A stretch of DNA of 64,000 nt, taken from NCBI GenBank assembly GCA_964490125.1, contig CAZBAJ010000005.1:4631-68630 (forward strand). The letters run 5' to 3'. The DNA is from an uncultured Candidatus Saccharibacteria bacterium. Its GTDB lineage: Bacteria; Patescibacteriota; WWE3; UBA101185; UBA10185. A program made the position numbers and the translations under genes. The notes beneath the pieces are model-generated. The model did not search any database, was not told the DNA's origin, and worked only from the letters and a program-made list of their open reading frames with translations. How positions within the stretch are numbered: the first letter of the stretch is position 1; the number at the start of each line of letters is the position of its first letter. Below are positions 1 through 64,000 of the stretch, one piece after another.

Positions 1-26
1 CAAGGATACCCAAGAGGAGGTGTATC

Positions 27-1112
27 GTGACATTCCTGAACCTGTTCGTCTACGCTGGTCTGATCGCGTTGGGCTGGATCGCGTGTGAGGTCTACTGGAC
101 CTCCATTCGGACTGACGCCCAGTCGGCCACCCACTTTCGGCGCGATGCCGTGGTGGGTCATCTGAAGTCCTACTGGGGCTTCATCAAGTTCGTGGGCGTC
201 GCCCTTCTGCTGTTCCTGGTCATCTCCCTGCTTTCCGGCTGTACCGTCGCTACGCGTGTGGTGGAGACCTTGGACAAGCCAGTCGCGAGCGCATTCGATG
301 GGACGGCCGAATCCGCCGAGCCTGTCGCTTCGGCAACCGCCGTCGTGGAACCGACCGAAGTGCCCGAGCCGATCAAGGTTTCGGAACCAATCAAAGGGCT
401 CGCAACCGACCTGGGGGCGCGGCTTTGTGATGCCGACATCACGACGATCGATGATCCCAAGAAGGCTCCCGCCATTGTGGTGGCGCCGGGCGAAGGGCTC
501 GTCATCTCGATGGACCCGGGCCGGGTTACGGCTGGGGATACGGAGGTCGTTTCGTCTGGCAGTGGTATACTGCTGGGTTTCACGAACGACACCAAGGAAC
601 CGGTGACGGTGACCGTGACTACCGGGTGGAACGCCCCGAATGGCAGGTGGAACACCTATATCTGTCGGTTCGACGGGAAAGCGATCGCCGAGCAGTCGGA
701 GATCAAGCAGGATGCGGAAAAGAAACCGGTGTATAAACTGGTCGTGATGAGCGATCTGATACCGGTTGTCACATCCGCCACTCCGGCGCCGAACGCCAAA
801 CCCGCGTCCAAGCCCGCCACAGTCAACTGCGACAGCTCGGGCCACTGGAAGGGCAAGTTGACCGTTCCTGCGGGTTGCACCCTTTGGGTATCCAGCGATG
901 CTGGCGGTGGAACCATCGACGATACGAAGTACAGCTACACTGAGGGCTACACCCTCAAGGTCTCTGGGCCGGCTGTCGTCGACATCACCACCCCCGAGGC
1001 GGGCAAGATCAACCACTGGATGGCTCCCACCGCCACCATGACGGCCGACAAAGATGGCAAGAACATCAATGTCAAGTGGGACGCCGCATCCAAGGAGCTG
1101 GTCAACCGCTGA
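27..1112 (+). CDS. GC-rich hypothetical secreted/lipoprotein-like protein (compositionally foreign)
   Basis: Long ORF with a GTG start at 27 that follows GAGGAGG. The whole ORF is about 65% GC, in sharp contrast to the AT-rich remainder of the window. N-terminal hydrophobic segments include a lipobox-like LLSGC. An alternative GTG start near 154 would give a classic lipoprotein signal. No recognisable catalytic motif. Confidence 0.45.
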   Translation: MTFLNLFVYAGLIALGWIACEVYWTSIRTDAQSATHFRRDAVVGHLKSYWGFIKFVGVALLLFLVISLLSGCTVATRVVETLDKPVASAFDGTAESAEPVASATAVVEPTEVPEPIKVSEPIKGLATDLGARLCDADITTIDDPKKAPAIVVAPGEGLVISMDPGRVTAGDTEVVSSGSGILLGFTNDTKEPVTVTVTTGWNAPNGRWNTYICRFDGKAIAEQSEIKQDAEKKPVYKLVVMSDLIPVVTSATPAPNAKPASKPATVNCDSSGHWKGKLTVPAGCTLWVSSDAGGGTIDDTKYSYTEGYTLKVSGPAVVDITTPEAGKINHWMAPTATMTADKDGKNINVKWDAASKELVNR

Positions 1113-1276
1113 GCGGTCACCGGGCGTCAAGTAGACACTTTAGACTGGACCCGTGTGTGGTGAAGATATAAGCCTTGCAATCCGCAAGCATTCTCTCATT
1201 ACACCCGGGTCCTTTTAGTATCTGTGGGATCTATTATTTATAGTCGCACAAAAATAGGCTATTATATTGTCATACT

Positions 1277-3400
1277 ATGAAAGAAAGAATTTCCAAACTT
1301 GGGTTTTATTCAAAGTTATTTATTGGGCTTGTGGTTTTTCATTTGGTTTTTTATGCAATTTTTAGGCATTTGCACACGGCTCCGCAGACCTTTGATAGCG
1401 CGGGGCATATGGCGTTGGCGTTTAAGTTTGCCCATTTATATAAGGACTTTTTGAATGGGGGAGAAACCACCCTGTACGATCTTTTAACCACCAGCTTTTA
1501 TTATCCGCCGTTAATGCATTGGGTTGGGGGGCTTGTCACTTTAATCTTTGGCAAGAGTTTTAATTTAATGCTTTACATGGTGTTTTTTAGCTTTTTGGGG
1601 TGTTTAGTCCTTATTAGAAAGATTGTACTTGCCTTGGGCTTTGGGGAAAAGGTGGCTTTTTATAGCGCGTTATTTTATTCCTTTTTTCCTTTTGTAGCAG
1701 ATCAGTCCCGGCTTTTTCACACGGATATTCCCATGTCGTTTTTCCTTTTGCTGTCGCTTTACTTTTTAATTAAGAGCGGGGGATTTAGGGCTAAAAAATA
1801 CACTTTGTTGTTTTTTGTGGTTGCCGGTTTAGGCATGTTAATCCGCTGGTTTGTGGTGTTTTATTTAGCCGTGCCTGTTTTGTATGTATTGTACTTGGCG
1901 TTGGTGCGGGATAAGGCAGTAAAGCAGGTTTTGCCACAGATTGTTTTGGGTGGCGGTTTGTTTTTGGTAATTTGTTTGCCTTGGTATGTGGCCAATTTAG
2001 AACTTTTGCGGATAGTTTCTGCCTTTTTTGCCCAAGGGGAAAAGGATGATCCGCAGGTGTTTTTGTCGTTGGAAAACATCAGCTACTATTTAAAAAACAT
2101 TGGCGGGTTTCAAATCCTTTTTGCGCCATTTTTCTTTTCCATCGTGGCTTTAGTCCGGCTTTATAAAGTCAATAAAAAATGGGCAATACTGGCTGTTTTG
2201 GAACTTTTGGTTATTTATGTGCTGTTTACCGTCATTAAAAACAAAAACAGCAGATATGTTTTGGGGCTTTTACCGGTGTTTGGTTTTTTGACTGCTTATG
2301 GTTTTAGTTTAGTGTCAAAAAAGGTTTTTAAAGGGGTGGTTCTTGGACTTTGTTTGCTGGGTTTTTTCTATACTTCTTTAAATAAAGTTCCGGTTCGTAG
2401 TGTAGAAAGCGGCGCTTGGGGGGTTTTGCTGGCAGGACCTTTTTACGACAATTTATACATTTATCCGTATGTGTTTTCTTACCGCACCAGTCAGATGGAT
2501 GTAGAAAAGCTCTTGACGGATGTGTACTTTCAGGCCGGTAATGCCGGAATAAAGCCAGTGGGTGTGGCGTCCTCCGTGGATTCCGAGGCGGTTTCCGTGG
2601 CTAATTTAGAACTTGCCAGAACTTATTTAGGTTATGACGACTTATTTTTTACCACACCTTACTTTAGGGAGCGACGGTTTGAGTCGGACTACGAACTTAT
2701 TAAATATTTGCGCGACCGGGGAACCTCTTTTTTGTTTGACGCCGATTACGCAGGACCCGATAACCATAGGCATTACGGTCTTTTAGTCCAACTGGGGGAA
2801 TTTGCCAGAAACTACGGCACTTATTGGTTTGACAGAACTACTGTGTATGACTACAGCGGTAATGAGATTAGGGTTTTACGGAGAAAGAACTTTAATGCAA
2901 ACTTTCCCGTGGATACCTGCCGAATGTTTGACACCCAAGAGGGGAAGCTTGCTTTGCAGGCTGATCCACTAGCCTCATTAGTTATTTTTACTTCTGCCTT
3001 TAGCTACAACGGCGTTCAACGAGCTTACGAACCCCAAACTACCAGAATTTTAGAACTTAATAATTTTGGGACAGAGATAACTAATTACGAAATAGGGGGA
3101 TTACCTGCTTCTGTCTCTGTTTGTCATAGAATGGGAACACAAGTTAAATTGGTTAAAGAAATTTCCAAGGCTTTGGTCGACAAGAATTCAAAATGTGGAC
3201 AAAATAGTTGTACAAGTTTAGTGCATTCTAAATACGGACTCAAAGGGGTGTTAAAGGAAAAAAGATACTCTAAAGAAGATTTTGAAGGTAGAGGGCTTGC
3301 AAAACTTGCTAAACAGGCAAAAATATATCCATACTATGAGGAGTATTATTCCTTGAAAAAGGATATACTAGATGAGTTAGTTAGCCATGGAACAAACTAA
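1277..3400 (+). CDS. polytopic membrane glycosyltransferase, GT-C fold (PMT/ArnT-like)
   Basis: 707 aa with about 12 predicted TM helices in the N-terminal two-thirds and a large C-terminal soluble domain. The architecture and N-terminal loop composition resemble GT39/GT83 dolichyl/undecaprenyl-phosphate-sugar transferases. AT-rich codon usage typical of the window. Confidence 0.5.
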   Translation: MKERISKLGFYSKLFIGLVVFHLVFYAIFRHLHTAPQTFDSAGHMALAFKFAHLYKDFLNGGETTLYDLLTTSFYYPPLMHWVGGLVTLIFGKSFNLMLYMVFFSFLGCLVLIRKIVLALGFGEKVAFYSALFYSFFPFVADQSRLFHTDIPMSFFLLLSLYFLIKSGGFRAKKYTLLFFVVAGLGMLIRWFVVFYLAVPVLYVLYLALVRDKAVKQVLPQIVLGGGLFLVICLPWYVANLELLRIVSAFFAQGEKDDPQVFLSLENISYYLKNIGGFQILFAPFFFSIVALVRLYKVNKKWAILAVLELLVIYVLFTVIKNKNSRYVLGLLPVFGFLTAYGFSLVSKKVFKGVVLGLCLLGFFYTSLNKVPVRSVESGAWGVLLAGPFYDNLYIYPYVFSYRTSQMDVEKLLTDVYFQAGNAGIKPVGVASSVDSEAVSVANLELARTYLGYDDLFFTTPYFRERRFESDYELIKYLRDRGTSFLFDADYAGPDNHRHYGLLVQLGEFARNYGTYWFDRTTVYDYSGNEIRVLRRKNFNANFPVDTCRMFDTQEGKLALQADPLASLVIFTSAFSYNGVQRAYEPQTTRILELNNFGTEITNYEIGGLPASVSVCHRMGTQVKLVKEISKALVDKNSKCGQNSCTSLVHSKYGLKGVLKEKRYSKEDFEGRGLAKLAKQAKIYPYYEEYYSLKKDILDELVSHGTN

Positions 3401-5042
3401 ACCAAAATTTAATCCTAAATACATTTTTTTGATAATAGGCTTGTTTGTGTTTTACACCGTTGCTGGTGTGGTGGCTAGGGGAGCGTTTTTGGATAAATCA
3501 AAACCGTTTCCCACCTGGTCACACGATTCCAAAAACTCGGTACTCAATGTTTGGACTTCTTGGGATAGCGGTTTTTATTACGATTTAGCTCACAACGGCT
3601 ATCCAAAAATTGAGGAGGATATAAAAGTCGCCTACATTGCCGCCCCGCAAAATAAATGGTTAAAAGTTTATACCGGCGGGGGAATGTTGGGAGAAAATAG
3701 GTTCGCCTTGCCGTCGTCTAACATCTCTGAAAAAGTCAGCAATACAATATTTATTATAGGTAGACCTTTTAATGCTGAACGCATACCAATTTATTATGGC
3801 TATGAGGGTATTCCGTACTGCCTGTTTGATGGTCCGATAGATTACGCCAGGGATGTAGAAGTTGCCAGAGAAGCTTTATCCAATCCAACCGCCTGCGGCG
3901 ATTCCGCTTGTACCAAATCTTATGTAACTTACTACTCCGCGGAAACTAAAAGCGTTTTGTATCAGGAATATTTTATAACCGGCAGTACTGATCCCGTAAA
4001 AACCTATGGGGGAAGTAGGCCTTTAGGTTTAGTGAACAACACCTACATGGGGTTTGGTTGCAACAGCGTTACAACTAAAGACATTGAAACAGCAAAAAGC
4101 CTGGACTACACTCACCAGTTTACTAATATTTCTTTTGGACCGTTATATCCCTGGCTCGTCAAGGGTTTGTCCGTGCTTACAGGCGATGTTGTTCTTGCCG
4201 GACTTTTACTTTCTTTAGTTTTCTGTATTGCATCATCCGTGTTTTTTTACAAACTAGCCCTGCACTTTTTGTCCCAAAAATCTGCCTCTTTAAGTTTGTT
4301 AGCTTACCTACTGCTACCTTTTGCGTTTTTCAACTACGCCTTTTTGCCGGTAGCCCTTTTTAACCTAATGTTTTTTGCCGTTATCTACTTTGCGTTAGCC
4401 AAAAAATTCGTTTGGAGCATTGTTCTTACGCCGCTTTTAGTTTTAACATCCTTTTACGGACTGTTTGTATTAGTTCCTCTTTGGTTTATTTACTTTAATA
4501 AGGAAGAAAGTCCGGTAGTTGGTCGGCAAGTTAAAGAGCCCGCACCCGTTTTTTCTTATACTTTAAACGCCTTAACAGCTCTTTTAGCTCTTGGTATTAA
4601 TGTCGGACTTATTTATTCCGTTACGGGCGATGTTTTTGCTTTAATCAGCTCTAAAATGCCGTGGTGGGGTGGGGCGCAAAGTTTTATCGGTGGATTTGTC
4701 ACATACTTTATGCAACTTGACGCGTCCAAATTTTTAGAAATTGTCTTTTTTGTCGTCATGCTTGGTGGACTAATTGCTTTGTATTACCTAAAAGTTTTTG
4801 AAAGTAAGCTGTTAAAAAATATTGCTTTAGGTTGCGCAATTATGTTTGGATTTATTTGTTTATTAAACGGCGGACTTACAGGCGTGCTTAAATATTACGC
4901 TTTAGGTTTTCCTATGTTTTTATATTATGGACGACTGGGGGAGGGCAATAATCAATTTGTAAAACTGTTGATGTTTTTAGGACCTCTGTTTGGCGCGCTC
5001 TTTATGGTCCTTTGGACTTTAAGCCTGCGCCTGGTGGTTTAA
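3387..5042 (+). CDS. polytopic membrane protein, probable GT-C-like glycosyltransferase
   Basis: 551 aa with an N-terminal anchor helix, an extracytoplasmic domain of about 230 aa (WDSGFYYDLAHNGY motif) and a C-terminal bundle of about 9 TM helices. A 14-nt overlap with the upstream gene indicates an operon. Confidence 0.4.
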   Translation: MEQTKPKFNPKYIFLIIGLFVFYTVAGVVARGAFLDKSKPFPTWSHDSKNSVLNVWTSWDSGFYYDLAHNGYPKIEEDIKVAYIAAPQNKWLKVYTGGGMLGENRFALPSSNISEKVSNTIFIIGRPFNAERIPIYYGYEGIPYCLFDGPIDYARDVEVAREALSNPTACGDSACTKSYVTYYSAETKSVLYQEYFITGSTDPVKTYGGSRPLGLVNNTYMGFGCNSVTTKDIETAKSLDYTHQFTNISFGPLYPWLVKGLSVLTGDVVLAGLLLSLVFCIASSVFFYKLALHFLSQKSASLSLLAYLLLPFAFFNYAFLPVALFNLMFFAVIYFALAKKFVWSIVLTPLLVLTSFYGLFVLVPLWFIYFNKEESPVVGRQVKEPAPVFSYTLNALTALLALGINVGLIYSVTGDVFALISSKMPWWGGAQSFIGGFVTYFMQLDASKFLEIVFFVVMLGGLIALYYLKVFESKLLKNIALGCAIMFGFICLLNGGLTGVLKYYALGFPMFLYYGRLGEGNNQFVKLLMFLGPLFGALFMVLWTLSLRLVV

Positions 5043-5058
5043 TTTATACCCCATAGTA

Positions 5059-5089
5059 TTGGACAAAACCCGTTTTTATTGCTATAATG
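5059..5089 (+). promoter_or_regulatory. sigma70-like promoter (TTGGAC/TGGACA -35, TATAAT -10) preceded by the CCCATAGTATTG motif
   Basis: A -35-like hexamer at 5059-5064 and a perfect TATAAT at 5084-5089. The region lies in native AT-rich sequence immediately upstream of the GC-rich CDS. AAGGAG Shine-Dalgarno at 5142-5147. Confidence 0.4.
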
Positions 5090-5154
5090 GGCATATCTAC
5101 GATTGGTAGACTAGCTCTTTGAATCTCAAAAGTAATATCACAAGGAGAAGTGTC

Positions 5155-6168
5155 ATGAAACGCATGTTGGCTGTTCTGTCCGTTCTTCTCGTCCTGTTGG
5201 GGCTAGTTGCCCAGCAGGTGTCGGCATCTGGGCACATCGTTGTCGAGGGCGGTATCAACCGAGTCGAGGGGTTTGTCCCCTTCTCGCGAGACGGTGTTTA
5301 CACTAGCACTGCGAAACCATACGATGTTGTGGTTACAGTGTATAGAACGATACCGCAAGTACCCGATGTAACGATCCGCATCGAAGGTGAGGCAAGCTGG
5401 GTTCCATGGGTTTCTTCCGGAACGGGAAGTGCTGTATGGGAATACGGCACCTGGCATTTCTGGGGGATCCTTTTTCCCACGGATGGCAAGATCGAGGTTG
5501 GACTGCGCGCGCCTGCGCCCCTGGAGACTAAGCGCATCTCCGTGAATGTACAGGATGGGTTTGGGGCATCAGAGTCGCGGACAGCGTATGTGTCGCCAAT
5601 TGGACAACCGCCGACTGCAACACCGACGGCCACCCCAACGCAGACTGGCGTTCCGCCAACGGTAACGCCGACCAGTACTGCCACTCCGACGGCGACACCC
5701 GCACACACGGCAACGCCAACGGCTGAGCCGTTGATCGTGTTAGAAGGTGGGGTTAACTCACAAGAAGGGTTTACACCCCTTGATCCCACCAAACCGATCA
5801 CTGTCACAACTCGGTTCGCGGCCGACATCATCGCCACGGTGTACAACCGGGGCGGGCCTACTGGTGCGCGCATCACCGTTGATGGGTTCAGCGACTGGAA
5901 AGTTGATGTGAGCGGTACAACCGCAAAGCCCGAGTTCTCGGGGACCTTAGGGGATTGGGGGTCGTGGGACCTCGAAGGCACTTGGTCGGGCGAAGGTCCG
6001 ATAGAGATGGTAATCCATGTCAAGTCCCCACCGCCCTACCGCCCCAATCCCGGGTGGACCGTCAATGTGTCGGCGCGCCCCGCAGGCACAGACGACTGGC
6101 AGGTCCGCCAGGCTGTGATCCAGAACAGTCGCTTCGGCCCCATCTACCTGCCTTTTATCGTTCGATAA
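5155..6168 (+). CDS. GC-rich secreted protein with two duplicated domains joined by a Thr/Pro-rich linker
   Basis: ATG at 5155 follows AAGGAG. Signal peptide MKRMLAVLSVLLVLLGLVAQQVSASG. Two homologous domains of about 140 aa (HIVVEGGINRVEGF... and LIVLEGGVNSQEGF...) are separated by a linker (PPTATPTATPTQTGVPPTVTPTSTATPTATP). High GC begins exactly at the start codon. Confidence 0.6.
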   Translation: MKRMLAVLSVLLVLLGLVAQQVSASGHIVVEGGINRVEGFVPFSRDGVYTSTAKPYDVVVTVYRTIPQVPDVTIRIEGEASWVPWVSSGTGSAVWEYGTWHFWGILFPTDGKIEVGLRAPAPLETKRISVNVQDGFGASESRTAYVSPIGQPPTATPTATPTQTGVPPTVTPTSTATPTATPAHTATPTAEPLIVLEGGVNSQEGFTPLDPTKPITVTTRFAADIIATVYNRGGPTGARITVDGFSDWKVDVSGTTAKPEFSGTLGDWGSWDLEGTWSGEGPIEMVIHVKSPPPYRPNPGWTVNVSARPAGTDDWQVRQAVIQNSRFGPIYLPFIVR

Positions 6169-6288
6169 GATTTAGAGAGCAGGCGCCACGCCCCTCACAG
6201 TCACAAATGTATCCCGCTAATTTGGGGGATTACAGATGATTGAGAGGGCGTGGCGTTTTGCGTATCTGGCAGTATAATCAAACAAGCA

Positions 6289-9200
6289 ATGTTAAAAATT
6301 ATCTCATTTTTTAAAACCAATATTTCAGGAATTGTTTTAGTTGTCATTTGCCTCTATATTTGTCGCGCTAATTACACACCCGGCACTTTTTTAACCGGCT
6401 GGGATACTTTGCATCCGGAGTTTAACTACCGCATTTATTTAAGCCGTATTTTGGACGGGGTGTGGCAGGAACATCAGAGTTTGGGGGCGGTGGCTACTCA
6501 AGCCCACGCTAGCGAGATTCCGCGCATTTTAGTGTTAATGCTTTTGGATGTATTTTTGCCCATGAATATGGTTAGGTATGCTTACGCATTTTTGATGTTA
6601 ATTTTAGGTCCTTTGGGGCTGTACGCGTTTATTAAGTATGTGTTAAGGGGCAGGGGTTTTTGGACGGGGGAAGTGGCGGGTTTTGCCGGCGGGTTGTTTT
6701 ACTTGTTTAATCTTGGGACTTTACAGCATTTTTATGTACCACTGGAGATGTTTTTAACTCACTTTGGACTTTTGGGGTGGTTGTTTTTGACCGTGGTGTG
6801 GTTTTTGCGGGAGGGGAGTAAAAAAGCGCTTGTTTGGTTTTCTGTAGTTACGCTTTTTATGACTTCTCAAGCCCACACCGCAACTTTGTTTTATGCTTTT
6901 TTCCTGTATTTGGTGTTATATCTTCTGACATATTTTGTCGCACACAAATGTAACGGCCAAATTTTTAAAAGAGCCGTTCTTATAATCACAGGAACCCTTG
7001 TTATCAATCTATTTTGGTTTCTGCCAAATGTTTATTTTGCAGTTACTCACGGAAAAGAAATTCAGGAGTCAAAAATCCATTTGTTGTTTTCACAAGAGGC
7101 TTTTTTGCAGAATAAAGAGTTTGGAAACATTAAGGATACCGCTTTACTTAAAAGCTTTTTGTTTAATTGGGGGGAGTATGTGGGGAATAACAGATACGGG
7201 GATTTATTGGATGAGTGGAAGTATCACTTACAACAGCCTTTAGTAATTCCTTTGGGTTATGCTTTTTTTGGTATGGCGGTTCTGGGATTGATTATGGCTG
7301 TTGTTAGGCGGGAGAGGGAACTTGTAGGGATTGGACTAATGTTTTTAGTAGGGTTGTTCTTTATTTTTAATGTTAATCCGCCACTTGGGGGTGTTTTTGT
7401 CTGGTTGCAGGATAATATCCCGCTTTTTAAGGAGGCGTTTAGGTTTCCGTTCACTAAATTTTCCATAGGTTTATTGTTCTGCTATGCAGTATTTTTTTCC
7501 TACTTTGTGTCTGTTGTGGTCAAAGTCTTGGGAGGATGGTCTGCCCATCCGACGAATGGGCTTCCCGCCGTAGGCGGGATCGGGACCCGTTTGGCGGGGG
7601 GCAGACCTCCGACCAGAATACTCGCGTGGTTAGGGTTCGTCGTCCTACTTTTTCTGTCCTTCTACTACTATGCCAAACCCATGTTTACCGGCGGATTAAT
7701 AAGCCCAAGTATGCGCGTTGCCATTCCCCAAAGATACTTTGACATGTTTAGCTATTTTGATACCCAAAAGGAGTACGGGCGGGTACTTAATTTGCCAATC
7801 CATTCCATGTGGGGTTGGGTGTATCACAATTGGGATCCGCAAACTACTCTAGGCTATCAAGGCGCGGGTTTTTTGTGGTTTGGTATAAAACAGCCGTTAA
7901 TTAATAGGGAGTTTGACAGGTGGAATCTTACAAATGAAAAACCTTACATGGAAATTTCCACGGCAATTTATTCCGAGGATGTGGCTACGCTGGAAAAGCT
8001 TTTGGATAAGTACAAAATCCGTTGGTTTTTGGTGGACCAAAGTATTGTAGCGCCAGAGCAGGATGTCAAACAGCTTTTTTATCCCCAAATAGAGTCGCTT
8101 CTTAAGTCGTCCCCAAAAATTAAACTGGAGAAAGACTTTGGGGACGGTTTAGCAGTTTACAAATACTTTCCAGACAAGGACTTTGCCCAAAAGGAGTGGC
8201 TCGATACCTATTATATAGCGGGCGACAGCACTTTTAAGGAGCCAAACGACCCTATTTATAACACCTACGGGAATTACGCGGGAAATGACGAAAAGTCTTA
8301 TCCGTTTGTGGGTATTACCAATTACGACGAAAGCGTAAAGCAGGGTTACATTACCAGCGACGCCAAAAACCTATATTTTAATAATGCTTTGGCTTTTTCT
8401 AATTTGTCTGCCAATATTGCCGGCAATCTGTTTCAATACTTGGTTTTTCTGGACAAGGCGGGGGAGAACTACTTATTAAAATTTGAGCCCGTGGAGAAAT
8501 CGCTTGAACTTGGTTTTTCTTATGATTTAGGCAAACTTGATCCAAACATAGTTGGGGTTGCAATAAATAACTCGACGGTTTTGTCTGTTGTCAAACCGCA
8601 GGTGAGGCAAGTAGTGCTTTTGGATCCAAGTCAGCAAGTAAAAATAAGTCAGCTCTCCCAGTCGTCCAACTTACTTACCGACACAGATTTTTTTAGTGCG
8701 CTGGAAAATTGCAGTTTGGTGGGGGAACAAACCTCGTACTCTTTGGAGCGCGTGGAAAACGGCTTTGTGTTGTTGGCGCAAAATGTGGACGCGTGCGTTA
8801 CCGTAAATTTGCAAAACTATTTGGCCGACGATGCCGAGGGCAAGACGAATGGAGCTACAAGCTTAATCCCGGGCGATTCCTGGAGTGCGGGCAGTATCTA
8901 CCAAGTTACAGTAGGTTTAGGTGAAGGTGCGGTTCTAAACAAGCAGGAAGTTTGCGTTTTTGACGATGTTTCTGGACTTTGCGTTAACCCCCCGCTTGCA
9001 GACGGCAAAACATTTTTTACCCCTCTACCAGGCAGAAATTATAGCTTGCGACTCTTCGCTCGTGGTAAAAAGTCACTTGCTAGAGAGGTTAGGGTAGAGT
9101 ATTCCAATCTAGGACTTTATACGCTAAAGAATGAAAAAGAGTCGGCTTTTAAGCCCAACTTAGTCCTGCAAAAAGACTTGGTCTTAAGCAAGTGGCAATT

Positions 9201-10020
9201 TGAAAAAGACCTTAATTATTCCGGCAATGCGTCCACACTTACCAACTACCCCAGGCTTTGTAATACCGGCGCAACCGCGTTTAATAAGTCCAAAATTTCT
9301 GTTATGGGCAGTTTTGGCACGCCCTTTATTAGGTACGAGTCCCACGGGGAGGCTTTGTGCGACTCTTTTGAATTTCCCATGTTTGACCACGCTAGTGGGG
9401 CGGTGTTGGAGGTTCGTTCAAGAAATTTGGCGGGTATGCCGTTAAGACTTTGTTTAACTAATGAGTATTCAAAGCGGTGCGACTTATATGTGTCGCTCAC
9501 CAAAAATGTTGATTTTACCACGCAGTACTTTTTAGTTCCGCCTATGGGCAATGGTAGGGGCTACACGGTAAATTTTAGCAATTTAATTTTTGGGACTTCT
9601 GTAAGCATTAACGACTTGGAATATGTGGCTTTGGTGCCGTTTCCTTACTACTTGGTACGGGGTATTCACAAGCCACTTACTACTGTAGCTGGGCGACTTT
9701 TGGTTTACAACCAAGCCTTTGAAAACGGCTGGATCGCGTGGTGCGGGTTTAAGCCCTGTCGCGCGGAGCATGTTGTGGTGAATAATTGGGCAAATGGTTG
9801 GGTTTTTCCCTCGGTTCAGGGAGACTCGTCGGTTTCGTCCAGCTCGTCGTCCCAACAAGTCGGTCAACCACCTCAAAATCTATCACCGTCGTCCCCAAAT
9901 GTAATTATTTTCTTTTGGCCACAAGTTTTAGAGTATCTTGGTTTTGGCTTTTTAATCGGCTGGTTTGCTTTAGTCGTCCTGCTCCCAAAACTCCAAAATT
10001 ATAAAAAAAGCTTTGACTGA
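6289..10020 (+). CDS. very large polytopic membrane protein with extracytoplasmic domains (GT-C / YfhO- or AftD-like)
   Basis: About 1240 aa from the ATG at 6289. The track ORF begins at a GTG at 6250 that lies inside an upstream hairpin. About 13 N-terminal TM helices, an internal TM pair, a large central/C-terminal soluble region and a C-terminal anchor helix. Carries an in-frame GC-rich palindromic insertion at about 7537-7610. Confidence 0.5.
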   Translation: MLKIISFFKTNISGIVLVVICLYICRANYTPGTFLTGWDTLHPEFNYRIYLSRILDGVWQEHQSLGAVATQAHASEIPRILVLMLLDVFLPMNMVRYAYAFLMLILGPLGLYAFIKYVLRGRGFWTGEVAGFAGGLFYLFNLGTLQHFYVPLEMFLTHFGLLGWLFLTVVWFLREGSKKALVWFSVVTLFMTSQAHTATLFYAFFLYLVLYLLTYFVAHKCNGQIFKRAVLIITGTLVINLFWFLPNVYFAVTHGKEIQESKIHLLFSQEAFLQNKEFGNIKDTALLKSFLFNWGEYVGNNRYGDLLDEWKYHLQQPLVIPLGYAFFGMAVLGLIMAVVRRERELVGIGLMFLVGLFFIFNVNPPLGGVFVWLQDNIPLFKEAFRFPFTKFSIGLLFCYAVFFSYFVSVVVKVLGGWSAHPTNGLPAVGGIGTRLAGGRPPTRILAWLGFVVLLFLSFYYYAKPMFTGGLISPSMRVAIPQRYFDMFSYFDTQKEYGRVLNLPIHSMWGWVYHNWDPQTTLGYQGAGFLWFGIKQPLINREFDRWNLTNEKPYMEISTAIYSEDVATLEKLLDKYKIRWFLVDQSIVAPEQDVKQLFYPQIESLLKSSPKIKLEKDFGDGLAVYKYFPDKDFAQKEWLDTYYIAGDSTFKEPNDPIYNTYGNYAGNDEKSYPFVGITNYDESVKQGYITSDAKNLYFNNALAFSNLSANIAGNLFQYLVFLDKAGENYLLKFEPVEKSLELGFSYDLGKLDPNIVGVAINNSTVLSVVKPQVRQVVLLDPSQQVKISQLSQSSNLLTDTDFFSALENCSLVGEQTSYSLERVENGFVLLAQNVDACVTVNLQNYLADDAEGKTNGATSLIPGDSWSAGSIYQVTVGLGEGAVLNKQEVCVFDDVSGLCVNPPLADGKTFFTPLPGRNYSLRLFARGKKSLAREVRVEYSNLGLYTLKNEKESAFKPNLVLQKDLVLSKWQFEKDLNYSGNASTLTNYPRLCNTGATAFNKSKISVMGSFGTPFIRYESHGEALCDSFEFPMFDHASGAVLEVRSRNLAGMPLRLCLTNEYSKRCDLYVSLTKNVDFTTQYFLVPPMGNGRGYTVNFSNLIFGTSVSINDLEYVALVPFPYYLVRGIHKPLTTVAGRLLVYNQAFENGWIAWCGFKPCRAEHVVVNNWANGWVFPSVQGDSSVSSSSSSQQVGQPPQNLSPSSPNVIIFFWPQVLEYLGFGFLIGWFALVVLLPKLQNYKKSFD

Positions 10021-10039
10021 AGTGTAATATAATATTCAC

Positions 10040-10258
10040 ATGAAAAAAGCACGCAAAACATTGTACGGAAACATGGTTGCTATTATTCAACCCGCGGAGG
10101 AGGGGGGTTTTTATGCCTACTGTCCTTCTTTACCCGGTTGTGCCAGCCAGGGAGAAACTTATGCTCAAACTGTAGAAAATATTACGGAGGCAATTCAGGG
10201 CGTGCTGTACTATTCTGCCAGGAGCTTAATAAAGTCAAAAGTCTTATGCGCCTTCTGA
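10040..10258 (+). CDS. HicB-like (UPF0150 family) small protein, orphan
   Basis: AIIQPAEEGGFYAYCPSLPGCASQGETYAQTVENITEAIQ matches the HicB/UPF0150 core. No HicA partner seen. The 3' end overlaps the convergent vapC. Confidence 0.4.
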   Translation: MKKARKTLYGNMVAIIQPAEEGGFYAYCPSLPGCASQGETYAQTVENITEAIQGVLYYSARSLIKSKVLCAF

Positions 10259-10641
10259 TAGAACAGGCCGTCTGCAGTTACATAATTACACCCCATCTTT
10301 TTTGCCAACGCTAAGAAGATACAGTCGTACACTGCTGTCTCTCCAAGCACCGATGATAGTTCAAAAGCCTGTTTTAATAACGGTGTGTCTTCTTTTATAT
10401 AAATAAAGTCAGCGTTATCAAATGTCTTAATTATTTCGGTAATTTGGTCGTTGCTTAATATTCCCCATTTAGCTTTTTTAGTTAATGTAGAGATAAACTC
10501 TATTTTTGCTAGATTTGGGCAATAGATCTTTGTTTTAGCATTTTCCAGCTTTTCCAACAGAACCAACGCAAGATGAGAATCGTCTTCTTGTAAGAATATT
10601 TTTACTAGAACACTAGTATCCAGTACGGTCTTAGATGTCAT
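10210..10641 (-). CDS. vapC: PIN-domain ribonuclease toxin VapC
   Basis: N-terminal VLDTSVLV acidic motif. A conserved D/E pattern follows. 143 aa. Confidence 0.7.
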   Translation of the reverse strand: MTSKTVLDTSVLVKIFLQEDDSHLALVLLEKLENAKTKIYCPNLAKIEFISTLTKKAKWGILSNDQITEIIKTFDNADFIYIKEDTPLLKQAFELSSVLGETAVYDCIFLALAKKMGCNYVTADGLFYQKAHKTFDFIKLLAE

Positions 10642-10774
10642 GTCCCCTAAATTTCCTTATAATGGGGACAGAACTTTCAGACACCTTTAAAGTTTTTGCA
10701 TAGGCCACAGCGCCACGCAACACCTTCCAATTTACATCTTTATTTGTAATTCTTTTTCTTGCTACTTTTTCCAT
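10624..10774 (-). CDS. small putative antitoxin (50 aa) overlapping the vapC start
   Basis: My manual translation of the minus strand gives MEKVARKRITNKDVNWKVLRGAVAYAKTLKVSESSVPIIRKFRGHDI. It is below the ORF-track size cutoff. An overlap of about 17 nt with vapC is classic antitoxin-toxin coupling. Confidence 0.35.
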
Positions 10775-10978
10775 GTTTTTGTTTTATCACAAACTATTTT
10801 ATTTGTCTAATTGTCAAGTACGGTGTAGTCACTAATCGTCATGCTCTCTGATTTTCCTTATTATGGGCAAGGAAGCTGGTGTAACGGGCATAGTCGCCAA
10901 ATGGTTTCTTATCATAGCCATCATTTTTTTATTGTCTTTAATTGGTCTTTTCATGACTCACTTTTACCACAAGGTTTG

Positions 10979-11752
10979 TCATTTGCCCAAGATATCTTTG
11001 GCGTAACTTATGGCGTTTTTTGCCATGGGTAGGGTGATATTTTGATACTGGGCGGGAATTTCGTTAACGCTATAGCCTGCTTCAACAAGCCCAAGAATAT
11101 CTGCCACCGTGATACGAGTGCCTTTAATGACGGGTTTCCCAAACCTAATGTTTTGATCCACGCCCACATACTTATTTTGTAGTTTTTGCATAGACGGATT
11201 ATACACCGTTTTCCTAATTTCTTGGACTTTTTTCTGATCCACGGCCAGAGGATTGCCCAGGTAATATTTTGGTTTGTAGTATAGCAGATCCGCTAAGGCC
11301 CTCTCCGGGGTAGCTTGTGAAAATGTCTCCTTGTCCTCTATACCCGCTCTATTTACTAGATACTCTGGTTTTAATTGTTTGCATCTCACTATTTTGTCGC
11401 CATATTTTATGGTTTGACTTTTTTGACCAGCCAAAACAACGGGAGTTATATTTTGGAACATTGCACCCGCCTTGCTTAGTACCGTTTCCAGCGTAATGTA
11501 CGACAGGGGACCGCACAGGGTGCAGGCAACCTCGTAGTCACTAAGCCTGCTAAGCGGGAGTTTGGAGTACACGCCTTTTTTTACTCTATATAACTTGGCG
11601 TCTGCTACATAGCGCTTAATGGTAGTCCAAAGGGTATTTTTGTCTTGAATGTCCCATAAAACCCCTAGATCTTTAGTGGTAAAGATATTTTTAGGCGTTT
11701 CTATTAGTGTTTGTAGTTTTTTAGTCCTGTACATTATTGTACAGGATAACAC
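10979..11752 (-). CDS. AbiEi-like N-terminal domain fused to a C-terminal DUF433 domain
   Basis: The N-terminus (TKKLQTLIETPKNIFTTKDLGVLWDIQDKNTLWTTIKRYVADAKLYRVKKGVY) resembles the AbiEi antitoxin wHTH. The C-terminus (GKPVIKGTRITVADILGLVEAGYSVNEIPAQY) is a DUF433 signature. Confidence 0.5.
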   Translation of the reverse strand: MLSCTIMYRTKKLQTLIETPKNIFTTKDLGVLWDIQDKNTLWTTIKRYVADAKLYRVKKGVYSKLPLSRLSDYEVACTLCGPLSYITLETVLSKAGAMFQNITPVVLAGQKSQTIKYGDKIVRCKQLKPEYLVNRAGIEDKETFSQATPERALADLLYYKPKYYLGNPLAVDQKKVQEIRKTVYNPSMQKLQNKYVGVDQNIRFGKPVIKGTRITVADILGLVEAGYSVNEIPAQYQNITLPMAKNAISYAKDILGK

Positions 11753-11889
11753 AACCTGTTCGTGGTGTCAAGACACTGTACTAGTTGCAGATCTATTAAA
11801 GAGATAATTCAGTATCTATTTAAAAAGCGTGAGATAATGAAATAAGTCAAGTTCAAGCAAGAGTCGCCAAAAACCGACAACCTATAGTA

Positions 11890-11918
11890 TTGACATAGTC
11901 TACCGAGTAGGTTACAAT
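11890..11918 (+). promoter_or_regulatory. strong sigma70-like promoter TTGACA-N17-TACAAT with upstream CCTATAGTATTG motif
   Basis: TTGACA at 11890-11895, a 17-nt spacer, TACAAT at 11913-11918. Predicted TSS near 11925. A 5-bp hairpin plus T7 tract follows at 11931-11952. Confidence 0.5.
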
Positions 11919-11983
11919 GATAATTGTTTGAGGCTGGTATACAGCCTTTTTTTGTAAATTCCACCTGCCTAAAAAAATATATT

Positions 11984-13456
11984 ATGCCGTTTGGTAAAAA
12001 TAGTGCCAATAAAAACGCAGGTTTGCAAACAAAACGCGTAAAATTACCCGTTGCGTTTTTGGTAGTCGTGCTTGCCGTGCTTGAAACAGTAAGCTTTGCC
12101 ATGGTTTTTAAGACTCACAAAACACATTTAGATACCCTTACCAGTTTAATGGGCGACAAGTTGGAGTCGGATGACAGAGAACAGATCAAGGGTGAAACTG
12201 ACGAGCAACAGGAGCAAGGATATACACAGAACGACCCGGGTTCGTGGTTTTGGCGCAATTCGCAAAGTCAAACAAAACTAGCTGCCAATAAAGATAATAA
12301 CAATAGCGAGGACAAAAAAGAGGGGAGTAATAAAAACAAAAAGGAGCCTAAGGGTAAAAAGAAGGTTGTACCTCCGGTCAATCCGGCAAATCAACTTCCC
12401 AGTGTGACAATAGACCTTGGTTTAGAGGGAAAAAGCTTTAAATACGGAGAAACTGTGTCAATAGCTGTCACTTCTACCGACTTTGATGGGGTGGTGCGGG
12501 AGCTTAGCCTTGTTGTTAACGACATTGTTAATGAGACTGTTGTAACATCGTCCCACATTTTTAACCTAGAATCCCTGCCGTTAGGTGTGTATAGGATTTA
12601 TGCTAAAGCTCTTGACGACAAGGGGGGAGAGGGAGTTTCCAGGACGATTACGATTTATGTTGACCCGCTTAACGCGTTTGACCCGGATATTTCTGAACCT
12701 ATTTCTGAGCCCATTTCGGATAGTATTTCCTCTGTTATTTCAGATACCGTGTCGGCAATAGTGTCCGAACCCATTTCTGAGGCAATTTCGGAGGCTCTAA
12801 GTACCGATGTTTCCAGTATTATTAGCGACATTATTTCTACACCTGTTTCCGATACCATATCATCGACAATGTCCGAAGCCATTAGCGATGTTGTCTCTAC
12901 GCCATTGTCGGATGAAATAAGTGACACGGTTTCAGCAGTGATTTCGGATGTCCTGAGTTCGGATATTTCCAACATTGTAAGCGATGTAGTTTCCACTCCC
13001 ATTTCGGATACCATATCAACGATAGTGTCCGACGCTATCAGCAATGTTGTCTCCACGCCATTGTCGGATGTAATAAGCGATGCGATCTCATCGGTAATTT
13101 CGGGTGATATATCCCAAACCATATCGTCCATACTTTCTAGCGACCTTTCTAGTGCGATTAGTGCGCCAATATCGCAAATCCTATCCCAAGATCTTTCGGC
13201 AGGCATATCGGACGCCGTATCCGATTTAATTTCCGATGTCCTAAGTACCGAAATATCCGATGTTTTGAGTGACGCGGTATCGACAGCTCTATCTGATACT
13301 GTCAGCGGGGTCATTTCTCAAGTTGTAAGTAGTCCTATTTCTGTTGTAATCAGCGATACACTGTCGACTCCTGTTTCGGGAACCTTATCGTCAGTAATCT
13401 CTGATGCTACTAGCGAGTCAGTTTCCGACTTTATTTCTACATTGTTAAGCCATTAA
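11984..13456 (+). CDS. membrane-anchored Ser-periodic tetrapeptide-repeat protein, (S-x-x-I/V/L) about 58 units
   Basis: ATG at 11984 (MPFGKNSANK...) followed by a signal-anchor helix. The track start at TTG 11924 coincides with the predicted TSS. Lys/Glu-rich spacer, a beta-rich domain of about 90 aa, then an uninterrupted array SEPISEAISEALSTDVSSIISDIISTPVSDTIS... with Ser every 4th and an aliphatic residue every 4th position, running to the C-terminus. Confidence 0.7.
   Translation: MPFGKNSANKNAGLQTKRVKLPVAFLVVVLAVLETVSFAMVFKTHKTHLDTLTSLMGDKLESDDREQIKGETDEQQEQGYTQNDPGSWFWRNSQSQTKLAANKDNNNSEDKKEGSNKNKKEPKGKKKVVPPVNPANQLPSVTIDLGLEGKSFKYGETVSIAVTSTDFDGVVRELSLVVNDIVNETVVTSSHIFNLESLPLGVYRIYAKALDDKGGEGVSRTITIYVDPLNAFDPDISEPISEPISDSISSVISDTVSAIVSEPISEAISEALSTDVSSIISDIISTPVSDTISSTMSEAISDVVSTPLSDEISDTVSAVISDVLSSDISNIVSDVVSTPISDTISTIVSDAISNVVSTPLSDVISDAISSVISGDISQTISSILSSDLSSAISAPISQILSQDLSAGISDAVSDLISDVLSTEISDVLSDAVSTALSDTVSGVISQVVSSPISVVISDTLSTPVSGTLSSVISDATSESVSDFISTLLSH
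12686..13447 (+). repeat. degenerate 12-nt (4-codon) tandem repeat inside the CDS
   Basis: Repeating units of the form tcNgaNNNNatN/tcNNNNgtN across about 760 nt. Codons vary between units, so this is not recent slippage, but the S-x-x-aliphatic period is strict. The antisense ORF 12655-13314 is an artefact of this repeat. Confidence 0.8.
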
Positions 13457-13488
13457 CTTGGCGTTACTATATTGTTAGATACTAATTT

Positions 13489-15336
13489 ATGTCATCAAAA
13501 ACAAACATCTTGGATAAGGCTTTGTGGGCGGTTTGGATTTTAATTTGCGTCGGTCAGGCGGTTGTTTTTAGTGGCGCCTACATAAGTGTCTACGATCTTC
13601 CAAAGATCCTAGTTTTGTGCGGGGGTATTTGCGGGCTTTGTTTTTTACTGCTTGTTAAGCGTCAAACAAAGGTAAGTATCGCGTTACTTTACACTCTGGG
13701 TATTTTTATTGCTCTAGTCGCCTTTAATATGGTTTTTTCCACCAATAGGTACAGGTCGTTTTGGGGCGATAAAGTCTACAACGACAGTTTTTTAGCCTTT
13801 ATTCTCTATTTTGTATTGCTAGCTTTGGTGTCGTTTGACCTACTTAAGACAAAGACCATTCTCGCTGGAATAAACTTATTAGGACTTCTTGTGGCAATTT
13901 CTGGTCTAATTCACGCTTATTTACTTTACATTCTTAAGCTTGACATTGTTTCGTACGACGGGCGTATTACTGGAACAATCGGGCAGGCAAATATCCTTGG
14001 GGGAATATTAGTTGCCGTTTTGCCGGTATCTATTTTGCTGTTTACCCGGTCAACCAGGCTTTTACACAAGATTTCTTATGCCGTTAGCGCCTTAATTATT
14101 TTTGCTTGTTTGCTGGTTTCCATGTCCAGGGGCGCTTTTTTGGCTTTAGGAGTGTTGGCTCTGGTGGAAATTGTTGTTAGGTTGAAAAGGGCTAAGTGGC
14201 GATTGGTGTTTTTAATGCTTGTTACAGCGTTTATTGCCGGTTTATTTTTTGTTCCAAAGGATTTAATAGCAAATTCAAAGTCGCCCTACCTTATTAGACG
14301 CTTTTTTTCTTTTAGAGATGGAAATAAGCTTTCTGACATTAGGTTTGAGATTTGGAAAAACTCCATTCCCGCGATTGCTAAAAAACCCTTAACAGGGTGG
14401 GGAAACGCAACTTTTCAAAATGTCTACCAGATGCACATAAATCCCACAAACGCCAATCAGACCCTTTTTAAGGAGGTGGAGACATCTCACAACATTGTCA
14501 TAGACGCCCTTTTGGAGTGGGGAATTGTGGCGTTTCTAGTTGTTTTGGTAGGAGTAGTCGTACTTGCTAACAAGTCGTCCGCTCCAAAACTGGTCAAATA
14601 CGGCTTATTGGCGGTGTTCATAAGGAGTCTTATTAACATAAATTCCGGTATAGTTTGGTTCTTATTTTTTGTCTATGTGGGTTTGTTGGTGCGGGACTTT
14701 AGGGGCAGGCAGTTTGACTTAGTGGGGAAGCGTTTGTTGGCGGTTTGGGTGACACTTTTTGCCCTTTCTGTGGCGATTTTTTGGTTGTTTATTAATTTTG
14801 GTCGGGCAGAGGTCTATGAAAAAAAGGCTCTAAAAGAGGGCGACGCCAGTAAGTCGGCGGAATACTACAAAACCGCTTTAAGCCATAATCCGTATAAAGA
14901 ATCGTTGTGGGGCAGTTATTTAGCGTTGTTGCTCTGGAAAGGGGATTTAACCCAGTTTGAACAGACGCTAAAGACGGTCGACACGCATTTTAATGACTAC
15001 CGTGGTAATTTTTACGCCGGGCTTTACTACATGCGACTAGGGGAGACCCACAAGGCTGTTGATCGCTTTAATACCGCCTATAAGCTAAACGCCAGGGATC
15101 CAAAAACTACCCACTATTTGGGACAATTGTATTATTCTCTGGGCGACCATTCTAGGGCGGAACAGATGTTCTTGTACACTGTCAACCTGGATGTTAGGAA
15201 CTTCAACGACGATTATATTTACCTTTGCGACATTGAGATAAGGCGGGGGGATTACAAGAAAGCCAGGAAGTACATGGAACAAGCCCCGGATTCGTCTAGG
15301 AAAGACTATTACGACAACCTCCTTAGGGGGCATTAG
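13489..15336 (+). CDS. Wzy_C-family (O-antigen ligase / PglL-like O-oligosaccharyltransferase-like) membrane protein with C-terminal TPR repeats
   Basis: About 12 TM helices with a periplasmic loop containing an ...SMSRGAFLALGV... Wzy_C-type motif. The C-terminal 180 aa form TPR-like helical repeats. Lies immediately downstream of the Ser-repeat protein. Confidence 0.55.
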   Translation: MSSKTNILDKALWAVWILICVGQAVVFSGAYISVYDLPKILVLCGGICGLCFLLLVKRQTKVSIALLYTLGIFIALVAFNMVFSTNRYRSFWGDKVYNDSFLAFILYFVLLALVSFDLLKTKTILAGINLLGLLVAISGLIHAYLLYILKLDIVSYDGRITGTIGQANILGGILVAVLPVSILLFTRSTRLLHKISYAVSALIIFACLLVSMSRGAFLALGVLALVEIVVRLKRAKWRLVFLMLVTAFIAGLFFVPKDLIANSKSPYLIRRFFSFRDGNKLSDIRFEIWKNSIPAIAKKPLTGWGNATFQNVYQMHINPTNANQTLFKEVETSHNIVIDALLEWGIVAFLVVLVGVVVLANKSSAPKLVKYGLLAVFIRSLININSGIVWFLFFVYVGLLVRDFRGRQFDLVGKRLLAVWVTLFALSVAIFWLFINFGRAEVYEKKALKEGDASKSAEYYKTALSHNPYKESLWGSYLALLLWKGDLTQFEQTLKTVDTHFNDYRGNFYAGLYYMRLGETHKAVDRFNTAYKLNARDPKTTHYLGQLYYSLGDHSRAEQMFLYTVNLDVRNFNDDYIYLCDIEIRRGDYKKARKYMEQAPDSSRKDYYDNLLRGH

Positions 15337-15364
15337 CAGGTCAGGTTTGCTTAAGCCCATAGTA

Positions 15365-15393
15365 TTGACAGAACTAGAAAAGTAGGCTACAAT
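15365..15393 (+). promoter_or_regulatory. strong sigma70-like promoter TTGACA-N17-TACAAT with upstream CCCATAGTATTG motif
   Basis: TTGACA at 15365-15370, a 17-nt spacer ending AGTAGGC, TACAAT at 15388-15393. Shares the extended AGTAGGYTACAAT and CCYATAGTATTGACA with the promoter at 11890. Confidence 0.5.
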
Positions 15394-15448
15394 TAGCCTT
15401 GTTAGCAGTTAGCTAAGTATTAAATTATCCTGCCAAATAAAGGTAAAT

Positions 15449-16060
15449 ATGACTAAAAGCGTTAACTACAAGTTAATAGGTGCCTTAGTAGTAGCCAGTT
15501 CCGTAGGTGTGTTAAGTGGTGGAGTAGCCTATGCCGGTTGTACTTCTAACTACGGTGGTGGTCAAACCTGTATCTACAACAAAAACTTTGACATTGAGAA
15601 AAAGGTTAGAAAGTTAGGGGACGACTCCTGGAAGGATAAAGTAACCGGAGTTGACGAGGGTGAAGTTGTAGAATTTAAGATAAAGGTAAAAAATGAAGGG
15701 GAAGTTAGTGTAGATGACATGAAAATGTCTGATAAACTTCCTAAAGAGATGGAAAGAGTTGGCGGAGACGGTTTGACCGAATATTGGGACGACTTTGATG
15801 CTGGCGAGACCAAAACCTTTATTATAAAGGCTAAGGTTAAAGACAGCGAGTACGATAGAAAAAACTTTGAGAAGTGTGTGGTCAACAAAGCCGAGGTTTT
15901 GTACGACGGTGATGATGAGGCTTCTGATACCGCTACTGTGTGTTACAGCGACGGTGCTCCTACCGAGTTACCTAAAACTGGTGGAAGCTCCTTGTTTTAC
16001 GGGTTTCTTGGTTTAGGTCTTACAGCTTTTGGCGCTTTTGCTAAAAAGCTAAAAAAGTAA
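15449..16060 (+). CDS. LPXTG-type cell-surface protein (sortase substrate)
   Basis: N-terminal signal peptide. C-terminal sorting signal LPKTGG followed by a hydrophobic stretch and a KKLKK tail. The central acidic beta-rich domain resembles DUF11. Confidence 0.65.
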   Translation: MTKSVNYKLIGALVVASSVGVLSGGVAYAGCTSNYGGGQTCIYNKNFDIEKKVRKLGDDSWKDKVTGVDEGEVVEFKIKVKNEGEVSVDDMKMSDKLPKEMERVGGDGLTEYWDDFDAGETKTFIIKAKVKDSEYDRKNFEKCVVNKAEVLYDGDDEASDTATVCYSDGAPTELPKTGGSSLFYGFLGLGLTAFGAFAKKLKK

Positions 16061-16135
16061 AACGACCAAACCAATCCTGTTAATCTCGTGATTATATGTT
16101 GACACGCGGGTCCGCTTTGATTTGACTTGGAAAAA

Positions 16136-16203
16136 CTTAGACCTAGGGTGGAGGGGAGTGGTTTGCCGTACAGCTTACTAGCCCCTTCCATCCTAGGTCT
16201 AAG
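16136..16203. other. long imperfect inverted repeat (about 21-bp arms, 25-nt loop) in the substrate-sortase intergenic region
   Basis: cttagacctagggtggagggg ... ccccttccatcctaggtctaag. Upstream at 16105-16119 is cgcgggtccgctttg, a truncated relative of the GC-rich element family. Downstream is a CAA-rich tract. Confidence 0.5.
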
Positions 16204-16304
16204 TGTCGCCATGCTACGGTACGCTAATGGCAACAGCAACACTAACAACAACAATAAGTGACGACATTTAAACATAAATTTTTCCAAATGCAATATGTAA
16301 TACT

Positions 16305-17012
16305 ATGACAAATATTTTAGCCAACAGAAAACTATCGACTGGGATTTTAGGAGGCATAGCATTTGTATTTGCTGTAGTTTTATTCTCCAAGTTATTCTTA
16401 AAGACAAATAACATCGGAGGATTTGCTGTTTGGGTTAATTCTTTTGGGAAAACTATTACCAATAAATTGGGTTTGGGGGATAGTACATCGACTTTTGGTA
16501 AAAATTCAGGCAAAGAGGCAAATCCATCCGTTTTTAAAGAAGTCGCAAAACCTGTTTATTTGTCGCCCAAAACTATTACTTTTAAGGATAAAACTTTAGA
16601 TGTGGAGGAAATTGGCGTGGAACAAGGCGGAATACTAGGTGTGCCTTCCGGTTGGTATACTGCAGGTTGGTATAAGGACGGGGCAAAAGCAGGAGAGGAA
16701 GGCAATGTAATTATTGACGGTCATTACGATACTAATACCGGCGCGCCCGGCGCGTTTTGGGAGTTGAAAGATCTACAAGTTGGTGATAAAGTGTCGTTAA
16801 CGGACTTATTAGGTCGCAGATTTGATTATAAAGTCAAAGAAAAGTCGTCAATAGCCATTACCGATCCCGAAAGAGCCAAAGTTTTTGCAAGTTCGCAAGC
16901 TAAAGAGTTAACTTTAATTACTTGCGGAGGCGTTTGGGACTATGCCAGTGGAACTTACAACAAGCGACTTGTAATTAAAGCGGAATTTGATAAGATGGAA
17001 AAAAGTTGGTAG
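16305..17012 (+). CDS. sortase (transpeptidase)
   Basis: N-terminal TM anchor. Catalytic His region (IDGHYDT). TLxTC motif (LTLITCGG). Downstream Arg. Confidence 0.75.
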   Translation: MTNILANRKLSTGILGGIAFVFAVVLFSKLFLKTNNIGGFAVWVNSFGKTITNKLGLGDSTSTFGKNSGKEANPSVFKEVAKPVYLSPKTITFKDKTLDVEEIGVEQGGILGVPSGWYTAGWYKDGAKAGEEGNVIIDGHYDTNTGAPGAFWELKDLQVGDKVSLTDLLGRRFDYKVKEKSSIAITDPERAKVFASSQAKELTLITCGGVWDYASGTYNKRLVIKAEFDKMEKSW

Positions 17013-17022
17013 TTTCCTTTTT

Positions 17023-17063
17023 AATCGGGGAGACGGCGCGGGGCAGTGGCCGCCTCTCCGATT
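17023..17063 (+). other. GC-rich stem-loop downstream of the sortase gene
   Basis: aatcggggagacggc / gccgcctctccgatt, a 15-bp imperfect stem with an 11-nt loop. No 3' U-tract. Confidence 0.4.
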
Positions 17064-17107
17064 AAGACTCATGAGTAATTTATTCCAACAAATTAGAAAG
17101 GACTAAA

Positions 17108-18457
17108 ATGAATGTAAAGAGATCTAATGGTCAAGTTACTTACTCAAGTTTTGGCGACAAGGGTGACGCAAGGCAGTCGGACAGAGGCGATAGACAAGAC
17201 AGCAGGATGGACAGAGCCGACAGAGGTGATAGAAACGGAGATCGTCCGTCAAGCGTAAGTTACTACCGCGAACCCCAACAAGGTCAAACAAATCAGTCAA
17301 ATTATCAAGAATATTTAGATACTTACCAGGGAGAGATGGTTCAGGTGGAGGGTGTACTAGAAATGTTGCCAGATTATGGTATTTTGCGACAGGATGACCG
17401 AGCCAGTGGCGATGATAATCTGCCTAGAGATGTCTATATAAGCCTTTCCCAGGTTAAGCGGTTTTCTTTACGGGTGGGCGACAAGGTAAAAGGTCAAGCC
17501 AGACCTCCAAAGGAGGGCGAGCGTTATCTTTCTATGTTAAAGGTTGAGCAAGTAGAGGGTTTGGATCCAGAAGAAGCTAGAAAAAGGCCATCGTTTAATA
17601 AACTTACGCCAATTTTTCCTACCGAATGGATGCATTTGGAAACCGAGCCTGACATAATTGCCACAAGACTTATTGATATAATTTCTCCTATTGGTAAGGG
17701 TCAAAGAGCAATGATTGTAGCTCCGCCCAAAGCGGGAAAAACCTTTTTACTTAAAGACATTGCAAATGGTATCACGGTGAATTATCCGGATGTCATACTT
17801 ATGGTGGCATTAATAGGGGAGCGACCGGAAGAGGTAACCGATATGCGACGCAGTGTTAAGGGCGAGGTTTTTTCCAGCAACTTTGACGAAAAAGCAGAAA
17901 ATCAAACAGGTGTTGCGGAAGTATGCTTAGAGCGGGCTAAACGCTTAGCGGAAAAGGGTAAAGATGTGGTTATTTTAATGGACTCGTTAACCAGGCTTGC
18001 CCGCGCCTACAACATGGTGGTACCACCTTCTGGTAGAACACTTTCCGGTGGGTTTGATCCGTCCGCGCTATACCCGCCTAAGCACTTTTTTGGTGCCGCC
18101 CGTAAATTTGAAGAAGGCGGTTCTCTAACCATTGTGGCTACAGCTCTGGTTGATACGGGTTCCAAGATGGATGATGTGATTTTTGAGGAATTTAAGGGTA
18201 CAGGTAATATGGAGTTGCGACTTGACAGATCGCTTTCCGAAAGACGGATTTTTCCCGCCATAGACATTAAAGCAAGCTCTACCAGGCACGAGGAAAAGCT
18301 GTACGACGAGAAAACTTTGGAATCAGTGTATAGGTTGCGTAGAATGGTGGACTTGTTGGACGACAGACAGGCTACAGAACTTGTTATTACCCGACTTAAA
18401 AAGTCAAAAACTAACAAGGAATTTTTGGAAACCTTGCATCAAGCACAAGCCGCCTAA
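17108..18457 (+). CDS. rho: transcription termination factor Rho with Arg/Asp-rich N-terminal extension
   Basis: Walker A (APPKAGKTFLLKDIANGI) plus the RecA-like core typical of Rho. N-terminal low-complexity RDR-rich region. Confidence 0.9.
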   Translation: MNVKRSNGQVTYSSFGDKGDARQSDRGDRQDSRMDRADRGDRNGDRPSSVSYYREPQQGQTNQSNYQEYLDTYQGEMVQVEGVLEMLPDYGILRQDDRASGDDNLPRDVYISLSQVKRFSLRVGDKVKGQARPPKEGERYLSMLKVEQVEGLDPEEARKRPSFNKLTPIFPTEWMHLETEPDIIATRLIDIISPIGKGQRAMIVAPPKAGKTFLLKDIANGITVNYPDVILMVALIGERPEEVTDMRRSVKGEVFSSNFDEKAENQTGVAEVCLERAKRLAEKGKDVVILMDSLTRLARAYNMVVPPSGRTLSGGFDPSALYPPKHFFGAARKFEEGGSLTIVATALVDTGSKMDDVIFEEFKGTGNMELRLDRSLSERRIFPAIDIKASSTRHEEKLYDEKTLESVYRLRRMVDLLDDRQATELVITRLKKSKTNKEFLETLHQAQAA

Positions 18458-18502
18458 GTTTGCTAAAATAACCTAATCGTCTTTATTGGACTAGTGAAAG
18501 TC

Positions 18503-18579
18503 GGCCTTCATGCCCCTCTCGTCGCGGGTCCCTGTCCGCCTTTGGCGGACGCCCGACTCCTCGAAAGTGCATGAAGCCC
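18503..18579 (+). repeat. GC-rich structured palindromic element, copy A
   Basis: Core ...tcatgcccctctcgtcgcgggtccctgtccgcctttggcggacgcccgactcctcgaa.... About 90% identical to the element at 63769-63844. Nested stems gtccgcc/ggcggac, cgtcg/cgac and an outer ccttcatgc/gcatgaagg. Confidence 0.55.
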
Positions 18580-18628
18580 TCCTTAGTCTCTATACTGGGG
18601 CGCAAAGCCCGATAAAGTCGACAAACTT

Positions 18629-19819
18629 ATGCTATTTACCATAGGTCGTCCGGTGTCAAAAAGGTTTGTGGAGATGCGCTTTACCAACCTTATCCCATAC
18701 GGACGCAACAAAATTTTAGTCCTCCTAAAAGACCTTGGTCTATTCTTTAGATGGCTGGGCGTGTATTTTGCGCTTAAAATCAAAAAATTCTTCCTTTTAG
18801 TGGGAAAAACCCTAGTTTTAGTCGTCCAAAAAGTCCAGGATCTTAAAAGTTATTTTGTGGCAAAACTTATTTGGTCACGGGGGAGGCTGGGCAGGCCGGT
18901 GGCAAATTTTATCGTCATGCTTTTGGCTTTAAGCGTATTCTTTTTTGGAGAAATTCTTAGCGGGTCAAAATTAGTGGTTAGCAAAGAGGTTGACCCAGAC
19001 TATTTAAAAACGGTTGTGGACATTATTCCGGAAAAAAACATTGCGCTAACCACTATTCCGGAAGAGCGCCAACGGACGCAGTATCTGGCTTACAAAATCG
19101 AGTCGGGCGACACTTTATTTGGCATTGGAAATAAATTTAAGGTTTCTGTTGACGCGTTAAAGTATGTAAATAATTTGTACGACGGATCGGTGCTAAAGGT
19201 TGGGAGTGAAATTGTGATTCCGCCTGCTTCTGGCTTGATTCATAAAGTAGAGGCGGGCGATACACTTGCGTCCATTGCTAAAAAATACTCCGTACCGTCA
19301 CAGGCTATTGCGGACTTTAACTACCTGTTAGAGCCTAATAAATTGGCTTTAGGGACAGAACTTGTTATTCCTGATGCTAAAATTCCTCAACCTGTAGTTT
19401 TGGGTTTGCCTGTTGGACTTGCCACTATTGCCCAAGGTGTTAACGACGCGAGTGCTAAAAAGGGTTGGTGTATGTGGCCTACATCGGTTAGCGTAATTAC
19501 CCAAAACTTTTCTTGGTATCATAATGGTTTGGATATTTCCGGAGGTGGAACGCCCCCAATTTATTCTTGCGCGGGCGGCGTGGTTGTTAGAGCGGGTTGG
19601 GATCCGTTTGGGCTTGGTTTGCATGTTAGAGTCGACCACGGTAACGGTTACGAAACAATCTACGGTCACATGAGTAGACTAGATGTAAGCTACGGCGACA
19701 AAGTCAAAAAGGGCGAAATTGTAGGGATTATGGGTAGTACAGGCAACTCTACAGGTCTGCATGTTCATTTTATGATAAAGTACAACGGGTCGCCACAAGA
19801 TCCTTTAAAGTATATTTAG
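18629..19819 (+). CDS. LysM-domain M23 family peptidoglycan metalloendopeptidase
   Basis: Two LysM repeats (YKIESGDTLFGIG..., HKVEAGDTLASIA...). C-terminal M23 motifs (HNGLDI, GSTGNSTGLHVHF). TM region near the N-terminus. Confidence 0.8.
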   Translation: MLFTIGRPVSKRFVEMRFTNLIPYGRNKILVLLKDLGLFFRWLGVYFALKIKKFFLLVGKTLVLVVQKVQDLKSYFVAKLIWSRGRLGRPVANFIVMLLALSVFFFGEILSGSKLVVSKEVDPDYLKTVVDIIPEKNIALTTIPEERQRTQYLAYKIESGDTLFGIGNKFKVSVDALKYVNNLYDGSVLKVGSEIVIPPASGLIHKVEAGDTLASIAKKYSVPSQAIADFNYLLEPNKLALGTELVIPDAKIPQPVVLGLPVGLATIAQGVNDASAKKGWCMWPTSVSVITQNFSWYHNGLDISGGGTPPIYSCAGGVVVRAGWDPFGLGLHVRVDHGNGYETIYGHMSRLDVSYGDKVKKGEIVGIMGSTGNSTGLHVHFMIKYNGSPQDPLKYI

Positions 19820-19839
19820 AGCGACGAATACAGCAAGAT

Positions 19840-21138
19840 ATGATAGACAATGTCAAAATTACAATTAAAGCGGGCGACGGAGGAGATGGAGCAGTTTCTT
19901 TTCACCGTGAAAAGTTTGTCACTCGTGGTGGACCGGATGGCGGCGATGGCGGTAGGGGAGGCTCCGTAATTTTTGTTGCGGACAACAACACTTCTACTTT
20001 GGACGACTTTAGGTCAAAAAAGGTTTTTAGCGCGCAAAATGGGGAAGCGGGTAAAAAGTTAAAAATGTACGGCAAAAACGCCGAGGATTTGTATATAAAG
20101 GTACCGGTTGGGACTTTGGTGTTCCAGGTTGACGACTTGGGAGACGATTCCGAACTTGCCAAAACAGATAAATTTACTAAAAAGCTAATAGACGGGGCTT
20201 CCTCACAGCGTCAATTAATTGCGGATTTAAACCAACTTGGCGACCGGTTTCTGGTGGCAAAGGGAGGTCGTGGGGGCAAGGGTAATTACAAATTTAAGTC
20301 GTCCACCAACCAAACGCCCACACAATACATTCCCGGCGAGGCAGGGGAGCAAAAAGAAATTATTTTGGAGCTAAAACTTATTGCCGATGTGGGACTTATT
20401 GGGCTTCCCAGCGCAGGTAAAAGCACGCTTATTAACGCACTGGCCCACACTAACGCTAAGGTAGCGTCGTACCACTTTACAACTTTGGAACCTAATTTGG
20501 GGGTTTGGCAGATTGACGCGGGTAGGCGGGTTGTGGTTGCCGATATTCCGGGGTTGATCGAGGGTGCGTCTTTAGGTAAGGGTTTGGGTGACGAGTTTTT
20601 GCGCCACATTGAACGCACTAAAGTTTTGGTGCATTTGGTGGATCCTTTGGCGGTAATGGAAGAGAAATCAATCGAAGCTCGAAATCGTTTGACTGCGGTG
20701 GACTCGCCAAGAGCTAACGAGCTTGAATCTAGTCAGCTAATAAATCCTGCCAAAGTGTTCCAAAACTACCAAGTCGTCCTAAAAGAGCTTAAAGACTACA
20801 AGGGCGGACTTTGGGATGTTAGCCAAAAGCCCCAGGTTGTGGTTATAAATAAAATTGACATTACAGAAGTTAAAGATGCGCTTACAGCTTTGGTTGACTA
20901 TTTTAGGCTCCAGGTAGTTGAGGTGCTACCAATCTCTGCGGCAACGGGGGAGGGTGTAGAGGCGTTGCGCAAAAAAGTGCTGGAAGTTTTGTCGTACACC
21001 AAAGAACCAGAGGTGGAAATTGAACCTCCTGTTAAAAAATACAATCTGTACAATTTGCCGGGTTTAAATCGTCGTCCTGTTTTAACTAAAGAGGTTAAAG
21101 GTTTGGTGGAAGCCCCTAAAAGGCGGGAGATTAGGTAG
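19840..21138 (+). CDS. obg: GTPase Obg/CgtA
   Basis: N-terminal Obg fold (IKAGDGGDGAVSFHREKFVTRGGPDGGDGGRGGSVIF). G domain (GLPSAGKSTL, DIPGLIEGA, NKID). C-terminal extension. Confidence 0.9.
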   Translation: MIDNVKITIKAGDGGDGAVSFHREKFVTRGGPDGGDGGRGGSVIFVADNNTSTLDDFRSKKVFSAQNGEAGKKLKMYGKNAEDLYIKVPVGTLVFQVDDLGDDSELAKTDKFTKKLIDGASSQRQLIADLNQLGDRFLVAKGGRGGKGNYKFKSSTNQTPTQYIPGEAGEQKEIILELKLIADVGLIGLPSAGKSTLINALAHTNAKVASYHFTTLEPNLGVWQIDAGRRVVVADIPGLIEGASLGKGLGDEFLRHIERTKVLVHLVDPLAVMEEKSIEARNRLTAVDSPRANELESSQLINPAKVFQNYQVVLKELKDYKGGLWDVSQKPQVVVINKIDITEVKDALTALVDYFRLQVVEVLPISAATGEGVEALRKKVLEVLSYTKEPEVEIEPPVKKYNLYNLPGLNRRPVLTKEVKGLVEAPKRREIR

Positions 21139-21174
21139 TCGCGGGGAATTGGTAACTTTGATTGACTACGGTTT

Positions 21175-21183
21175 TGCTATAAT
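21175..21183 (+). promoter_or_regulatory. extended -10 promoter element (TGcTATAAT) upstream of tRNA-Ala
   Basis: tgctataat lies 35 nt upstream of the tRNA 5' end. No well-spaced -35. Confidence 0.3.
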
Positions 21184-21218
21184 ACTTAAGCGAACAAGCA
21201 ACTTAAATGACAAAATAT

Positions 21219-21294
21219 GGGCCGTTAGCTTAGTTGGTAGAGCGCTTCCATGGCATGGAAGAGGTCAGCGGTTCGACTCCGCTACGGTCCACCA
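21219..21294 (+). tRNA. tRNA-Ala (anticodon GGC), CCA encoded
   Basis: Cloverleaf folded by hand. Acceptor gggccgt/acggtcc with the G3:U70 alanine identity pair. Anticodon loop atGGCat. T-loop ttcgact. Confidence 0.85.
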
Positions 21295-21334
21295 TTAAAG
21301 TCAACAAAAAGACAACAGCATCAGTAAAAATAAT

Positions 21335-22051
21335 ATGACAAATGAAGAAATTACTCTCCACGCCTTAGAGTTTGCCAAAAAGAATAAACTCCGCATAGCC
21401 AGAGAATTGACCGATCCAAGTAAATATAAGCCTACAGACCATCCCGTCTCTGTTTTTATGGCAGGTTCTCCTGGGGCGGGTAAGACGGAATTTTCTAAAA
21501 ATCTTGCTAAAGATTTACATAAAGGTGAAGGCATCAATGTTGTTCGGATTGACGGGGATGATTTAAGACCATATATGCCGGGTTATACAGGAAGTAACTC
21601 TCACCTATTCCAGGGTGCCGTTTCTTTAATTGTTGAGAAGATGCAAGATTTAGTATTACATACAGGGCAAAACTTTATTCTGGATGGAACTTTCTCTAGT
21701 TATCGTAAAGCTACCGAAAACATCAATCGCTCCTTGTCTAAGGGCAGGGTTGTTTCAGTTTTTTACTTGTATCAAAGACCTGAAATAGCTTGGAAGTTTA
21801 CCCAGGCGCGTGAAAAAGCAGAAGGTAGAAACATTCCCAAAACAGCCTTTATTAGTCAATTTTCTGAGGCTAGAGAAACAATTGAGAACCTAATTTTGAA
21901 TTATGGTGGTCTTATTAAGATAACTCTTGTGGCTAAAGACTTTGAGAATAAAACAATCGATCTTGTTGAAATTGCGGACAATGCGACAAAAATTGACGGT
22001 GTTACTTTTGCTCGTTATAATGAGCGAGAATTAGAAAGTTTATTAAAATGA
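21335..22051 (+). CDS. zeta-toxin-like P-loop kinase family protein
   Basis: Walker A (FMAGSPGAGKTEF) with the zeta/AAA_33-like layout. ATGA overlap with the next small ORF. Confidence 0.55.
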   Translation: MTNEEITLHALEFAKKNKLRIARELTDPSKYKPTDHPVSVFMAGSPGAGKTEFSKNLAKDLHKGEGINVVRIDGDDLRPYMPGYTGSNSHLFQGAVSLIVEKMQDLVLHTGQNFILDGTFSSYRKATENINRSLSKGRVVSVFYLYQRPEIAWKFTQAREKAEGRNIPKTAFISQFSEARETIENLILNYGGLIKITLVAKDFENKTIDLVEIADNATKIDGVTFARYNERELESLLK

Positions 22052-22215
22052 GACCCACAAAAAAGAATGAAAAATTAAGAAATGTAAACGGTTTCTCCGA
22101 CTTTTTTTACCATGCGACTCCAGAGGAGAGGCAAAAGGTTCTTAGAGAAGTGGTTAAAAAAGCCAATGATGACCAAGCTAAGTTATATTCTGAATACGGA
22201 AAGGCAGGAGTATGA
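22048..22215 (+). CDS. small hypothetical protein (55 aa), translationally coupled on both sides
   Basis: My manual translation gives MRPTKKNEKLRNVNGFSDFFYHATPEERQKVLREVVKKANDDQAKLYSEYGKAGV. ATGA overlaps at both ends (22048-22051 and 22212-22215). Below the track cutoff. Confidence 0.3.
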   Translation: MRPTKKNEKLRNVNGFSDFFYHATPEERQKVLREVVKKANDDQAKLYSEYGKAGV

Positions 22216-22589
22216 GGTTAAACGCTGTTGGAGTGTCGTCAAAAAATATCGGGGAGACAGTTAAATTCTATCAACTGTTGGGGTTTGAGTTTCAGCCATA
22301 CGGTAAAGAGGATAGGCATGTTGAGTCAATTAATAACCAGGGATCTAAACTTATGATCGACCATATTTCCATGGTCAAAGAAATAATCGGCGTCACACCC
22401 GCTCCTTCTAATCATTCAAACTTTGCCATTCAATATGACACACCGTCCGATCTAAATCTTGTGGTCAAGAGTTTAGAAACTGGAGGATACGGGATCGTGA
22501 AACCGGCTTGGGATGCTTTTTGGGGTCAGAGGTACGCGGTTGTTAAGGATCCGGATGGTTACATGGTGGATCTGTACTCTTATCTGTGA
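22212..22589 (+). CDS. VOC/glyoxalase-bleomycin resistance family protein
   Basis: 125 aa with the two-module beta-alpha-beta-beta-beta pattern (VGVSSKNIGETVKFY..., AVVKDPDGYMVDL). Confidence 0.7.
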   Translation: MRLNAVGVSSKNIGETVKFYQLLGFEFQPYGKEDRHVESINNQGSKLMIDHISMVKEIIGVTPAPSNHSNFAIQYDTPSDLNLVVKSLETGGYGIVKPAWDAFWGQRYAVVKDPDGYMVDLYSYL

Positions 22590-22622
22590 GTTGCCTCTTG
22601 TTAATTGGTTTCAATCTTTGCA

Positions 22623-23318
22623 TCATCTTGGAAATTTGCTGACATATTTTTCAATGCTTGCCGGAAGGTTTTGGATTGTTTCCGTTGTTACAAAAGGATC
22701 TATTCGGCTGTCGCCACGGTCTTGGAGTTCGTAATCGGGTACTAAATGTCCAAAAAGTTGTTGCGTCATAAGGTCTACAACCCGCTCTTTTTCCCAATGT
22801 GTAAGTCCAAACTGTCTGACGATATTTTCTTCAATCCCCATATGAACCATCTCATGAATGGGCGTGTGGGTTTGGCTGACGCGCTTAAAAGTTCCGTCCG
22901 CCCTTGTTAACATAACAACTACCCCAGTGTCCTCATAATAATTCCCACCTGGACCGTATTTAGTTAAGGCTAGTTGGTAGACGGGGAAGGTTTTAAATCC
23001 CCAAAGAGCGTTAAGTTTTTGAAAAGTTGGCAGTGTAGCTTCAAAAAGCGGGCGATGGCTTTCTAATATCTCTAGTCCTTTGGCAAAAAACGCCGGATCG
23101 TATTCAGTCGCCAAGAATTCTGCTAACTTACTCTCTCTCTCCTGCGTCCCAAAAGGAGTCCTTAAGTCGGGTACATCGGGCAAACCTAGCGTGTAGCCGT
23201 TTTCCTGATACCAAGGAAGTTGGTTTAGTACGGATTCCAGCCAGGCAAATTCTTCCTCCGGGGTTTGGGGGCGGATTTCTATTCTCATAACGGGTTGTAG
23301 TTCCTGTCTAGTCGCCAT
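22623..23318 (-). CDS. hypothetical protein with HExxH motif (possible Zn-dependent hydrolase)
   Basis: Start taken at ATG 23316-23318 (MATRQELQ...), immediately downstream of a TGcTATAAT extended -10 on the minus strand, so probably leaderless. Contains HEMVHMG. Confidence 0.45.
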   Translation of the reverse strand: MATRQELQPVMRIEIRPQTPEEEFAWLESVLNQLPWYQENGYTLGLPDVPDLRTPFGTQERESKLAEFLATEYDPAFFAKGLEILESHRPLFEATLPTFQKLNALWGFKTFPVYQLALTKYGPGGNYYEDTGVVVMLTRADGTFKRVSQTHTPIHEMVHMGIEENIVRQFGLTHWEKERVVDLMTQQLFGHLVPDYELQDRGDSRIDPFVTTETIQNLPASIEKYVSKFPR

Positions 23319-23351
23319 TTGCTTGATATTATAGCACCAATAACGCTCCGC

Positions 23352-23413
23352 TTGACAACATGGTAATTGCCAGTTATCATAAAACCATGGTTTATGGTAA
23401 TTACCAACTATCA
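23352..23413 (+). promoter_or_regulatory. promoter TTGACA-N17-TATCAT overlapped by two 20-bp direct repeats (putative operator)
   Basis: TTGACA at 23352-23357, TATCAT at 23375-23380. Repeats atggtaattgccagttatca (23360-23379) and atggtaattaccaactatca (23394-23413) with period 34. Sits in the divergent intergenic region. Confidence 0.4.
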
Positions 23414-23446
23414 CTCCACAATCCGTGGTGGGAGGAGGGCTATAAT

Positions 23447-24742
23447 ATGGACGCCGACTCCAAACTAGTGGAGCTTTCTGCCTTAAAATACCGTTACATT
23501 CACCCCTTAATAAATGAATATCCCGTGGAAAAAGATGTGGTTTTTACCATGCGCGGTCCAAGGAGGGTGGGCAAGACCACGCTTATTAAGTTAATTATCA
23601 AAAAACTACTTGACCAAAAAATTCCCAGAAAAAACCTTTTTTATCTTCCGTGCGACAGGATTGAGCATTTTAACGAGCTTTATACTGCAGTAAGGAGTTA
23701 TGTCGATAAACAAAGAGTTTCCGCTAGCGGTAGAATTTACATCTTTTTAGATGAAGTGTCATATGTAAAAGAATGGCAAAGAGCTGTAAAATCGCTGTGG
23801 GATGACGACGTGCTTAAAAACTGCACATTGCTAATAACAGGGTCAAACGCCGTCGACTTAAAAGTGTCGTCCGAAAGATTACCCGGTAGAACTGGCAAAT
23901 ATTTTAATAGCGAAAAACTATTTTTACCGTTAGATTTTTTTGACTTCTACAAACTACTAAACCCCGATTGGACGGGGGAGTTTGAACCCAAAAATCTACC
24001 CAAGTTTAAAAAATATTTGGACGACTTTATGTTGGTAGGGGGTTTTCCACAGGTTATTAACGAGTACTACACCAATGGCTTTATAGCGTCGGAAACCTAT
24101 GAAACTTATACCAAGTGGGTTGACGGGGATGTTCACAAAAACGGTAAGTCTACGGAAAGTGCCTACCGACTGTTTAAAGAGTTGGACAAAACGCTTACTA
24201 GTAGGGTAAGTTACACTAATTTAGCTAAGGACACGCTTTTTGCGTCCCAACAGAGTGTGCAGGATTATGTGGAGCTTTTTGACCTCACGTATGTTTGTTT
24301 TAAGTGCGATTACTTGCTATTAGAGTCCAGGAAAGTCGATCCTAAAAAAAATAAAAAGTTTTACTTTGTCGACCCGTTTGTTCATAACGCGCTTTTGGCT
24401 AAGCAGGATGGATTTTTGGACGACGCTTTTAATTATTCACGCAAGCTGTTGGCAGGGGAGAATGTTGCTTCCACTAGGTTTGAGGAGGTGGTGGGAAGTT
24501 TGTTAAAAAGACGGTTTACACGCATTGATTACGGTATGTTAGCGGGCGACGCGTTGGAAGTAGATTTTGTGGGCTTTGACCACGGTAAATATAGCCTTTT
24601 TGAATGTAAATACGGGAAAACAGGTTTGCAAAACTACTTAAACTATAAAAAACTATTTGACTCTTTTGGGGGTTTAAAGATTTTGGTTCCCGATATTGCC
24701 GAGGAAGGGGAAACCTCGTTTTTTGACCTTTTTAAGGGTTGA
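23447..24742 (+). CDS. AAA-family ATPase (AAA_14 + DUF4143-type)
   Basis: Start at ATG 23447, 9 nt after GGAGGAG. Walker A (GPRRVGKTTLIKLI). Walker B (IFLDEVSY). C-terminal DUF4143-like region. Confidence 0.65.
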   Translation: MDADSKLVELSALKYRYIHPLINEYPVEKDVVFTMRGPRRVGKTTLIKLIIKKLLDQKIPRKNLFYLPCDRIEHFNELYTAVRSYVDKQRVSASGRIYIFLDEVSYVKEWQRAVKSLWDDDVLKNCTLLITGSNAVDLKVSSERLPGRTGKYFNSEKLFLPLDFFDFYKLLNPDWTGEFEPKNLPKFKKYLDDFMLVGGFPQVINEYYTNGFIASETYETYTKWVDGDVHKNGKSTESAYRLFKELDKTLTSRVSYTNLAKDTLFASQQSVQDYVELFDLTYVCFKCDYLLLESRKVDPKKNKKFYFVDPFVHNALLAKQDGFLDDAFNYSRKLLAGENVASTRFEEVVGSLLKRRFTRIDYGMLAGDALEVDFVGFDHGKYSLFECKYGKTGLQNYLNYKKLFDSFGGLKILVPDIAEEGETSFFDLFKG

Positions 24743-25331
24743 TTAGCGTCCGTTCTCCAGTATTTATATCTATTGCGTAGGGATATATTTTTGGCTCTAT
24801 TTCTAAGTTAATTTCTTTAAGTTTTGGACCATCCTTGGATTCTTTTATATACTGTTCCATCATAAGTTCGGAGTCCCGTCTTGCTTGCTCTGATTTTCTT
24901 ATAGCATCTTCTGGTGCAATGTACATGGGTGTGGTGTATAGGTTAGGATAGTTTTGGTTAATCTTTTTGCTTTGAGACTCTGGTAAATTTCTGTATAGGA
25001 CAAGAATAGCGACTTCTGCTACGGTAATAAACAGGATAAGGAACACCGCAGTATAAGCAAGTATTTTCAGTCCCACCAGACCTCTACGGGTGACAAAGAA
25101 GTATAGAGGAACAAAAAACACCGCTAGAAAATAAATTAGAACAGTGGTTAACGCGGATACTGCCCACAAAGTGCTTGTAAACGCAAAATTTGTAGTGCTA
25201 CTACCTCTGTAAAACAGGCCGTTGTTTATGGGCATTACTCTTTGGAAAAAGACATAAAGTAAGAAAGATAAAGAGAAGACAAGAAGAGCTTGAGTTAGAC
25301 CTAGCAACCAATTGGGTACTATTTTATTCAT
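24732..25331 (-). CDS. hypothetical membrane protein
   Basis: Start at internal ATG (MNKIVPNWLLG...). 3-4 predicted TM helices. Acidic C-terminus. Confidence 0.45.
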   Translation of the reverse strand: MNKIVPNWLLGLTQALLVFSLSFLLYVFFQRVMPINNGLFYRGSSTTNFAFTSTLWAVSALTTVLIYFLAVFFVPLYFFVTRRGLVGLKILAYTAVFLILFITVAEVAILVLYRNLPESQSKKINQNYPNLYTTPMYIAPEDAIRKSEQARRDSELMMEQYIKESKDGPKLKEINLEIEPKIYPYAIDINTGERTLINP

Positions 25332-25421
25332 GGGGGAATTATACCATCGATTGGGTGACGGCGAAAAACCCCGTCGCACGACGGGGTTTTTAAAGCGTCT
25401 GTTGGATTAATTAATCCAAGC

Positions 25422-27701
25422 TTATGGTTTTACTGGCTCTACCGGTGCTATAGGTTCGGCTTCACCCGGTTTGGTCAACGGTTCTTGGGGAAGGGGAGCC
25501 ACTTCGGTTGGTTTTCCAGCCCCTTCTATACTTTCCACACTCGGCTTGGTTGCGGTTTGCGCCCCGGCAACTTGAGCAAGCTCCTTATCCACGGTTTCTA
25601 TGTCGCTCAACACTAATTTATAATCCGCACCATCTTTTTCCACCAAAGTCTGTACAATTTCCAGCTCCGCTTTAGCGTCACTGTAAGCTTTAAGTTTATA
25701 CAGCGCGTTGGCAAGATTATATCTGGCGTTTGCATAGTCGCCCTTTAAATTAACCGCCTGTTTAAACAGATTGCCTGCGGAAAGATAATCTTCCTTTGCG
25801 TAGTAAATACCGCCAAGCTCTACCCGCAAAACAGGGTTAGTGGGATCCAGCTGGATAGCTGTGTTGTAAGCTTGGACGGCAAATTGGTCGGCATCCTTGG
25901 CAATAGGAATTAAAAACTTGTAGATTTGCGCCCGAGCAGTCCAGTTGGCAGAATCTAACGGGTTTAAATTCTCCGTGGCAAATCTTATGTTTCTAAGAGC
26001 TTGTGCCAGCAAGTTTTGCGCGGTGGTTTTTTCCTGGTCGGTTAAGTTTTCTTTGGTCGACAAGGATTGGGCAAGCACCAAGTTAGTGTTGGTGTACAGC
26101 CTGTGATATTGCGACCGATTTGGATTAACGGCAATAGCCTTTACTTGGTAGTCGTACGCACTGCTAACATTTTGGTTATTTGCGGCAACAACTGCTTTGC
26201 GAATATATACTTCTGGGGCGTATTGTAAATAACCTTGATATACGCCAAACACTGTCAGAGCCACAATAGGCAAAGCAATAATGTATTGCAAAACTTCTTT
26301 CTTATAAAGGATTCGGCTTTCTACTAAAATACTTTGCTCTTGACTTTGAACCTCCGAACCCAAAGAAATGGTTGTAAGTTTTGCCCACGCTTTGTTAGTG
26401 TTTAGCGTGGCTTCTGCCGTAAGTAGGGCAAGGAGTATAAAGGTTATAGCTACAGCTAAAAAGCTAGTATAGGTTAATAGCATGGCAGAAAGAGATACTA
26501 TAAGTCCGCCGGCAAGCACTACAGAAAGTCCTTTATATGCGTCTTTCACCTTTGTCGTTCTAATTACCAATTTTATGACAACGGCTACAAACATTGCGTA
26601 AACTGCCAGTCCAAAAATCCCCATGGTAGAAAGAATGTTAAAAGCCTCGTTTGCCGGTTTGTCAAAGTTTACATTCCAGGTTGGCGTGGCATTTTGACTT
26701 AATGTCTTGTACCTAGGGTAATTTAGGTAAAAAGTGCTTACACCGGAGCCAAAAATAGGAAAGTCTCTAATGGTTGTTGACGACACGATCCAAGATTCTT
26801 TAATGGACGGTAATACTTCCCGCGGGTAATCGCGCTTAAGTAGGCTACTTGTTTGAGGGACGACAAAATACAACGCGACAAAAGCTATTACCGCGCCTAG
26901 GGTTGGGAGAATGTATATTTTGTTTTTTGCCAGAGTCTCTGCGGACGACATAGCTAGACCAAGTGCCACCACTGCTAAAGCAACAAGAGCAAAAATCGCT
27001 CCGCCAAAGACTGCGACTGCCATAAAGTCAACCAAAAACGCCACTACAAACGCCAGTTTCTTTATAGTCGTCCTAATATTTACTGCTAACAGGGCGCAAA
27101 GGACGGAGCCTATTAACGCCGTTACTGCTAATGTACTGCTGGTGCCGGTAAGCAAGAAGCCTTTTTGGTTAAACAGATTCATAAATGGAATAGTTAGCCC
27201 CGCGTAATTAATAAGACCTAAGAACGAGGGGATAGCTGTGGCACCTGCCAAACCGTATAAAATGGTGCGGATTTTTTTGGTTGAGTCGACATTTGTAGAA
27301 ACCGCATAATAAAAGAAGTACAGCGTTACAAAGCCAAACAGACTAGGAAACCATCTACCGTAGGAACCAAAAAGACTGGCGGTTTTGTCCAGGGAAGTTA
27401 AAGTCGACAAAATAAAACCTACCAAAAGCAGAAGTAATGGAAAGTCTATAGGAGATTTGGCAAAATACACCTTTTTCTCCACCAGCATTTTTGCACACCA
27501 TGTTAATGCAAGTACCGCCGTTATCAGCGCAAAGAAATACAGTTTGTTAAACTCAAAGTACTCGTTAGTTACAGTGAGAAAAAAAACAGGGAGTAAAAAA
27601 GCCACCCCTAAAATTAACCCGAATATTAAATTGTTAAGTGTCTTTTGGACAGTAGTATTTTTCATGACTTTAACAATTACATGTTTACTATAACTTGTCA
27701 A
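25422..27701 (-). CDS. Wzy_C-family (O-antigen ligase-like) polytopic membrane protein with TPR repeats and Pro-rich C-terminal tail
   Basis: About 12 TM helices. C-terminal TPR-like repeats (YAKEDYLSAGNLFKQAVNLKGDYANARYNLANALYKL). PEPxxP tail. Paralogous architecture to 13489-15336. An alternative start is M13 at 27665. Confidence 0.55.
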   Translation of the reverse strand: MTSYSKHVIVKVMKNTTVQKTLNNLIFGLILGVAFLLPVFFLTVTNEYFEFNKLYFFALITAVLALTWCAKMLVEKKVYFAKSPIDFPLLLLLVGFILSTLTSLDKTASLFGSYGRWFPSLFGFVTLYFFYYAVSTNVDSTKKIRTILYGLAGATAIPSFLGLINYAGLTIPFMNLFNQKGFLLTGTSSTLAVTALIGSVLCALLAVNIRTTIKKLAFVVAFLVDFMAVAVFGGAIFALVALAVVALGLAMSSAETLAKNKIYILPTLGAVIAFVALYFVVPQTSSLLKRDYPREVLPSIKESWIVSSTTIRDFPIFGSGVSTFYLNYPRYKTLSQNATPTWNVNFDKPANEAFNILSTMGIFGLAVYAMFVAVVIKLVIRTTKVKDAYKGLSVVLAGGLIVSLSAMLLTYTSFLAVAITFILLALLTAEATLNTNKAWAKLTTISLGSEVQSQEQSILVESRILYKKEVLQYIIALPIVALTVFGVYQGYLQYAPEVYIRKAVVAANNQNVSSAYDYQVKAIAVNPNRSQYHRLYTNTNLVLAQSLSTKENLTDQEKTTAQNLLAQALRNIRFATENLNPLDSANWTARAQIYKFLIPIAKDADQFAVQAYNTAIQLDPTNPVLRVELGGIYYAKEDYLSAGNLFKQAVNLKGDYANARYNLANALYKLKAYSDAKAELEIVQTLVEKDGADYKLVLSDIETVDKELAQVAGAQTATKPSVESIEGAGKPTEVAPLPQEPLTKPGEAEPIAPVEPVKP

Positions 27702-27759
27702 GAGGTAATTTTCCCGTTACGGGAGCAGACAATAAATCTTGTAATGACGGGATTAAGCG

Positions 27760-28449
27760 TTAATTGGAGATCCACCAGCTAACTTCAGCGTCGGTGGCGG
27801 TTGGGGCATCTAGTTCCAAGTAAAAACCTTCAAAAGGAATTTTTTGGGAGATCCAATATCTGGTAGCCGGTGAAAAGTCAGAGCTAAAAGTTGCGTTAAT
27901 TTTTGAGTCCAGTTTTACTTGGGAGCTTTTTATATACACCTTCTTTTGGTTTTTTAAAATGTAAGTAGTCCCACTGTCCAAAATAAACTTTTTGTCTAAT
28001 TCCAAAGTTCTTTTAATTAGGTCATTTTTGGACTTGCCTATGGGCAAAAAGCCAAAACCCGCAAGAATTACCAGACCAAAAAGAGCCAAAAGCGCAAATT
28101 TAACAGTTTTGGTCGACGGTGTTAAGATCCTTGCCACCTTTATTGTTGAGGCATAGGTTTTTTGATTTTGACTATTTTGATTTATGGTAGAAAGTGACTT
28201 TAGTTTTTGACCGATTTCCTCATTAGAAAGTCCCAAAGCTTTTAATTTTTCTATTTCCAACAGGGTATCCAGCGCGTGTTTTGGATAGTGACCTATAACC
28301 TCGCCATTTATAGTTCTTCTGACCATGTGGGGGAGCAGTCCCAATTTGGTGTAGTAGCGCAACCTATTATAAGGGTCGCCCTTGCCAAACTTAACACCGT
28401 TTTTTACGGCAAGCTCTATTAAAGTGTCCAGCGCTAGTAAGTCGTCCAT
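27760..28449 (-). CDS. hypothetical membrane-anchored protein with N-terminal HTH-like domain
   Basis: The N-terminal 80 aa are helical with a putative HTH (YNRLRYYTKLGLLP). Single TM (ALLALFGLVILAGFGFL). C-terminal extracytoplasmic domain. Confidence 0.4.
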   Translation of the reverse strand: MDDLLALDTLIELAVKNGVKFGKGDPYNRLRYYTKLGLLPHMVRRTINGEVIGHYPKHALDTLLEIEKLKALGLSNEEIGQKLKSLSTINQNSQNQKTYASTIKVARILTPSTKTVKFALLALFGLVILAGFGFLPIGKSKNDLIKRTLELDKKFILDSGTTYILKNQKKVYIKSSQVKLDSKINATFSSDFSPATRYWISQKIPFEGFYLELDAPTATDAEVSWWISN

Positions 28450-28468
28450 TTGTCGCCCGTATTATAAC

Positions 28469-28489
28469 AAATTCTATTCAGATTAGAGA
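28469..28489 (+). promoter_or_regulatory. conserved 21-nt motif AAATTCTATTCAGATTAGAGA upstream of dprA (candidate competence-regulon box)
   Basis: The identical 21-mer occurs at 35024-35044 upstream of comEA. In both cases exactly 42 nt separate the motif end and the start codon. Confidence 0.5.
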
Positions 28490-28531
28490 AGACCGTCTTT
28501 ACAAAATATCTGGTCGACGCAAAATGGCACT

Positions 28532-29500
28532 ATGCTCGAACACCAAACTAGCAACGCCAATCAAGTTAGCCGTGAGTATCAGATCAATCGTGAATGTCCA
28601 GTCAACCACGATTATCAAGTCAATAGAATTACTAGACAGCAAGCTGATTACCCAAAGTTACTAAACAAGGCGCCGGACGCGCCGGATCAGTTGTATTTTT
28701 TGGGCGACTTTAAGCCCGCGATTTTTGATAAGGCTTTAGCTGTGGTGGGCAGTAGGGCTATGACGCTGTATGGTGAGTGGGTGGTTTCTAACATTGTTAG
28801 GGATGTTGCCCAGAGTGGGGTGACTATAGTTTCTGGTTTCATGTACGGGATTGACGCGCTTGCCCATAGAGTTGCCTTAGATGCCGGCGGTATTACGGTT
28901 GCCGTAATGGCAGGCGGGGTGGACTATATTTTTCCCAGTCATCAAGAGGACATGTATTGGGAAATTGCCCAAAAGGGGATGGTGATTTCGGAATTTCATA
29001 AGCCCGACTTTGGCGGAAAGTGGATGTTTGCCAGAAGAAACCGTATTGTAGCGGGTTTGTGTCAAGCTACTTTGGTTGTGGAGGCGGGGCAAAAAAGTGG
29101 CTCTCTTATTACGGCGGGCTTTGCTAAAAAGTATGACAGGCAGATACTTACGGTGCCGGCTAATTTAAATGCACCAAACTCGTTTGGGACTACGCAACTG
29201 CTTAAGGATGGGGCAAAAATGGTTACCTGTGCCGACGATATTTTAAAAGTATATTACGATACTCCAAACAATTACCGACATAAATCTATAAGTGCGGTAA
29301 ATAAGCGGTTAAAGTTAGAGGTAGCCGACGAGGATTCCAGGAGGCTTTTAAGATTTCTTAGTAGGGAGGGGCTTACGGTTGATCAATTGGTTCAAAAGTC
29401 ACGCCTTGCAGTAACAGGAGTCTTGAGATGCATTACGGGTTTAAGTTTAGGAGGTCTTATTGAAGAGCGGGGAGGTAGGTATTATGTTGCTAAAAGTTAA
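28532..29500 (+). CDS. dprA: DNA-processing protein DprA (Smf)
   Basis: Rossmann-like DprA core (LYFLGD..., AVVGSRAMTLYGEW..., SGFMYGIDALAHRVALDAGGITVAVMAGGVD). C-terminal wHTH-like region. Confidence 0.8.
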   Translation: MLEHQTSNANQVSREYQINRECPVNHDYQVNRITRQQADYPKLLNKAPDAPDQLYFLGDFKPAIFDKALAVVGSRAMTLYGEWVVSNIVRDVAQSGVTIVSGFMYGIDALAHRVALDAGGITVAVMAGGVDYIFPSHQEDMYWEIAQKGMVISEFHKPDFGGKWMFARRNRIVAGLCQATLVVEAGQKSGSLITAGFAKKYDRQILTVPANLNAPNSFGTTQLLKDGAKMVTCADDILKVYYDTPNNYRHKSISAVNKRLKLEVADEDSRRLLRFLSREGLTVDQLVQKSRLAVTGVLRCITGLSLGGLIEERGGRYYVAKS

Positions 29501-31073
29501 GTCGGCATATTTTTTTGGAATTGACGCGTTTGATGTTGATGTGGAGGTAAATATTTTGGATAGAAGTATGCCGGGTTTTGAAGTGGTTGGATTGGCGGGT
29601 AGGGAAGTGGAGGAAAGCCGTGAGCGGGTAAAAAACGCGCTTCTTAATACTTTTAAGGAATTTCCTTACAATAAAAAGATTTTGGTTAACCTTGCTCCGG
29701 CGGATGTGCCTAAAGAAGGTTCGTATTACGATTTGCCCATTGCCGCCTGTTTGTTGAGCAGTATGCGGGACATTAATTTTCCCAGCGACTCCGCGTTTTT
29801 TGGCGAGCTTTCTTTGGATGGGAGTGTGCGCAAACTTAAGGGCGCGTACTTGTTTGTGTCGTTTGCAAAGGAGCGATGTTTAAAAAATGTGTTCATTCCA
29901 TTAGCTTGTTACCAAGAGGTCAAAAACATAACAGGGGTAAATATTTACCCAATTTCTACTCTTAACGATTTACTGGACTACGAGACCGCCCGACAAAAGT
30001 TTTTTGAGGCTCATGAGAACAAAAGAAATCAAGTCGGTTTGGAAAATCAACAGACAGTCATCCCTATTTATACAGAAATTTCTACCGGCGGTGTAACATT
30101 GTCAACCGACATAATTGACTTTAGTGATGTGGTAGGGCAGGATGCTGCAAAGCGGGCGTTAGAAATAAGCGCGTGCGGTGGCCACAATTTGTTAATGGAG
30201 GGTAGTCCCGGCAGCGGTAAAACCATGTTGGCAAAAGCGCTTTGCGGCATCCTGCCACAACTTAGTCAACAAGAAGAACACGAGGTTGCAAAAATCTACT
30301 CCGCCTGTGGATTATTTGAATCCAAAATTTTCTCCGGAAAATTCCGCCCGTTCAGAAGTCCACATCATACTATTACATATTCTGGCATGGTGGGTGGGGG
30401 AGCGGTGCCGAGACCTGGAGAAATAAGTTTGGCACACAAGGGTGTTCTGTTTTTAGATGAGCTGTCCGAATTTCAGTCCAACATTTTAGAATGTCTTCGT
30501 CAACCAATAGAAGAAGGTTTTATAACCATTGCTCGGAGCAAGGGGAGTGTGACCATGCCGTGCGATTTTACTCTAGTAGCTTGTACCAATCCTTGTCCGT
30601 GTGGTTATTATGGCGACGAAAAAACGCCCTGTACTTGCAAACCCTGGCAAATCTCTCTGTATTCCAAAAAACTATCCGGGCCAATTTTGGACCGAATTGA
30701 CATGCTTACCCGTGTTTCCAGTCCGCATGATGGTAAGTCAGTTAAAACTGCCCGCTTTTTACAAACCCAAACCAAGACCTCCCACATAATAAAAGAGCGG
30801 GTAGAAGAAGTTCGCCAAATTCAGCGCCAAAGATTTTTAGGTCAGACCACATTGCTAAATGCCCGCATGTCAAACAGTCAAGTCAAACAATACTGCGCGA
30901 TAAATTCAACTAGTCATGACTTATTAGACAACGCAATTGAGCGACTTCATTTATCGCCCAGGGGAGTTTTTAAAATTATTAAAGTTGCCAGAACTATTGC
31001 CGACATGGAGAAAAAGGCGCAGATAACGCCCGCGTGCCTTGCCGAGGCGATACAATACAAAACCATGGGCTAA
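29484..31073 (+). CDS. comM: YifB/ComM family Mg-chelatase-like AAA+ ATPase
   Basis: ATG at 29484 follows GGAGGTAGG. Lon-like N-terminal domain. Walker A (MEGSPGSGKTMLAKAL). Zinc-finger-like CPCGYYGDEKTPCTC. C-terminal ChlI-like domain. Confidence 0.85.
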   Translation: MLLKVKSAYFFGIDAFDVDVEVNILDRSMPGFEVVGLAGREVEESRERVKNALLNTFKEFPYNKKILVNLAPADVPKEGSYYDLPIAACLLSSMRDINFPSDSAFFGELSLDGSVRKLKGAYLFVSFAKERCLKNVFIPLACYQEVKNITGVNIYPISTLNDLLDYETARQKFFEAHENKRNQVGLENQQTVIPIYTEISTGGVTLSTDIIDFSDVVGQDAAKRALEISACGGHNLLMEGSPGSGKTMLAKALCGILPQLSQQEEHEVAKIYSACGLFESKIFSGKFRPFRSPHHTITYSGMVGGGAVPRPGEISLAHKGVLFLDELSEFQSNILECLRQPIEEGFITIARSKGSVTMPCDFTLVACTNPCPCGYYGDEKTPCTCKPWQISLYSKKLSGPILDRIDMLTRVSSPHDGKSVKTARFLQTQTKTSHIIKERVEEVRQIQRQRFLGQTTLLNARMSNSQVKQYCAINSTSHDLLDNAIERLHLSPRGVFKIIKVARTIADMEKKAQITPACLAEAIQYKTMG

Positions 31074-31138
31074 GAAATATACCTCGCAAAATAAATACCC
31101 TGCATCCATAATTTCAACCTTTAACTAGGTAAGGGGTA

Positions 31139-31166
31139 TTGACATTATTTTCTAAAGAGGTATTAT
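31139..31166 (+). promoter_or_regulatory. promoter TTGACA-N16-TATTAT directing a leaderless ArsR-family mRNA
   Basis: TTGACA at 31139-31144 and TATTAT at 31161-31166. The ATG of the regulator at 31174 lies about 7 nt downstream of the -10. Confidence 0.45.
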
Positions 31167-31173
31167 GTTTGTC

Positions 31174-31476
31174 ATGAAGTACAATGTAAATATTTCCAAA
31201 GCAATGTCCGACAAAAACAGGCTTAAAATCCTGGAGATGCTTTCTGCTGGGGAGCAAAAAGTTGGAGTTGTGTCCGATAAGCTTGGGGTGGAGGAGAACT
31301 TAGCTTCTCATCACCTTAGAGTTCTTTCCGGGCTTGGCTTTTTAAAAAGCGACAAGCGCGGTAGAGAAGTCTTCTACAAGCTTAACGCAGCAAAGATAGT
31401 ATCAATGCTGGTGGACCTCCAAAAGAATGCTACCTTTAAGGACATTCTCAAGCAGGCCGTTGCTGAAGCGAAATAA
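31174..31476 (+). CDS. ArsR/SmtB-family transcriptional regulator
   Basis: wHTH (LSDKNRLKILEMLSAGEQKVGVVSDKLGVEENLASHHLRVLSGLGFL). Confidence 0.7.
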   Translation: MKYNVNISKAMSDKNRLKILEMLSAGEQKVGVVSDKLGVEENLASHHLRVLSGLGFLKSDKRGREVFYKLNAAKIVSMLVDLQKNATFKDILKQAVAEAK

Positions 31477-31529
31477 CTAGCGATTAAGTTATCCTAGGAT
31501 GATTTAACCGACGAAAATCCCGCCGAAAG

Positions 31530-32060
31530 GTGGGATTTTTGGTAAAATGGCGACAAATGGGGAAAATTGTACCGTTAAGTAAAATCCCGGCGATTGTAAA
31601 AAAGTGCCAAAGCGGGGGGGGGCGTGTTGGCTTAATAACAGGCTGTTTTGATGTTTTGCATATTGGGCATATTAAGCTTTTTAAGTGGGCAAAAAAGCGG
31701 GTTGATTTATTAATAGTAGGACTAGATTCGGACGGCTAGATTAAGTTGTCCAAAGGCGCAGGTCGTCCCGTATTTACTCAAAAAGTACGACTTGAAGTTA
31801 TTTCCGAGCTTTCTTCCGTGGATTATGCTTTTGGGATCCGTGAGATTTTGGATTTTTCCAGCCCATCGTCAAGCAGTTACTACGCTGCGCTTTCCAAGAA
31901 AATCGCCCCCGACTATTTGATTACGCATTTGGCTAAGGACAGATTTACCGATGACAAAATCAAAAGGGCTAGGGATTTAGGTATCAAGGCGTTGATCCAT
32001 AGGGATCGGGCATCGACATCATCGACGGAGATTATTGGGAGAGTAAAACGCCTGTGGTGA
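31530..32060 (+). pseudogene. nucleotidyltransferase (RfaE-domain-II / cytidylyltransferase-like) interrupted by an in-frame TAG at 31737-31739
   Basis: The two track ORFs 31530-31739 and 31746-32060 are in the same frame and contiguous. The HxGH motif (GCFDVLHIGHIKLF) lies in the first fragment. The second fragment continues the expected ...GLDSDG*IKLSKGAGRPVF... alignment of HldE-C/RfaE-II. TAG is used as a genuine stop elsewhere in the window, for example at the end of obg. Confidence 0.55.
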
Positions 32061-32064
32061 CAGA

Positions 32065-32292
32065 TCACCCATCTATGTTTACTTTATCCGTTGGAATACT
32101 GGGGGAGTGGATGGCGAAGAATTTGGTAGGCGCGAGAAATTCACCGGAAATAACATTATTCACATCCACATGGTCCGTTTTGCGTCTATCGCCTTCTGGT
32201 AGAAAAGATCCTACAAACCAACCACGCGTTGCTTCTGCATCCACATACTTTCCATGAAAATATTTATTGTTTCCGACTTTGGTTGTGTCCAT
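32065..32292 (-). CDS. small hypothetical protein (75 aa)
   Basis: ORF downstream of leuS and co-oriented with it. ATG preceded by AAAGG. No recognisable motif. May be spurious. Confidence 0.25.
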   Translation of the reverse strand: MDTTKVGNNKYFHGKYVDAEATRGWFVGSFLPEGDRRKTDHVDVNNVISGEFLAPTKFFAIHSPSIPTDKVNIDG

Positions 32293-32311
32293 ATTATTTT
32301 AACCTTTCCAG

Positions 32312-34798
32312 CTAAATACTTATACTCACGATTTTACCAGGCACAAAAACAAATTTCTTTATTTCTCCTTGTAGGTGTTTGGCGATTTTCTCGTCCTTAA
32401 GGATTTTTTCCTTTAGGGTTTCTTCTGTGTCTTTTGCATCTGTCACTATTTGTCCTCTAACTCTACCATTTATCATAACTGGAATGGTCGTGGAGGTAGT
32501 TTCATCCTCCGTTTTGTCAAACTCTGGCCATGATTGCCAGTGTACGCTGTTCTTCTTGTCCCATGTAGAAAATCCGTTAATTTCTTGCCACAATTGCTCT
32601 GCCAAAAACGGCATAAATGGGGCAAGTACTTTTATAAAGCCTTTCCAAACCTCTGTGTCAATAGCGTCAACCTTTTTAAGGGCATTTACAAAAATCATAA
32701 TCTCACTAATTGCGGTGTTCATTTTAAGGTTCTCACACATTTCGGTAATATTTTTTACCATTTTGTTGTACGACTTTTTGATAGATGGATCGTCATGCGG
32801 GCGAACTTTGTCCTTAAAGTCATATATTGTCTTAACCAGTCGCCACATAGCTTTAATAGTATTTTCATTCCACGGATAGGTTTCTTCGTATGGTCCTAAA
32901 AAGGCTATGGCAAGTCTGGTGGCATCCGCTCCATAATTGGCGACAAGGTCAGACGGCATGACCACATTACCGTATCTTTTTGACATTTTTTTACCGTCCG
33001 GTCCAAGAAGTAACCCGCCCGTCATCCGCCATTTGTAAGGTTCTGGGGTTGGGACAAGTCCCTGGTCGTACAAAAACCTATGCCAAAAGCGCGAGTAAAG
33101 CAGGTGTACCGTGGTATGTCCACCGTCGCCAAAATATTTGTCAACCGGCAACCAATATTTTAGTTTTTCATAATCCGCAAAAGCGTTATTATTATGTGGG
33201 TCTATATAACGCAAAAAGTACCAGCTGGAGCCTGCCCATGTAGGCATGGTTTGGGTTTCTCGTTTTGCGGGATTGCCTTGCTTGTCTGTGGTATTAACCC
33301 AGTCCGTAAGTTTTGCCAGGGGAGGGGAGCCGTCTTGACCTGGTTTAAAATCTTTGGACGGCGGTAAAACCAACGGAAGTTTTTTTGCTATCTCCTCCGG
33401 ATTTTCCGTTGACGCTATAGCCTCCACACTGCCGTCCTGTTTGTAGACTAGGGGAATAGGTTCGCCCCAGTACCTTTGGCGGGAAAAAATCCAATCACGC
33501 ATTTTGCAGGCTGTGGACTTAGCGCCTTTACCTTCTTTTTCTAATCTGGCGACGGCTTGGTTATAAAACTCTTCCGATTTTATACCGTCGTAGCTTGCGG
33601 AATTTATCATTACGCCGTTTTCTGTGAATAGTTGGTTGGACGACTTATCGTCGGGTTGTACTGGTCTTATGACTTCGATTATCTCAAGGCCGTATTTTTT
33701 GGCGAAATCCATGTCCCTTTCATCGTGCGCTGGAACACCCATGATTGAGCCAGTTGCGTAATCCATCAAAATGTAGTCAGCCACAAAAACGGGGATCTTC
33801 CGCGTGACTTCATCAAAGGGATGCCTAGCATTAAGACCCTCTAGCCTGATTCCGGATTTTTCTTTTTGGGTCTTTCGGTCCATGTCGGAGCGGTCTTTTG
33901 CTTTGTCAACATATAGATTTATTTCATCCTTATTGTTAGAAAGTTGCGCCAGCCTCTTTACCACCGGATGTTCCGGGGCAATGGCCAAAAAAGTTACTCC
34001 AAACAGCGTATCTGGTCTAGTTGTAAAGACTTTAAGTTGGTCAATCTCTGTACCCGATTCGTCGTAAAGTTCAAAAGCAACTTCTGCGCCGTCGCTCTTA
34101 CCTATCCAGTTTCTTTGCGCTGTTTTTATGTAGTCGGGAAAGTCCGTTTCTTCTAGTCCGTCCAGCAATTTTTGGGCATACAGGGGCATTTTTAGCACCC
34201 ACTGTTTGTAAACTTTTCGCTCGACTCTTTTATTGTCGCGTTCCGCCACTTTATAACCGTCTTCACTATTTATTACTTCTTCTTCTGCTAAAATTCCAAG
34301 GCTTTCTGACCACCATACCGAGGTTTCCTTGAATTCTGCCAAGCCGTTTTCGTACAATTTTAAAAAAATCCACTGCGTCCATTTATAATAATCCGGATCG
34401 CAAGTATTTATTTCCCGATTCCAGTCAAAGCTGTAACCCATGTCCTGAAGGGATTTTTTAAAGCTTTGGGAAAGTTCCGCAATTAGATCCTGTGGAGTTT
34501 TGTTTGCTTTTATGGCAAAACCCTCTGTGGGTAGACCAAAAGAGTCCCAGCCCATGGGGTATAAAACATTGTAACCTCGCATTTTAAGATACTTTGCGTA
34601 CATATCCGGCACGGTGTAGCGCATCATGTGACCCGCATGTAGGTAAGGTCCGGAGGGGTAGGGGAGTTCCGCTAAAATATACTTTTTAGGCTTGGGGGAA
34701 AAATCTACTGCCTCGTAAAGATTATCGGCGTACCATTTTTCTTTCCAAGTCGACTCAATTTTTTTATGGTCGTATAAGGTTTTTTTCTCTTGCGACAT
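32312..34798 (-). CDS. leuS: leucyl-tRNA synthetase
   Basis: Class I motifs HAGH (PYPSGPYLHAGHMMRYT) and KMSKR. CP1 editing domain and anticodon-binding C-terminus typical of LeuS. Confidence 0.95.
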   Translation of the reverse strand: MSQEKKTLYDHKKIESTWKEKWYADNLYEAVDFSPKPKKYILAELPYPSGPYLHAGHMMRYTVPDMYAKYLKMRGYNVLYPMGWDSFGLPTEGFAIKANKTPQDLIAELSQSFKKSLQDMGYSFDWNREINTCDPDYYKWTQWIFLKLYENGLAEFKETSVWWSESLGILAEEEVINSEDGYKVAERDNKRVERKVYKQWVLKMPLYAQKLLDGLEETDFPDYIKTAQRNWIGKSDGAEVAFELYDESGTEIDQLKVFTTRPDTLFGVTFLAIAPEHPVVKRLAQLSNNKDEINLYVDKAKDRSDMDRKTQKEKSGIRLEGLNARHPFDEVTRKIPVFVADYILMDYATGSIMGVPAHDERDMDFAKKYGLEIIEVIRPVQPDDKSSNQLFTENGVMINSASYDGIKSEEFYNQAVARLEKEGKGAKSTACKMRDWIFSRQRYWGEPIPLVYKQDGSVEAIASTENPEEIAKKLPLVLPPSKDFKPGQDGSPPLAKLTDWVNTTDKQGNPAKRETQTMPTWAGSSWYFLRYIDPHNNNAFADYEKLKYWLPVDKYFGDGGHTTVHLLYSRFWHRFLYDQGLVPTPEPYKWRMTGGLLLGPDGKKMSKRYGNVVMPSDLVANYGADATRLAIAFLGPYEETYPWNENTIKAMWRLVKTIYDFKDKVRPHDDPSIKKSYNKMVKNITEMCENLKMNTAISEIMIFVNALKKVDAIDTEVWKGFIKVLAPFMPFLAEQLWQEINGFSTWDKKNSVHWQSWPEFDKTEDETTSTTIPVMINGRVRGQIVTDAKDTEETLKEKILKDEKIAKHLQGEIKKFVFVPGKIVSISI

Positions 34799-35023
34799 GG
34801 GAGGATTTTATACTTTTTTGACGATGGGAGCAAGTTGATTCGTGATGTCCTAAGATTTTTTATAGAAGACCGTGGCGGAGATGTTTTGTTTATTACCGCA
34901 GTTGATAGCGCTGTGCGTGTAAAATGCGGTTAATAATGGGGAGAATTAACTCGCTTAAAACGATAGTTTGGATAAGTATCGGTAATAATGCGTTAATCTG
35001 CCAAAATAAGTTGTCGTAACAAT

Positions 35024-35044
35024 AAATTCTATTCAGATTAGAGA
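35024..35044 (+). promoter_or_regulatory. second copy of the 21-nt motif AAATTCTATTCAGATTAGAGA, upstream of comEA
   Basis: Identical to 28469-28489. 42 nt to the comEA ATG. Lies in the leuS/comEA divergent region. Confidence 0.5.
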
Positions 35045-35086
35045 CAACTATCTTGCCAAAAACTAAATCCATGATATTTATAAACC

Positions 35087-35926
35087 ATGTTTGAAGAGCA
35101 GTCGCAAAAATTGTATGACGGATTGACTGATAGGATAAATAACCTATTTGCTAAGAAGCCATTTTTTTCTACTTTGTTGTTATGTGTTTTAGTAAGTTTG
35201 GTGGTTTTTGTAGTAAGCATGGACTATAAAAGTGGCGAGGCAAAAGTGGAGGTTACTATTGCAGACAATGGAGTTAAACAGACTTTGAGCGACGCTACAA
35301 AAGAACCTAAGGAATTTAAGGTTGACTTGGCTGGGGCGGTTAAAAAACCCGGAGTCTATGTTTTGCCTTTGGGAAGTAGGTTGAGCGACCTTATTACCTT
35401 GGGTGGCGGTTTTACCAGCGATGTTTCTGCGTTGTGGGTCAGTAAAAATCTTAATTTGTCACAAAATGTCAGTGACGGGGAAAAAGTCTACATTCCTTTT
35501 GAGTGGGATTTGGCGACTTTGGAGGGGAGTGGGGAGGTGCGGGCTTTAAGTTTGGGCGTTATCCCTGGAACAAAACAGTCAAGTTTGGTGGCAACGGAAT
35601 TAAAAAAGATGGAGGTTTCTGCCGGCACAACTACCACTTCCGGTACAGGTCCATCTAATACTTCAACCGGAAGTACCGGTAATCAGGATGTCCCGGAATC
35701 TTCGTCGTCCAGCTCACCCAGTCCCACACCTACCCCCTCAACAAATAATTTAGTAAATGTAAATACCGCTACAAGTATAGAGATAGACGCCCTGCCGGGA
35801 ATTGGACCTGCTTATGCGGGTAGGATTATAGAAAATCGACCTTACGCGTCCATAGAAGAATTTAAGGAAAAAAGCGGACTTTCTGTAAATTTGGCGACGA
35901 GTTTGCAGGACTTAATTAGCTTTTGA
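35087..35926 (+). CDS. comEA: ComEA-like DNA receptor (helix-hairpin-helix)
   Basis: N-terminal TM. SLBB-like region. Ser/Thr/Pro linker. C-terminal tandem HhH (VNVNTATSIEIDALPGIGPAYAGRIIENRPY). Confidence 0.8.
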   Translation: MFEEQSQKLYDGLTDRINNLFAKKPFFSTLLLCVLVSLVVFVVSMDYKSGEAKVEVTIADNGVKQTLSDATKEPKEFKVDLAGAVKKPGVYVLPLGSRLSDLITLGGGFTSDVSALWVSKNLNLSQNVSDGEKVYIPFEWDLATLEGSGEVRALSLGVIPGTKQSSLVATELKKMEVSAGTTTTSGTGPSNTSTGSTGNQDVPESSSSSSPSPTPTPSTNNLVNVNTATSIEIDALPGIGPAYAGRIIENRPYASIEEFKEKSGLSVNLATSLQDLISF

Positions 35927-37152
35927 CACGCATGCGTAGTAGCGGATTAGTTATTTTGATTTTCTTGGCGGTGTGGCGGGTGGGCGGGTATGTTTCTTGG
36001 AAACCGGCGGTTTTTGCGGAAAAGCTAAGTAACGAGAAGAATAAGAGTTATCAGGCGCCGGTTGACGAATGTGCTACGGGTGACGACACATTGAGTATAG
36101 GTTCTGTTAGAGATGTTGGCGGAATTGAACACAAGGTGGAAAACGACATGATTGCGAGGTTGGGCGGGCTGGGCAGGGGAATTTACTGTGGGTTTAAAAA
36201 GTGGTCGATGGAATTTAAGCAACAAGCATCATATAAAATTCAAGAAGTCCTGCCCAGCCCGCACAGTGAGTTGGTTATGGGCATGGTTTTAGGCGAGGAT
36301 CAGTTCAAACTCGTCCCCACATATAACGACATCTTGAAGAAAGTTGGATTGGTGCATGTGGTTGTGGTTTCCGGCTACAATATTAGTCTGGTATTTACTT
36401 TATTAATGCGGATTTTAGGTTCGCAATACAAGGTAAAAAATCTAGTCATTGGTTTATTTATTACGCTAGTTTATGCGGGTATTTCTGGTTTTGGTATTCC
36501 TGCAGTACGCGCTTGGATCATGGGATCTATTGCGGTTATCTTTAAGTTTTATGGTCGACCAGCGGAGGGTATAGAGGTTCTTATATTTTCAGCTATAGTC
36601 ATACTTATATTAGCACCAAGTCAGTTGTTTTCTGTGAGTTTTATGCTAAGTTTTTTGGCTACACTGGGCGTAATGGTTGTCCCGGAGGCATTAAAAGGTT
36701 TTGTAGGTAAGTTGGGGGTAAAGACCGTACCTACTTATTTGGAAGATTTTAATACTAGTTTAAGCGCCCAGTTAATGGTAAATCCCGTTTTGTCGTACTA
36801 TTTTGGCACTATCAGTTTAGTGTCATTAATAGCAAACCCTTTGGTTTTGTGGGTTGTACCCATCTGTACCGTTTTGGGAGGTTTGCTGGTGGCGGTAGCC
36901 TTTATCAGTCCCCTACTTTCTCAAATTTTGGCATTTATGATGTTTCCTTTTTTGGACTTTTTTGTCAGCTTTTCCGAATTTTTTGCTAAATTTGCTACCG
37001 CTTCTGTTAGTTTGCGGTTTAGTGTTTACGCCGTGTTTGTCTATTACCTTGGACTGTTTATTGCTATAAGGCATTTTACTGTTAAAAACGCTAGGACAGT
37101 TAAACCGATTCTGCCGACTACTCGTGTGATTAGTAAAGGTAGTAGGGCATGA
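35923..37152 (+). CDS. comEC: ComEC/Rec2 DNA-uptake channel, membrane (competence) domain
   Basis: DUF4131-like N-terminus and a polytopic Competence domain (VHVVVVSGYNISLVFTLL...). ATGA overlaps at both ends. Confidence 0.8.
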   Translation: MTRMRSSGLVILIFLAVWRVGGYVSWKPAVFAEKLSNEKNKSYQAPVDECATGDDTLSIGSVRDVGGIEHKVENDMIARLGGLGRGIYCGFKKWSMEFKQQASYKIQEVLPSPHSELVMGMVLGEDQFKLVPTYNDILKKVGLVHVVVVSGYNISLVFTLLMRILGSQYKVKNLVIGLFITLVYAGISGFGIPAVRAWIMGSIAVIFKFYGRPAEGIEVLIFSAIVILILAPSQLFSVSFMLSFLATLGVMVVPEALKGFVGKLGVKTVPTYLEDFNTSLSAQLMVNPVLSYYFGTISLVSLIANPLVLWVVPICTVLGGLLVAVAFISPLLSQILAFMMFPFLDFFVSFSEFFAKFATASVSLRFSVYAVFVYYLGLFIAIRHFTVKNARTVKPILPTTRVISKGSRA

Positions 37153-37886
37153 AGATCCTTCCTTACGGTATTTTTATCGTTTTGTATTATATTTTTAGAG
37201 CGGTTTTTATTATCCCTCAAGAAAACAAGTTCTACATTGCTTTTCTTAATGTCGGTCAGGGAGACGCTTTTGTCATAAATATTCCTACTTACGGGAAGGT
37301 TTTATTGGATACCGGGTTTAATTATCAGGCTAATTACCTGTCTGCTAGACACAGTGTTTTCCCTGTTTGTCAACTAAAGTCAGTCTTTATTACGCATTTT
37401 GATTTTGATCATATAGGCGGTTTGGACAGGGTGGCTAGATACTGTAAAAGTATCCACAGATATGACAATTTATCTACGGGAGATGTTCTTACCTTGGGTG
37501 ACGCCAGATTTAGTGTTCTTAGTCCGCCTACTAAAAACACTACCCACGAAGAAAACGATGATTCTATTGTTGTGTTTCTCCAGCATAGGAATTTTAAGGC
37601 GTTGCTTCCCGGTGATGCCGGAATAGATGTTTTAGAAAAGTTACTTTTGTTAAAGTCGGAGGATTTATTGGGGTTGTCGGATCTGGATGTATACAAAGTT
37701 GCGCATCACGGATCTAAATACAACAACAGTTTTTCTTTTGTCGACCAGTTAAAGCCCAAATACTGCGTAATTTCGGTAGGGAAAAATACCTTCGGTCATC
37801 CGGCACAACAGGTTCTTGACGATCTTAACCGCGCAGGTTGCGTGGTTTTAAGAACCGACCAAGTCGGTACAATAATGCTATACTAA
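37149..37886 (+). CDS. comEC: ComEC C-terminal metallo-beta-lactamase-fold domain, encoded as a separate ORF
   Basis: MBL motifs VGQGDAF, HFDFDHIGG, VAHHGS. Normally fused to the ComEC membrane domain. Here it starts 4 nt inside the upstream stop. Confidence 0.8.
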   Translation: MKILPYGIFIVLYYIFRAVFIIPQENKFYIAFLNVGQGDAFVINIPTYGKVLLDTGFNYQANYLSARHSVFPVCQLKSVFITHFDFDHIGGLDRVARYCKSIHRYDNLSTGDVLTLGDARFSVLSPPTKNTTHEENDDSIVVFLQHRNFKALLPGDAGIDVLEKLLLLKSEDLLGLSDLDVYKVAHHGSKYNNSFSFVDQLKPKYCVISVGKNTFGHPAQQVLDDLNRAGCVVLRTDQVGTIMLY

Positions 37887-37890
37887 CTGC

Positions 37891-39807
37891 ATGGATGTTG
37901 CGCTATTAATTAAGGAAAAACTAAAACAAATCGCCCAAAATTTGTATCAGTTGGATATTACCGATGTGGATGTTGAGCATCCGCAGAACCCGTTGTGGGG
38001 GGATTATTCCAGCAATATCGCGTTGATTAACGCTAAGGCCGTAGGTAAACAGCCTGTTGTTATGGCTAAGGAATTGGTGGCGGTTCTTGTTGATGCTTTT
38101 CCCGAGGGTTTTTTTAGTAAAATCTCTGTAGCAGGTCCTGGTTTTATAAATTTTTCCCTTTCACAACAATTTTATCTAAAGAGCATGTTTAAGATTTTAG
38201 CGGAGGCAGAAGACTTTGGGAAAGCTAATGTTGGACAGGGTATACGCGTGGCGCTTGAGCATTCCAATGTCAATCCCAACAAGGCAGCCCATGTAGGTCA
38301 CTTGCGAAACGCGGTGATTGGTCAGTTTATAGAGCGAAGTTATGAGTTTCTTGGTTACGATGTGACGGTTCAGTATTATGCTAACGACCTTGGGGTTCAG
38401 GTTTCTACCTCCCTATTAGGAGTAAAGAAGCTAGGCGACTTGTTTGATGTGACAAAGTATAAAAAGTTTGACCACTACATGTGGGATGTTTACGCTAAGA
38501 TCTCCCAGGCATTGGAAACTGATGAGTCGCTAAAATTAGAACTGGCTAATCTTATGGCTAAGTTAGATGCCAGAGACCCATCTGTAGCTAAAGAACAAGC
38601 AGAGCTGTCCAAGAAAGTGCTAAAAGATAATATGACAACCTTCTCATTGTTGGGGATAGACTACGATTTGGTAGTGTACGAATCAAGCATCAAAGACATG
38701 TTGATGTGGGAAAAAGCATTTGAAAAACTTAAAAACAACAAAAATATATATTTTGCGACGGAGGGTAATTCCAAGGGTTGTTGGCTAGTTAGAATGCCGT
38801 CACAAAATAACAGTGGCGACAAAAAACCTTTAGACATAGAAGAGGACAAGATTATCGTTAGAAGTAACGGTATACCCACCTATACAGGTAAAGACATTGC
38901 TTATCATATGTGGAAGTTTGGGTTACTGGACATGGATTTTAAGTACAATAAAGTATCACAAAACACGCAGAGGAAGTCATTATACGAAACTAGTGATCAA
39001 GGGGATACGCTGAACAAATTTACTAATTGCGACATGGTTATAGATGTTATAGATGTTAGACAAACCTATGCCATTGATGCCGTTAAGAAGTCACTAGCAT
39101 ATCTAGGTTACCAAGAACAATCAGACAAGTTAAAGCACATCAATTACGGACATGTATATCTTTCCGTCAAGACGGCTATTTCTTTAGGTTATGACATACC
39201 CAAGGAATCCGATCAAATAGCTATGAGTGGCAGGAAAGGCGTAGGAATAAAAATTGATGACTTTATTGACATGGTTGATGCTTCTCTAAAAGAAACTCAT
39301 GGGGATTTTCCTAACGCAAAAGATGTCAGAAACTCGGCTATTAAGTTTGACATTTTACGCTACGACACTTTTCAGGATGTTGTTTTTGACATAGAGTCCG
39401 CTTTAAATTTTAAAGGTTTTACCGGTCCTTATATTCAATATACCCACGCCAGAGCAAACTCGTTGTTAGAAAAAGCAGGCTACACAATAAATTCTAGCGA
39501 CTTTGACTATCTACAAAAAAAGCTGGCAGACTTGGCGCTAGGAAACTCTGCTCTTACCGTACTCCAATCTCTGTATAGATTCCCGGAAGTAATTATAGAG
39601 TCAGCTAATAACTACGCGCCAAACGCCCTGTGTCAGTATTTGTACGACTTATGTCAGAAATTTAATTCCTTTTATAACGATTCCCCTATCATCAATGCGG
39701 AAACCCCAGAGTTAAAGGAATTTAGGTTGCTCCTTACCGCGTCAACCAGGCAGATTATAAAAACCGGCTTGTATTTACTTGGGATAACCGCTGTTGATAG
39801 AATGTAG
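37891..39807 (+). CDS. argS: arginyl-tRNA synthetase
   Basis: N-terminal Arg add-on domain. HVGH motif (PNKAAHVGHLRNAVIG). Class I core. C-terminal DALR anticodon-binding domain. Confidence 0.9.
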   Translation: MDVALLIKEKLKQIAQNLYQLDITDVDVEHPQNPLWGDYSSNIALINAKAVGKQPVVMAKELVAVLVDAFPEGFFSKISVAGPGFINFSLSQQFYLKSMFKILAEAEDFGKANVGQGIRVALEHSNVNPNKAAHVGHLRNAVIGQFIERSYEFLGYDVTVQYYANDLGVQVSTSLLGVKKLGDLFDVTKYKKFDHYMWDVYAKISQALETDESLKLELANLMAKLDARDPSVAKEQAELSKKVLKDNMTTFSLLGIDYDLVVYESSIKDMLMWEKAFEKLKNNKNIYFATEGNSKGCWLVRMPSQNNSGDKKPLDIEEDKIIVRSNGIPTYTGKDIAYHMWKFGLLDMDFKYNKVSQNTQRKSLYETSDQGDTLNKFTNCDMVIDVIDVRQTYAIDAVKKSLAYLGYQEQSDKLKHINYGHVYLSVKTAISLGYDIPKESDQIAMSGRKGVGIKIDDFIDMVDASLKETHGDFPNAKDVRNSAIKFDILRYDTFQDVVFDIESALNFKGFTGPYIQYTHARANSLLEKAGYTINSSDFDYLQKKLADLALGNSALTVLQSLYRFPEVIIESANNYAPNALCQYLYDLCQKFNSFYNDSPIINAETPELKEFRLLLTASTRQIIKTGLYLLGITAVDRM

Positions 39808-39813
39808 GAAAGC

Positions 39814-40878
39814 ATGGGTTTATTTAGAGTTACCAGATCAAAAAAAAGCTTTAGTTTAATTAGGGTGATTTCTGCCGTTTTGGTATTAGGACTTTTGGTT
39901 GTAGCGGTAGCTGAATCGGCAAAGTACCTTTATGTTGCGCGCCTTCCCAAAAGCGTTAGCACAAAAATAGAGCCTTCTGTTAACAAACTTGCTGCGGTTT
40001 TGGGTGTGGCAAAAACTTCTTTAGCGTCGTTGGACAAGTTAGGGAGCGTTCTGGTTGACGATGAGGAGAGAAGCACGGCGACCAGCATTAAGTCCAGCGA
40101 TTCAACTCGTGATCAAGGTGAAAATAGAGATCAACCTGCCCAAAAAGACCAGCCGATTCAAAAAGCCCAAATTGTGGTTAAATTAGCGCTACTTTCCGAC
40201 TCCCATAATGATTTGGAGTATTTGGAGAAGGCCTTAGTTAAGGCAAAGGATTACGGTGTCAATGAGGTAATTTTTTTGGGCGACTACACGGACTGGGGCG
40301 AGCTTGCCAACTTGCAAAAGTCTAAAGAGGTTATGGATACCTCGCAACTTCCTTATGTTTCTTTACCGGGCGACCATGATTTAGGTGAGACGAGAGATGA
40401 GTCCAATTTTGTTAAAGTTTTTGGTGATACTTACGGTACTTTGAAGTTTGACAATATAAAACTCGAGTATTTTGACAATAGTAAAAACTTTACTAGTATC
40501 AGCGATCCCGCTATCGCATGGTTTGCCAAAGAGATAAAAGACGCTAATTTTCTATTTCTTTCACAACCTTTAGCGACAGCAAGTATGTCCAGAGTTATGG
40601 GGATTGTGGACGGCGTTAGAGACGAGGAGGTTTTTGCCCAGAACAAAGAGCTTTTATCAGAGGTTCGCAACAGCAATGTTAGAGTGATAGTTTCGGGGGA
40701 TTTACATCAATTTTCACAATATAAGGACCCCGTAAAGGATGGTTTGTGGCATTATTCTGTGGGTGCGGTGTTAAAGTCACAAAGTTTAGAAAAACTTAAC
40801 CTCCAGTCGCCCCGCTTTGCCGTTTTGACAATAAGAAAAGATTTATCGTACGAAATTGTAGATGTTCCTATTGATTAG
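39814..40878 (+). CDS. membrane-anchored calcineurin-like metallophosphoesterase
   Basis: N-terminal TM. Phosphoesterase motifs (LSDSHND, GDYTDWGE, LPGDHDL, SGDLH). Confidence 0.7.
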   Translation: MGLFRVTRSKKSFSLIRVISAVLVLGLLVVAVAESAKYLYVARLPKSVSTKIEPSVNKLAAVLGVAKTSLASLDKLGSVLVDDEERSTATSIKSSDSTRDQGENRDQPAQKDQPIQKAQIVVKLALLSDSHNDLEYLEKALVKAKDYGVNEVIFLGDYTDWGELANLQKSKEVMDTSQLPYVSLPGDHDLGETRDESNFVKVFGDTYGTLKFDNIKLEYFDNSKNFTSISDPAIAWFAKEIKDANFLFLSQPLATASMSRVMGIVDGVRDEEVFAQNKELLSEVRNSNVRVIVSGDLHQFSQYKDPVKDGLWHYSVGAVLKSQSLEKLNLQSPRFAVLTIRKDLSYEIVDVPID

Positions 40879-41995
40879 TTGTGGATGGAGTGTTAACATT
40901 TCACACATGGATTTTCCACTTTTTAATTCAAAAGCTTTAGGTAATGGCAAATCCTACGATTTAAATGACCCGGTCGGTCGCAGAGAGTATTTTGAAGACA
41001 AGCTAGGCAAAAAACTAGAAGATATTAAGGAGTTTTTAGACAATAATACCTTTGTGGGTTTTATGCTGGCAAAAAAGAGTGCGGGTAAAGGTACTTACTC
41101 AAAGATGTTTGCAGAGATAGTCGGAGAAAGTAGAGTTGCGCACATCTCGGTGGGGGATATTGTGCGACAAGTTCATAAGACTGTCGAATCTGATCCAGTT
41201 GAAAAAGACAAGCTTATTCAATATTTGACATCTAATTACAGAGGTTTTATTACAGTAGAAGATTGCGTAGATGCTTTGGTCGGTAGATCTCAAGAAAAAC
41301 TTATACCGACAGAATTTATCCTTGCCTTAGTTAAAAGAGAGATTGAAAAAGTAGGAAGAAAAGCGATATTTATTGACGGTTTTCCTAGAACACTCGACCA
41401 AATCTCTTACTCCCTGTATTTTAGGTCTTTAATTAATTTACGGGACGATCCTGATTTTTTTGTTATGATCGACATTCCGGAAACAATTATCGACGAGCGA
41501 ATGAAGTACAGAGTAGTTTGTCCTCTTTGCAACACATCCAGAAACCTTAAATTATTGCCTACAAAATTCGTCGAATACGATAAGGATCAAAATAAATTTC
41601 ACTTACTTTGCGATAATAAAATTTGCCAGGGTTATTCCAGAACAAGACTTGTAGCAAAAGAAGGTGATGATAAAGGTATAGAGCCGATAAGAGATAGGCT
41701 GGCGTTGGATGGAAAACTTATGGAGATGGCTATGACTTTGCAGGGAATTCCAAGAATTATGGTGAGGAATGCTGTTCCGGTTGACAAGGTCAGCCAATAC
41801 ACAGAACCTTATGAAATTACCCCAGCTTTTAACTATGAGTACGATGAGGCGAAAGGGGAAGTGCTTACAAAACAGGAACCGTGGGTTGTAAAGGACGACG
41901 CTGGAAACGATTGCAACAGCTTACTGGCCCCCCCAGCACTGCTTTCTATGATGTCGCAATTACACGATGTTTTAATCGGTGATTCAAAGAATTAA
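40862..41995 (+). CDS. adenylate-kinase-like nucleoside monophosphate kinase family protein (start uncertain)
   Basis: P-loop-like LAKKSAGKGTYSKMFAEI and a Cys-containing LID-like segment (VCPLCNTSRN...LLCDNKICQG). Longer than canonical Adk, so the true start may be the ATG at 40907. Confidence 0.4.
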   Translation: MFLLISCGWSVNISHMDFPLFNSKALGNGKSYDLNDPVGRREYFEDKLGKKLEDIKEFLDNNTFVGFMLAKKSAGKGTYSKMFAEIVGESRVAHISVGDIVRQVHKTVESDPVEKDKLIQYLTSNYRGFITVEDCVDALVGRSQEKLIPTEFILALVKREIEKVGRKAIFIDGFPRTLDQISYSLYFRSLINLRDDPDFFVMIDIPETIIDERMKYRVVCPLCNTSRNLKLLPTKFVEYDKDQNKFHLLCDNKICQGYSRTRLVAKEGDDKGIEPIRDRLALDGKLMEMAMTLQGIPRIMVRNAVPVDKVSQYTEPYEITPAFNYEYDEAKGEVLTKQEPWVVKDDAGNDCNSLLAPPALLSMMSQLHDVLIGDSKN

Positions 41996-42056
41996 CAAGT
42001 CAAATTGAGCAAAAGTCCTCTTGCAATCTGTACATGTTTATGCTAATTTTATGTAC

Positions 42057-42431
42057 ATGAAATCCGTCAGGGAACATAAAAGAAACACGGTGGAAGTACT
42101 GACAGAGATGGATCAAGGGCAGGTATTAAACATCAGTCAAGCCCGTCCTATGTTGAGTTCTATTATTTCCAATGTTTCCAATCGGGCGTACCTTGTGGGC
42201 AAAAGGGGAGTACCGAGCATAATTATTATGGACTACTCCCTTGCTAAAAGGTTTGTGCCGGAAAGTTTTATCCAACAGGGCTTTTCCCTTAAACCCGCTG
42301 TAAAAGCTGGCAAAAGATTCGTCAACTTTGTTGAAGATCTACATACTAGGGGAGTTTTAACTACGGGCAAGCATTTAAGAAAAAACATCAGTTTAGCCCA
42401 AAATGTCGACAGGATTGTATATGGCATCTAG
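42057..42431 (+). CDS. Phd/YefM-family antitoxin
   Basis: LNISQARPMLSSIISNVSNRAYLVGKRGVPSIIIMDY matches the Phd/YefM fold. Start chosen at an internal ATG. The stop overlaps the downstream vapC start by 11 nt. Confidence 0.55.
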   Translation: MKSVREHKRNTVEVLTEMDQGQVLNISQARPMLSSIISNVSNRAYLVGKRGVPSIIIMDYSLAKRFVPESFIQQGFSLKPAVKAGKRFVNFVEDLHTRGVLTTGKHLRKNISLAQNVDRIVYGI

Positions 42432-42849
42432 CGGTTTGCTCTTAGATTCCAGTTTTCTCGTCGCCCTTTTTAACAAAGAATATTCTTTACACGAGGATGC
42501 TTTGAAGGCAAGTCATAAATTTTTGACAGAGAGTGACAAGTTATTCATCACAAACCTTATTTTTGTCGAATTTGCTACTGTACTTTCGATGCGGTTGGGT
42601 AAGAGTGGCTTAGAGGAGGCTTTGGGTCAGGATCTTTTATTAAAAGGTGGGTTAGTGGAGCTGTTTGTTAATCAGGAGCTTTACGACGAAGTCAAAAAGA
42701 CTTATTTAAAGGATGTTTTGCATAAGGATATAAGTTTTGTCGACTTAAGTACAGCCCTAGTGGCTAAGAAAATGTCGCTAGATGTAGTGTCGTTTGACAA
42801 GCATTTTAAGGCTTTAGGCAAAAGATACGGATTTAAAGTTTTTCCATAA
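42421..42849 (+). CDS. vapC: PIN-domain toxin VapC
   Basis: LLDSSFLVALF N-terminal motif, conserved acidic residues, SFVD. Confidence 0.7.
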   Translation: MASSGLLLDSSFLVALFNKEYSLHEDALKASHKFLTESDKLFITNLIFVEFATVLSMRLGKSGLEEALGQDLLLKGGLVELFVNQELYDEVKKTYLKDVLHKDISFVDLSTALVAKKMSLDVVSFDKHFKALGKRYGFKVFP

Positions 42850-42879
42850 ATAGTGTAGGATACACATATTCGACAAAGT

Positions 42880-42969
42880 GGAGGGGTCGCATAGTGGCCT
42901 AGTGCGATGGTCCTGAACACCATTTCCGTCGCAAGGCGGACGAGGGTTCGAATCCCTCCCCCTCCGCCA
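42880..42969 (+). tRNA. tRNA-Ser (anticodon TGA), type II with long variable arm, CCA encoded
   Basis: Acceptor ggagggg/cccctcc with discriminator G73. 3-bp D stem. Anticodon stem atggt/accat with loop ccTGAac, showing an unusual C33. Long variable arm. T-arm gaggg-ttcgaat-ccctc. Confidence 0.75.
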
Positions 42970-43080
42970 GTGTCAAAACGCTATCAACAATCGTCCAAAT
43001 TTTTAGGTAACGCAATTATTAGACTTTAAAGTCTTACACTTTGCGTTGTAAATTCTTGAAGGTCGTGGTATTATGTCGAT

Positions 43081-44505
43081 ATGAAGAAGTTTTACGACCG
43101 TGAAGAAGAACTTAGGGCTTTAAGCAGTCTAGTCAAGGCCTCCAAAAAGTCAGCCAGATTTACTTATATTATTGGGCAAAGACGCGTAGGTAAAACCTTT
43201 TTAATAAGGCAGGCTTATTTAGAGAATGTGGAAACTGCAAAAAGCACAATCTATTTTTTTGTGGGACGAAAGACGGAGGAAGTCTTAGCAAAGGAATTTT
43301 CCAACATAGTAGCGGGTAAGCTTGGTTACGCCCCAAATTTTACTTCTGTAACAGATCTAATTCTATTTCTATTCGAGTCGTCCAAAAAGCAACCCCTTAC
43401 AGTTGTTTTTGACGAGTTCCAAAATTTTTATTACTCCGCCCCCGAAGTATTCTCCGGCTTACAGAAAATATGGGATGAGAATAAGCATCAAGCCAAAATA
43501 AACCTTATTTGTGTGGGTTCGGTGTACAGTTTTATGGAAAAGATCTTTGCTTCCCGCCATGAGCCACTTTTTGGTCGAGTGACTGGGAAAATAGTACTCA
43601 AACCCTTAAAAATACCTGTAATAAAAACCATGCTTAAAGATAAAAAAGCTTACTCGTTTAATTATTTGTTGGAGTTGTACGCCATGTTTAACGGTGTCGC
43701 AAAATACTACGAATACTTGGAGGAATATAAACTTTTTGGAAAAACTCCCCAAGAAATCTTTGAGCGATTGTTTCTAGAGACCGACGCCCCACTAGCTACT
43801 GAGGGAAAAGATTTGCTTATGGAGGAGTTTGGCGCAGATTATCAGACATTTTTTTCTATTCTTGAGGTTGTCGCCCATGAAAAAAGCATCTCTAACCAGA
43901 AAATCGCTAACGCCGTAGGTTTAAATTTAAACAATGCCAGCACCTATCTTTCTAGGTTGGAGAAGCGCTATAACCTTATTAAACGGGATATTCCGTTGCT
44001 AGTGCCTGCAAGTAGGAAGGGACTTTACAAAATTAAAGACAAATTTTTAAAGCTTTGGTTCACTGTAATTTTTTCTAACCTATCGCTTGTGGAATCGGGT
44101 CAAAAAGAAGCCATGTCAAAAATATTTAAGGATAGATTTCAAAACATTAAGGGTGTGGCGTTTGAGGATTTTGTCGCCGAGCTTTTAGCCTCCAATTACG
44201 AGCAATTTCCATATTCAAAATGGGGGAAGTATTGGGACAAAAATGTGGAGATTGACCTGTTAGGTTTTGCTCCGGAAAAAGATGAGATGCTGTTGTGTGA
44301 GTGTAAGTCAAAATTGTCGGGTGATTATAAGGCTTTAGTGGGGGAGCTGGCAAGAAAAAAAGAAGTTCTCCAAAAAGTATTTGAGGGAAAGAAGGTACTA
44401 CTTGCTTTGTTTGTTGCCGACGATGTTAAAAAATCTGCTTTGGAGTTTTTTGACGCCAATAATGTTACAGTATACGACAGCAGGGCATTAGACAAGATCA
44501 TCTAA
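43081..44505 (+). CDS. ATPase of the archaeal-ATPase/DUF234 family
   Basis: Walker A (IGQRRVGKTFLI), Walker B (VVFDEFQ) and a C-terminal DUF234-like region. Confidence 0.65.
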   Translation: MKKFYDREEELRALSSLVKASKKSARFTYIIGQRRVGKTFLIRQAYLENVETAKSTIYFFVGRKTEEVLAKEFSNIVAGKLGYAPNFTSVTDLILFLFESSKKQPLTVVFDEFQNFYYSAPEVFSGLQKIWDENKHQAKINLICVGSVYSFMEKIFASRHEPLFGRVTGKIVLKPLKIPVIKTMLKDKKAYSFNYLLELYAMFNGVAKYYEYLEEYKLFGKTPQEIFERLFLETDAPLATEGKDLLMEEFGADYQTFFSILEVVAHEKSISNQKIANAVGLNLNNASTYLSRLEKRYNLIKRDIPLLVPASRKGLYKIKDKFLKLWFTVIFSNLSLVESGQKEAMSKIFKDRFQNIKGVAFEDFVAELLASNYEQFPYSKWGKYWDKNVEIDLLGFAPEKDEMLLCECKSKLSGDYKALVGELARKKEVLQKVFEGKKVLLALFVADDVKKSALEFFDANNVTVYDSRALDKII

Positions 44506-44546
44506 CACTAGAATCTGACATTAGAAAGCCTGCAATATGTTAATTA

Positions 44547-44621
44547 TGGTACTCCCGGCGGGAATTGAACCCGCACCTTTGGCTTCGGAAGCCAAAATTC
44601 TATCCGTTGAACTACGGGAGC
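44547..44621 (-). tRNA. tRNA-Arg (anticodon CCG), CCA encoded
   Basis: The minus-strand cloverleaf has acceptor gctcccg/cgggagt with G1:U72. Anticodon loop ttCCGaa. T-arm gcggg-ttcaatt-cccgc. Discriminator A. Confidence 0.8.
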
Positions 44622-44660
44622 TTGCTTCCGCCCATTATACCATCCGCAAAGTATAGCAAT

Positions 44661-44689
44661 TTGACATTTAGTATTACCAAATGTAGTAT
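44661..44689 (+). promoter_or_regulatory. promoter TTGACA-N17-TAGTAT directing a leaderless antitoxin mRNA
   Basis: TTGACA at 44661-44666 and TAGTAT at 44684-44689. The ATG at 44700 lies about 10 nt downstream. The promoter overlaps the tRNA-Arg gene on the opposite strand. Confidence 0.4.
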
Positions 44690-44699
44690 GGTAATACTT

Positions 44700-44957
44700 A
44701 TGGATCAATTACTCTCGACTATAACAGCAAAGGGGCAAATAACCATTCCTAAAATATTTAGGGATTCTCTGGCTCTTTCGGAGTCGGACAAGGTGGTTTT
44801 TACCCAACTTGATGAAAAAACACTGGCGGTTAAATCTGCCAGCAGGGATTTTATGGTTCATAGCGGTTCCGTAAAAGCAAAAAAGCCGTTAGAAAGTTCT
44901 AATAAAGTCCAACAAAAAGTTTATAGAAAAATGGCGCGGGAATGGACTACTTTTTAG
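44700..44957 (+). CDS. AbrB/MazE (SpoVT-AbrB) family antitoxin
   Basis: MDQLLSTITAKGQITIPKIFRDSLALSESDKVVF swapped-hairpin motif. The track ORF N-terminus overlaps the tRNA and is not coding. Confidence 0.6.
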   Translation: MDQLLSTITAKGQITIPKIFRDSLALSESDKVVFTQLDEKTLAVKSASRDFMVHSGSVKAKKPLESSNKVQQKVYRKMAREWTTF

Positions 44958-45346
44958 ACACCAACATTTTCCTTAGGTTTTTTGTGGACGAGCCAAAAGC
45001 CCAGCATCAAAAGTGTCAACAACTATTTGAAAAGATTTCTAAAGGCGAGATAACTGCTGTTACTAGTCCGCTAGCCATTTTTGAAGTTATCTGGACGCTC
45101 CAAAGCTACTACGAACTGCCAAAACAAGACATTATCGACAAAGTCTTTGATGTCATTGTTTGTCCATATATTTTAATTGACGGAAAAGAACTACTGCTGA
45201 CCAGTTTGCTGATGTGGCAAGTGAAAAACATTAAGTTTAACGATATTTATCTATACAACTATCTAAAAGCCAAGGGTTTAGGTAAAATATACTCTTACGA
45301 CAAGGATTTTAATAAATTTGCCGACATTTTAAGGCTGGAACCTTAG
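44942..45346 (+). CDS. vapC: PIN-domain toxin VapC
   Basis: FLDTNIFL motif, SYDKDF. Overlaps the antitoxin stop. Confidence 0.75.
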   Translation: MDYFLDTNIFLRFFVDEPKAQHQKCQQLFEKISKGEITAVTSPLAIFEVIWTLQSYYELPKQDIIDKVFDVIVCPYILIDGKELLLTSLLMWQVKNIKFNDIYLYNYLKAKGLGKIYSYDKDFNKFADILRLEP

Positions 45347-45354
45347 GAGTTTTT

Positions 45355-47241
45355 ATGAAGCTTGGATTAATTAACAAAAAGGCTAATACCATTTCCCTCG
45401 GGTCTAATTCCGATTACGACCACAAGAAAGTGAGCCTCAACGAATTTTGGAACATCTCCAAATGGATTTTTACCTATCTTGTTAAGATGAACAAAAGGTT
45501 CACTCTAGGTTACCTCATTACCGCGCTACTGGACACGGTTTGGAGTATTGCTAATGCTTATGTGCTTTCAGGCATCTTGAATATGGTGATCGATTTGGCA
45601 CAACGGGGGGGAACTCGATTGAACGATTTGTATCCGTATTTCGGTTTGTTACTGGGCTTGAATGTGGTGTTTTCTGCCATTAGCTTTGTTAAATGGTATT
45701 ACAGAAGAGGTTTAGCCCTTATTTCTTATTCAGAGGTTTCTAGAAGTTACTATAAGCGACTGGAATACTTAGGGATCCAGACCCTGGAGGGTCCTGAGAT
45801 GAATAACAAGCTTACTCGTGCGCAGGATGGGATTAACCAGGTATCCGATTACTTTGAGCAGACTGTGGAATTTCTCAAGAGTTTCTTTACACTCGTTATC
45901 TCTATTGCCATTGTTTTTAAGGTTGCGCCTCTAGTCATGTTGGTTATGTTTCTTTTATCTATCCCCAGATTTCTTGTTGATAGGCGTTTCAGATCCCTGG
46001 TCTGGTCTTGGGGTTACATAAACACAGAGGAGCGACGAAAGGCGGGATCAAGTTCCGGATCACTTTCCAGCACAATTAGTCTGTTGGAAATTTCAGTAAT
46101 CAAAGCCCAAAGTTTTCTGGATAACAAATTTACCGCATTCTATAACTATTTCAACGCTAGGGCATTACAGATTCGCAAATCATGGTTTACATCGTCGTTC
46201 TTTTTCGAAGTAATTTCAAATTCCGCTTCGTACTTTGGGTACCTTTATCTTTTTGCAAAGTACCTAGGTAAGCTAATTAATGTCGGACAAGTTTTCTTTT
46301 ATATTCGGATGATAGACATGTTTCAACGATCCTTAACTCAAACTTTCGATTGGATGAACAACCTTTTTGAGTATTCCATTCGATTTAGGGAGCTTTATAT
46401 GGTCTTTGTTACGAAACCGGCTTTTGAAGACGGAGCCGTGGAATTTCCTAAACTAGCTAAAGGGCCGGAAATTGAAGTCAAAAACATGTCGTTTAAATAC
46501 CCAAACACTGACAAAATGATTTTTAACAACCTGTCGCTCAAAATTAAAAGTGGTGAAAAAGTTGCCATAGTAGGACATAACGGGGCAGGGAAGACTACTT
46601 TGGTAAAGCTTTTATGTCGAATATATAAACCCACAAGTGGGGAGATTGTCGTAAATGGTCGAAATTTGACAGACTTAAAGATTGATAGTTGGTACCAAAA
46701 CATGGGTGTGTTGTTTCAGGAGTTTAACACTTATCCGCAACTTACTGTAAGGGAGAATATTACCATAGGAAATCCCAACGAACCGATGGATGAGGTGGCT
46801 TTGCACTTGGCAGCTCAGAGTGCCGATGCGTCATCCTTTATTGACGAATTTCCTGCCAAATACGACCAAATCTTAAGTGAAAAATTTAAAGGGGGAATTA
46901 GGCCGTCTACCGGACAATGGCAAAAATTGGCTATCGCGCGCTTTTTCTATCGCAACGCTCCGCTGGTAATTTTTGACGAGCCCACCGCGTCCATTGACGC
47001 CGTGTCGGAATACAACATTTTTAACAAAATTTACGACTTTTTTAAGGAGAAGACAGTAATTATAATATCGCATCGCTTTTCCACCGTCCGCAATGCTGAC
47101 AGAATTATAGTTTTGGACCACGGGGAGATTATTGAAGAAGGCACCCACGACTTTTTAATGAGTAACAACGGTTATTATGCCAAAGCATTTAATTTGCAGG
47201 CAAAAGGCTACGGGGCTAGTGATGACGGGGGTAGGGAGTAA
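45355..47241 (+). CDS. ABC transporter, fused permease/ATP-binding exporter
   Basis: Six N-terminal TM helices. Walker A (GHNGAGKTTLVKLL). Signature (STGQWQKLAIAR). Walker B (VIFDEPT). H-loop. Confidence 0.85.
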   Translation: MKLGLINKKANTISLGSNSDYDHKKVSLNEFWNISKWIFTYLVKMNKRFTLGYLITALLDTVWSIANAYVLSGILNMVIDLAQRGGTRLNDLYPYFGLLLGLNVVFSAISFVKWYYRRGLALISYSEVSRSYYKRLEYLGIQTLEGPEMNNKLTRAQDGINQVSDYFEQTVEFLKSFFTLVISIAIVFKVAPLVMLVMFLLSIPRFLVDRRFRSLVWSWGYINTEERRKAGSSSGSLSSTISLLEISVIKAQSFLDNKFTAFYNYFNARALQIRKSWFTSSFFFEVISNSASYFGYLYLFAKYLGKLINVGQVFFYIRMIDMFQRSLTQTFDWMNNLFEYSIRFRELYMVFVTKPAFEDGAVEFPKLAKGPEIEVKNMSFKYPNTDKMIFNNLSLKIKSGEKVAIVGHNGAGKTTLVKLLCRIYKPTSGEIVVNGRNLTDLKIDSWYQNMGVLFQEFNTYPQLTVRENITIGNPNEPMDEVALHLAAQSADASSFIDEFPAKYDQILSEKFKGGIRPSTGQWQKLAIARFFYRNAPLVIFDEPTASIDAVSEYNIFNKIYDFFKEKTVIIISHRFSTVRNADRIIVLDHGEIIEEGTHDFLMSNNGYYAKAFNLQAKGYGASDDGGRE

Positions 47242-47271
47242 CTACACCGTAATTGTAACAAAAAAATTAAT

Positions 47272-47299
47272 TTGACAAAATACATTTAATGTATATAAT
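47272..47299 (+). promoter_or_regulatory. promoter TTGACA-N16-TATAAT directing a leaderless RHH-antitoxin mRNA
   Basis: TTGACA at 47272-47277 and TATAAT at 47294-47299. ATG at 47310. Confidence 0.45.
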
Positions 47300-47309
47300 G
47301 CAATACATT

Positions 47310-47549
47310 ATGTCCAACTACACAACAGTAACATTAAGAAAAGAGACTTATAATAAACTTTCCGATTTTACCAGGGAGGTTAGAGCAACAAATTCCGAGG
47401 CTGTAGACAGGTTACTGACTTTTTATTGGAAAGACAGAAAGGAGAAGTCTGACAAAGCCTTGGAGAAGTTTAGAGAAGGCATAAGGGGTTTAGGGATTAA
47501 AAAAAAGCTCAAGAGTTCCGAACTAAATGTTATTAATGCGTATTTATGA
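47310..47549 (+). CDS. ribbon-helix-helix-type antitoxin (VapB-like)
   Basis: MSNYTTVTLRKETYNKLSDF has an N-terminal beta-strand plus helices typical of RHH/CopG. ATGA overlap with the downstream PIN gene. Confidence 0.5.
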   Translation: MSNYTTVTLRKETYNKLSDFTREVRATNSEAVDRLLTFYWKDRKEKSDKALEKFREGIRGLGIKKKLKSSELNVINAYL

Positions 47550-48001
47550 TTTACCTTTTAGATACAAGTGTGTTGGTGAATCTTGTTTTTGCTGACATTA
47601 TAGCCTTAACCGAAGAAGAAAAAGAATCAGTTAGGTTTGCTAATTCACTAGAACCTAGAGAGAGGTGGGTAGCCGATTTCGTTTTGACGGAATTTGCTTT
47701 AGTAGCTCAAAAAGTTTTGCCGTCAAAATTTTTGCTAACCAAAGATCCCGTTGTTTTAAACACATACCTAAGTAGGGAGCTGGAATTTTTTGACGAGTTT
47801 TCTACGATTTTTACTTCTTATGTCCCGGATCATCTGGAGGTCGAGGTTGCTTTGAAAGATTATGTAGAGTACTGGAAGAAGAACAAGTCCAATAGAGCGC
47901 TGTCATTTGTCGACTTGTTTTTACTTTCACTTGCTAAAAAACACGGCGTCGGTTTGCTTACCGTAGACAGAAAGATGTCGACTTATATAAAGCCAAATTA
48001 A
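47546..48001 (+). CDS. vapC: PIN-domain toxin VapC
   Basis: LLDTSVLV, SFVDLF, TVDRK motifs. Confidence 0.7.
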   Translation: MIYLLDTSVLVNLVFADIIALTEEEKESVRFANSLEPRERWVADFVLTEFALVAQKVLPSKFLLTKDPVVLNTYLSRELEFFDEFSTIFTSYVPDHLEVEVALKDYVEYWKKNKSNRALSFVDLFLLSLAKKHGVGLLTVDRKMSTYIKPN

Positions 48002-48087
48002 GTGATTTATCTGTAACGCTGTGTCCCCTACATGATAGAATATCAGGGTTTGACGATGGGAAAACTGGTACCAGAGGTAGAGTTTTG

Positions 48088-48163
48088 GCTCCCATAGCTC
48101 AAGCGGATAGAGCGCGGGTTTCCTAAACCTGATATTCCAGTTCGAGTCTGGGTGGGGGCACCA
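48088..48163 (+). tRNA. tRNA-Arg (anticodon CCT), CCA encoded
   Basis: Acceptor gctccca/tgggggc with G3:U70. D-arm gctc/gagc. Anticodon stem cgggt/acctg with loop ttCCTaa. T-arm tccag-ttcgagt-ctggg. Confidence 0.8.
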
Positions 48164-48252
48164 ATTTGATAGTTGAAGTGCGTGAAGCAAGCGATCCGAA
48201 TCTACGAGAAAGTACTGCGAAGTGTACTTTCGAGTGATTCGGGAGCGAGTAA

Positions 48253-48329
48253 CGGGGTGTGGCGCAATTGGCTAGCGCGCTGCTTTCGGGTAGCAGAGGT
48301 TCGCGGTTCAAGTCCGCGCACCCCGACCA
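48253..48329 (+). tRNA. tRNA-Pro (anticodon CGG), CCA encoded
   Basis: Acceptor cggggtg/caccccg with the C1:G72 typical of bacterial tRNA-Pro. Anticodon loop ttCGGgt with G37. T-arm cgcgg-ttcaagt-ccgcg. The track ORF 48173-48391 is this tRNA, not a protein. Confidence 0.85.
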
Positions 48330-48341
48330 AAAGAAACAAAG

Positions 48342-48929
48342 CTAGGCTTCTAATTCAAAGGGTTTTTTGTATTTGTCCAAAATTTGCCTAATAAAGTCCA
48401 AATGATCCTGCGGGGTCATAGTTTTGGCAAAGTATTCTTTAACCACCTCTTCAATTACTTCCAGCGAGCGTTTATCTATTTCTTTTAGCCTACTTTGCTT
48501 GTACGACTCGAGTTCTGCCTCCATTTTTACATATCCGCCCGCAATTTTGTCGCGCAATTCCTGCTCTGTTTGGATAGCCTCCTTATGAAGCGCGGTTTTA
48601 AAGTCGTCCGCCTCTTTTAGAACATCGGTTTTAAATTCCTGTGTGGCGTCTTTAAGTTGCGCTTGAACAAAGTCCTTGGATTCGTCAACGGCAAGATCTG
48701 TTTCTTTTATCATTCTTTTAGCGCGTTCGTTAGACTCTTTTATGATATTTAGCGACTTGGTTTTTGCCTCCTCCAAAATTACTAGTGCTTTTTTGTAGGC
48801 TTGATCACGGGCTACCTCTTCGTCCCGTCTTTTTTTGTCATACATTGACGATGCCATTACCAACAACGCTCCAAAAAAAGAAAAAATTACCAAAAGAATT
48901 AGAAGCAAGGCGATTGTAGGCAGTTCCAT
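48342..48929 (-). CDS. membrane-anchored coiled-coil protein resembling F-type ATP synthase subunit b
   Basis: Single N-terminal TM (ELPTIALLLILLVIFSFFGALLVMA) followed by a long Ala/Lys/Glu-rich helix (ARDQAYKKALVILEEAKTKSLNIIKESNERAKRMI...). No other ATP synthase genes adjacent. Confidence 0.35.
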   Translation of the reverse strand: MELPTIALLLILLVIFSFFGALLVMASSMYDKKRRDEEVARDQAYKKALVILEEAKTKSLNIIKESNERAKRMIKETDLAVDESKDFVQAQLKDATQEFKTDVLKEADDFKTALHKEAIQTEQELRDKIAGGYVKMEAELESYKQSRLKEIDKRSLEVIEEVVKEYFAKTMTPQDHLDFIRQILDKYKKPFELEA

Positions 48930-48969
48930 GGTTTCTGTGAGCATAAATTTACTATCTGTATTACATAAA

Positions 48970-49788
48970 CTATAACACAAGAATTAAGTACGCTAAAGCA
49001 AGTCCAATGAGCATGACGCCAAAAGCCAGAATGGTATTAAAAATCATGGCGGTTCTTATAGTTCCTTGAGCTAGCGGGTTTCTGCCTAGAGCTTCTATGG
49101 TGCGACCAGAGGTCTTACCAAAGGTGGAAAAGCCAATAACAAAAGTGGCAACCACAATTAATGCCGCCAGAATGTAGCGCAGGGATTCTACTGGATTTAA
49201 AAGTGGTGATAGCGCGCCGGACCTTAAAGCGTCCAAAAGGTTAGTTTTTACAGTGTTGTTAATAAAAGCGTGTTTGGGTTCTACAGTCGACCAGACTAAT
49301 CCGGGTTCGTTGCCGTTTGACGCTAAAAAGTCTTCCGTGGCTTTGCCTATTACAAAACCACTTTTGTCGGCTTTTTGACCTGTGCCGGCTTGGGTTGACG
49401 ATGTTATGTAGTCGCCCTTTTTAATGTCGCCATTTGTATTTGACACTAAAATTTGGGCTTCACCTGATTGCAATATTAAGTGGCGCGGAGTTTGAGTAGG
49501 TTCTAAAATACTTACGGACGAGTTTTCTACTACCACGCCGATAATTTCCGTGTCGTACGGCTCTATTGCTAGAGTGTACTCGTTGCCTTTGTGGGAAATA
49601 ATACTGCCGACCTTAGCGTCGCCGGTAATTTCTACCAGTCCTGTTGAAACACCCCTTGCCAAACCTGCTTGGGCGACTTTATTTGTGGCTAGTAAGGCTG
49701 TAAAGGTAAAAATAGTTGCAATGGTTAGCGCTAGAGTTGTTGACTTTGATTTAGGTTCAAAAATTCCGGCGCCTTTGATTTTGGGCAT
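48970..49788 (-). CDS. secreted beta-rich protein with C-terminal two-helix membrane hairpin (weak resemblance to ATP synthase subunit c)
   Basis: Start at ATG 49786-49788 (MPKIKGAG...) directly after a TATACT -10, so leaderless. Signal peptide ending AQA. A domain of about 200 aa. The C-terminus EALGRNPLAQGTIRTAMIFNTILAFGVMLIGLALAYLILVL parallels the c-subunit loop RQP...LRT...helix but lacks the carboxylate. Confidence 0.4.
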   Translation of the reverse strand: MPKIKGAGIFEPKSKSTTLALTIATIFTFTALLATNKVAQAGLARGVSTGLVEITGDAKVGSIISHKGNEYTLAIEPYDTEIIGVVVENSSVSILEPTQTPRHLILQSGEAQILVSNTNGDIKKGDYITSSTQAGTGQKADKSGFVIGKATEDFLASNGNEPGLVWSTVEPKHAFINNTVKTNLLDALRSGALSPLLNPVESLRYILAALIVVATFVIGFSTFGKTSGRTIEALGRNPLAQGTIRTAMIFNTILAFGVMLIGLALAYLILVL

Positions 49789-49809
49789 AGTTTGAGTATA
49801 CAATAAAGT

Positions 49810-50478
49810 GTGTCGTTGACAAGCTTTAGAAAACGCTTTTGGAAGATTTTTCCTAATATTTTTATTTTGACAGGGCTTGGGCTTTTTGTGGTTGCAGTTG
49901 TGCCTTACGCGCGTGACGAGATTTGGTATTTTATTAAACAACACAAAGGTCAGCAGTTTATTTTGGGCGACGGGGGACAGCGGGACAGTGTGTTTGCTAG
50001 ATATTTGTCGACCAAAACTATTTCTGTAACCCCAGTGGATACAAATTTTGGCATCGTGATAGAAAAACTTGGGGTTAATGCTCCGGTGGTTGCGGATGTG
50101 GCGGTGTCAGACGAGTCGGCTTATAAAGAGGCTCTTAAGTATGGCGTCGCTCATGCCAGTACTTCCAGCTATCCGTCGCGCGAATCCGGTAATGTCTATC
50201 TGTTTGCTCACTCGTCGCTTAATTTCTGGGAATTGGGCAAGTACGCGCAGGTGTTTAATTTGCTTAGAAAACTTGAGGTAGGGGACAGGATTCATATTTT
50301 TTATCAGCAGGACGACTTTGTTTATCGCGTGATTAATAAAGAGGTTTACAAGGGGTTTAACACTTACGCCTTAACCCGTCCCGTTTTAGAGCCTTTGCTG
50401 ACTTTGCAAACCTGTGACCCTCCAGGGACGACACTAAATAGACTGGTTGTAACGGCAAAACTTACCGAAGTCCGATAG
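49810..50478 (+). CDS. sortase family transpeptidase (second copy)
   Basis: N-terminal TM. Catalytic His (VYLFAHSS). Cys in LTLQTCDP. Arg downstream. Confidence 0.65.
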   Translation: MSLTSFRKRFWKIFPNIFILTGLGLFVVAVVPYARDEIWYFIKQHKGQQFILGDGGQRDSVFARYLSTKTISVTPVDTNFGIVIEKLGVNAPVVADVAVSDESAYKEALKYGVAHASTSSYPSRESGNVYLFAHSSLNFWELGKYAQVFNLLRKLEVGDRIHIFYQQDDFVYRVINKEVYKGFNTYALTRPVLEPLLTLQTCDPPGTTLNRLVVTAKLTEVR

Positions 50479-51628
50479 TATACAAGTCGGTTTGACCCGA
50501 GGATTTGAAGGAGGTTAAAACCACAAGTTTATCTCCACCGGGAGCTACAAAAACCTTGTTGGAGTAAAGGGTATTATTGTAAATTTCTGTTTTGTTTGTT
50601 CCGTCAATTCTTGTCATGTAAATTGTACCCTTCTTGTCTTTTTCTATTTCGCCTTCCACGGTGATTAAATGGAAGCTGTCGGAGTACCAAAAGACTTGGG
50701 GTTGGGGATCAGCCGACTTGATAGTAAAAACAACGGTGTCAACTTGTTCACCCACGGGTAAGGGCTTTTCCGAGTTATACACCCTGTACTCCGTCTGGTC
50801 GCCGACTATTTTTTTGTATAGGAATTTTTTTTCATCCGGCGCCCATAGCGAGTCTTTTGAAACCGCTTGATCTTTTAAAGCCTCATCAATGCCAAGCTTT
50901 TCTATAAATGCTGTTCGTTTTTTTAGCGTATCCGTCTCCCAGGTCGTTCTTAATTTGTCCACATCAGTTGGTAATAGAAGACTTCTAATAGTCTTGTCGA
51001 TTAGATTGAAGATTTGATACCTGCCGTCGTTCAGCTGAATAAGTAAATATTTTTCATCAGGCGACCATTCTATGGATTTACTTTGTGAGTATTTTGTGAT
51101 TGAGGTATCTTCTAGTACAACGCTTGGAGTGGATTTAAAGAGATTAAGGGTGCCTTCGGACAAAGAAACTACCCAAATGCCTGGATTTTCGGTGTCGCTA
51201 GATACAAAGGCTAGTTTGGTGAGTGTGGGGGAAATTGCAGGATTGCTGGCACCCGTATTTGTGAGAGGTTCTAATCTAGGCGACTGGGAGATAAGCACTG
51301 CCGTTATATCAGTGGCCAGTTCTGGGAAGACTTCTATCTCTTTAGACCATGGAGAAAAACCGTTTTTTACCATTTTAATAGTGTGTTTACCGGGCTCTAC
51401 CGCAGAAATAGTATTGTTAGTGGCGGTTACTAAGACACCGTTAATATAGACATTTGCTCCTTGAGGTATAGACTTTACGCTTACCAATCCTGTAGATTTT
51501 AACGCTACAGTTTTATTGTCATCATCTTTTTTTAGTCTGTATCCGCCTGCATACAAAAAAATTGCGGTTGTTAAAGTTATAAGGCTTATGGCGGTGAGCG
51601 CCATTTGAACAAGTTCTTTTTTGGACAT
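50462..51628 (-). CDS. PEGA-domain protein with beta-propeller-like C-terminal region
   Basis: N-terminal TM. PEGA domain (VKSIPQGANVYINGVLVTATNNTISAVEPGKHTIKMVKNGFSPWSKEIEV). Repeated ...SPDEKYL/WAPDEKKF... blades. Confidence 0.6.
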   Translation of the reverse strand: MSKKELVQMALTAISLITLTTAIFLYAGGYRLKKDDDNKTVALKSTGLVSVKSIPQGANVYINGVLVTATNNTISAVEPGKHTIKMVKNGFSPWSKEIEVFPELATDITAVLISQSPRLEPLTNTGASNPAISPTLTKLAFVSSDTENPGIWVVSLSEGTLNLFKSTPSVVLEDTSITKYSQSKSIEWSPDEKYLLIQLNDGRYQIFNLIDKTIRSLLLPTDVDKLRTTWETDTLKKRTAFIEKLGIDEALKDQAVSKDSLWAPDEKKFLYKKIVGDQTEYRVYNSEKPLPVGEQVDTVVFTIKSADPQPQVFWYSDSFHLITVEGEIEKDKKGTIYMTRIDGTNKTEIYNNTLYSNKVFVAPGGDKLVVLTSFKSSGQTDLYTIGLR

Positions 51629-51891
51629 AGTTTTTTTATTTTAATAATAGAGACCTTATATATAATAAGAGTTTAGCTCTGATTTCGCAAGTTAAGGGTG
51701 TCGACACAATTTACCTACTTGTTATGGGAGTCGAACCAAGCAATCAAAAAAAATTTGGACAATACACATTTGCAATCATTAGATGTCAATTATAGAACCG
51801 GCAAAAAAATTAAATAAATTTTAAAAATCTTCCTGCTTTCATACTCTGTCATATTGACAACATGTTTTTATGTTGTAAAGTGTATTAAGTT

Positions 51892-52776
51892 ATGCAACAA
51901 GATACTTTTAGCGAAAAACTTTACACATCGACAGAAGTTGCGGAAATACTTGGCGTCAGTCTTAGATCTATATACAGGTATCTTGATGATAACAAGATTC
52001 AAGCTGCTGTAAAAACTGCCACAGGGCGACATAGATTCACAAGACAGAATATTAATGATTTCTTGCACCCCAGTGAATCAAGAGCAGTTAAAGAAACACC
52101 TCATGAGAAAATACAATCGGCCGAAGTTCCAAGTTCCGCACTAGAAGAAGTTGAACAAGATGAGTTTGAAGAGGGTCAAAAAGAGGTTGAAGTTATATCT
52201 AAAAGTGTTAAAGAGCCACAAAGTGAGAAAGTGGCTATCCAAGACGAGCCGGTAGATTGGCTAGCTCGATTCAGGCAGGCGGCGGAAAAATACAAAACCC
52301 AAGATAGTGAAGAAAGTATAGAAAAAGTTACAAAAAAGACATTTAAAGCACAAGAAGCCCCAGAGATACAGGAAAAGGAAGAGGCGGAGCAGGAAGATGA
52401 GTCCACATACTACTATTACAGGAGTGGAGTAGGCGGTTTAAAGGAGATAGCCCAAGCTATAGACAAGTCAGCTAAAAACGCCTCACTAGACTACGCTTTT
52501 ACCATGAGCGCGGGGTTGTCGCTTCACAAGCCTATCAAACCCTTTTCCCTGATTCATTCTTATGTCAGACCTGCGGATTTGGCGTATTTTGAAAAAGTCC
52601 TCCAACTTACTCCGTGTCAAAAAGATACTGCACAGTTATGTTTAATAACCTCAAGCGATGAGAAGTTGTATGCCCAAAGAAAAGAGTTGCACGGTTTGTA
52701 TGTAGTGTCGGACAACCAAATAAAGACGGATTTGCTTAATGACGGCGAGACCGAGCTTGCCAACGAGCTAGAATAA
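51892..52776 (+). CDS. HTH (MerR/excisionase-type) DNA-binding domain protein with acidic middle region
   Basis: N-terminal YTSTEVAEILGVSLRSIYRYLDDNKI HTH_17-like motif. Glu-rich low-complexity centre. Confidence 0.45.
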   Translation: MQQDTFSEKLYTSTEVAEILGVSLRSIYRYLDDNKIQAAVKTATGRHRFTRQNINDFLHPSESRAVKETPHEKIQSAEVPSSALEEVEQDEFEEGQKEVEVISKSVKEPQSEKVAIQDEPVDWLARFRQAAEKYKTQDSEESIEKVTKKTFKAQEAPEIQEKEEAEQEDESTYYYYRSGVGGLKEIAQAIDKSAKNASLDYAFTMSAGLSLHKPIKPFSLIHSYVRPADLAYFEKVLQLTPCQKDTAQLCLITSSDEKLYAQRKELHGLYVVSDNQIKTDLLNDGETELANELE

Positions 52777-52792
52777 AGTGTAGAATTCACTC

Positions 52793-54361
52793 GTGGATTC
52801 CAATAAAACCCCCAAAATAATTCAGGCGTTGGAAAAGGTTATTTTAGACCCTTCGGTAAATCAGCTTACCGGCAAGACCGCGCACCCGTTAAAAATTATG
52901 CTGGTTGCCGTAGAGGTTTCTCCCTATGCGCGGGTAGGTGGGGTTTCCATGGTAATTGGTGCTTTAGCAAATTCTCTTAAAGCCTTGGGACACGATGTTA
53001 GAATCTTTATGCCCAAATTTGGCTTTATTGACGAGCAATTGTATAAAACCCAAGTTATTATGCAGGGTTTAAAAGTCCCCACCGGTGATCAAAACACGCC
53101 TTTTTTGGAATGCAATGTCAAACGACATATAAGAAACGGCATTCCCACTTATTTTTTGGAAAACATGGAATATTACGAGTTGCGCGCCAATGTATACGGT
53201 TATACTGACGATGCTATAAGGTGGGCTTTGTTAAATAGAGGCGCATTGGAGTTCATTTTAAAGTCCGACTTTGTACCCGATGTCATTCATTGTAATGACT
53301 GGCAATGTGGTTTATTGCCAAATTATCTTAAGAGCGTGTACAAAAATGAGATTGCGTTGGCAAATATGGCAACGGTTTACACCATTCATAATTTAAAGTT
53401 TCAGGGTATGTTTGACCATAAGAATGTTTCGGAAATTGACTTTGACGACGGATGGTCGGACATAGCACCTTTTTTTGATGTGCGTTTGACTAAGCAGAAC
53501 TTTATGCGTCGGGGGCTTATCCATGCCGATATGATAAGTACTGTTTCTAAAAGTTACGCTAAGGAAATATCTACCCCGGAATACGGCGAAGGTTTAGATA
53601 AATTAATTTGCGAGCTTAGGGAAAAGATTTTTGGCATAGTTAACGGGATAGATTACACAGAAATGGACCCTGCTAAAGATTCCCTTTTAGAGAAGAACTA
53701 CGACATAAAGTCCATAGATTTAAGGTCGTACAACAAAGAGGCTTTGCAAAAGGAGTTTGATTTGGAGGTAAATAAAGATATTCCCATGCTGGGATTTGTT
53801 GGCAGGTTAGATGCCCAAAAAGGTGTAGATTTGATGGTTTCCGTATTGGAAAAGTTTTTAGGTAGGTATAACGCGCAATTTGTCCAAGTGGGTGGGGGAG
53901 ACGGCTGGCTAATGGAACTGCTGCAGAATTTAAAGCTTAAGTATCCTGCAAAAGTTGGCGTCTACCCGTTTCCAAATTTTACTTTGCCTAGGTTAGTTTT
54001 TGGTGGGAGCGACATAATTTTGTTTCCTTCCAGATTTGAGCCGTGCGGTGTGGTTCAACTTGAGGCAATGCGTTACGGTGCCATTCCATTGGTTAGGAAT
54101 GTGGGCGGATTAAAGGATACCGTAAAACAGTTTGACACATTAACACAAAAGGGTACGGGCTTTGTGTTTGACGACTTTGATGAGTTTGCTTTATACGGTG
54201 AGATTGTACGGGCTTTAGAGGTGTATAAAAATCCCATGTTGTGGAGGAAAATGCAAATTAACGCCATGCGGGAAGACTACAGTTGGACATACAGTGCTAA
54301 GGAGTATGAAAAGCTGTATTTAAGGGCGCAAAATGTTGTCAGTAAGAAAGTCGCTATATAA
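52793..54361 (+). CDS. glgA: glycogen/starch synthase (GT5)
   Basis: N-terminal KIMLVAVEVSPYARVGGVSMVIGALANSL (the K-x-GG motif region). C-terminal GT-B domain with the E...FEPCGVVQLEAMRYG motif. Confidence 0.85.
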   Translation: MDSNKTPKIIQALEKVILDPSVNQLTGKTAHPLKIMLVAVEVSPYARVGGVSMVIGALANSLKALGHDVRIFMPKFGFIDEQLYKTQVIMQGLKVPTGDQNTPFLECNVKRHIRNGIPTYFLENMEYYELRANVYGYTDDAIRWALLNRGALEFILKSDFVPDVIHCNDWQCGLLPNYLKSVYKNEIALANMATVYTIHNLKFQGMFDHKNVSEIDFDDGWSDIAPFFDVRLTKQNFMRRGLIHADMISTVSKSYAKEISTPEYGEGLDKLICELREKIFGIVNGIDYTEMDPAKDSLLEKNYDIKSIDLRSYNKEALQKEFDLEVNKDIPMLGFVGRLDAQKGVDLMVSVLEKFLGRYNAQFVQVGGGDGWLMELLQNLKLKYPAKVGVYPFPNFTLPRLVFGGSDIILFPSRFEPCGVVQLEAMRYGAIPLVRNVGGLKDTVKQFDTLTQKGTGFVFDDFDEFALYGEIVRALEVYKNPMLWRKMQINAMREDYSWTYSAKEYEKLYLRAQNVVSKKVAI

Positions 54362-54367
54362 CAACTT

Positions 54368-54396
54368 TTGACAATATAAGCAGAATATTGTATACT
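54368..54396 (+). promoter_or_regulatory. promoter TTGACA-N17-TATACT upstream of the GH57 genes
   Basis: TTGACA at 54368-54373 and TATACT at 54391-54396. Followed by a leader of about 130 nt with an 11-bp GC-rich stem (gtccggggtgg/ccacttcggac, 54418-54478). Confidence 0.45.
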
Positions 54397-54532
54397 ACCT
54401 AGTACATTGCACAGTCTTGTCCGGGGTGGTGGTATTCTCATTTTGTGGGCAGGAAAGTGAGGAGAGCCACTTCGGACTAGGTTGTGCAATTTTTTTGCTT
54501 GCGGTTTTAAAAGTTGCAGATATAATAGTTCC

Positions 54533-55852
54533 GTGAACATTTGTTTTTTACTCCACTTTTATCAGCCTTCAAACCAGTCGGAGAGTGTAATAAAAAAAAT
54601 TGCTCACGAGTGCTATCTTCCTCTAGTCAAACTACTAAAAAACGATAAAAGAATTAGGTTGACGGCAAATTTTCCATTGGCTCTACTTGCGCAACTAGAT
54701 GCTTACGGTTTTAGCGACTTAATTAAGGACATTAAAGATTTGGTTGATGCTCAAAGGTTAGAACTTGTTGGTAGTGGTGCGTATCACCCGTTGCTTACAA
54801 AAATCCCATTAAAGTTTGGGGAAAAACAGATTATGTTAAATGAACTTGCCCAGGGTTACTATTTTGGCGCGGACAAAGATTTTGAGGGCGAGGACTGCTA
54901 TATGATTAAAGATCTCAAGGGTTTTTTTCCACCGGAGATGGCAATAAATATTTCCGTTTTGGAGATGCTGGATTCGTTGGGCTACTTTTGGGTGGCTGTA
55001 GACGAAACTTGTCTGCCAAAGGATGTAATAAGCAGTCATATATGCGGGACAATGTATAAATTTAGCAATCTATCTATCAAATTGATAATACGCGATAGAG
55101 ACTTATCTAACCAAATTGCTTTTAAGCGTGATTTGGATATTGCGTCAATTACTGACAAAGTTTTGCAGGGAGATAGCGATAAATTACTGGCTTTTGATGC
55201 CGAAGCTCTTGGTCACCACTACCCGGATGGTATAGACATGTTTGAGGCTATTTTGTCGGGCATTTTTAAAAAGGGAATCCAGACTTCTACGGTATCACAA
55301 GCTTTTGACGGGACAAGTTGCAAAAACATCCCGCATATTCAGGAGTCAACATGGAGTTCTACCCAAAGTAGCATATACCCTTTATGGGAAAATAGAGAGA
55401 ACAAAGTAAATTCCGCATTGTGGGACTTGTTTAACAATGTTCACTTGGAGCTGGGGGGACAGGAGGGTGGATCAGGTGGTGACACGGCAGACAATATCGG
55501 ACAGTTTAACCATTTTGGCACCACTGGAAATCCGGGCGGTCTTGATTTTGATTTGATGGCAGGACCTGTTTGGAAAAAATCTTCTGCAGATTTAACTGGA
55601 AAAGATACCAGCGACAAGGATATTACATTGTTGGACATGTTAAGGCTTGAGCAAAGCGATCAGTTTTGGTGGTCTTCCGGAGTCGAACTTAACGGTAAAA
55701 CTAATTTTAGTACTACAATGGTAACTTCCGTTTTGGACTACTATCGTAAAGTTATTGATGGTTTTAAATTATCGCATAGTTTGCTAGACCGTGTTAGAGA
55801 GCTTGAAGAGTTACTACGGAATTATAAGGACAATAGTCATGCAGTGGTGTAA
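54533..55852 (+). CDS. glycoside hydrolase family 57 protein (alpha-glucan branching/amylase-like), copy 1
   Basis: N-terminal FLLHFYQPSNQ, a GH57 HQP-type motif. Start tentatively at GTG 54533. Overlaps the downstream paralog by 14 nt. Confidence 0.6.
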   Translation: MNICFLLHFYQPSNQSESVIKKIAHECYLPLVKLLKNDKRIRLTANFPLALLAQLDAYGFSDLIKDIKDLVDAQRLELVGSGAYHPLLTKIPLKFGEKQIMLNELAQGYYFGADKDFEGEDCYMIKDLKGFFPPEMAINISVLEMLDSLGYFWVAVDETCLPKDVISSHICGTMYKFSNLSIKLIIRDRDLSNQIAFKRDLDIASITDKVLQGDSDKLLAFDAEALGHHYPDGIDMFEAILSGIFKKGIQTSTVSQAFDGTSCKNIPHIQESTWSSTQSSIYPLWENRENKVNSALWDLFNNVHLELGGQEGGSGGDTADNIGQFNHFGTTGNPGGLDFDLMAGPVWKKSSADLTGKDTSDKDITLLDMLRLEQSDQFWWSSGVELNGKTNFSTTMVTSVLDYYRKVIDGFKLSHSLLDRVRELEELLRNYKDNSHAVV

Positions 55853-57332
55853 TTTTTTACATTTCTATCAGCCAGCTAATCAGCAAAGGGATATACTAGA
55901 AGCTGTAGTAAATCAATGCTATCGACCTTTGTTTACAGGTCTGCTGAAGAAAGATAGGGCAAAACTAACCGTTAATATTTCCGGTGCTCTCTTCGAACTG
56001 TTGGACAAATATAACTTTAAGGATGTTGTCGACGCTATTGTCAGCCTGCACGCTAGAGGGAATTTGGAGTTGACCTCTACGGCCTGTTATCATGCATTCC
56101 TACCTTTACTACCAAGAGAGGAAGTTGTAAGACAGATAGAACTCAATAATAAAGTATTAAAACGCTATTTAGGGAATGATTTTATGCCAAAAGGCTTTTT
56201 TCCACCCGAGATGGGTTGTAACTCAGCTTTAATGAATATTATAGATGACATGGGGTTTGAATACATTGTATTGGATGAAATAGCACACCCAAATTATGGG
56301 AAGGGAAATAGTTTAGGAAATAATCATTTTACATTTTCTAATACTAAATTACATATTTTATATCGACAAAGAGTACCTAGTAATATACTTATGAGTGGTA
56401 TAGAGCGCAACAGCAAATCTATTGGCGCGATATTGAACAATTATAGTAATCAAGAGTACTTAATAACTGCCATGGACGGAGAAACCTTTGGACACCATAG
56501 ACCAGGATTAGAGGTTCCGTTTTTAGAGTTATTCGATGACATAAATATACAATACGCTAAAATAGAAGATTTGTTGTTACAAAAATACACAAAGGCTCCC
56601 ACTTCTGTTGTAGATTCTACATGGGCAAGTAGTTTGGATGATATATCCAAGAGGATTCAATTTATCTCGTGGAAGGATCCTGATAATGTATTACATACTT
56701 GGCAGTGGGAATTGGTTGAAGTTTTGTTAAATGTTGTCAATAGTTTAGGTAAGGAAGAACCTAATTATGAAAAAATTCGGTCTGATAAAGATAAGGCTCT
56801 AGCGTCTGATCAATTTTTTTGGGCGTGCGCAAATCCTTGGTGGAGTGTGGAGATGATTGAGGGTGGGGCGTACGCATGTCTTACCGTTATTGAGAAAATT
56901 CCAAACATCTCTCCGTCAATATTAGAACACGCCAGAACTCTTTACAGAAACATCATTTCCACGGCTTTTGAATGGCAACGAAAAGGAAAAATTAGGGAAA
57001 TCAGTGCAAGTAGAAATATAGCCCAGAGAATTCCTTTTAAAGCCAGAACATTGGAGGTAGGTGGGGCAGAGGTTGCAGTTTATCAGGCTTTTATCGACAT
57101 GATGAAGGCACAGGAAGTCCAAGCAGCAAAAGCAGGCGAATACGAAAAAGCCATTTTATGGCGTGATGCAGTATACAAAATAGAGACAAAAAACGACATT
57201 TACGATGCAATTAACGCCATAGATCTATTGAGAATAGAAATTTCTAACGAACGCGTGGAGGACATGATATCCAAGTATAAGGAGGATTACTACAAAATTA
57301 GAGGCGGTCAGCCTGAACAGAGGAGTAACTAA
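55839..57332 (+). CDS. glycoside hydrolase family 57 protein, copy 2
   Basis: ATG at 55839 (MQWCNFLHFYQPANQ). Paralog of the upstream gene with a C-terminal helical domain. Confidence 0.65.
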   Translation: MQWCNFLHFYQPANQQRDILEAVVNQCYRPLFTGLLKKDRAKLTVNISGALFELLDKYNFKDVVDAIVSLHARGNLELTSTACYHAFLPLLPREEVVRQIELNNKVLKRYLGNDFMPKGFFPPEMGCNSALMNIIDDMGFEYIVLDEIAHPNYGKGNSLGNNHFTFSNTKLHILYRQRVPSNILMSGIERNSKSIGAILNNYSNQEYLITAMDGETFGHHRPGLEVPFLELFDDINIQYAKIEDLLLQKYTKAPTSVVDSTWASSLDDISKRIQFISWKDPDNVLHTWQWELVEVLLNVVNSLGKEEPNYEKIRSDKDKALASDQFFWACANPWWSVEMIEGGAYACLTVIEKIPNISPSILEHARTLYRNIISTAFEWQRKGKIREISASRNIAQRIPFKARTLEVGGAEVAVYQAFIDMMKAQEVQAAKAGEYEKAILWRDAVYKIETKNDIYDAINAIDLLRIEISNERVEDMISKYKEDYYKIRGGQPEQRSN

Positions 57333-57334
57333 TT

Positions 57335-58792
57335 ATGCTAAAAGTTTTATTGTGTGGGTCTGAGGTGGCACCTGTAATCAAGCTGGGCGGTTTGGGTGAT
57401 GTGTTAGGTTCCTTACCCAAGTCGTTGGAAAACATAGGCGTTGACGCCGATGTTGTGGCGCCGTTTTTTCCTTCTGCCAAAATTGAAGGACTTAAGCTTT
57501 ATAAGAGCAGGGATTTATTAGTTCCGTTTACTGGAGTAAATCAGCGGGTTGAGGTTTGGGCGACAAAATTACCTGCTTCCAATGTTGACCTCTACATGTT
57601 AAAGAATGACGATTTTTTTGGCGGTGTTGGAAAAAGCGCTTTCCTAGGAAATTTGTCGGAAACGCAGGCGTTTTCCTTTTTTAGCAGGTGTGTGGTTGAG
57701 TTGGTAAAAAGTAGATTTAATACTTACGATGTAGTCCACTGTAATGATTGGCACACGGGTCTTGTAACTCACCTATTGCAGGACGAATTAGGCATCTCCC
57801 GACCCGCTACTATTATGACAATTCATAATATATCTTACCAAGGGTTGGGCGATACATTTGTGGCGCATGAGGCTGGTCTTGATCCGGCGGTTCATAAAAC
57901 CATTAGTTGGGATATTTCCGACGGCGATTTAAATTTACTTATGCAGGGTATTATGACGACCGATTTTATCACTACTGTGTCTCCATCGTATGTGACGGAA
58001 TTACTAGCTATGGACGATGGCAGTCAGATACAAGATGTGCTAATAAGTAGACAAGACAGATTTATTGGGATATTAAACGGCTTAGATTACGCATCTTTTC
58101 CAAGAAGTATAAGCAAGGGAAATTGGCAATCGCAAAAACAGAGTGACAAAAACGAGTTATTAACAGAACTGGCTTTTGTGAAGAGCGATGACGAAAAGTA
58201 TGATAAAGAGTACAAAGAAGGACCAGTTTTTTCCATGGTTTCAAGATTAGACCCCAATCAAAAGGGTTTGGATATTCTTTTCGAGATCATTCCATACATA
58301 GTAGAAAACGGTGGAAGGTTCGTGTTACTGGGTTCTGGGGATAAAGCTTGGGAGGAAAAATTTAAACAACTGCAGACCGAATTAGGTCCACAAAAAGTGT
58401 CTATTAACACAACTTTTGACGCAGATTTAGCCATAAAAATTTACAAAGGGAGTGACTTTTTTCTTATCCCGTCAAAATTTGAACCTTGCGGACTTACTCA
58501 AATGATTGCCATGTGGTACGGAGCTGTTCCTGTAGCCCACGCCACGGGAGGTTTAAAAGACACTATAAAACACGGCAAGACTGGATTTCTGTTCACCGAC
58601 TACTCTGCGGAAGCCTTTAAAGCCTGTCTAACAAAATGTTTTAATATTTACAAAAGTCCGGCGCATTTTGCTATAGTAGAAGAGTGCTTAAGTCAGGATT
58701 TTAGTTTTGACAAAAGCGCGCAGTCTTACAAAGAACTTTACGAAAAAGCTGTGCAAATTAGAAAGGATGCGTATGGGCCTGTTTATCTTTGA
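57335..58792 (+). CDS. glycogen-synthase-like GT-B glycosyltransferase (second copy)
   Basis: MLKVLLCGSEVAPVIKLGGLGDVLGSLPKSL N-terminus. C-terminal FEPCGLTQMIAMWYG motif. Confidence 0.75.
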   Translation: MLKVLLCGSEVAPVIKLGGLGDVLGSLPKSLENIGVDADVVAPFFPSAKIEGLKLYKSRDLLVPFTGVNQRVEVWATKLPASNVDLYMLKNDDFFGGVGKSAFLGNLSETQAFSFFSRCVVELVKSRFNTYDVVHCNDWHTGLVTHLLQDELGISRPATIMTIHNISYQGLGDTFVAHEAGLDPAVHKTISWDISDGDLNLLMQGIMTTDFITTVSPSYVTELLAMDDGSQIQDVLISRQDRFIGILNGLDYASFPRSISKGNWQSQKQSDKNELLTELAFVKSDDEKYDKEYKEGPVFSMVSRLDPNQKGLDILFEIIPYIVENGGRFVLLGSGDKAWEEKFKQLQTELGPQKVSINTTFDADLAIKIYKGSDFFLIPSKFEPCGLTQMIAMWYGAVPVAHATGGLKDTIKHGKTGFLFTDYSAEAFKACLTKCFNIYKSPAHFAIVEECLSQDFSFDKSAQSYKELYEKAVQIRKDAYGPVYL

Positions 58793-59738
58793 CCCTCTAA
58801 CCGGTGAACCAACAATATTGGCGACCAATAGAGCAAAGCGACACGATCAGACGGGCGTTGTGAATGCTAACGCTGTAGGTATGGTAAAAGCCGACGATGG
58901 AAAAGTTGACAACCTACTTAAAGAAGAACAAGCGCCACCTTGTTTCTTTTGCAAAGGTAGCGAGTCTATTACACCGCCAACCTTGTATCAGGATGAGGAT
59001 GATTGGAATGTTAGGGTTTTTGCCAATAAATTTCCCTTGGTACCGGATCACGAGATTATTGTCCATTCGCCGGATCATCACAAAGACATGGAGGATTTTA
59101 ATCACGACCAAAATGTCAGAATAATTAGGGCCTATTTAAACAGAGTGTCGTATTATGGCACACAGGACAAAGAGGTTATCATCTTCAATAACAAAGGTGG
59201 GCGGGCGGGAGCTTCCATCGTCCACCCGCACTCTCAAATTATTGCCACTAAGGGTTTTCCGGGCATTATAGAAAAGGAAAAAGCAGAAGCTCTGCATTAT
59301 AGTAATGAGAAAAACTCCTGTTATTGGTGTGACGAGTGGCAGGAGGCGGTAGCGGGAAAAACTCGTGTTGTTCATGAGTCGTCACACTTTGTTGTATTTT
59401 GTCCTAAAGCTAGCAGGTGGAGCTACGAAATGGTTTTGGTGCCAAAAAACCACAAACCTAACTTTGGATTTATCGACGAGATGGAAATTAACGATTTAGC
59501 AAAAGTATTGCCGGGAGCTTTACTGGCCTACAAAAACTGCTTTAACAACCCGGACCGCAATTTTTGGATTCACACGGTTAGATACGAGCCTTATCATTGG
59601 CATATTGGCTTTTTGCCGCATATAAAGGTTTTTGGGGCATTGGAGATGGGCGCTGGAATTTGGGTAAGTGATAAAGCAACGCCGGAGGACGCAGGTCATG
59701 AACTAAAGGCGCATTTTCCGATAAACTTGTTTGCATAG
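58773..59738 (+). CDS. GalT-family (galactose-1-phosphate uridylyltransferase / ADP-glucose phosphorylase-like) HIT-superfamily protein
   Basis: ATG at 58773 overlapping the glgA2 stop by 20 nt. Cys/His zinc motif (FCKGSE...HSPDHH). Active-site HPHSQ. Confidence 0.6.
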   Translation: MGLFIFDPLTGEPTILATNRAKRHDQTGVVNANAVGMVKADDGKVDNLLKEEQAPPCFFCKGSESITPPTLYQDEDDWNVRVFANKFPLVPDHEIIVHSPDHHKDMEDFNHDQNVRIIRAYLNRVSYYGTQDKEVIIFNNKGGRAGASIVHPHSQIIATKGFPGIIEKEKAEALHYSNEKNSCYWCDEWQEAVAGKTRVVHESSHFVVFCPKASRWSYEMVLVPKNHKPNFGFIDEMEINDLAKVLPGALLAYKNCFNNPDRNFWIHTVRYEPYHWHIGFLPHIKVFGALEMGAGIWVSDKATPEDAGHELKAHFPINLFA

Positions 59739-59898
59739 GTCTACCTAGCCGTTTTTTTATCTAAAATAAAGGAAAAAGCGATGCCAAGGTTTTTTAGCTT
59801 GACAAGTCGCACTATTTTTGTAACAATGCACAAGTTGCCAAAGATAGCAAGTGTCCAGCACTTAATTTTCCTACAGGGAACAGCTTGCCGAGGTTACT

Positions 59899-60384
59899 AT
59901 GCCGAATACAATTAAAATACAAAAAGTTAAAGACATCTCCCAAAAAGTCCAAAAAGCTTCTTCTTTGACCTTTTTTGAGTATACAAAACTAGGTGCTAAC
60001 GCGCTAAACGACTTAAGAAACAAAGCTAAAGAGGTGGAGGCGGAAGTTTTAGTGGCAAAAAATACTTTGGTAAAAATTGCGCTGGGCGACAAAAAGTCGC
60101 AGGAGGGCGACCTTCAAGGTCAAACTGGATTGTTACTGGCTTTTGCCGACAGTTTAAGTCCCCTAAAAGTCCTATACGATTTTTCTAAAAAATTTGAGAG
60201 TCTAAAAATTAAGGGTGCTTTTGTGGACGGAAGTTACTACGAATCGACAAAAGTACTTGAATTAGGTCAATTGCCCACAAAGAACGACTTACTAGTTAGG
60301 GTTTTACGGGGATTTAATAACCCTGTAGCCAAATTTGTTTATGTATTGTCTGCTGTAGCTGACAAAAAGGGGGTGCAAGAGTAA
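59899..60384 (+). CDS. rplJ: 50S ribosomal protein L10
   Basis: MPNTIKIQKVKDISQKVQKASSLTFFEYTKLGANALNDLR matches the typical L10 N-terminus. TTGACA at 59799-59804 upstream. Confidence 0.9.
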   Translation: MPNTIKIQKVKDISQKVQKASSLTFFEYTKLGANALNDLRNKAKEVEAEVLVAKNTLVKIALGDKKSQEGDLQGQTGLLLAFADSLSPLKVLYDFSKKFESLKIKGAFVDGSYYESTKVLELGQLPTKNDLLVRVLRGFNNPVAKFVYVLSAVADKKGVQE

Positions 60385-60768
60385 ATGGAATTATCTGCAA
60401 ATGCACAAAAAGTCATGGAAATGGTTGAAAAAATGACTGTTCTGGAGTTAAACGACCTGGTCAAGGCTTTGGAAGAAAAATTTGGAGTTTCTGCTAGCGC
60501 CCCGGTTAGTGTTGGCGGTGCTGGTGCCGGAGCGTCTGCTCCAGCCGAGGAAAAAACCGAATTTGATGTAGTTCTTGCCGAAGCCGGAGGTAATAAAATA
60601 GCCGTTATTAAGGCGGTAAGGGAATTAAATCAAGCTTTAGGTTTGGTGGAGGCTAAAACATTGGTAGAAAGCGCACCAAAAGTGTTGCTTGAGGGCGCTA
60701 AAAAAGAAGCCGCGGAAGAAGCTAAAAAGAAACTAGAAGTTGCCGGGGCTAAGGTGGAGTTAAAGTAA
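60385..60768 (+). CDS. rplL: 50S ribosomal protein L7/L12
   Basis: N-terminal dimerisation helix. Ala/Gly hinge. C-terminal domain [43 protein letters not shown]. Confidence 0.9.
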
Positions 60769-60854
60769 GGTTGTTGCAGAAGTAGCTTAGAACCGAAGCA
60801 GAGACTTTTGCTACTTGATGCTAGAGTTGGGTTGTTTTTCGATTGACCGACCTA

Positions 60855-60880
60855 CCGCGAGTTAACACCTCGCGGTTTTT
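60855..60880 (+). terminator. Rho-independent terminator after rplL
   Basis: ccgcgag-ttaacac-ctcgcgg followed by ttttt. Confidence 0.75.
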
Positions 60881-61069
60881 GGTTCTATAGCGATCCTTTG
60901 GGGTGAGCATCTGGGACTAATATTTATACTTCCCGAGGGTTATTCTGTAGCGTATTGCAATTGAATTGCATTTGCAATCTATCTGCAATACACTGAAATT
61001 CGTTGGTATGGGGAATACATCAAGAGCCGTAGGCAAAATGGATAGGTAAAAAGAATAGAAATCTAGTTT

Positions 61070-61834
61070 ATGGAGATACTAAAAAGCATCGGAAATTATA
61101 AATATCGATATCTGAAGCTGGGAACCGGTCATAAAAAACTGTTGGTACTTTGGGGATTTGCCAGTTTTAAAGAAAACGCGACTAAGCTGGTCGACCAGAA
61201 TTTCTCCAATTACACCACACTTATACCCGAGTACCCTTATCACAATAATTTTGACGACTCGGGTATGGAGGACATTTCGATAGAGGCGCTTTCTGATTAT
61301 CTAAAGGATCTATTGCGACACGAGGATTTTACCGACTTTGATGTACTAGGCTTTTCTTTGGGAGGACTCATGGCGTTGGAAATTGCTAAAAACTGCAGGG
61401 GTTTTAGAATCGGTAAAGCCATAATTTGGGCATCACCGGTCCTTGGTTTGAAAGGTGTGACCGATTTACCGAGTCAACTGGCAAGTATTTATACAAGGTC
61501 GCCAAAAGATAGGCTCCAAGCCGTCCACATAAATAAACTGTTTCAAAAAGCTTTACTAACACGGGGGATAAAAGTATTTGATCCGGATCAGGTTAAAAAG
61601 TATTTGATCGCTTTTCAGTCGTACAGATTAGCTACTTTGGAAGAAAACCTAAATTATCTATTTATTTACGACCCTTTGGACGCATTGGTGTCGATAAAAA
61701 ATGCCCAGTACATAAAGAAATTAGCTGACCATGGTAATGTAGAGCTTGTAGAAATACGGGGCGGGGGACATTTTGGCACAAAAACCGGGTGGGCAAAAGC
61801 GTTAGCTAAAATAAAGGACTTTCTAGACAAGTAG
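61070..61834 (+). CDS. alpha/beta-hydrolase fold protein
   Basis: Nucleophile elbow GFSLGG. C-terminal His region (GGGHFG). Confidence 0.7.
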   Translation: MEILKSIGNYKYRYLKLGTGHKKLLVLWGFASFKENATKLVDQNFSNYTTLIPEYPYHNNFDDSGMEDISIEALSDYLKDLLRHEDFTDFDVLGFSLGGLMALEIAKNCRGFRIGKAIIWASPVLGLKGVTDLPSQLASIYTRSPKDRLQAVHINKLFQKALLTRGIKVFDPDQVKKYLIAFQSYRLATLEENLNYLFIYDPLDALVSIKNAQYIKKLADHGNVELVEIRGGGHFGTKTGWAKALAKIKDFLDK

Positions 61835-61904
61835 GATCAAGACCAGAGTTCACAAATCAAAGTTATCAGGTTAAACAGTCAAGTATACGAGTTGTTATTT
61901 AATA

Positions 61905-62025
61905 AATCCCGGGATGCCGACCGCCGAACCAGACTCCCGCGTAGGAAGATGTGATCTCGGATCCGCCAGAGGCGGATACTCCCGATCTCCTGAAAATATA
62001 ACGTCGAGAGAATACTTCAGGATCG
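61905..62025. ncRNA. GC-rich structured segment between convergent genes (candidate small RNA or bidirectional terminator)
   Basis: Local GC far above background. Hairpin gatctcggatccgcc-aga-ggcggatactcccgatc (61953-61987) is immediately followed by tcctgaa...ttcagga (61988-62022). The overlapping track ORFs are Arg-rich and implausible as proteins. Confidence 0.3.
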
Positions 62026-62132
62026 GTTTAAACGAGCACCCTAGGAAATTTTCAAAGCACATATATTTAACTGGTTTCCGTGTCAAAAGTCAAGCCCAAA
62101 AATGTCAACCAAAGATTAATAAAGCGTATTGG

Positions 62133-62783
62133 TTAAAGCTGTAGCAGGTTGACAAAAAAGCTGACGATGGGGGAGACGATTTTGGAAATACTGCCCGTGG
62201 CTACCATAAAAATTAAGATAAATATGCCGTAGGGGGCAAGTTGTACCCACTGCACGGAGAGTTGCGGTGGTAAAAGACCGTTGACGATTTTAAAGCCATC
62301 TAAAGGCTCTATTGGAAGCAAGTTAAAGATGCCCAAAACGATGTTATACAAAATGACTGGATACAAAAATGTGGTCAGAATAAGAATAGGGGACACCAAG
62401 CCAGAATTTGTATTTGCGCCAAAAATTGACTCAATAATCTTTACTACCATCGTCAGTAAAGTCGCCATTAAAAAATTGCTACCGGGACCGGCAAAGGAAA
62501 TTATGGCAGCGTCCCGTTTTGGATTTTTTAGGTTGTAATAATTTATGGGAACTGCTTTTCCCCAACCAAATCCCGCTATTAAAAGTGTAAGCGTGCCTAA
62601 TGGATCTAGGTGCGCTAAAGGATTTAAGCTTACCCGACCAAGATCTTTAGCTGTGGAGTCGCCCAGTTTGTTAGCCACAAAGGCATGGGAAAACTCATGA
62701 ATAGTAATAGAAAACAGCAAAGCCACGGCAATAACAGCAAAAAGTAGGGGATTTTCAAATAGCGTTCCCAAAAGTCCAGTCAT
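62133..62783 (-). CDS. site-2 protease family (M50) membrane metalloprotease
   Basis: HEFSHAFVANKLGD (HExxH in a TM helix) plus a downstream LDG motif. Confidence 0.75.
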   Translation of the reverse strand: MTGLLGTLFENPLLFAVIAVALLFSITIHEFSHAFVANKLGDSTAKDLGRVSLNPLAHLDPLGTLTLLIAGFGWGKAVPINYYNLKNPKRDAAIISFAGPGSNFLMATLLTMVVKIIESIFGANTNSGLVSPILILTTFLYPVILYNIVLGIFNLLPIEPLDGFKIVNGLLPPQLSVQWVQLAPYGIFILIFMVATGSISKIVSPIVSFFVNLLQL

Positions 62784-62821
62784 TTACACATTGTACACTA
62801 GATGGTAGAATTCAAAAACCT

Positions 62822-63016
62822 ATGAATGGCGTTATAAATTATTTGACGGCGGTGCGGGGAGAGTTTAAAAATGTAACTTGGCCTACCAGGCAGGAGGCGG
62901 TTCGCTTGACTCTTTTTGTGGTAGGTGGTAGTTTGCTAGTTGGACTTTTTGTTGGCGGGACTGACGCCGTCTTGCTAAAAGGTTTAGAGGCTTGGATAAA
63001 ACTATGGACGATTTAA
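62822..63016 (+). CDS. secE: preprotein translocase subunit SecE
   Basis: 64 aa. VRGEFKNVTWPTRQEAVRLTLFVVGGSLLVGLFVG matches the SecE signature and single TM. Lies upstream of nusG. Confidence 0.8.
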   Translation: MNGVINYLTAVRGEFKNVTWPTRQEAVRLTLFVVGGSLLVGLFVGGTDAVLLKGLEAWIKLWTI

Positions 63017-63762
63017 CAAAAGATACAACAACCGATGTAAAAGATGTTGCGGATACGGCTGTGATTACGGATGCGACTACGGTAGCGGAGGATGTAGAAA
63101 CGACTAAAGAGGTAGATGATGTAGAGGTTGAGGAGTCGGATACGGAAAAGAGTGCTGTTGATAAGCCGTCGGATGGAACATCGGAGCAGGTATCCGACAA
63201 GAATTTGAACATAGTTACAATATCCGACATGCCGTCCGAAGGAGCCAAGTGGTATGTTGTCCACACCTATTCTGGTCATGAAAATAAGGTGGCAGTAACT
63301 TTAAAACAGCGCGCGGTGTCTACGGGGTATTTGGATAGGGTTTTTAAAGTCCTTATTCCTACACAAAAAAAGATTATGGTGAGTGAGGGCAAAAAGCGGG
63401 AGGTGGACGAGCATATTTTGCCGGGTTATGTAGTGGTTCTTATGAAACTTTCTGACGAAGTATGGCATTTGGTAAGGTCGACTCGGGGGGTTACGGGGTT
63501 TGTGGGGATTGGTAGTACACCAACGCCTCTACCGGAGTCAGAAGTTAGAACTTTAATGAAGTTTATGCAGATGGAAGCGCCCAAGTTTGAGGCTAGGTAT
63601 TCGGTTGGGGATGCGGTTAAAATTGTGGACGGGCCCTGGAAAGACTTTATGGGTAAGGTGGATGAAGTTAACGAAGAGCAGGGGAGGGTTAAGGTTTTGG
63701 TTTCTGTTTTTGAACGGGAAACTCCTATGGAGTTGGAGTTTTCCCAAGTTACTGCTATCTAG
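62992..63762 (+). CDS. nusG: transcription antitermination factor NusG with acidic N-terminal extension
   Basis: NGN domain ([21 protein letters not shown]). KOW ([35 protein letters not shown]). About 75 aa of D/E/T-rich N-terminal extension. Confidence 0.85.
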
Positions 63763-63768
63763 TTGCTT

Positions 63769-63844
63769 GGTTTTCATGCCCTTTTCGTCGCGGGTCCCGG
63801 TCCGCCTGTGGCGGACGCCCGACTCCTCAAATGGCAAGAAAACC
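63769..63844 (+). repeat. GC-rich structured palindromic element, copy B (in the rplK leader)
   Basis: About 90% identical to 18503-18579. Differences fall in loops or are compensatory in the outer stem (ggttttcatgcc/ggcaagaaaacc here, ccttcatgc/gcatgaagg in copy A). Confidence 0.55.
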
Positions 63845-63887
63845 TCGCACATTGCCAGTAGATCTAGGTTACTTTGAAAGGAAAAAA

Positions 63888-64000
63888 ATGGCTAAAGAAA
63901 AAAAGATAAAAGCATATGTGAAACTGAATATTCCGGCAGGTAAGGCCAATCCCGCACCTCCGGTTGGACCTTCCTTGGGTCAACATGGCGTGCCGTTAAT
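63888..64000 (+). CDS. rplK: 50S ribosomal protein L11 (5' partial, runs off window)
   Basis: My manual translation gives [37 protein letters not shown], matching the L11 N-terminus. Position after secE-nusG is canonical. Confidence 0.85.

Follow-up and report, generated by a model that had tools for sequence, protein, structure and literature searches.

A conserved RNA hairpin between surface-protein and sortase genes of candidate division WWE3, with a divergent ATP-synthase c/b-like gene pair at a second sortase locus

Known intercistronic hairpins and the WWE3 sortase block

Stem-loops that lie between cistrons and set unequal expression within an operon are known from pufBA-hairpin-pufLMX of Rhodobacter capsulatus, from papBA of E. 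coli, and from malE-REP-malF, and the rplL-rpoB attenuator, which includes an RNase III site, is a further intercistronic element of unequal expression. RNase III processing hairpins are represented by R1.1 of phage T7, the E. coli rnc leader (rncO), and the rpsO-pnp leader. The hairpin described here, found in a 64-kb stretch of WWE3 DNA (hereafter, the window), resembles the puf, pap, malE-REP, and rplL-rpoB elements in being a stable hairpin of the sense transcript with an abundant structural gene before it and genes of low need after it, likewise co-transcribed and sometimes followed by a U-run. It differs from them in that its stem is much longer and more perfect (~30 bp), its apex is invariant across a whole phylum-level lineage, and the downstream start codon often lies ≤10 nt from the stem base without a Shine-Dalgarno sequence. 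With T7 R1.1, rncO, and rpsO-pnp it shares at least two turns of near-perfect double-stranded RNA, small internal loops near the top, and a polycistronic position where putative cleavage would part the cistrons, whereas the Rfam models, such leaders included, do not match it.

The hairpin is set in a one-strand block with the gene order DUF11, hairpin, sortase, rho, and LysM/M23, which is conserved across candidate division WWE3, and the five-part synteny is kept in ~44 loci (tblastn). The first gene (15449-16060, + strand) encodes a sortase substrate of 203 aa with a signal peptide, a DUF11 domain (Pfam DUF11, 3e-7), and a C-terminus that reads ELPKTGG-SSLFYGFLGLGLTAFGAFA-KKLKK, in which the hydrophobic helix spans 20 residues; the motif DTATVCY...ELPKTGG is a conserved C-terminal feature of the DUF11 substrate. 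An earlier note, made from the letters of the window alone, had proposed an LPKTGG substrate here, and this is borne out by the DUF11 match together with an LPXTG cell-wall sorting signal scoring 16.5 bits (TIGR01167 LPXTG_anchor, cutoff 15.9). The search for further LPXTG proteins that the note suggested was run over the 64-kb window as a permissive sorting-signal scan of all ORFs of at least 60 aa, and the canonical signal was found only in 15449-16060. Orthologous substrates with ELP[KEDSNA]TG are located directly 5' of the sortase gene in ~40 loci, and the substrate and its sortase, whose genes adjoin in about 45 related genomes, form a genuine cognate pair, as had been supposed.

The sortase of this pair (sortase 1; 16305-17012, + strand; 235 aa) has an N-terminal membrane anchor and belongs to the Pfam Sortase family (PF04203; 4e-21, 75.4 bits, cutoff 26.6). 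The residues of its triad, His140, Cys207 (in LTLITCGG), and Arg221, are invariant among 26 homologues, and PDB sortase chains are matched at E 2.5e-11. With class F sortases (NCBIfam NF033748) it has in common the sortase domain, the His-Cys-Arg triad, and the best-scoring class, which leads by 50 bits, and its homologues carry the NCBI name 'class F sortase'. The adjoining substrate with LPXTG, hydrophobic stretch, and basic tail is likewise shared with class F/LPXTG systems and sortase-anchored DUF11 proteins. Unlike class F sortases, however, it stays at 89.3 bits against a curated cutoff of 166 and has a fixed place in an operon-like block that also holds rho and the LysM/M23 peptidase. 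By these scores sortase 1 is class F-like, of a divergent clade, and we do not file it as a class F member.

Directly 3' of the sortase 1 stop codon, before rho, lies an inverted repeat of 17 bp (17021-17065, + strand; 88% complementary, without a T-run). The transcription termination factor Rho follows (17108-18457, + strand; Pfam Rho_RNA_bind and ATP-synt_ab; synteny in ~44 loci), and the last gene of the block encodes the LysM/M23 peptidase (18629-19819, + strand), recognized by tblastn synteny and by the Pfam labels of the genes in the relative L002. The earlier note had set the sortases against what looked like a thin-walled, reduced-genome organism; in this lineage they are to be expected, as sortases and sorted proteins in WWE3 and TM7 were already reported in 2013 (PMC3812714). 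For RNA motifs linked to sortases in the Candidate Phyla Radiation, our literature search returned nothing beyond Kantor et al. (2013). In essence, there is nothing unusual about the DUF11/sortase gene pair, and the novelty lies in the hairpin.

The hairpin as a conserved structured RNA

Substrate and sortase 1 are separated by 244 nt (16061-16304), in agreement with the ~240 nt of non-coding DNA first described, and the inverted repeat reported at 16136-16203 is indeed present, folding at -47 kcal/mol into 21 contiguous pairs, then 4, then 2. One extra A-U pair lengthens the hairpin to 16135-16204 (+ strand) and to a total of ~28 bp, made up of a 22-bp lower stem, a 2x2 mismatch, a 4-bp GGU/ACU segment, a UU/UU internal loop, 2 G-C pairs, and a 6-nt loop. 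Shuffled sequences folded at a mean of -21.3 kcal/mol (z -8.0), none of the 200 equally well. The covariance model (R1) matched 16127-16211 and nowhere else in the 64 kb, scoring 73.2 bits on the + strand against 39 bits on the - strand.

What goes beyond the earlier note is that the hairpin belongs to a conserved family with an invariant apex. It is known from 55 loci (53 distinct sequences), once per locus, and in all 55 it lies on the coding strand 3' of the DUF11 gene. The apex, GGUUYG...CUUAC around the UU/UU loop, is nearly invariant and also holds a G.G or G.U mismatch, and it stays so where proteins have diverged to 40-50% identity; the loop varies in sequence and differs by 1-3 nt in length between copies. 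In a structure-blind MAFFT alignment of 38 sequences with gap-free stems, 91.5% of cells pair, compared with 39-52% in shifted registers, and 19 of 30 pairs change on both sides; 0 of 500 shuffles reached any of these measures. When the 53 distinct sequences were used, 22 of the 30 pairs covaried and 91.9% of cells paired (39-51% when shifted). Compensatory changes thus exceed both the shuffled and the shifted controls, which is indicative of a conserved structured RNA.

Scanning the genome loci with the covariance model gave one + strand match (61-90 bits) in each of 43 loci, 4 of them outside the seed, and no match when 34 class F-like sortase loci from other lineages were scanned. A pattern-first metagenome scan that was independent of the sortase yielded 11 model-confirmed copies, all on the same strand and 3' of a DUF11 gene. 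In one locus (L036) a minus-strand tRNA gene lies between the DUF11 and sortase genes and the motif is absent; in another (L104) the sortase gene is missing while DUF11, motif, and rho are retained, and the hairpin can therefore exist without a sortase gene immediately 3'. At the gathering scores of Rfam 15 only tRNAs reach theirs in the window and eight related loci, and at E up to 10 the window copy and the majority type gave only generic miRNA-precursor-like matches, 40-70 bits or more below thresholds. SRP RNA, 6S RNA, and T-loop mimicry were rejected on their general features, as the apex has no GNRA tetraloop or SRP domain IV motifs and the loop varies. A coding explanation of the region was also rejected because loop lengths shift by 1-3 nt and the stems covary, so that no frame is kept.

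Conceivably, a palindrome that is this long and near-perfect could act as DNA, i.e., as a palindromic operator, a recombination site, or a REP-like mobile repeat, and co-varying half-sites could in principle come from a dimeric binding protein. Nevertheless, the family contains 167 G-U pairs against 18 A-C mismatches, a strand asymmetry that is explained only by selection on the + strand RNA. The variable loop length and the conserved UU/UU and G.G mismatches, which are non-complementary in DNA, argue in the same direction, and a single copy in 64 kb, in a syntenic position fixed in 55 loci, is unlike dispersed repeats. We therefore give the DNA reading hardly any credence. Rather than a chance repeat, the hairpin is an RNA structure under selection in the sense transcript, and it is strongly supported as a structured RNA specific to the WWE3-like lineages sampled.

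The second sortase and the ATP-synthase c/b-like pair

The second sortase of the window (49810-50478, + strand) is a Pfam Sortase match above cutoff like the first (1e-18, 67.6 bits, cutoff 26.6), and the earlier count of two sortases stands. Its class is not assignable; the best NCBIfam model, class C, gives 46 bits against a cutoff of 160, and matches to PDB sortase chains are weak. No substrate for it was found within the 64-kb window. As first described, it is divergently paired with two genes on the - strand (48970-49788 and 48342-48929), the nearer one across a gap of 21 nt. The note had compared their products with subunits c and b of ATP synthase and had suggested a profile comparison, in which c and b chains are the top PDB matches.

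Like AtpE of F-type enzymes, the c-like protein (48970-49788) has a two-helix hairpin, an Arg-Asn/Gln-Pro cytoplasmic loop, and a glycine-rich helix 1. It begins with a signal/TM helix and, in distinction to F-type subunit c, has an added extracytoplasmic beta domain of ~130 aa before the C-terminal two-helix hairpin with its EALGRNPLA loop; this loop, of the R-Q/N-P type, is invariant in the family alignment, detached copies included. The top 7 matches of the PDB profile search are all c chains (E 1.5e-3 to 2e-2), and in an AF2 model (pLDDT 83) the C-terminal hairpin agrees with c subunits at TM 0.75-0.89 and rmsd 1.1-2.2 A (Foldseek). NCBIfam c-subunit models match at E ~1e-3 with 17-19 bits, below their curated cutoffs of 44-128, and a Pfam search of the protein gave no match. 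By Foldseek, the beta domain at the N-terminus is similar to phage capsid decoration proteins. The ion-binding carboxylate of subunit c lies in the middle of helix 2, as Asp61 in E. coli and as Glu in most others. The earlier note had seen no such residue in the window protein, and its absence proves to be family-wide: helix 2 is without Asp or Glu in 31 members, and Phe, Thr, or Ala stands opposite Glu62 of Spirulina subunit c (PDB 2wie) in the alignment. The b-like protein (48342-48929) shares with AtpF the single-TM coiled-coil build, with an N-terminal TM helix and a long coiled coil. Its top PDB profile match is an ATP synthase b chain (9o19_X, E 1.9e-5), four further b chains are matched, and the single-sequence NCBIfam match is at E 0.07.

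None of the delta, alpha, gamma, beta, and epsilon genes was found by tblastn in the 64-kb window, in line with the note's remark that no other ATP-synthase genes are adjacent. The pair is no orphan: in other Patescibacteria, including one hairpin-carrying genome, the c-like and b-like genes open an operon that goes on with delta, alpha, gamma, beta, and epsilon, the b-like gene standing after the c-like gene and before delta/OSCP. The pair occurs together with F1 genes in L083, L084, L208, and one JGI contig, and without F1 genes beside it in the window, L085, and L086; the last two share the window layout of a PEGA protein, a sortase, and the divergent c-like and b-like genes. Detachment from F1 and placement beside a sortase, a difference from F-type operons, are seen only in the window's subclade. 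The two genes are true but divergent Fo c and b homologues of a Patescibacteria-type ATP synthase. As a separate observation, the Patescibacteria F-type operons examined begin with a carboxylate-less c subunit carrying an extracellular domain, and these c/b-headed operons, in a further difference from F-type operons, hold no subunit a gene. For a Patescibacteria ATP synthase lacking subunit a or the carboxylate of c, the literature search gave nothing beyond Kantor et al. (2013).

The earlier note's suggestion of a repurposed b/c module is possible for the window's subclade, where the pair is detached, and is weakened by the full F1 operons that the same pair heads elsewhere in Patescibacteria. 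In its fuller form, the pair of this subclade would build an F1-independent membrane structure linked to the sortase, with a carboxylate-less ring, a crown of beta domains, and a b stalk. The missing F1 genes in 64 kb, the same detached layout in L085 and L086, the family-wide loss of the carboxylate, and the likeness of the beta domain to capsid decoration proteins all favor it. In a search with a WWE3-type F1 beta subunit, the best 120 of 7999 matches include none on the subclade's long contigs. In F-ATPases, the cytoplasmic loop of the c subunit contacts the central stalk. That the detached copies, too, keep the EALGRNPLA loop unchanged argues that the partner is still elsewhere in the genome, and together with the complete operons of other Patescibacteria, one of them in a hairpin-carrying genome, this makes repurposing unlikely in our view. 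More specifically, a WWE3-type c-ring without canonical H+/Na+ binding, with no a gene and with a beta crown, might in the subclade, together with its b stalk, have become an F1-uncoupled, rotor-derived envelope structure that no longer converts energy and is under common, divergent control with the sortase, an idea that we consider improbable.

Possible roles of the hairpin in the transcript

The distances around the hairpin differ widely among loci. A weakly structured spacer of 74 nt (16061-16134, + strand) leads from the substrate stop codon to the hairpin in the window, and its equivalents in relatives measure 3-114 nt (median 45), with about half of the loci carrying an extra GC-rich hairpin between stop codon and motif. 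The first in-frame ATG follows the hairpin within ≤30 nt in 28 of 41 loci and within ≤10 nt in 14 of 41, and sortase starts so close to it are without a Shine-Dalgarno sequence; a loose count gave such sequences for 18 of 51 genes in the window. In many relatives the hairpin takes up essentially the whole spacer (e.g., 11 nt, hairpin, 8 nt in L031 and 4 nt, hairpin, 7 nt in L011), so the two genes must be co-transcribed, as there is no room for a sortase promoter. The window copy is located 100 nt from the sortase ATG (43-100 nt across its subclade) and is followed by GTGTCGCCATGC, which holds no U-run. A block TTTGCAATATG just 5' of the sortase start is conserved in the closest relatives and could be a separate sortase promoter. 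Since the U-run is missing, the distance is 100 nt, and a promoter is possible, the window hairpin may serve chiefly to form the 3' terminus of the DUF11 mRNA. The CAA-rich, G-poor tract that the earlier note had included in its regulatory element can be read at 16231-16255 (+ strand), between hairpin and sortase start, but the closest relatives (L004, L005, and L008) lack it, and it lies outside the conserved element.

These distances bear on the question of whether the hairpin is a plain intrinsic terminator of the surface-protein gene, with the sortase served by its own promoter and no regulatory read-through. Such a role would suit the U-run (at least 5 of 8) found 3' of the hairpin in 17 of 41 loci, the one third of loci in which the hairpin comes only 3-17 nt past the DUF11 stop codon, and the room left for TTTGCAATATG in the window's subclade. 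A U-run is missing, however, from the window copy and from over half of the other copies; a terminator scan finds nothing at the window hairpin, which is not a canonical intrinsic terminator, and the canonical terminators elsewhere in the window are short GC stems followed by TTTTT. Where the ATG stands ≤10 or ≤30 nt from the stem base no promoter fits, so the sortase would be expressed only by read-through, and an apex that stays invariant across proteins of 40-50% identity is not a feature of terminators. We consider a plain terminator decidedly unlikely. The invariant apex and the single copy per locus, with a U-run in many loci and no known family matching, could also point to a stand-alone small RNA gene between the two genes, protein-sequestering or otherwise trans-acting. 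Against this, 3-17 nt from stop to stem and 0-10 nt from stem to ATG leave many loci no room for a promoter of its own or of the sortase, and strand and position relative to the DUF11 gene are always the same, which makes a separate gene quite improbable; the RNA could still be released by processing, in which case this reading would merge with the main explanation given below.

Three other ideas were dropped. A classical terminator/antiterminator switch was rejected as a search for complements of at least 9 nt of the upper hairpin, from -900 to +1600 nt in 40 loci, gave only scattered, non-recurrent matches, and the surroundings yielded no sequence with which the apex could pair instead. A termination-reinitiation shunt across the stem base was rejected since the summed single-stranded distances range from ~11 to >170 nt, with no constraint. 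Leaderless mRNAs were also considered, and -10-like hexamers 5-9 nt before the starts show no clear peak among 51 genes.

Our preferred reading, held with a little more belief than doubt, is that the hairpin of the WWE3 block is a selected sense RNA acting in cis as an uncoupler of cistrons and that the second locus holds a divergent Fo c/b pair split from F1. As a cis-acting intercistronic element, the hairpin would uncouple the expression of the DUF11 and sortase cistrons, such that substrate accumulates while sortase and read-through towards rho are limited. It could do so in three non-exclusive ways, i.e., as a 3' barrier that stabilizes the upstream DUF11 segment of the mRNA, by partial termination in the ~40% of loci with a U-run after the hairpin, or by keeping ribosomes off a start codon that is without a Shine-Dalgarno sequence and has a helix of -40 to -55 kcal/mol at a distance of 0-30 nt. 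Processing is a further predicted role: the helix, at 24-30 bp, has the length of an RNase III substrate (~20 bp or more of double-stranded RNA), and, being perfect, would make an ideal putative substrate for a double-strand RNase of the RNase III type, whose cut would leave the substrate mRNA capped by the hairpin and the sortase mRNA with a short leader. For the RNase, or for another RNA-binding protein, the simplest candidate for a site of recognition or positioning is the invariant apex, where the UU/UU loop and the G.G or G.U mismatch lie. We infer termination, processing, stabilization, and translational occlusion alike from the anatomy of the element. The earlier proposal of an attenuator or processing site that sets the stoichiometry of substrate and enzyme thus remains the best reading, as the hairpin fills the spacer in many relatives. 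Probably, the hairpin maintains a high level of the surface protein and a low one of the downstream genes. A passive stabilizer or terminator needs no invariant apex, however, so these roles leave part of the function unaccounted for, and it may be that a dedicated factor docks at the apex and gates the expression of the sortase gene and the essential rho gene, which follow a surface-protein gene transcribed at a high level. Such a docking site is a more probable reading than the rotor-derived envelope structure considered for the c/b pair.

If a carboxylate-less c subunit with an extracellular domain and no a gene is true genome-wide, it could change how the energy metabolism of Patescibacteria is read. 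As to regulation, almost nothing is known about how the bacteria of the Candidate Phyla Radiation control their genes, since they are uncultivated, and the hairpin provides a concrete and testable candidate for a regulatory element in them. It offers a simple model of how, with a minimal genome, a cell can have far more of a surface protein than of its anchoring enzyme, and in the same model the hairpin would shield the essential rho gene downstream.

The substrate gene, sortase 1, and their neighborhood

The DUF11 sortase substrate gene (15449-16060, +) encodes a 203-aa protein with a signal peptide and a Pfam DUF11 match (3e-7), and the C-terminus of its product (ELPKTGG, followed by SSLFYGFLGLGLTAFGAFA and KKLKK) passed the TIGR01167 cutoff and is a textbook sorting signal. 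Sortase 1 (16305-17012, +; 235 aa; Pfam Sortase, 4e-21) has His140, Cys207 (LTLITCGG), and Arg221 invariant among 26 homologues. Class F was the top NCBIfam sortase class model at 89 bits, which is below the curated cutoff of 166, and hence we term the predicted enzyme class F-like; several homologues bear the NCBI label 'class F sortase'. The ORFs and inverted repeat match their description in the earlier note. The same note pointed to a sortase with an LPXTG substrate in what otherwise looks like a 'reduced' organism; sortases and predicted sorted proteins have been known in WWE3 and TM7 since Kantor et al. 2013 (PMC3812714), and therefore the pair is not news in this organism. The gene pair itself is ordinary.

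Scanning a genome collection for the sortase yielded 80 loci, the 46 closest and 34 more distant. In some 40 of the 46 closest loci, the ORF directly 5' of the sortase encodes a 200-260-aa protein with the C-terminal motif ...DTATVCYG..ELP[KEDSNA]TG, followed by a hydrophobic helix and then a basic tail. Using tblastn, we found a larger one-strand block kept across relatives (DUF11 protein, sortase, Rho, and LysM/M23 peptidase; rho at 17108-18457 and the peptidase gene at 18629-19819 in the window), with identities to the window proteins of 69-91% for Rho, 37-76% for the sortase, and 41-79% for the DUF11 protein. The sortase 1 homologues and their loci came from candidate division WWE3 and unclassified Patescibacteria MAGs, and two short assembled contigs hold identical copies of the substrate/sortase locus. 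The 34 distant class F-like loci belong to other Patescibacteria, Chloroflexota, and Actinomycetota, and all 34 lack the DUF11 gene and the conserved block. Directly 3' of the sortase 1 stop codon is a 17-bp GC-rich inverted repeat (17021-17065), 43 nt from rho and with no T-run. The window Rho carries an Arg/Asp/Gly-rich, low-complexity N-terminal extension of ~70 aa (17108-17330; DRGDRQDSRMDRADRGDRNGDR) ahead of its RNA-binding domain.

A conserved stem-loop in the substrate-sortase spacer

The 244-nt spacer between substrate gene and sortase 1 contains the inverted repeat, which folds at 16136-16203 into 21+4+2 pairs at -47 kcal/mol (shuffles -21; z -8.0); one added A-U pair lengthens the hairpin to 16135-16204. 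Several G-U pairs on the + strand turn into mismatches on the - strand, where the fold is weaker. Neither a T-run 3' of the window hairpin nor a terminator scan hit at it was found; the ordinary terminators of the window are short GC stems followed by TTTTT. The CAA tract that had been pointed out in this spacer is present (16231-16255, CAA-rich and G-poor, between hairpin and sortase); it is not conserved in relatives, and we give little weight to the reading that it could be a Rho entry site.

Folding revealed a long hairpin in the spacer of nearly every relative, with a stem sequence that differs by locus and a common apex. Equal flanks were cut around the apex, and a MAFFT alignment of 38 distinct sequences had zero gaps within the stems. 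The proposed structure comprises 28 pairs, a UU/UU internal loop, 2 pairs, and a 3-8-nt loop. Standard pairs occupy 91.5% of the cells, versus 39-52% with the 3' partner displaced by 1-3 columns; both sides change in 19 of the 30 pairs (171 cells), and none of 500 shuffles reached any of the five pairing measures. The 167 G-U pairs against 18 A-C mismatches, together with a G-rich 5' arm, fit selection acting on the + strand transcript rather than on the DNA. Invariant or nearly so are the stem base (UU.GG / CC.AA), two upper-stem G-C pairs, a G.G or G.U mismatch just under the apex, and the apex itself (G-G-U-U-Y-G ... C-U-U-A-C), of which the window has a slightly divergent form (GAGUGGUUUGCC...GCUUACUAGC).

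A covariance model made from this alignment found exactly one site in the 64-kb window (73 bits on +, 39 on -) and exactly one + strand match in each of 43 genome loci (61-90 bits), four of which stood outside the seed alignment, and no match in the 34 distant sortase loci. Since these loci had been picked via the sortase, we searched a metagenome collection by the apex pattern alone; 11 of the 80 loci fetched passed the model, every one of these 11 copies sits just 3' of a DUF11 gene and shares its strand, and a sortase comes next in nine, as far as the contig allows. Covariation extends to 22 of 30 pairs when all 53 distinct sequences are used; this alignment was fitted to the covariance model, the independent covariation result being that of the MAFFT alignment. 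Neither the window copy nor the majority-type hairpin matched Rfam 15. The hairpin represents a genuine RNA family, absent from catalogues until now and of a known functional type, and the intergenic hairpin first noticed in the window proves, from covariation, G-U excess, and one site per locus, to be a selected sense-strand RNA structure.

The stem begins 3-114 nt (median 45) after the DUF11 stop codon in the related loci, and about half of them have an additional GC-rich hairpin in between, mostly without a U-run. In the close relative L005 (1002-1080), this interval is filled by three tandem 25-nt units (GCTTGCGAGACGCAATTGTAGGGCA). The first in-frame sortase ATG lies within 30 nt of the stem base in 28 of 41 loci and within 10 nt in 14 of 41. 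Conservation of the encoded N-terminal peptides across relatives marks these ATGs as real starts; no Shine-Dalgarno sequence is present in the short gaps. In 17 of 41 loci, a U-run (5 or more T in 8) comes after the stem. The hairpin is flanked by only 11 and 8 nt in L031 and by 4 and 7 nt in L011; in these loci and in L044, L032, and L037, a promoter would not fit on either side, and therefore DUF11 gene and sortase must, on this spacing, share a transcript that runs through the hairpin. Among the related loci, L036 alone lacks the motif; it has a minus-strand tRNA gene (3741-3828, -) between DUF11 gene and sortase, and rho is not downstream. Locus L104 (7207-9509, -) has DUF11, motif (73 bits), and rho in order and no sortase, and L046 (905-4320, +) has DUF11, a sortase copy, a degenerate motif (38 bits), a 96-aa sortase fragment, and rho. 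We found no recurrent complement to the apex near the hairpin.

Sortase 2 and the ATP-synthase-like genes

Sortase 2 (49810-50478, +; Pfam Sortase, 1e-18) came near the cutoff of no sortase class model, and no substrate for it was found in the window. Only 21 nt (AGTTTGAGTATACAATAAAGT, 49789-49809) separate its start from that of the divergent c-like gene (48970-49788, -); a GTATAC palindrome therein places a TATACT or TATACA box 6-7 nt away from either start codon, which could reflect divergent promoters that overlap, each giving a leaderless mRNA. A 1256-aa protein without Pfam or NCBIfam match (6250-10020, +) ends in ...FFWPQVLEYLGF, followed by a hydrophobic helix and then a basic tail. 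Its C-terminal signature (NNWxNGWxF ... FWPQxLEYLGF, TM, K/R) is common to 780-1020-aa proteins beside the DUF11 gene in many relatives, encoded 5' of it in L006, L010, L022, L026, L031-L033, L037, L040, L041, L044, L046, L048, and L104. This ending resembles a tripartite sorting signal of non-LPXTG type, and proteins of this kind could supply the substrate type missing for sortase 2. A second long hairpin (~6185-6254, +; 26 bp, -39 kcal/mol) lies immediately 5' of the 1256-aa protein's annotated GTG start, with which it overlaps; the sortase-hairpin covariance model did not match it.

The c-like protein has no Pfam match, and its family has >896 relatives in a 90%-identity collection and 532 matching clusters (E 1e-30 or lower) in a 50%-identity library, several members being labeled subunit c/K by JGI. 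The resemblance to ATP synthase b and c proposed earlier is correct. The seven best PDB matches of the c-like family profile are all ATP synthase c chains (E 1.5e-3 to 2e-2), and the b-like gene that follows (48342-48929, -), with its positional equivalents, matched ATP synthase b best (E 1.9e-5), plus four more b chains. An AlphaFold model (pLDDT 83) of the c-like protein has an N-terminal helix (16-35), a beta domain (45-174), a short helix, and a two-helix hairpin (199-271); superposition of this hairpin on c subunits of the F type gave 1.1-2.2 A. All 31 aligned family members have an unchanged EALGRNPLA loop and no acidic residue in helix 2, in keeping with the missing proton-binding carboxylate noted earlier for the window protein; the ion-binding Glu62 of Spirulina subunit c (PDB 2wie) aligns to Phe, Thr, or Ala. 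The beta-domain extension would face outwards, given the known topology of subunit c. Its nearest structural matches are decoration and cement proteins of phage capsids (Pam3 8hdt_G, E 6e-5; Borrelia phage BB1, Sf11, and TW1).

The earlier note rightly saw no further ATP synthase genes adjacent, and the 64-kb window holds no F1 gene; the repurposed b/c-like stalk module that it suggested is less likely, as the same genes head F1 operons in four other Patescibacteria contigs (c-like, b-like of 240-270 aa, delta/OSCP, alpha, gamma, beta, epsilon). One such operon sits on a 1.1-Mb contig also bearing the hairpin locus L023. These operons match the remark of Kantor et al. (PMC3812714) that WWE3 membrane subunits 'lack significant homology'. 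In the F-type operons examined (L083 6001-11942, L084 6001-12200, and L208 8001-14159; the window pair is at 48342-49788), the leading c-like gene encodes an extracellular beta domain and no helix-2 carboxylate, and no recognizable subunit a gene accompanies b, delta, alpha, gamma, beta, and epsilon. A giant opposite-strand gene (1330 to >3800 aa), whose product has a MerR-like N-terminus, lies 5' of them. In the window's own subclade (window, L085, and L086), the pair stands alone beside a PEGA-domain gene and sortase 2; the cytoplasmic loop is conserved undiminished, which argues that F1 is encoded elsewhere in the genome. By its gene context in relatives, the pair is an odd but normal Fo module for this lineage and not a new invention.

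Possible roles of the hairpin

Our comparisons show a single-copy, sense-strand RNA structure that is under strong selection, is linked to the position just 3' of the DUF11 gene, and belongs to a polycistronic transcript. At -40 to -55 kcal/mol, the helix would stop 3' exonucleases and would sterically keep ribosomes off a start codon a few nt away; with a U-run, it would end a fraction of transcripts, and it is long and perfect enough for cutting by a double-strand RNase. None of the passive roles needs an invariant apex, and we read the apex as a candidate recognition or positioning site for a double-strand RNase or another protein, which is the least secure step. In the window, the missing U-run, the 100-nt gap to the ATG, and a conserved block before the sortase ATG (TTTGCAATATG, common to L004, L005, and L008) suggest that the hairpin may mainly mark the end of the substrate transcript. 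In essence, we infer that the hairpin uncouples expression of the abundant substrate from that of the sortase and from read-through towards rho.

Follow-up and report, generated by a model that had tools for sequence, protein, structure and literature searches.

The window analysed here, meaning the whole stretch of DNA under study (64,000 nucleotides), carries related GC-rich palindromes in the spacers that follow rho and precede rplK. This raises the question of whether these palindromes are regulatory signals of the neighbouring genes or copies of an element that moves. Our analysis favours the latter. With a probability of roughly 0.65, the copies represent a short (76–90 bp), GC-rich, imperfectly palindromic and non-autonomous repeat that is confined to a narrow WWE3-like CPR lineage. 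By analogy, the best reading of its behaviour is that of the Rickettsia palindromic elements.

Full-length copies and look-alike sites in the window

A scan of the 64-kb window with model R1 revealed three full copies in both orientations. Copy A (18503–18579, + strand, 77 nt) lies in the spacer between rho and a LysM-M23 peptidase gene (90.7 bits, E 2e-22), and copy B (63769–63844, + strand, 76 nt) in the nusG/rplK spacer (83.2 bits, E 2e-20). Both are in sense orientation between co-directional genes. Copy C (7534–7611, − strand, 78 nt) has the opposite orientation and is located inside an ORF at 6250–10020 on the + strand (74.1 bits, E 7e-18). The original prediction had already placed long copies A and B correctly and had described them as GC-rich islands, which our values bear out (62–68% GC vs 42% in the window). 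It had also listed 7564–7578 as a short relative, which is actually the apex of the full-length copy C.

The conserved core of copy A, an exact pattern match described with pair counts, spans 18520–18562 on the + strand. It consists of a helix (CGGGT at 18525–18529 with GCCCG at 18551–18555), a 5′ bulge (CCCT, 18530–18533), a hairpin (GTCCGCC at 18534–18540, TTT, and GGCGGAC at 18544–18550), and a bulged A at 18556 followed by a CTCCTC tail, all on the + strand. The core of copy B (63786–63828, + strand) has the same anatomy. Over their 43 nt the two cores differ at just two unpaired positions: copy B has G in place of T at the last base of the bulge (63799) and again at the middle base of the loop (63808). 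This core pattern has two matches in the window vs 0.00 expected. Homology between A and B ends at the element borders, and over the whole copies their identity is 82% (63/77).

Two further sites had been regarded as short or truncated relatives. At 61962–61991 on the + strand we found a doubtful relative, the hairpin TCCGCC-AGA-GGCGGA followed by CCCGATCTCCT. The stretch 61953–61987 does possess the 7-bp hairpin and has CCCGA.CTCCT in common with the family, but its R1 match covers the bare hairpin only (13 bits, E 0.4), and the site is embedded in a separate non-coding block of about 150 nt (61905–62055) that is kept at the same place in four relatives (L034–L037). We consider it unlikely to be a mobile copy. 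The other site (16105–16119, + strand), a possible fragment, has only the 9-mer CGCGGGTCC in common with the family, here followed by GCTTTG. This 9-mer occurs three times vs 0.21 expected; no R1 match was obtained at 16105–16119, and the flanking sequence is not kept in L030 or L032.

Pairing across the copies

Copies A and B folded beyond shuffled controls on either strand, both as RNA (z −4.1 to −6.6) and as DNA (z −3.8 to −4.4). The same long bulged hairpin is kept in eight distinct copies drawn from five genomes. In their alignment 85% of the cells were paired vs 68% in shuffles (slid controls in the pairing test gave 36–46%), and both sides had changed in 20 of the 31 pairs, a level reached in none of 500 shuffles. 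Whether taken as RNA or as single-stranded DNA, every copy forms a single long hairpin whose outer helix is free to vary provided that pairing is kept.

Covariation had originally been claimed from A and B alone, whose outer stems were said to be completely different. That description was overstated, as the 5′ arms of the two outer stems share TTCATGCC. Between A and B, two-sided changes occur in only two pairs (C-G to U-A), and the rest switch between pair and mismatch. Real covariation became visible only once further copies were added, so that the claim is right for the family, although A and B by themselves gave it a weak foundation.

The variable and invariable parts of the hairpin are arranged in a definite order. 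The pairing termini are copy-specific (GGCCTTCA, GGTTTTCA, GGAGGTCT, GGCAGTTAGCG and GAGGGCAAGCTCTG), with only an inner TGCC(C)/GGCA in common. A 4-bp helix covaries across copies, one A is bulged, and the apex is near-invariant, being formed by CGGG/CCCG, a pyrimidine bulge of 4–5 nt and then the 7-bp hairpin GUCCGCC-N3-GGCGGAC. In A and B a CGTC motif lies in the 5′ internal loop; copy C and the L032 copy have it on the 3′ side, and the L003, L004, L030 and L031 copies lack it.

The strands of the element are not interchangeable. Folding is always more favourable on the one opposite to the model orientation, since C.A becomes G.U there. Folding energy was also tried as a guide to the functional strand, and this was rejected since the energy follows the orientation of the element and not the direction of transcription. 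In the L030 copy, five changes are G.U on the mRNA-sense strand and C.A on the other.

Rfam showed no match at the elements or related loci at either the gathering score or E up to 10, and ARAGORN found no tRNA or tmRNA there. A hammerhead or HDV-like ribozyme, considered by eye, was discarded because GAAA is not conserved from A to B and the helices come in the wrong order.

Occupied and empty sites in relatives

Comparison with relatives showed that the two spacers are empty there. In L034–L037, whose NusG is 85–91% identical, the nusG–rplK gap measures 12, 9, 1 and 5 nt, respectively, vs 125 nt in the window. Similarly, the rho–peptidase gap is 50 nt in L030 and 29 nt in L032 vs 171 nt in the window. 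No R1 match was found in 65 kb of syntenic DNA scanned from four relatives. The intergenic insertions add 115–140 nt and hence exceed the 77-nt palindrome, so the mobile unit is not precisely delimited. Direct repeats at the copies are short, inconsistent and at differing distances (AAAGTCG at A, ATCTAG at B), and no consistent target-site duplication was identified.

Copy C lies in an ORF for a membrane protein of 1256 aa and is translated in frame as GWSAHPTNGLPAVGGIGTRLAGGRPP, a loop between hydrophobic segments. The insertion is present in P0001, P0002 and P0003, inverted in P0005 (whose DNA was read in L032), and absent from P0004, P0007 and all of the more distant WWE3 homologues of about 45% identity. 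The copy in P0006 is likely to be inverted too, as the protein alignment shows an inserted peptide there that is like that of P0005. At third codon positions, copy C is 92% identical to L030, vs 54% in the rest of the gene; such frozen synonymous sites fit a selected function as well as selfish maintenance.

The intergenic copies measure 76–77 nt. The four copies inside genes are all multiples of three in length (three of 78 nt, and that of L031 of 90 nt), and each copy has four or five of its six frames free of stops. Two independent in-frame sites were found, in different reading frames and both in membrane proteins. The second is in another MAG, CAZTSS01, which holds two further copies at unrelated sites: one (L003) in frame in a membrane-protein ORF different from that of copy C, and the other (L004) intergenic. 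A six-frame concatenated peptide query for in-frame copies gave no match, and a query with the 31-aa loop matched only one long protein, which is probably an orthologue, and a weak repeat protein.

In public data the family is very rare: the genome collection gave two MAG matches, and the known copy number is low. No family copy was found in the metagenome, viral, phage or plasmid collections; two exact patterns had no match in viral contigs, blastn of the element against the plasmid and phage collections had none, and the exact-pattern scan of the metagenome collection returned only an unrelated "family 2". A Logan contig with an identical rho gene breaks inside the element and carries a variant of its 5′ half, as expected of an assembly at a multi-copy repeat. 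One copy outside the window adjoins ymdB.

The same core module (GGGU-bulge-GUCCGCC-N3-GGCGGAC-GCCC) occurs in two other multi-copy repeat families, differently built, in two unrelated MAGs, one of which is probably not a CPR bacterium because it carries type-IX-secretion substrates. A search for a gene recurring beside "family 2" was unsuccessful, the sole feature shared by its neighbourhoods being a type-IX-secretion sorting domain in the adjacent proteins. The module might be the handle of an undescribed hairpin-specific mobilisation or maintenance system, and on the same reading the element of the WWE3-like lineage could flip in place within a gene and thereby exchange one encoded surface loop for another with an unrelated peptide; we regard this reading as improbable.

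The gap differences and the patchy distribution of the intragenic copy mark the copies as insertions specific to this lineage and not as a leader or Rho/NusG signal. The copies entered the rho/peptidase and nusG/rplK spacers, and in frame the loops of membrane proteins, after the split from close relatives.

Origin of the copies

For a resemblance by chance, or for the local duplication of a segment together with its flanks, nothing speaks beyond the fact that only two copies had been noticed originally. The zero expectation for the core pattern, the end of homology at the element borders and the eight distinct copies across five genomes make this explanation next to impossible. It had also been suggested that copy B is an autoregulatory leader of rplK (the L11/L1 operon), or that the copies signal termination or antitermination in connection with the rho and nusG genes. 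Position is the only argument for this, B being directly upstream of rplK and A directly downstream of rho. However, four relatives manage with a nusG–rplK gap of 1–12 nt that holds no element, two have none after rho, and other copies reside in membrane-protein genes and beside ymdB. No leader model of Rfam matches, even at E up to 10. There is also no U-tract signature of a terminator: no terminator-like site was found in 18300–18800 or 63600–64000, the tails being CCCTCCTTAG and CCTCGCACAT with no U-run, and no promoter-like site coincides with copy A or B. Both suggestions are refuted by the comparative data, and we consider a role of this kind very improbable.

More can be said for an RNA hairpin that functions in cis, possibly a former mobile element that was exapted, and serves as a module for mRNA stability, processing or protein binding; its structure would then be kept by selection on the RNA and not by mobility. 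The strong covariation, the conserved synonymous sites of the intragenic copy, the G.U character of the five changes in the L030 copy on the mRNA-sense strand, and the sense orientation of A and B between co-directional genes are all consistent with it. But the five transitions belong to one copy and may reflect mutation bias. The element is found in both orientations within the same gene, which means that the transcribed strand differs between species, and its two strands are not equivalent. Moreover, its position with respect to the starts and ends of genes is not fixed, and the close relatives with empty orthologous sites manage without it. Such a function is possible but doubtful.

The reading that we prefer is that of a mobile palindromic repeat, whose insertions are selfish-DNA-like and recent rather than part of a ribosomal-protein leader or a Rho/NusG signal. 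A REP/MITE-like mobile palindrome was among the original suggestions, and it is supported by the empty orthologous spacers, by the in-frame copy with its presence, absence and inversion, and by the unrelated sites in another MAG. Whatever agent copies or moves the element would probably recognise the invariant bulged apex in trans. Following the precedent of the REP/RAYT and IS200/IS605 systems, this agent would most likely be a structure-specific enzyme whose substrate is a single strand in its folded form; a Pfam scan of ORFs in the window gave no transposase or RAYT-like gene. The outer helix might matter only for extruding and presenting the apex. GC richness, by leaving most reading frames stop-free, may allow 78-nt insertions to survive in genes as extra surface loops.

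CPR genomes are tiny and streamlined, and are usually described as repeat-poor. A recent invasion of core-operon spacers (rho, nusG–rplK) and membrane-protein genes by a palindromic repeat would make selfish or structure-driven DNA a force in shaping these genomes too, and would provide a second, phylogenetically remote case of Rickettsia-type selfish DNA in coding sequence. In practice, the element breaks assemblies and is easily mistaken for a regulatory leader, and its conserved bulged apex offers a concrete bait for finding the candidate recognising enzyme.

In integron attC sites, extrahelical bases mark the strand. The present element resembles attC as a recombination-type hairpin in which structure is kept more than sequence in parts of the stem. 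However, attC conserves its outer R''/R' boxes and varies in the centre, whereas the present element does the reverse, and attC sites flank cassettes beside an integrase, with nothing of the kind here. REP sequences are palindromes of 20–40 bp with an unpaired GTAG or CGTC tag beside the stem (PMC3733652). As in REPs and REPINs, the conserved unit is a GC-rich imperfect hairpin with a bulge; most copies lie outside genes, between co-directional ones, and some REPs are intragenic; recognition of a folded single strand is plausible in both (PMC3733652). The present unit differs in its length of 76–90 bp and in having no GTAG/CGTC tag conserved across copies, no RAYT gene in the window, and a hairpin that is not made of two inverted REP units. 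MITEs such as Correia, ERIC and BOX are small, non-coding, multi-copy elements with a long hairpin that can create in-frame fusions (PMC10969869). Our element is likewise small, non-coding and multi-copy (three in 64 kb), with presence and absence at orthologous sites, but MITE families share terminal inverted repeats and target-site duplications, while the termini here differ between copies. The closest behaviour is that of the Rickettsia palindromic elements, which are short, palindromic and without a transposase of their own, and lie in intergenic regions and, unusually often, in frame within unrelated genes, where they add a peptide loop (PMC10969869). The likeness is one of behaviour, and there are differences: the host here is a WWE3-like CPR bacterium of another phylum than Rickettsia, the repeat is roughly half as long (76–90 bp vs about 150 bp), its known copy number is much lower, and its centre is conserved while its ends vary. 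Nevertheless, the present element similarly has no transposase of its own and is found both in intergenic positions (A, B and L004) and in frame in two unrelated genes (copy C and L003).

Family members and conserved structure

A covariance model (R1) was built from copies A and B, two copies (L003 and L004) from the Saccharibacteria-labelled MAG CAZTSS01, and the reverse complement of 7534–7610. Run over the window, it revealed exactly three full-length copies: A (18503–18579, 90.7 bits), B (63769–63844, 83.2 bits), and the new copy C (7534–7611, minus strand, 74.1 bits, E 7e-18). The sequence at 7564–7578, first taken for a short element, is actually the apex of copy C.

The 43-nt cores of A and B (18520–18562 and 63786–63828) differ only at a single base in the bulge and another in the loop, and the core pattern was matched twice in the window against 0.00 expected. 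Their similarity stops at the element edges. On both strands, the two copies folded far better than shuffles, as RNA (z −4.1 to −6.6) and likewise as DNA (z −3.8 to −4.4). Their outer stems had been described as completely different yet pairing. This was overstated, since the 5′ arms share TTCATGCC, the whole elements are 82% identical, and just two pairs are altered on both sides; the pair alone is thus weak evidence of covariation. Covariation itself was borne out by eight distinct copies aligned to R1 (A6), with both partners altered in 20 of the 31 pairs. Paired cells reached 85% versus 68% after shuffling in this model-fitted alignment, which favours structure somewhat. None of 500 shuffles attained any of its structure values, and slid controls gave 36–46%.

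From the outside in, the structure consists of a variable outer helix, a common inner part TGCC(C)/GGCA, a covarying 4-bp helix (GGCG/CGCC, GGGU/ACCC, or CGAG/CUCG), a bulged A, the helix CGGG/CCCG, a pyrimidine bulge of 4–5 nt, and the hairpin GUCCGCC-N3-GGCGGAC. The apex of copy C carries two compensatory pair changes (G-C to U-A and U-A to C-G).

The hairpin at 61953–61987, previously listed as a short relative, has CCCGA.CTCCT in common with the family. We treat it as a probably separate element, because R1 matched only its bare 7-bp hairpin (E 0.4), a non-coding block of about 150 nt around it (61905–62055, plus strand) is 76–88% conserved in four relatives (L034–L037), and R1 found no family copy in 65 kb scanned from these relatives. 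In all four the block adjoins the 3′ end of an M50 peptidase gene. A closing stem is present, and comparison with L035 reveals two compensatory changes within the GGAUCCGCC...GGCGGAUAC hairpin. The block had no Rfam match and is a candidate small RNA of this lineage, so far undescribed. The sequence at 16105–16119, a possible fragment, has one 9-mer in common with the family.

Placement of the copies in orthologous regions

The genes of the window (42% GC) assign it to a WWE3-like (Katanobacteria) CPR bacterium: NusG shares 84% identity with one named WWE3 protein, and the large membrane protein 45–47% with others. Orthologous regions of related genomes were reached via homologues of these two proteins. 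Copy A lies between rho (17108–18457) and a LysM/M23 peptidase gene (18629–19819), in a spacer of 171 nt versus 50 nt in L030 and 29 nt in L032. Copy B lies between nusG (ending at 63762) and rplK (ATG at 63888); this spacer is 125 nt in the window and 12, 9, 1, and 5 nt in L034–L037, whose NusG is 85–91% identical. The short spacers, together with the empty R1 scan over 65 kb, show that A and B are insertions particular to this lineage. This removes two readings of the original prediction: copy B as an rplK leader, for which the suggested comparison with Rfam ribosomal-protein leader models also gave no match, and a signal associated with Rho or NusG, no terminator or promoter signature being found at A or B.

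A Logan contig with an identical rho gene, from a near-identical strain, stops inside copy A (L028, 4420–4449). The 5′ half of the element there is a variant (CCGCCTGCGGTCCCGG...), which implies one or more additional copies, of slightly different sequence, elsewhere in that genome.

Copy C encodes, in frame, the peptide GWSAHPTNGLPAVGGIGTRLAGGRPP between hydrophobic stretches of a 1256-aa membrane protein (ORF 6250–10020), which has seven orthologues of about 66–72% identity. P0002 (L030) and P0003 (L031) match the window in both the site and the orientation of the element; P0005 (L032), with the same left junction and outer arms (GGAGGTCTGCCC...), has it in the opposite orientation. P0006, a protein sequence only, has an inserted peptide resembling that of P0005, which suggests a copy oriented likewise. 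The element is absent from P0004 (L033), from P0007, and from every homologue near 45% identity. Read in element orientation, the L032 copy shares 73% identity with C and only 65% with A, so a single ancestral copy that flipped in place, or was excised and re-inserted, would be more economical than two unrelated insertions. At L031 3811–3900 (minus strand, 90 nt) the apex is replaced by a longer segment with a TCCGCC-ACA-GGCGGA hairpin and extra flanking bases, as if remodelled or hit by a nested insertion; its outer stem has a compensatory C-G to U-A change.

The L003 copy is also read through, in a different frame, in another membrane-protein ORF, and four or five of the six frames are stop-free in every copy. 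Of the four copies inside genes, three measure 78 nt and that of L031 measures 90 nt, every length divisible by three; intergenic copies are 76–77 nt.

The apex module elsewhere and other features of the window

In public data the family is rare. When one genome per species was scanned with an exact pattern, it turned up only in CAZTSS01; this pattern was narrow on purpose, and the L028 variant shows that it would miss some copies. Searches of the JGI metagenome, viral, phage, and plasmid collections did not detect the element. The one-genome-per-species scan also found, in two other MAGs, two further multi-copy repeat families whose apex module is identical and which may be related to this one or convergent with it. 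That of BS750m-G18 (JACKQG01; L002, L007, L008, L013, L014, L019, L021–L024, L026, L027) is about 95 nt long. Its third hairpin, CCGGGU-N3-GUCCGCC-N3-GGCGGAC-GCCCGG, holds the module, and its outer stem UUGUCAUUC/GAAUGACAA and two more hairpins give it a four-way-junction look. One copy (L019, about 5230–5260, minus strand) has an extra TCCGCC-AGCT-GGCGGA hairpin inside the first hairpin. This host is probably not a CPR bacterium, since it encodes type-IX-secretion sorting domains. The repeat of binchicken_co247_8 (CAZVBB01; L005, L010, L012, L015, L018), about 110 nt, carries the module GGGGUGACA-GUCCGCC-UCA-GGCGGAC-GCCC between two additional conserved hairpins; the copy in L005 is found 50 nt upstream of a tRNA gene.

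Within the window, a 70-nt hairpin (16135–16205, plus strand; 22-bp stem, z −6.2) lies between a DUF11/CLIPPER gene and a sortase gene. Its conservation in L030 and L032 is about 95%, including one compensatory pair and one wobble change, and does not extend to the rest of the spacer. The hairpin is a candidate for a cis-regulatory or small RNA. A long GC-rich hairpin (6181–6258, plus strand; −48 kcal/mol, z −7.0) ends where ORF 6250 starts; the outer arms bear a weak resemblance to the family model and the interior is unrelated. Two other long inverted repeats occur on the plus strand, inside a ComEC-like ORF (36161–36265; 17-nt arms, 94% complementary), which could be an intragenic palindromic insertion of another family, and inside a ComM/Mg-chelatase-like ORF (30136–30256; 19-nt arms, 95% complementary). 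Two plus-strand ORFs of 361 and 349 aa (27–1112 and 5119–6168), where 60-nt windows reach 63–75% GC versus 42% for the genome, may be foreign or unusually biased DNA; they had no Pfam match, and their translations show, by eye, secretion-signal-like N-terminal hydrophobic segments and Thr/Pro-rich linkers. Toxin-antitoxin-type genes (10210–10641, 21335–22051, 42403–42849, 44565–45346, 47546–48001) are unusually dense for 64 kb, with four PIN-domain proteins, a zeta toxin, and a MazE-like antitoxin.

Nature of the element

Taken together, the findings match a small non-autonomous palindromic repeat: one that inserted recently at unrelated sites, occurs in both orientations, is tolerated in coding loops, breaks an assembly in L028, and has no coding capacity. 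The strongest rival, a selected RNA hairpin within mRNAs, we consider unlikely. It owes what weight it has to the frozen synonymous sites of the intragenic copy and to a G.U pattern in the L030 copy. Third-codon-position identity between the window and L030 is 92% within the element and 54% elsewhere in the gene, and none of 1035 26-codon windows is as high. These values suggest that the element's nucleotides are themselves constrained, or were recently homogenised. At five positions the L030 copy has G.U in the mRNA strand but C.A in the opposite one, a small sample that hints at RNA-level constraint. Across the copies of the element, the centre is invariant and the ends need only pair, so the bulged apex would be the feature recognised, probably on a folded single strand. 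No transposase was found among the window ORFs scanned with Pfam.

The original idea of a REP/MITE-like mobile palindrome is supported for the mobile behaviour but not for either formal class. The element falls outside the formal definition of a MITE because its termini differ among copies, and no consistent target-site duplication was seen around them. It also falls outside that of tagged REPs (PMC3733652), in size and in lacking a conserved GTAG/CGTC tag. In behaviour, the nearest known system is that of the Rickettsia palindromic elements (PMC10969869).

Follow-up and report, generated by a model that had tools for sequence, protein, structure and literature searches.

The window, by which we mean the whole 64-kb stretch of DNA that was analysed, contains two competence operons, each preceded by one copy of the same 21-mer, and two candidate regulator genes. 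Pfam matches agree with the earlier note in placing dprA-comM and comEA-comEC downstream of the copies. The DprA reading frame matches PF02481 (2.8e-65) and the ComM reading frame Mg_chelatase; ComEA combines SLBB and HHH_3 domains, and ComEC comes as two ORFs, one with the Competence domain and one with Lactamase_B. The next gene, argS, starts at 37891, and the order comEA-comEC-argS is the same in all long related loci. The features are as follows.

27760 to 28449, minus strand: MerR-family gene (229 amino acids), candidate regulator 1, divergent from dprA
28461 to 28469, minus strand: extended -10 of the MerR-like gene, TGTTATAAT on the minus strand, read from the sequence and kept in window-type relatives
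28469 to 28489, plus strand: 21-mer copy 1, dyad core TCTATTCAGATTAGA at 28473 to 28487, centre 28480, 52 nt before the dprA ATG; conserved in orthologous loci
28498 to 28525, plus strand: predicted dprA promoter, -35 TTTACA (28498 to 28503), 16-nt spacer, -10 CAAAAT (28520 to 28525)
28532 to 31073, plus strand: dprA-comM operon, dprA 28532 to 29500, comM 29460 to 31073
31139 to 31476, plus strand: ArsR/SmtB-family gene (Pfam HTH_5), candidate regulator 2, with its own promoter (TTGACA 31139 to 31144, TATTAT 31161 to 31166)
35024 to 35044, plus strand: 21-mer copy 2, dyad core 35028 to 35042, centre 35035, 52 nt before the comEA ATG; conserved in orthologous loci
35053 to 35080, plus strand: predicted comEA promoter, -35 TTGCCA (35053 to 35058), extended -10 TG-a-TATTTA (35072 to 35080), read from the sequence
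35087 to 37886, plus strand: comEA-comEC operon, comEA 35087 to 35926, comEC Competence-domain ORF 35923 to 37152, metallo-beta-lactamase ORF 37149 to 37886

The 21-mer, AAATTCTATTCAGATTAGAGA, occurs in two exact copies, and an exact search, a search allowing three mismatches and 100 shuffles (0.00 copies expected by chance) agree that the window holds no third one. The longer match around the copies (AACAA(TA)AATTC...), their placement in divergent intergenic regions and the equal distance of 42 nt from the end of the 21-mer to the ATG at 28532 and 35087 had all been claimed before and are borne out by reading the sequence. Copy 1 lies between the MerR-like gene and dprA, copy 2 between leuS and comEA. 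Relatives keep no more than some 10 of the 21 positions, with species-to-species variation at the flanks and in the 7 nt at the centre. Rather than the whole 21-mer, the conserved unit is a dyad of 15–17 bp, tTCTAnT-N3-AnTAGAa (TCTA-N7-TAGA), with half-site centres 11 bp apart, equivalent to one helical turn. With such a dyad as its functional unit, the box resembles a transcription-factor operator and is unlike a sigma-factor box. Its most plausible role is that of an operator to which a dimeric transcription factor binds.

About 90 related loci from WWE3-like Patescibacteria, inspected over approx. 20 kb per genome, contain the dyad at 80 distinct sites, 46 of them at dprA and 34 at comEA, with the consensus ttTCTAnTnnnAnTAGA-N10-TTGa-N17-TAnaaT-N6-ATG. 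The dyad centre lies 52 or 53 nt from the start codon in 55 of 68 DprA matches and in 43 of 58 ComEA matches. When 16 gene families were compared for boxes that lie near the gene start and reach 12 or more with the PWM, the fraction of loci with such a box was 0.86 for DprA and 0.71 for ComEA and did not exceed 0.12 for 13 other families in the same neighbourhoods. The only carriers among these neighbouring families are dprA and comEA, plus a LysM-M23 peptidase gene in one sub-clade, where the upstream region reads box-N10-(-35)-N17-TATAAT-N8-ATG, which looks like regulon turnover. The MerR-like gene scored 0.74, in an intergenic region that it has in common with dprA. The exact sequence TCTA-N7-TAGA was matched 152 times in 1.13 Mb of related loci, and 101 of these matches adjoin dprA, comEA or MerR-like starts. 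Conservation upstream of the dprA and comEA orthologues reaches down to relatives whose MerR-like protein is 37–40% identical. Neither of the two outcomes that the earlier note had named as refuting, a dispersed repeat or a lack of conservation at the dprA and comEA orthologues of relatives, was observed, and the proposal of a dedicated regulon element before the competence operons is supported. Loci L046 and L055 each carry an identical variant, TCTA..TGGA, at both sites, and the two sites of one genome have N7 spacers with greater similarity to each other (3.9 of 7 positions) than is seen between genomes (2.8 of 7). Both observations fit a common trans-acting factor.

Downstream of the box, the 80 sites have a sigma-70-type -35 (TTGa, well conserved), a spacer of 16–17 nt, a -10, six further nucleotides and the ATG. 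In the window, the ATG of dprA and that of comEA each begin at the 7th nucleotide past the -10. The dprA promoter was called independently by a promoter scan and its layout is kept in the 46 dprA sites. A simple scan of this kind missed the comEA promoter owing to an A at hexamer position 6; the TGnTATTTA of this promoter is kept in relatives. As the -10 is followed by six nucleotides and then the ATG, the dprA and comEA mRNAs look leaderless, with the predicted transcription start at the start codon, and this geometry accounts for the constant 42 nt. The upstream sequence of comM contains an AGGAGG ribosome-binding site and that of dprA does not. The same division is seen more widely: leuS, argS and further genes at the head of operons likewise have a -10 hexamer at -12, and internal genes such as comM have AGGAGG. 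Upstream of comEA there is a second, comEA-specific cis-element consisting of TGCGkTAA direct repeats, which implies that at least two DNA-binding activities act here.

The MerR-like protein is composed of an N-terminal TnrA/GlnR-like winged HTH, a transmembrane helix at about residues 112–130 and a C-terminal beta-sandwich similar to snail agglutinin and to the receptor-binding domains of phage tailspikes. The protein is extended at the N-terminus and lacks a coiled coil. TnrA and GlnR give the best superposition with the model of its DNA-binding domain, and a search of solved structures with its sequence found MerR proteins weakly. The dyad centre is located approx. 26 nt upstream of the start site implied by the -10 of its gene. 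Where the gene lies away from dprA, its own promoter is mostly without a box, so autoregulation is no conserved feature. The ArsR-like protein, whose real start is probably the second ATG (31174), is conserved with 78% mean column identity; its closest solved relatives are CzrA, SmtB, NmtR and HlyU, and it is devoid of Cys or His sensor residues. The promoter of its gene is of the consensus type, lacks the box and is conserved in all loci. In many lineages the spacer of this promoter harbours the palindrome CAACA-N5-TGTTG, whose dissimilarity to the box hints at a different specificity of the ArsR-like protein. Both regulator genes are always linked to box-bearing promoters in loci long enough to show it, and both look-ups anchored on the ArsR-like gene, meant to find lineages with one regulator alone, again showed both genes. 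The recognition helices of both proteins are invariant, even in L046 with its divergent box, and co-variation of box and helix therefore gives no pointer to the binder. No CRP or TfoX gene was seen near the box-bearing operons.

On balance, and with moderate confidence, we favour an operator that is read by a dimeric winged-helix factor, most likely the MerR-like protein, and that couples both competence operons. The operator, tTCTAnT-N3-AnTAGAa, would be centred 52–53 bp before the start codon of dprA and comEA, which is also the presumed transcription start, one fixed step of 10 bp upstream of the -35 of ordinary sigma-70-type leaderless promoters. A dimeric winged-helix factor bound to both operators would bring about co-expression of DNA uptake (comEA-comEC) and DNA processing (dprA-comM). 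We infer that the membrane-anchored MerR-like protein is the binder and an activator: domains of the TnrA/GlnR type read 17-bp dyads of 5-N7-5 geometry and activate from just upstream of the -35, and the outward-facing lectin-like domain would supply the signal.

The resemblance to TnrA and GlnR of Bacillus concerns architecture. Their boxes (TGTNA-N7-TNACA) are, like the box described here, 17-bp inverted repeats of 5-N7-5 geometry just upstream of the -35, and in both cases the -35 and -10 are optimally spaced, in contrast to the 19–20 bp spacers of MerR promoters. A canonical MerR mechanism, in which the operator is inside such a spacer, was rejected, as the spacers measure 16–17 nt and have the operator ahead of the -35 rather than within them. 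The sites from which TnrA activates have their centres near -49 to -51. According to PMC4335299, TnrA recruits RNA polymerase from just upstream of the -35, and TnrA/GlnR proteins have a winged HTH of the MerR type, extended by an additional segment at the N-terminus, and lack the C-terminal coiled coil. The neighbouring MerR-like protein has the same structural traits. In sequence, however, the box is not a TnrA/GlnR box, the half-site being TTCTA instead of TGTNA; a transmembrane helix and extracellular beta-sandwich take the place of the glutamine-synthetase-sensing tail, and the targets of the putative binding are competence genes rather than nitrogen genes.

Several observations speak against the MerR-like protein as activator. 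A membrane-tethered DNA-binding domain must reach two loci 6.5 kb apart; the ArsR-like gene is equally tightly linked and belongs to a dimer-forming family that binds inverted repeats; and good -35 hexamers are commoner in repressed than in activator-dependent promoters. The same operator might instead be bound by the ArsR/SmtB-family protein, made constitutively from its own strong promoter and repressing both operons until a signal or sequestration frees them, an explanation that we regard as possible though rather unlikely. Wherever a locus is long enough, its gene is seen between or beside both box operons, the protein is extremely conserved with its invariant recognition helix, the consensus promoter of the gene is free of the box, and good -35 elements at the targets are what repression would predict. 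ArsR/SmtB operators are imperfect inverted repeats (e.g. 12-2-12) that overlap the regulated promoter, usually that of their own operon. The box is an inverted repeat, and the arsR-like gene lies downstream of dprA-comM. On the other hand, that gene has a box-less promoter of its own, and the box is clear of the core promoter, ending 10 bp upstream of the -35 and overlapping neither hexamer nor start, which is unusual for a simple repressor. The strict 52–53 nt phasing suggests contact with RNA polymerase and also argues against this explanation, as do the missing Cys/His sensor residues and the different palindrome in the protein's own promoter. Less probable still is an unlinked factor encoded elsewhere, with other roles for both neighbouring regulators, e.g. 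one of them acting on the TGCGkTAA repeats. The existence of this comEA-specific element and the inspection of some 20 kb per genome leave room for such a factor, whereas the synteny that both regulator genes keep with the box promoters through several gene-order rearrangements points to the linked genes.

We consider it very improbable that the box is an alternative-sigma promoter element, an RNA or DNA hairpin or the remnant of a mobile or dispersed repeat. The first of these follows from the analogy to the cin-box drawn in the earlier note. The cin-box (com-box) of streptococci, TACGAATA, is a -10-region element read by the alternative sigma factor ComX/sigma-X, and like the box it is short, conserved and placed at constant distance from late competence operons, among them those of the dprA and comEA/EC homologues. 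In contrast, the dyad has its centre at -52 and is followed downstream by ordinary -35 and -10 hexamers at 16–17 nt spacing, and its symmetric arms are just 7 nt apart, unlike -35/-10 pairs. The comparison with CRP-S, also made in that note, holds in kind, as CRP-S is a palindromic factor site before dprA, comEA and other uptake genes of Pasteurellaceae, Vibrionaceae and Enterobacteriaceae and marks out a competence regulon there. Its 22 bp, with the arms TGCGA-N6-TCGCA, are recognised by CRP together with Sxy (TfoX), and it thus differs from TCTA-N7-TAGA in arm sequence and spacing and belongs to an unrelated phylum. As for a hairpin, the TCTA/TAGA arms can pair, and the inner dyad positions 5-11 and 7-9 are complementary slightly more often than expected (p ~0.01), which could reflect a structural role of the DNA and counts to some extent against a protein operator. 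The predicted energy of -1.5 kcal/mol is no better than that of shuffled sequences (z-scores +0.3 and +0.7), and transcription is predicted to start downstream of the box. Rfam covariance models found no family at the box; five tRNAs alone reach the gathering score in the window. A repeat is disfavoured by the two copies in 64 kb and by a scan of 596 Gb of genomes, which revealed no dispersed copies. The strict pattern used returned two orthologous dprA promoters and 27 apparent chance matches, a call for which the six most plausible matches were read, four of them being chance; since it required the -35 region, it was probably too strict for regulon discovery. Viral contigs gave six chance matches.

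Saccharibacteria are known to be naturally competent, a property that serves for their genetic manipulation, and the passages of PMC10633639 that describe this contain nothing on its regulation. Full-text keyword searches of the literature listed no account of a motif that regulates competence in Patescibacteria. The conserved operator common to uptake and processing operons implies that competence is regulated in this lineage, and it offers a first handle on possible competence switching in an uncultured group of small-genomed, probably host-dependent bacteria. It comes with a concrete sequence, a leaderless-mRNA promoter model and two candidate regulators that can be tested in vitro without culturing. 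If the membrane-anchored regulator binds, DNA uptake would depend on a cue from outside the cell, which bears on how DNA or nucleotides are gained from hosts. More speculatively, and as a suggestion that we make with considerable reserve, the MerR-like factor might sense an extracellular glycan, e.g. on the surface of a neighbouring cell or a host, and directly switch on both competence operons, joined in some lineages by a cell-wall hydrolase gene, so that competence would be contact-induced rather than constitutive. With the MerR-like protein as binder, the working would be analogous to chitin-induced competence. Like TfoS, ChiS and ToxR of V. cholerae, membrane-bound one-component activators through which competence or virulence is induced, it would then be an inner-membrane protein with an external sensor that binds promoters directly; these proteins are of the AraC or OmpR type, in contrast to the MerR/TnrA type, and are not homologous to the putative regulator.

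A third exact dyad in the window (5096 to 5110), located 52 nt before the ATG of a gene for a secreted Thr/Pro-rich protein, is probably due to chance, as its surroundings differ in architecture, with a TATAAT upstream and a GGAG downstream. Conserved codons account for further dyads within coding regions, namely those encoding 'NLISIE' and 'LLIEK' at the N-terminus of the MerR-like protein, one at the 5′ end of comM and one in the stop region of ndk in L060.

The 21-mer AAATTCTATTCAGATTAGAGA is present in two plus-strand copies, at 28469-28489 and 35024-35044, and 42 nt separate the end of each copy from an ATG. The earlier note had reported this spacing and the absence of a third copy from the window, and both observations stand; even at three mismatches the window holds no further copy, the chance expectation being none. 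The neighbouring genes are:

25422-27701, minus strand: TPR/Wzy_C protein gene (Pfam)
27760-28449, minus strand: MerR-like gene (Pfam MerR_1 HTH), divergent from dprA
28532-29500: dprA (Pfam), followed by comM
after comM: ArsR-family gene, 103 aa (Pfam)
divergent from comEA: leuS
35087-35926: comEA (Pfam), followed by comEC as two ORFs and then argS
35923-37886: split comEC, a Competence-domain membrane ORF of 409 aa and a metallo-beta-lactamase ORF of 245 aa; the stop of the first overlaps the start of the second

Pfam scans found no competence genes beyond dprA, comM, comEA and comEC in the rest of the window. The two-ORF form of ComEC recurs in almost every related locus of sufficient length.

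Homologues of the window DprA come from Patescibacteria, and those of the MerR-like and ArsR-like proteins bear names such as 'candidate division WWE3 bacterium'; a 78-kb NCBI contig encodes a protein identical to the ArsR-like protein of the window. Syntenic loci were gathered via homologues of DprA, of the MerR-like protein (including 80 metagenome loci) and of the ArsR-like protein, and their gene neighbourhoods were labelled by tblastn. The neighbourhood is conserved and its gene order variable: MerR-like <-> dprA comM arsR ... leuS <-> comEA comEC as in the window, a contiguous MerR-like <-> dprA comM arsR comEA comEC, or arrangements with dprA elsewhere and the MerR-like gene divergent from arsR or located after rho. 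Both regulator genes accompany the competence operons through all of these rearrangements. In two more loci found via the ArsR-like protein, both genes are divergent or adjacent as in the other loci; L129, the one of them that was scanned, carries the two boxes at distances of 53 and 52 nt.

When the upstream regions are aligned, species differ in the centre of the 21-mer and in its flanks, and the arms TCTA-N7-TAGA are constant, with tTCTAnT-N3-AnTAGAa as the extended form of this box. The exact dyad has 152 matches in 1.13 Mb of related loci; 101 of them adjoin starts of labelled neighbourhood genes, almost all at dprA, comEA or the MerR-like gene. When one mismatch was allowed and a start codon required 48-57 nt from the centre, 68 DprA and 58 ComEA matches were obtained, with a sharp peak at 52-53 nt. 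A weight matrix built from the dprA and comEA sites scored at least 12 near the gene start in 86% of loci for DprA, 71% for ComEA and 74% for the MerR-like gene, the last because it has its intergenic region in common with dprA, and in at most 12% for 13 other families of the same neighbourhoods (arsR, 8%). The matches amount to 80 distinct sites, 46 at dprA and 34 at comEA, and support the earlier proposal of a dedicated element in front of the competence operons. A strict pattern, the dyad plus the -35 region, matched 29 times in 596 Gb of genomes, only two of the matches being orthologous dprA promoters, and six times in viral contigs, always by chance. Conserved placement and scan results together rule out both a chance match and a dispersed repeat.

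In one sub-clade (L091, 6813-6827; L092, 16091-16105; L123, 15967-15981) the box also precedes a LysM-M23 peptidoglycan hydrolase gene, in the layout of the competence boxes: box-N10-(-35)-N17-TATAAT-N8-ATG. The window orthologue (18629-19819) is without a box, and the sub-clade case looks like a regulon gain. The window has a third exact TCTA-N7-TAGA, TCTACGATTGGTAGA at 5096-5110, with the ATG (5155) of a gene for a secreted Thr/Pro-rich protein of 337 aa 52 nt downstream. Within its surroundings (5083-5157) a perfect TATAAT stands upstream (5083-88) and a GGAG ribosome-binding site downstream, so that the dyad would be located at the 5' end of the transcript. This occurrence is probably due to chance and possibly a repressor site.

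The 80 sites share a common promoter anatomy of dyad, 10 nt, TTGa, 16-17 nt, a TAnaaT-like hexamer, 6 nt and the start codon. In the window, the dprA promoter reads TTTACA-16-CAAAAT and was called independently by the promoter scan; comEA has TTGCCA followed by the extended -10 TGaTATTTA, whose hexamer fails the simple scan and whose TGn is conserved in relatives. The constant 42 nt arises from two fixed distances, box to -35 and -10 to ATG, which place the dyad centre at about -52 and its end 10 bp before the -35. Since the start codon begins at the seventh nucleotide past the -10, leaderless mRNAs are predicted for both operons, and from this layout we infer that transcription of dprA and comEA starts at their start codons. 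Operon-leading genes of the window (such as leuS, start 34798, minus strand; argS, 37891; 43081; 52793; 62133, start 62783, minus strand) often lack a Shine-Dalgarno sequence and have a -10-like hexamer at exactly 12 nt upstream of the start codon. Internal genes with AGGAGG-like sites are comM (29460), 45355 and 57335. This pattern suggests that leaderless transcription is widespread in this genome.

Taken as a DNA element, the box is very probably a transcription-factor operator co-regulating the dprA-comM and comEA-comEC operons. One helical turn separates the half-site centres, and two loci (L046 and L055) have the same deviation, TCTA..TGGA, at both sites. In the window and in L009/L049 the two sites have the same N7 spacer; the spacers of paired sites agree at 3.9 of 7 positions within a genome vs 2.8 of 7 between genomes, which is only suggestive because related genomes were counted repeatedly. 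Complementarity of inner positions 5-11 and 7-9 is slightly above expectation (p ~0.01) and would fit a symmetric dimer with lineage-specific preferences. The analogy to the cin-box in the earlier note, i.e. a site for an alternative sigma factor, was abandoned: the box has symmetric conserved arms with 7 nt between them, and ordinary -35 and -10 hexamers lie downstream. A stable hairpin was likewise rejected (-1.5 kcal/mol, z-scores +0.3 and +0.7), and an Rfam search gave no family match at the box.

Which protein reads the box is less certain. The family of the MerR-like protein is small, with about 160 clusters at 90% identity; the protein has an invariant region GDPYNRLRYYTK..LPHM.RK...GHYP, a transmembrane helix and, at the C-terminus, a conserved domain. 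Its AlphaFold model (pLDDT 85.6) has a winged HTH with the recognition helix from residue 25 and lacks a coiled coil. A canonical MerR operator was rejected because the promoter spacers are of normal length. TnrA/GlnR proteins are defined by an N-terminal extension and by the lack of a coiled coil, bind a 17-bp dyad TGTNA-N7-TNACA at normally spaced promoters, and TnrA recruits RNA polymerase (PMC4335299). On account of these defining features, the 5-N7-5 geometry and the site just upstream of the -35, the MerR-like protein is the favoured binder and activator of both operons, and we give it a little better than an even chance of being the reader. Against it, the -35 hexamers are good, its own promoter has no box where the gene lies away from dprA, and the ArsR-like gene is linked just as tightly. 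Co-variation is no help because the recognition helices of both candidates are invariant. The ArsR-like protein is very conserved (recognition helix EENLASHHLRVL), lacks Cys or His sensor residues and is nearest to the solved structures of CzrA, SmtB, NmtR and HlyU. Its gene has its own box-less consensus promoter, kept in all relatives (TTGACA-16-TATTAT, window 31139-31176; TTGAAA-N17-TGtTATATT-6-ATG in more distant ones), with a different palindrome, CAACA-N5-TGTTG, in the spacer of many lineages. As the annotated ATG 31165 overlaps the -10, the start is probably ATG 31174, again leaderless. We regard the ArsR-like protein as an unlikely, though not negligible, reader of the box; the small remaining probability falls to an unlinked factor or other readings.

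The box is a competence box in kind, as are CRP-S sites, the cin-box and ComK boxes, but its sequence, geometry and position set it apart from all of them. Closest in geometry (5-N7-5) and position are the TnrA/GlnR boxes, from which it differs in half-site sequence, as the putative MerR-like regulator differs from TnrA/GlnR in its membrane-anchored architecture. Full-text keyword searching of the literature returned no description of such a motif in Patescibacteria, and the examined passages of a paper on Saccharibacteria competence (PMC10633639) contain nothing on regulation.

The MerR-like protein has a C-terminal beta-sandwich similar to phage tailspike receptor-binding domains and to Helix pomatia agglutinin. 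In nearly all loci its gene is followed by that of the TPR and Wzy_C (O-antigen-ligase-like) membrane protein of 740-800 aa; the two proteins could form a surface-glycan-related module.

A second cis-element is specific to comEA: oriented direct repeats TGCG(G/T)TAA, usually paired with an 11-bp period, 70-250 nt upstream of the gene and upstream of the box in most related loci. In the window (34893-34999) these are:

34989-96: TGCGTTAA, after tCGGTAAtaa at 34979-88
34925-33: TGCGGTTAA
34914-22: TGCGTGTAA
34893-900, minus strand: TGCGGTAA

Among 37 distinct comEA upstream regions, TGCGTTAA occurs in 27 and TGCGGTAA in 21. Of 167 motif occurrences in 1.13 Mb, 88 lie at most 400 nt upstream of comEA, 83 of these in the orientation of the gene; the motif is not enriched across the window. 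The arrangement suggests a second factor binding in tandem. The same tandem element, TGCGGTAAATAAGCGGTTAAA, is found in the same orientation at 29293-29313 in the 3' portion of dprA, some 150 nt ahead of comM. It coincides with the AVNKRL codons, and members of the window's sub-clade keep its nucleotide sequence even when the peptide around it has changed. An internal regulatory site is one possible reading, plain codon conservation the other.

Elsewhere in the window, a second MerR/HTH_17-type protein (51840-52776, 294 aa, TTGACA in the upstream region) is encoded ahead of a glycogen-metabolism cluster that comprises two starch synthases, two GH57 enzymes and a GalT-like gene. Several of the four PIN-domain genes adjoin tRNA genes:

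10210-10641, 42403-42849, 44942-45346 and 47546-48001: PIN-domain (VapC-like) genes
21335-22051: zeta-toxin gene

Follow-up and report, generated by a model that had tools for sequence, protein, structure and literature searches.

An in-frame amber codon in an HldC-like nucleotidyltransferase gene of a Patescibacteria genome probably marks a recent pseudogene

Introduction

Does a stop codon in the middle of an otherwise intact gene mark a dead gene, a recoded one, a split one or a mistake in the sequence? The question is raised by a stretch of 64,000 nucleotides from an uncultured bacterium of the CPR/Patescibacteria (hereafter, the window), in which two open reading frames (ORFs), 31530..31739 and 31746..32060, are separated by a TAG codon. 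The original prediction, made from the sequence itself, took them for the two parts of one RfaE-II/cytidylyltransferase-like gene, and offered three explanations for the stop: a very recent pseudogene, a sequencing error, or read-through or suppression.

Results

A 167-codon frame with a single interruption

As predicted, the two ORFs share one frame with the TAG between them. Two ordinary sense codons of that frame, ATT AAG, lie between the ORFs, and the TAG at 31737-31739 (codon 61) is the sole interruption of a 167-codon frame running from ATG 31557 to TGA 32060. The predicted start does not stand: GTG 31530 lies inside the terminator hairpin of an upstream arsR-like gene, and the start that matches the orthologues is ATG 31557 (MGKIVPL...). 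The locus comprises the following features.

31557..32060, forward strand: disrupted coding sequence (167 codons) of a cytidylyltransferase-like, HldC/RfaE-II-like standalone nucleotidyltransferase, identified by a PF01467 match and gapless alignment to the 167-aa orthologues P0001 and P0004
31737..31739, forward strand: amber codon at codon 61, in place of a conserved Ser, identified from orthologue codons and found as the same TAG in L001 and L002
31659..31670, forward strand: nucleotide-binding HxGH (HIGH) motif of the N-terminal fragment, read as H35-I-G-H38, with H35 and H38 invariant across the aligned sequences
32013..32036, forward strand: STSSTEII motif of the C-terminal fragment, corresponding to the ISTT-like second signature of the family; S155, S156, T157 and E158 are conserved
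31746..32060, forward strand: 104-aa C-terminal fragment ORF with a TTG start, public record P0005, without HxGH
31614..31622, forward strand: G9 homopolymer encoding Gly20-22, in frame in the window, conserved and length-variable in the clade
31515..31548, forward strand: terminator hairpin of the arsR-like gene (from folding) and a -10-like TAAAAT at 31543-31548 (read from the sequence)

The hairpin at 31515-31538 was missed by a consensus terminator scan and confirmed by folding (-21 kcal/mol, z -4.6); we read it as the terminator of the arsR-like gene because a T run follows it. The TAAAAT box stands 8 nt ahead of ATG 31557. A leaderless mRNA is plausible for the disrupted gene, because -10-like boxes directly precede many starts in the window and Shine-Dalgarno (SD) motifs are few. 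An SD-like tetramer was found in only 7 of the 34 genes checked in the window, and TATAAT-like boxes lie a few bases ahead of many starts, for example those of 27760..28449, 37891..39807, 62133..62783 and the gene at 31557. This pattern suggests that leaderless or near-leaderless mRNAs are widespread in this organism.

Chance juxtaposition of two unrelated ORFs was ruled out, as orthologues of 167 aa, up to 79-83% identical, can be aligned to the joined product with no gap. In public data (NCBI and Logan sources), the tail of the pseudogene is listed as the 104-aa protein P0005, and the N-terminal fragment has been left uncalled by gene callers.

The joined product is a PF01467 nucleotidyltransferase

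Read across the stop, the translation matches PF01467 with an E-value of 3.4e-14 and 53.6 bits (gathering score 21). The match covers residues 27-160 and profile positions 2-131 of 133, in agreement with the original claim that the conserved match spans the stop and that HxGH lies upstream of it. Besides the profile score, the product has the other marks of the family, namely HxGH, the ISTT-like motif (S155-S156-T157-E158-I159) and the five-stranded fold; what it lacks for a functional PF01467 gene is an uninterrupted frame, given the TAG at codon 61. The role of the C-terminal STSSTEII-type motif we take to be that established for the GCT/CCT/HldC family.

The earlier label of cytidylyltransferase-like holds, and that of RfaE-II does not extend beyond resemblance. 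The best NCBIfam match is rfaE_dom_II (TIGR02199), which scores 75.3 bits where the equivalog cutoff is 181.5 and aligns over profile positions 2-83 of 144, so that neither the cutoff nor coverage of the full domain is reached. No paralogue of the gene was found in the window.

The AlphaFold model of P0001, a 79%-identical orthologue of the same length, has a pLDDT of 90.5 and shows a five-stranded Rossmann-like alpha/beta fold. It begins with helix 7-19, strand 24-29, helix 36-46 (after HxGH), strand 51-56 and helix 59-66, and continues with three more strand-helix units. A Foldseek search with this model gave HldC, CCT and PanC as the best PDB matches, the nearest solved fold being HldC of Burkholderia pseudomallei (E 2e-11, TM 0.70-0.78). 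By sequence, the nearest solved structures are ECT, HldC, CCT and TagD.

The stop replaces a conserved serine and divides a single domain

A collection of 5.8 billion proteins yielded 172 relatives, the closest of them 79-83% identical; the nearest named relatives belong to Microgenomates-type lineages such as Shapirobacteria, Amesbacteria and Woesebacteria. The column of the stop is Ser in every close orthologue, and Ser, Thr or Val in distant ones. The orthologue codon at this position, which the original prediction had proposed to compare, is TCG in L026 and L028, TCA in L004 and L029, and TCC in L003; TAG appears in this column in no orthologue among more than 40 loci compared. Because L026 and L028 carry TCG, a single C>A transversion (TCG>TAG) suffices to explain the window's codon.

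In the P0001 model, codon 61 falls just past strand 2, so that the stop cuts off three of the five strands and also parts HxGH in the N-terminal fragment from the SSTEII motif in the C-terminal fragment. From the architecture of the family, neither fragment is expected to be catalytically competent, and loss of function would follow.

A pair of subunits, a 60-aa N-terminal fragment and a 104-aa C-terminal fragment started at TTG 31746 and assembling into an active enzyme, would be an alternative to loss. An in-frame TTG 7 nt past the stop and the reporting of the 104-aa ORF by public gene callers are in keeping with it, against which no orthologue is so organized and the break falls inside a single Rossmann-like domain, right after strand 2. 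A scan of the region upstream of TTG 31746 found no promoter-like site or SD motif; as evidence against expression, the missing SD motif was set aside as weak, given the rarity of SD motifs here (7/34 genes), and this weakens the argument from the start site. Taken with the domain architecture, these observations make a split enzyme hardly credible.

The TAG is reproduced in separate assemblies

The identical TAG is present in L001 (SRR11845628) and L002 (SRR11845627), contigs from separate Logan assemblies that are 100% identical to the window across 1.0-1.3 kb. With the same codon in two SRA runs, each assembled separately, a chance error of base calling or assembly is unlikely, and the sequencing error put forward in the original prediction thus loses most of its appeal. 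A search of JGI metagenome contigs with the exact pattern around the TAG, and NNN at the codon itself, returned zero matches of any allele.

An error that hides an intact gene with a true TCG would need a single base, the TAG being one base away from the orthologous codon, and the site comes after a GGC motif. GGC motifs are a known trigger of sequence-specific miscalls on Illumina instruments. The metagenome-assembled genome and the Logan contigs may also share one project of origin. A substitution error would nevertheless have had to reach consensus separately in the assemblies of both SRA runs, and the adjacent cupin deletion (described below) is independent, real damage at the same locus. 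We consider such an error very unlikely and regard the TAG, at the level of assembly consensus, as a real nonsense allele.

TAG is a normal stop in this organism

Among 53 long ORFs in the window, 16 terminate with TAG, 26 with TAA and 11 with TGA, and the TAGs stand at expected ends. The TAG of argS (37891..39807) falls at the last position of the DALR domain (117/117), leuS is TAG-terminated at 828 aa compared with 827-846 aa in orthologues, and obg (19840..21138), noted as TAG-terminated in the original prediction, indeed ends in TAG, as does an M23 peptidase gene. TAG is, on this sequence evidence, a normal stop in this organism, and the original judgment that a global reassignment is unlikely holds.

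Reassigned or read-through TAGs would be recognized by TAGs at sense positions in several genes, depletion of TAG among terminators and conservation of the stop, none of which was found. In a scan for same-frame ORF pairs one stop apart, this gene was the only one of the window to be divided by an in-frame TAG; the remaining same-frame pairs are independent neighbours, such as argS and a metallophosphoesterase gene. The search for a tRNA-CUA, also proposed with the original prediction, was carried out on the 64-kb window, and none was present among its five tRNAs. Pyrrolysine was considered too, and rejected because orthologues have Ser in this column and TAG commonly terminates genes here.

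Full-length active enzyme could still be made if this TAG were suppressed by a tRNA, decoded by a near-cognate tRNA or recoded locally. Such read-through would account for a gene that is otherwise intact and whose private changes are not elevated; some CPR lineages do have stop-codon reassignment, the 64 kb searched for tRNAs are a minor part of the genome, and low-level near-cognate read-through of UAG may fit as well. It is at odds with the lack of TAG at this position in more than 40 orthologue loci, with the 16 of 53 long ORFs that end in TAG where expected, and with the absence from the window of both a tRNA-CUA and any other in-frame TAG in conserved genes. In addition, a genome-wide screen of genetic codes in 2021 (Shulgina and Eddy) put all known bacterial stop reassignments at UGA (PMC8629427). 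Read-through or suppression at this site, one of the options originally raised, therefore finds no support here and is improbable.

Decay in the neighbourhood and in orthologues

The neighbours of the disrupted gene are arsR-like, cupin, leuS, comM-like and dprA genes, three of which are needed here.

31165..31476, forward strand: ArsR-family HTH gene, conserved upstream neighbour, with synteny in L001, L003, L029 and L057
32065..32292, reverse strand: remnant of a cupin gene, convergent, shortened from 126 to 75 aa by an in-frame 153-bp deletion that takes out the Cupin_2 core
32312..34798, reverse strand: leuS, conserved downstream neighbour, TAG-terminated, of orthologous length

The cupin remnant is 96% identical to both ends of the 126-aa Cupin_2 protein of L026 and lacks its residues 42-92; in the intact L026 protein, the Cupin_2 match spans residues 48-96, and the 75-aa remnant has no Pfam match. 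The 153-bp deletion has ACA microhomology at its junction and is present in the SRR11845627 assembly too. The 75-aa ORF had also been considered as a remnant of the 230-aa or the NUDIX gene of L003, and this was rejected in favour of the deleted cupin gene.

The slot between the nucleotidyltransferase gene and leuS (32060-32312 in the window) varies in content. It holds a NUDIX gene and a 230-aa gene in L003 (5496-6710), a cupin gene in L026 (735-1115) and L054, and a 411-aa gene in L052 (721-1956) and L053, and it is empty in L028 and L029. Judged by these sequences, the slot is locally a hot spot for the gain and loss of genes.

The integrity of orthologues was surveyed in GTDB representative genomes and JGI metagenomes. 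L021 (same sequence as L049) has a mid-gene frameshift, L024 (same sequence as L051; complete Woesebacteria genome CP011214) a one-base deletion, and L025 is reduced to a remnant of 42 residues. The C-terminus is lost in L044 (516-1037), which is identical to L039 up to residue ~140 and continues in an unrelated Lys/Glu-rich tail. The routine fragmentation of orthologues that the original prediction had named as a sign of decay is thus seen in part, in L021, L024, L025 and L044.

Some orthologues also look composite along their length. L050 (1501-1950) joins an L041-like, Patescibacteria-type start to typical RfaE-II sequence and is a chimera or a recombinant. L004 and L029 are near-identical over the first 37 codons past the tract (dS 0.04) and highly diverged over the remaining 106 (dS ~1), and the window protein resembles L003 in its N-terminal part and L026 in its C-terminal part. 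These patterns suggest within-gene recombination and a mosaic gene.

The inactivation is recent relative to known relatives

No second lesion was found in the 167-codon frame. In a comparison with five relatives, positions that are otherwise invariant carry five changes private to the window, within the range of 1-10 for intact orthologues; these are the stop and four changes clustered at residues 160-163 (VEKI>IGRV). Pairwise dN/dS is ~0.1, with dS at least 1 against every available relative, and dating the inactivation from dN/dS was rejected because synonymous sites are saturated. By sequence comparison, the inactivation is recent relative to the divergence from known relatives, the one comparison to which this dating applies.

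A length-variable poly-G tract sets the frame of the leader

Codons 20-22 read GGG GGG GGG (G9, 31614-31622), the only G/C run of at least 8 in the 64-kb window. Related loci amounting to 258 kb contain 13 such runs, 10 of them at this site, so that runs of this length are nearly confined to it over ~320 kb of DNA. Shorter runs elsewhere include C7 at 41928 and G7 at 45605. GGG makes up 19% of Gly codons here, so that three in succession would be expected by chance at ~0.007, and the tract persists in about ten species-level lineages with saturated synonymous sites (dS > 1).

We compared the tract in the window, L003, L004, L026-L030 and L052-L058. It is G7, G8, G9 or interrupted, and its length sets the frame of a 19-codon leader (MGKIVPLSK...) relative to the catalytic domain; homopolymer consensus errors may contribute to these lengths in some low-coverage contigs. 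The leader is in frame in the window, L003, L028 and L030, out of frame by +1 in L004, L026/L027 and L055, and by -1 in L029, L052/L053, L054, L056 and L057, which makes 8 of the 12 lineages with an out-of-frame leader. A G>A change breaks up the tract of L056 and L057. L004 (G9) and L058 (G7), which come from different studies, are 100% identical over the whole coding region save the tract, a length difference between otherwise identical alleles, with its frame shift, such as would be expected of a phase-variable locus. In this sub-lineage, the in-frame length G8 was never seen in eight assemblies, and ATG codons lie ahead of the tract in both other frames.

In the P0001 model, the leader is a confidently predicted helix within the fold. 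In the out-of-frame lineages, its variable sites number 5, 4 and 15 by codon position, and synonymous to nonsynonymous codon differences are 130:113 in its own frame and 16:211 and 8:219 in the other two. By this measure, the leader keeps the substitution pattern of coding DNA, read in its own frame, also in lineages where that frame does not continue into the domain. Either a hypermutable contingency tract or a slippage site would account for this pattern. That the locus is of contingency type, with a selected, fast-mutating tract that acts as an on/off or isoform switch or is rescued by transcriptional or ribosomal slippage, is a tentative proposal that falls somewhat short of probable. On the contingency reading, the TAG may be a second, permanent off-switch for a gene already under fluctuating selection.

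Two WWE3 genomes carry a second poly-G tract ~800 nt upstream of the orthologue (G9 at L012:311-319 and G8 at L039:710-717). It lies in a region of overlapping small ORFs, one of which encodes a putative membrane protein of 83 aa; screens for tRNAs, tmRNA and Rfam families gave no match at this site in L012 or L039. A limited literature search for homopolymer phase variation in CPR bacteria found no report.

Discussion

We conclude that the locus is most probably a recent loss-of-function allele, the pseudogene of a dispensable HldC-like nucleotidyltransferase. The very recent pseudogene that headed the original list of explanations agrees with a single C>A change, the lack of any other lesion, the damaged cupin gene beside it and the disruption of the family elsewhere, although a still-expressed gene would also fit the otherwise intact state. 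In the sequence of events that we propose, a single C>A change would have turned the conserved Ser61 codon TCG into TAG. Translation should then end after 60 residues, because TAG is a normal stop in this genome. The resulting peptide would keep only the N-terminal helix, strand 1, the HxGH helix and strand 2, and would leave the other three strands and the SSTEII motif to the downstream 104-codon ORF, for which no route of expression is apparent. That the gene is accessory would explain why its loss seems to be tolerated, and is indicated by the lost cupin core, the variable DNA on the leuS side and the frameshifted or truncated orthologues of other Patescibacteria.

For the interpretation of CPR/Patescibacteria genomes, this in-frame TAG offers no evidence of amber reassignment or suppression, and the 104-aa P0005 of public databases is probably the tail of a pseudogene. 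With its nonsense mutation, the core deletion next to it and the variable gene content beside leuS, the locus illustrates ongoing loss of accessory genes, probably glycan-related, in reduced genomes. Should read data confirm the length variation of the tract, it would offer a simple and testable example of frame switching driven by a homopolymer, in a lineage of uncultivated episymbionts.

The allele resembles ordinary bacterial pseudogenes made by a single nonsense mutation, in that one point mutation at a conserved sense codon is accompanied by no other lesion, by decay of a neighbour and by sporadic disruption of orthologues. Nothing notable sets it apart, save that its C-terminal fragment is listed as the protein P0005.

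Among characterized enzymes, HldC/RfaE domain II (D-glycero-beta-D-manno-heptose-1-phosphate adenylyltransferase; TIGR02199; PDB 5x9q/5xf2, Burkholderia pseudomallei) is both the best fold match and the best NCBIfam match. The window product shares with it HxGH, a [DN]SD-x-S...KG..RP block and the C-terminal S-T-x-x-I motif. It differs from true RfaE-II in its divergent C-terminal half with an insertion of ~11 residues, and from HldC in the internal stop codon of the window copy. With TagD glycerol-3-phosphate cytidylyltransferase (1coz), ECT (3elb) and CCT (4zcp), it has in common the PF01467 superfamily, HxGH and the fold, whereas the sequence similarity to these enzymes is confined to the N-terminal half (residues ~27-90).

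Contingency loci are known from the poly-G/C genes of Campylobacter, Neisseria and Haemophilus, and poly(A) genes rescued by slippage from insect endosymbionts. Like the contingency loci, the present gene, putatively one of a glycan pathway, carries a G7-G9 tract in the 5' part of its coding region, and tract length is the sole difference between two alleles and shifts the frame. It departs from them in the in-frame length that is unseen in one sub-lineage and in the ATG codons in the other frames, because of which a simple ON/OFF switch is no more than a candidate reading.
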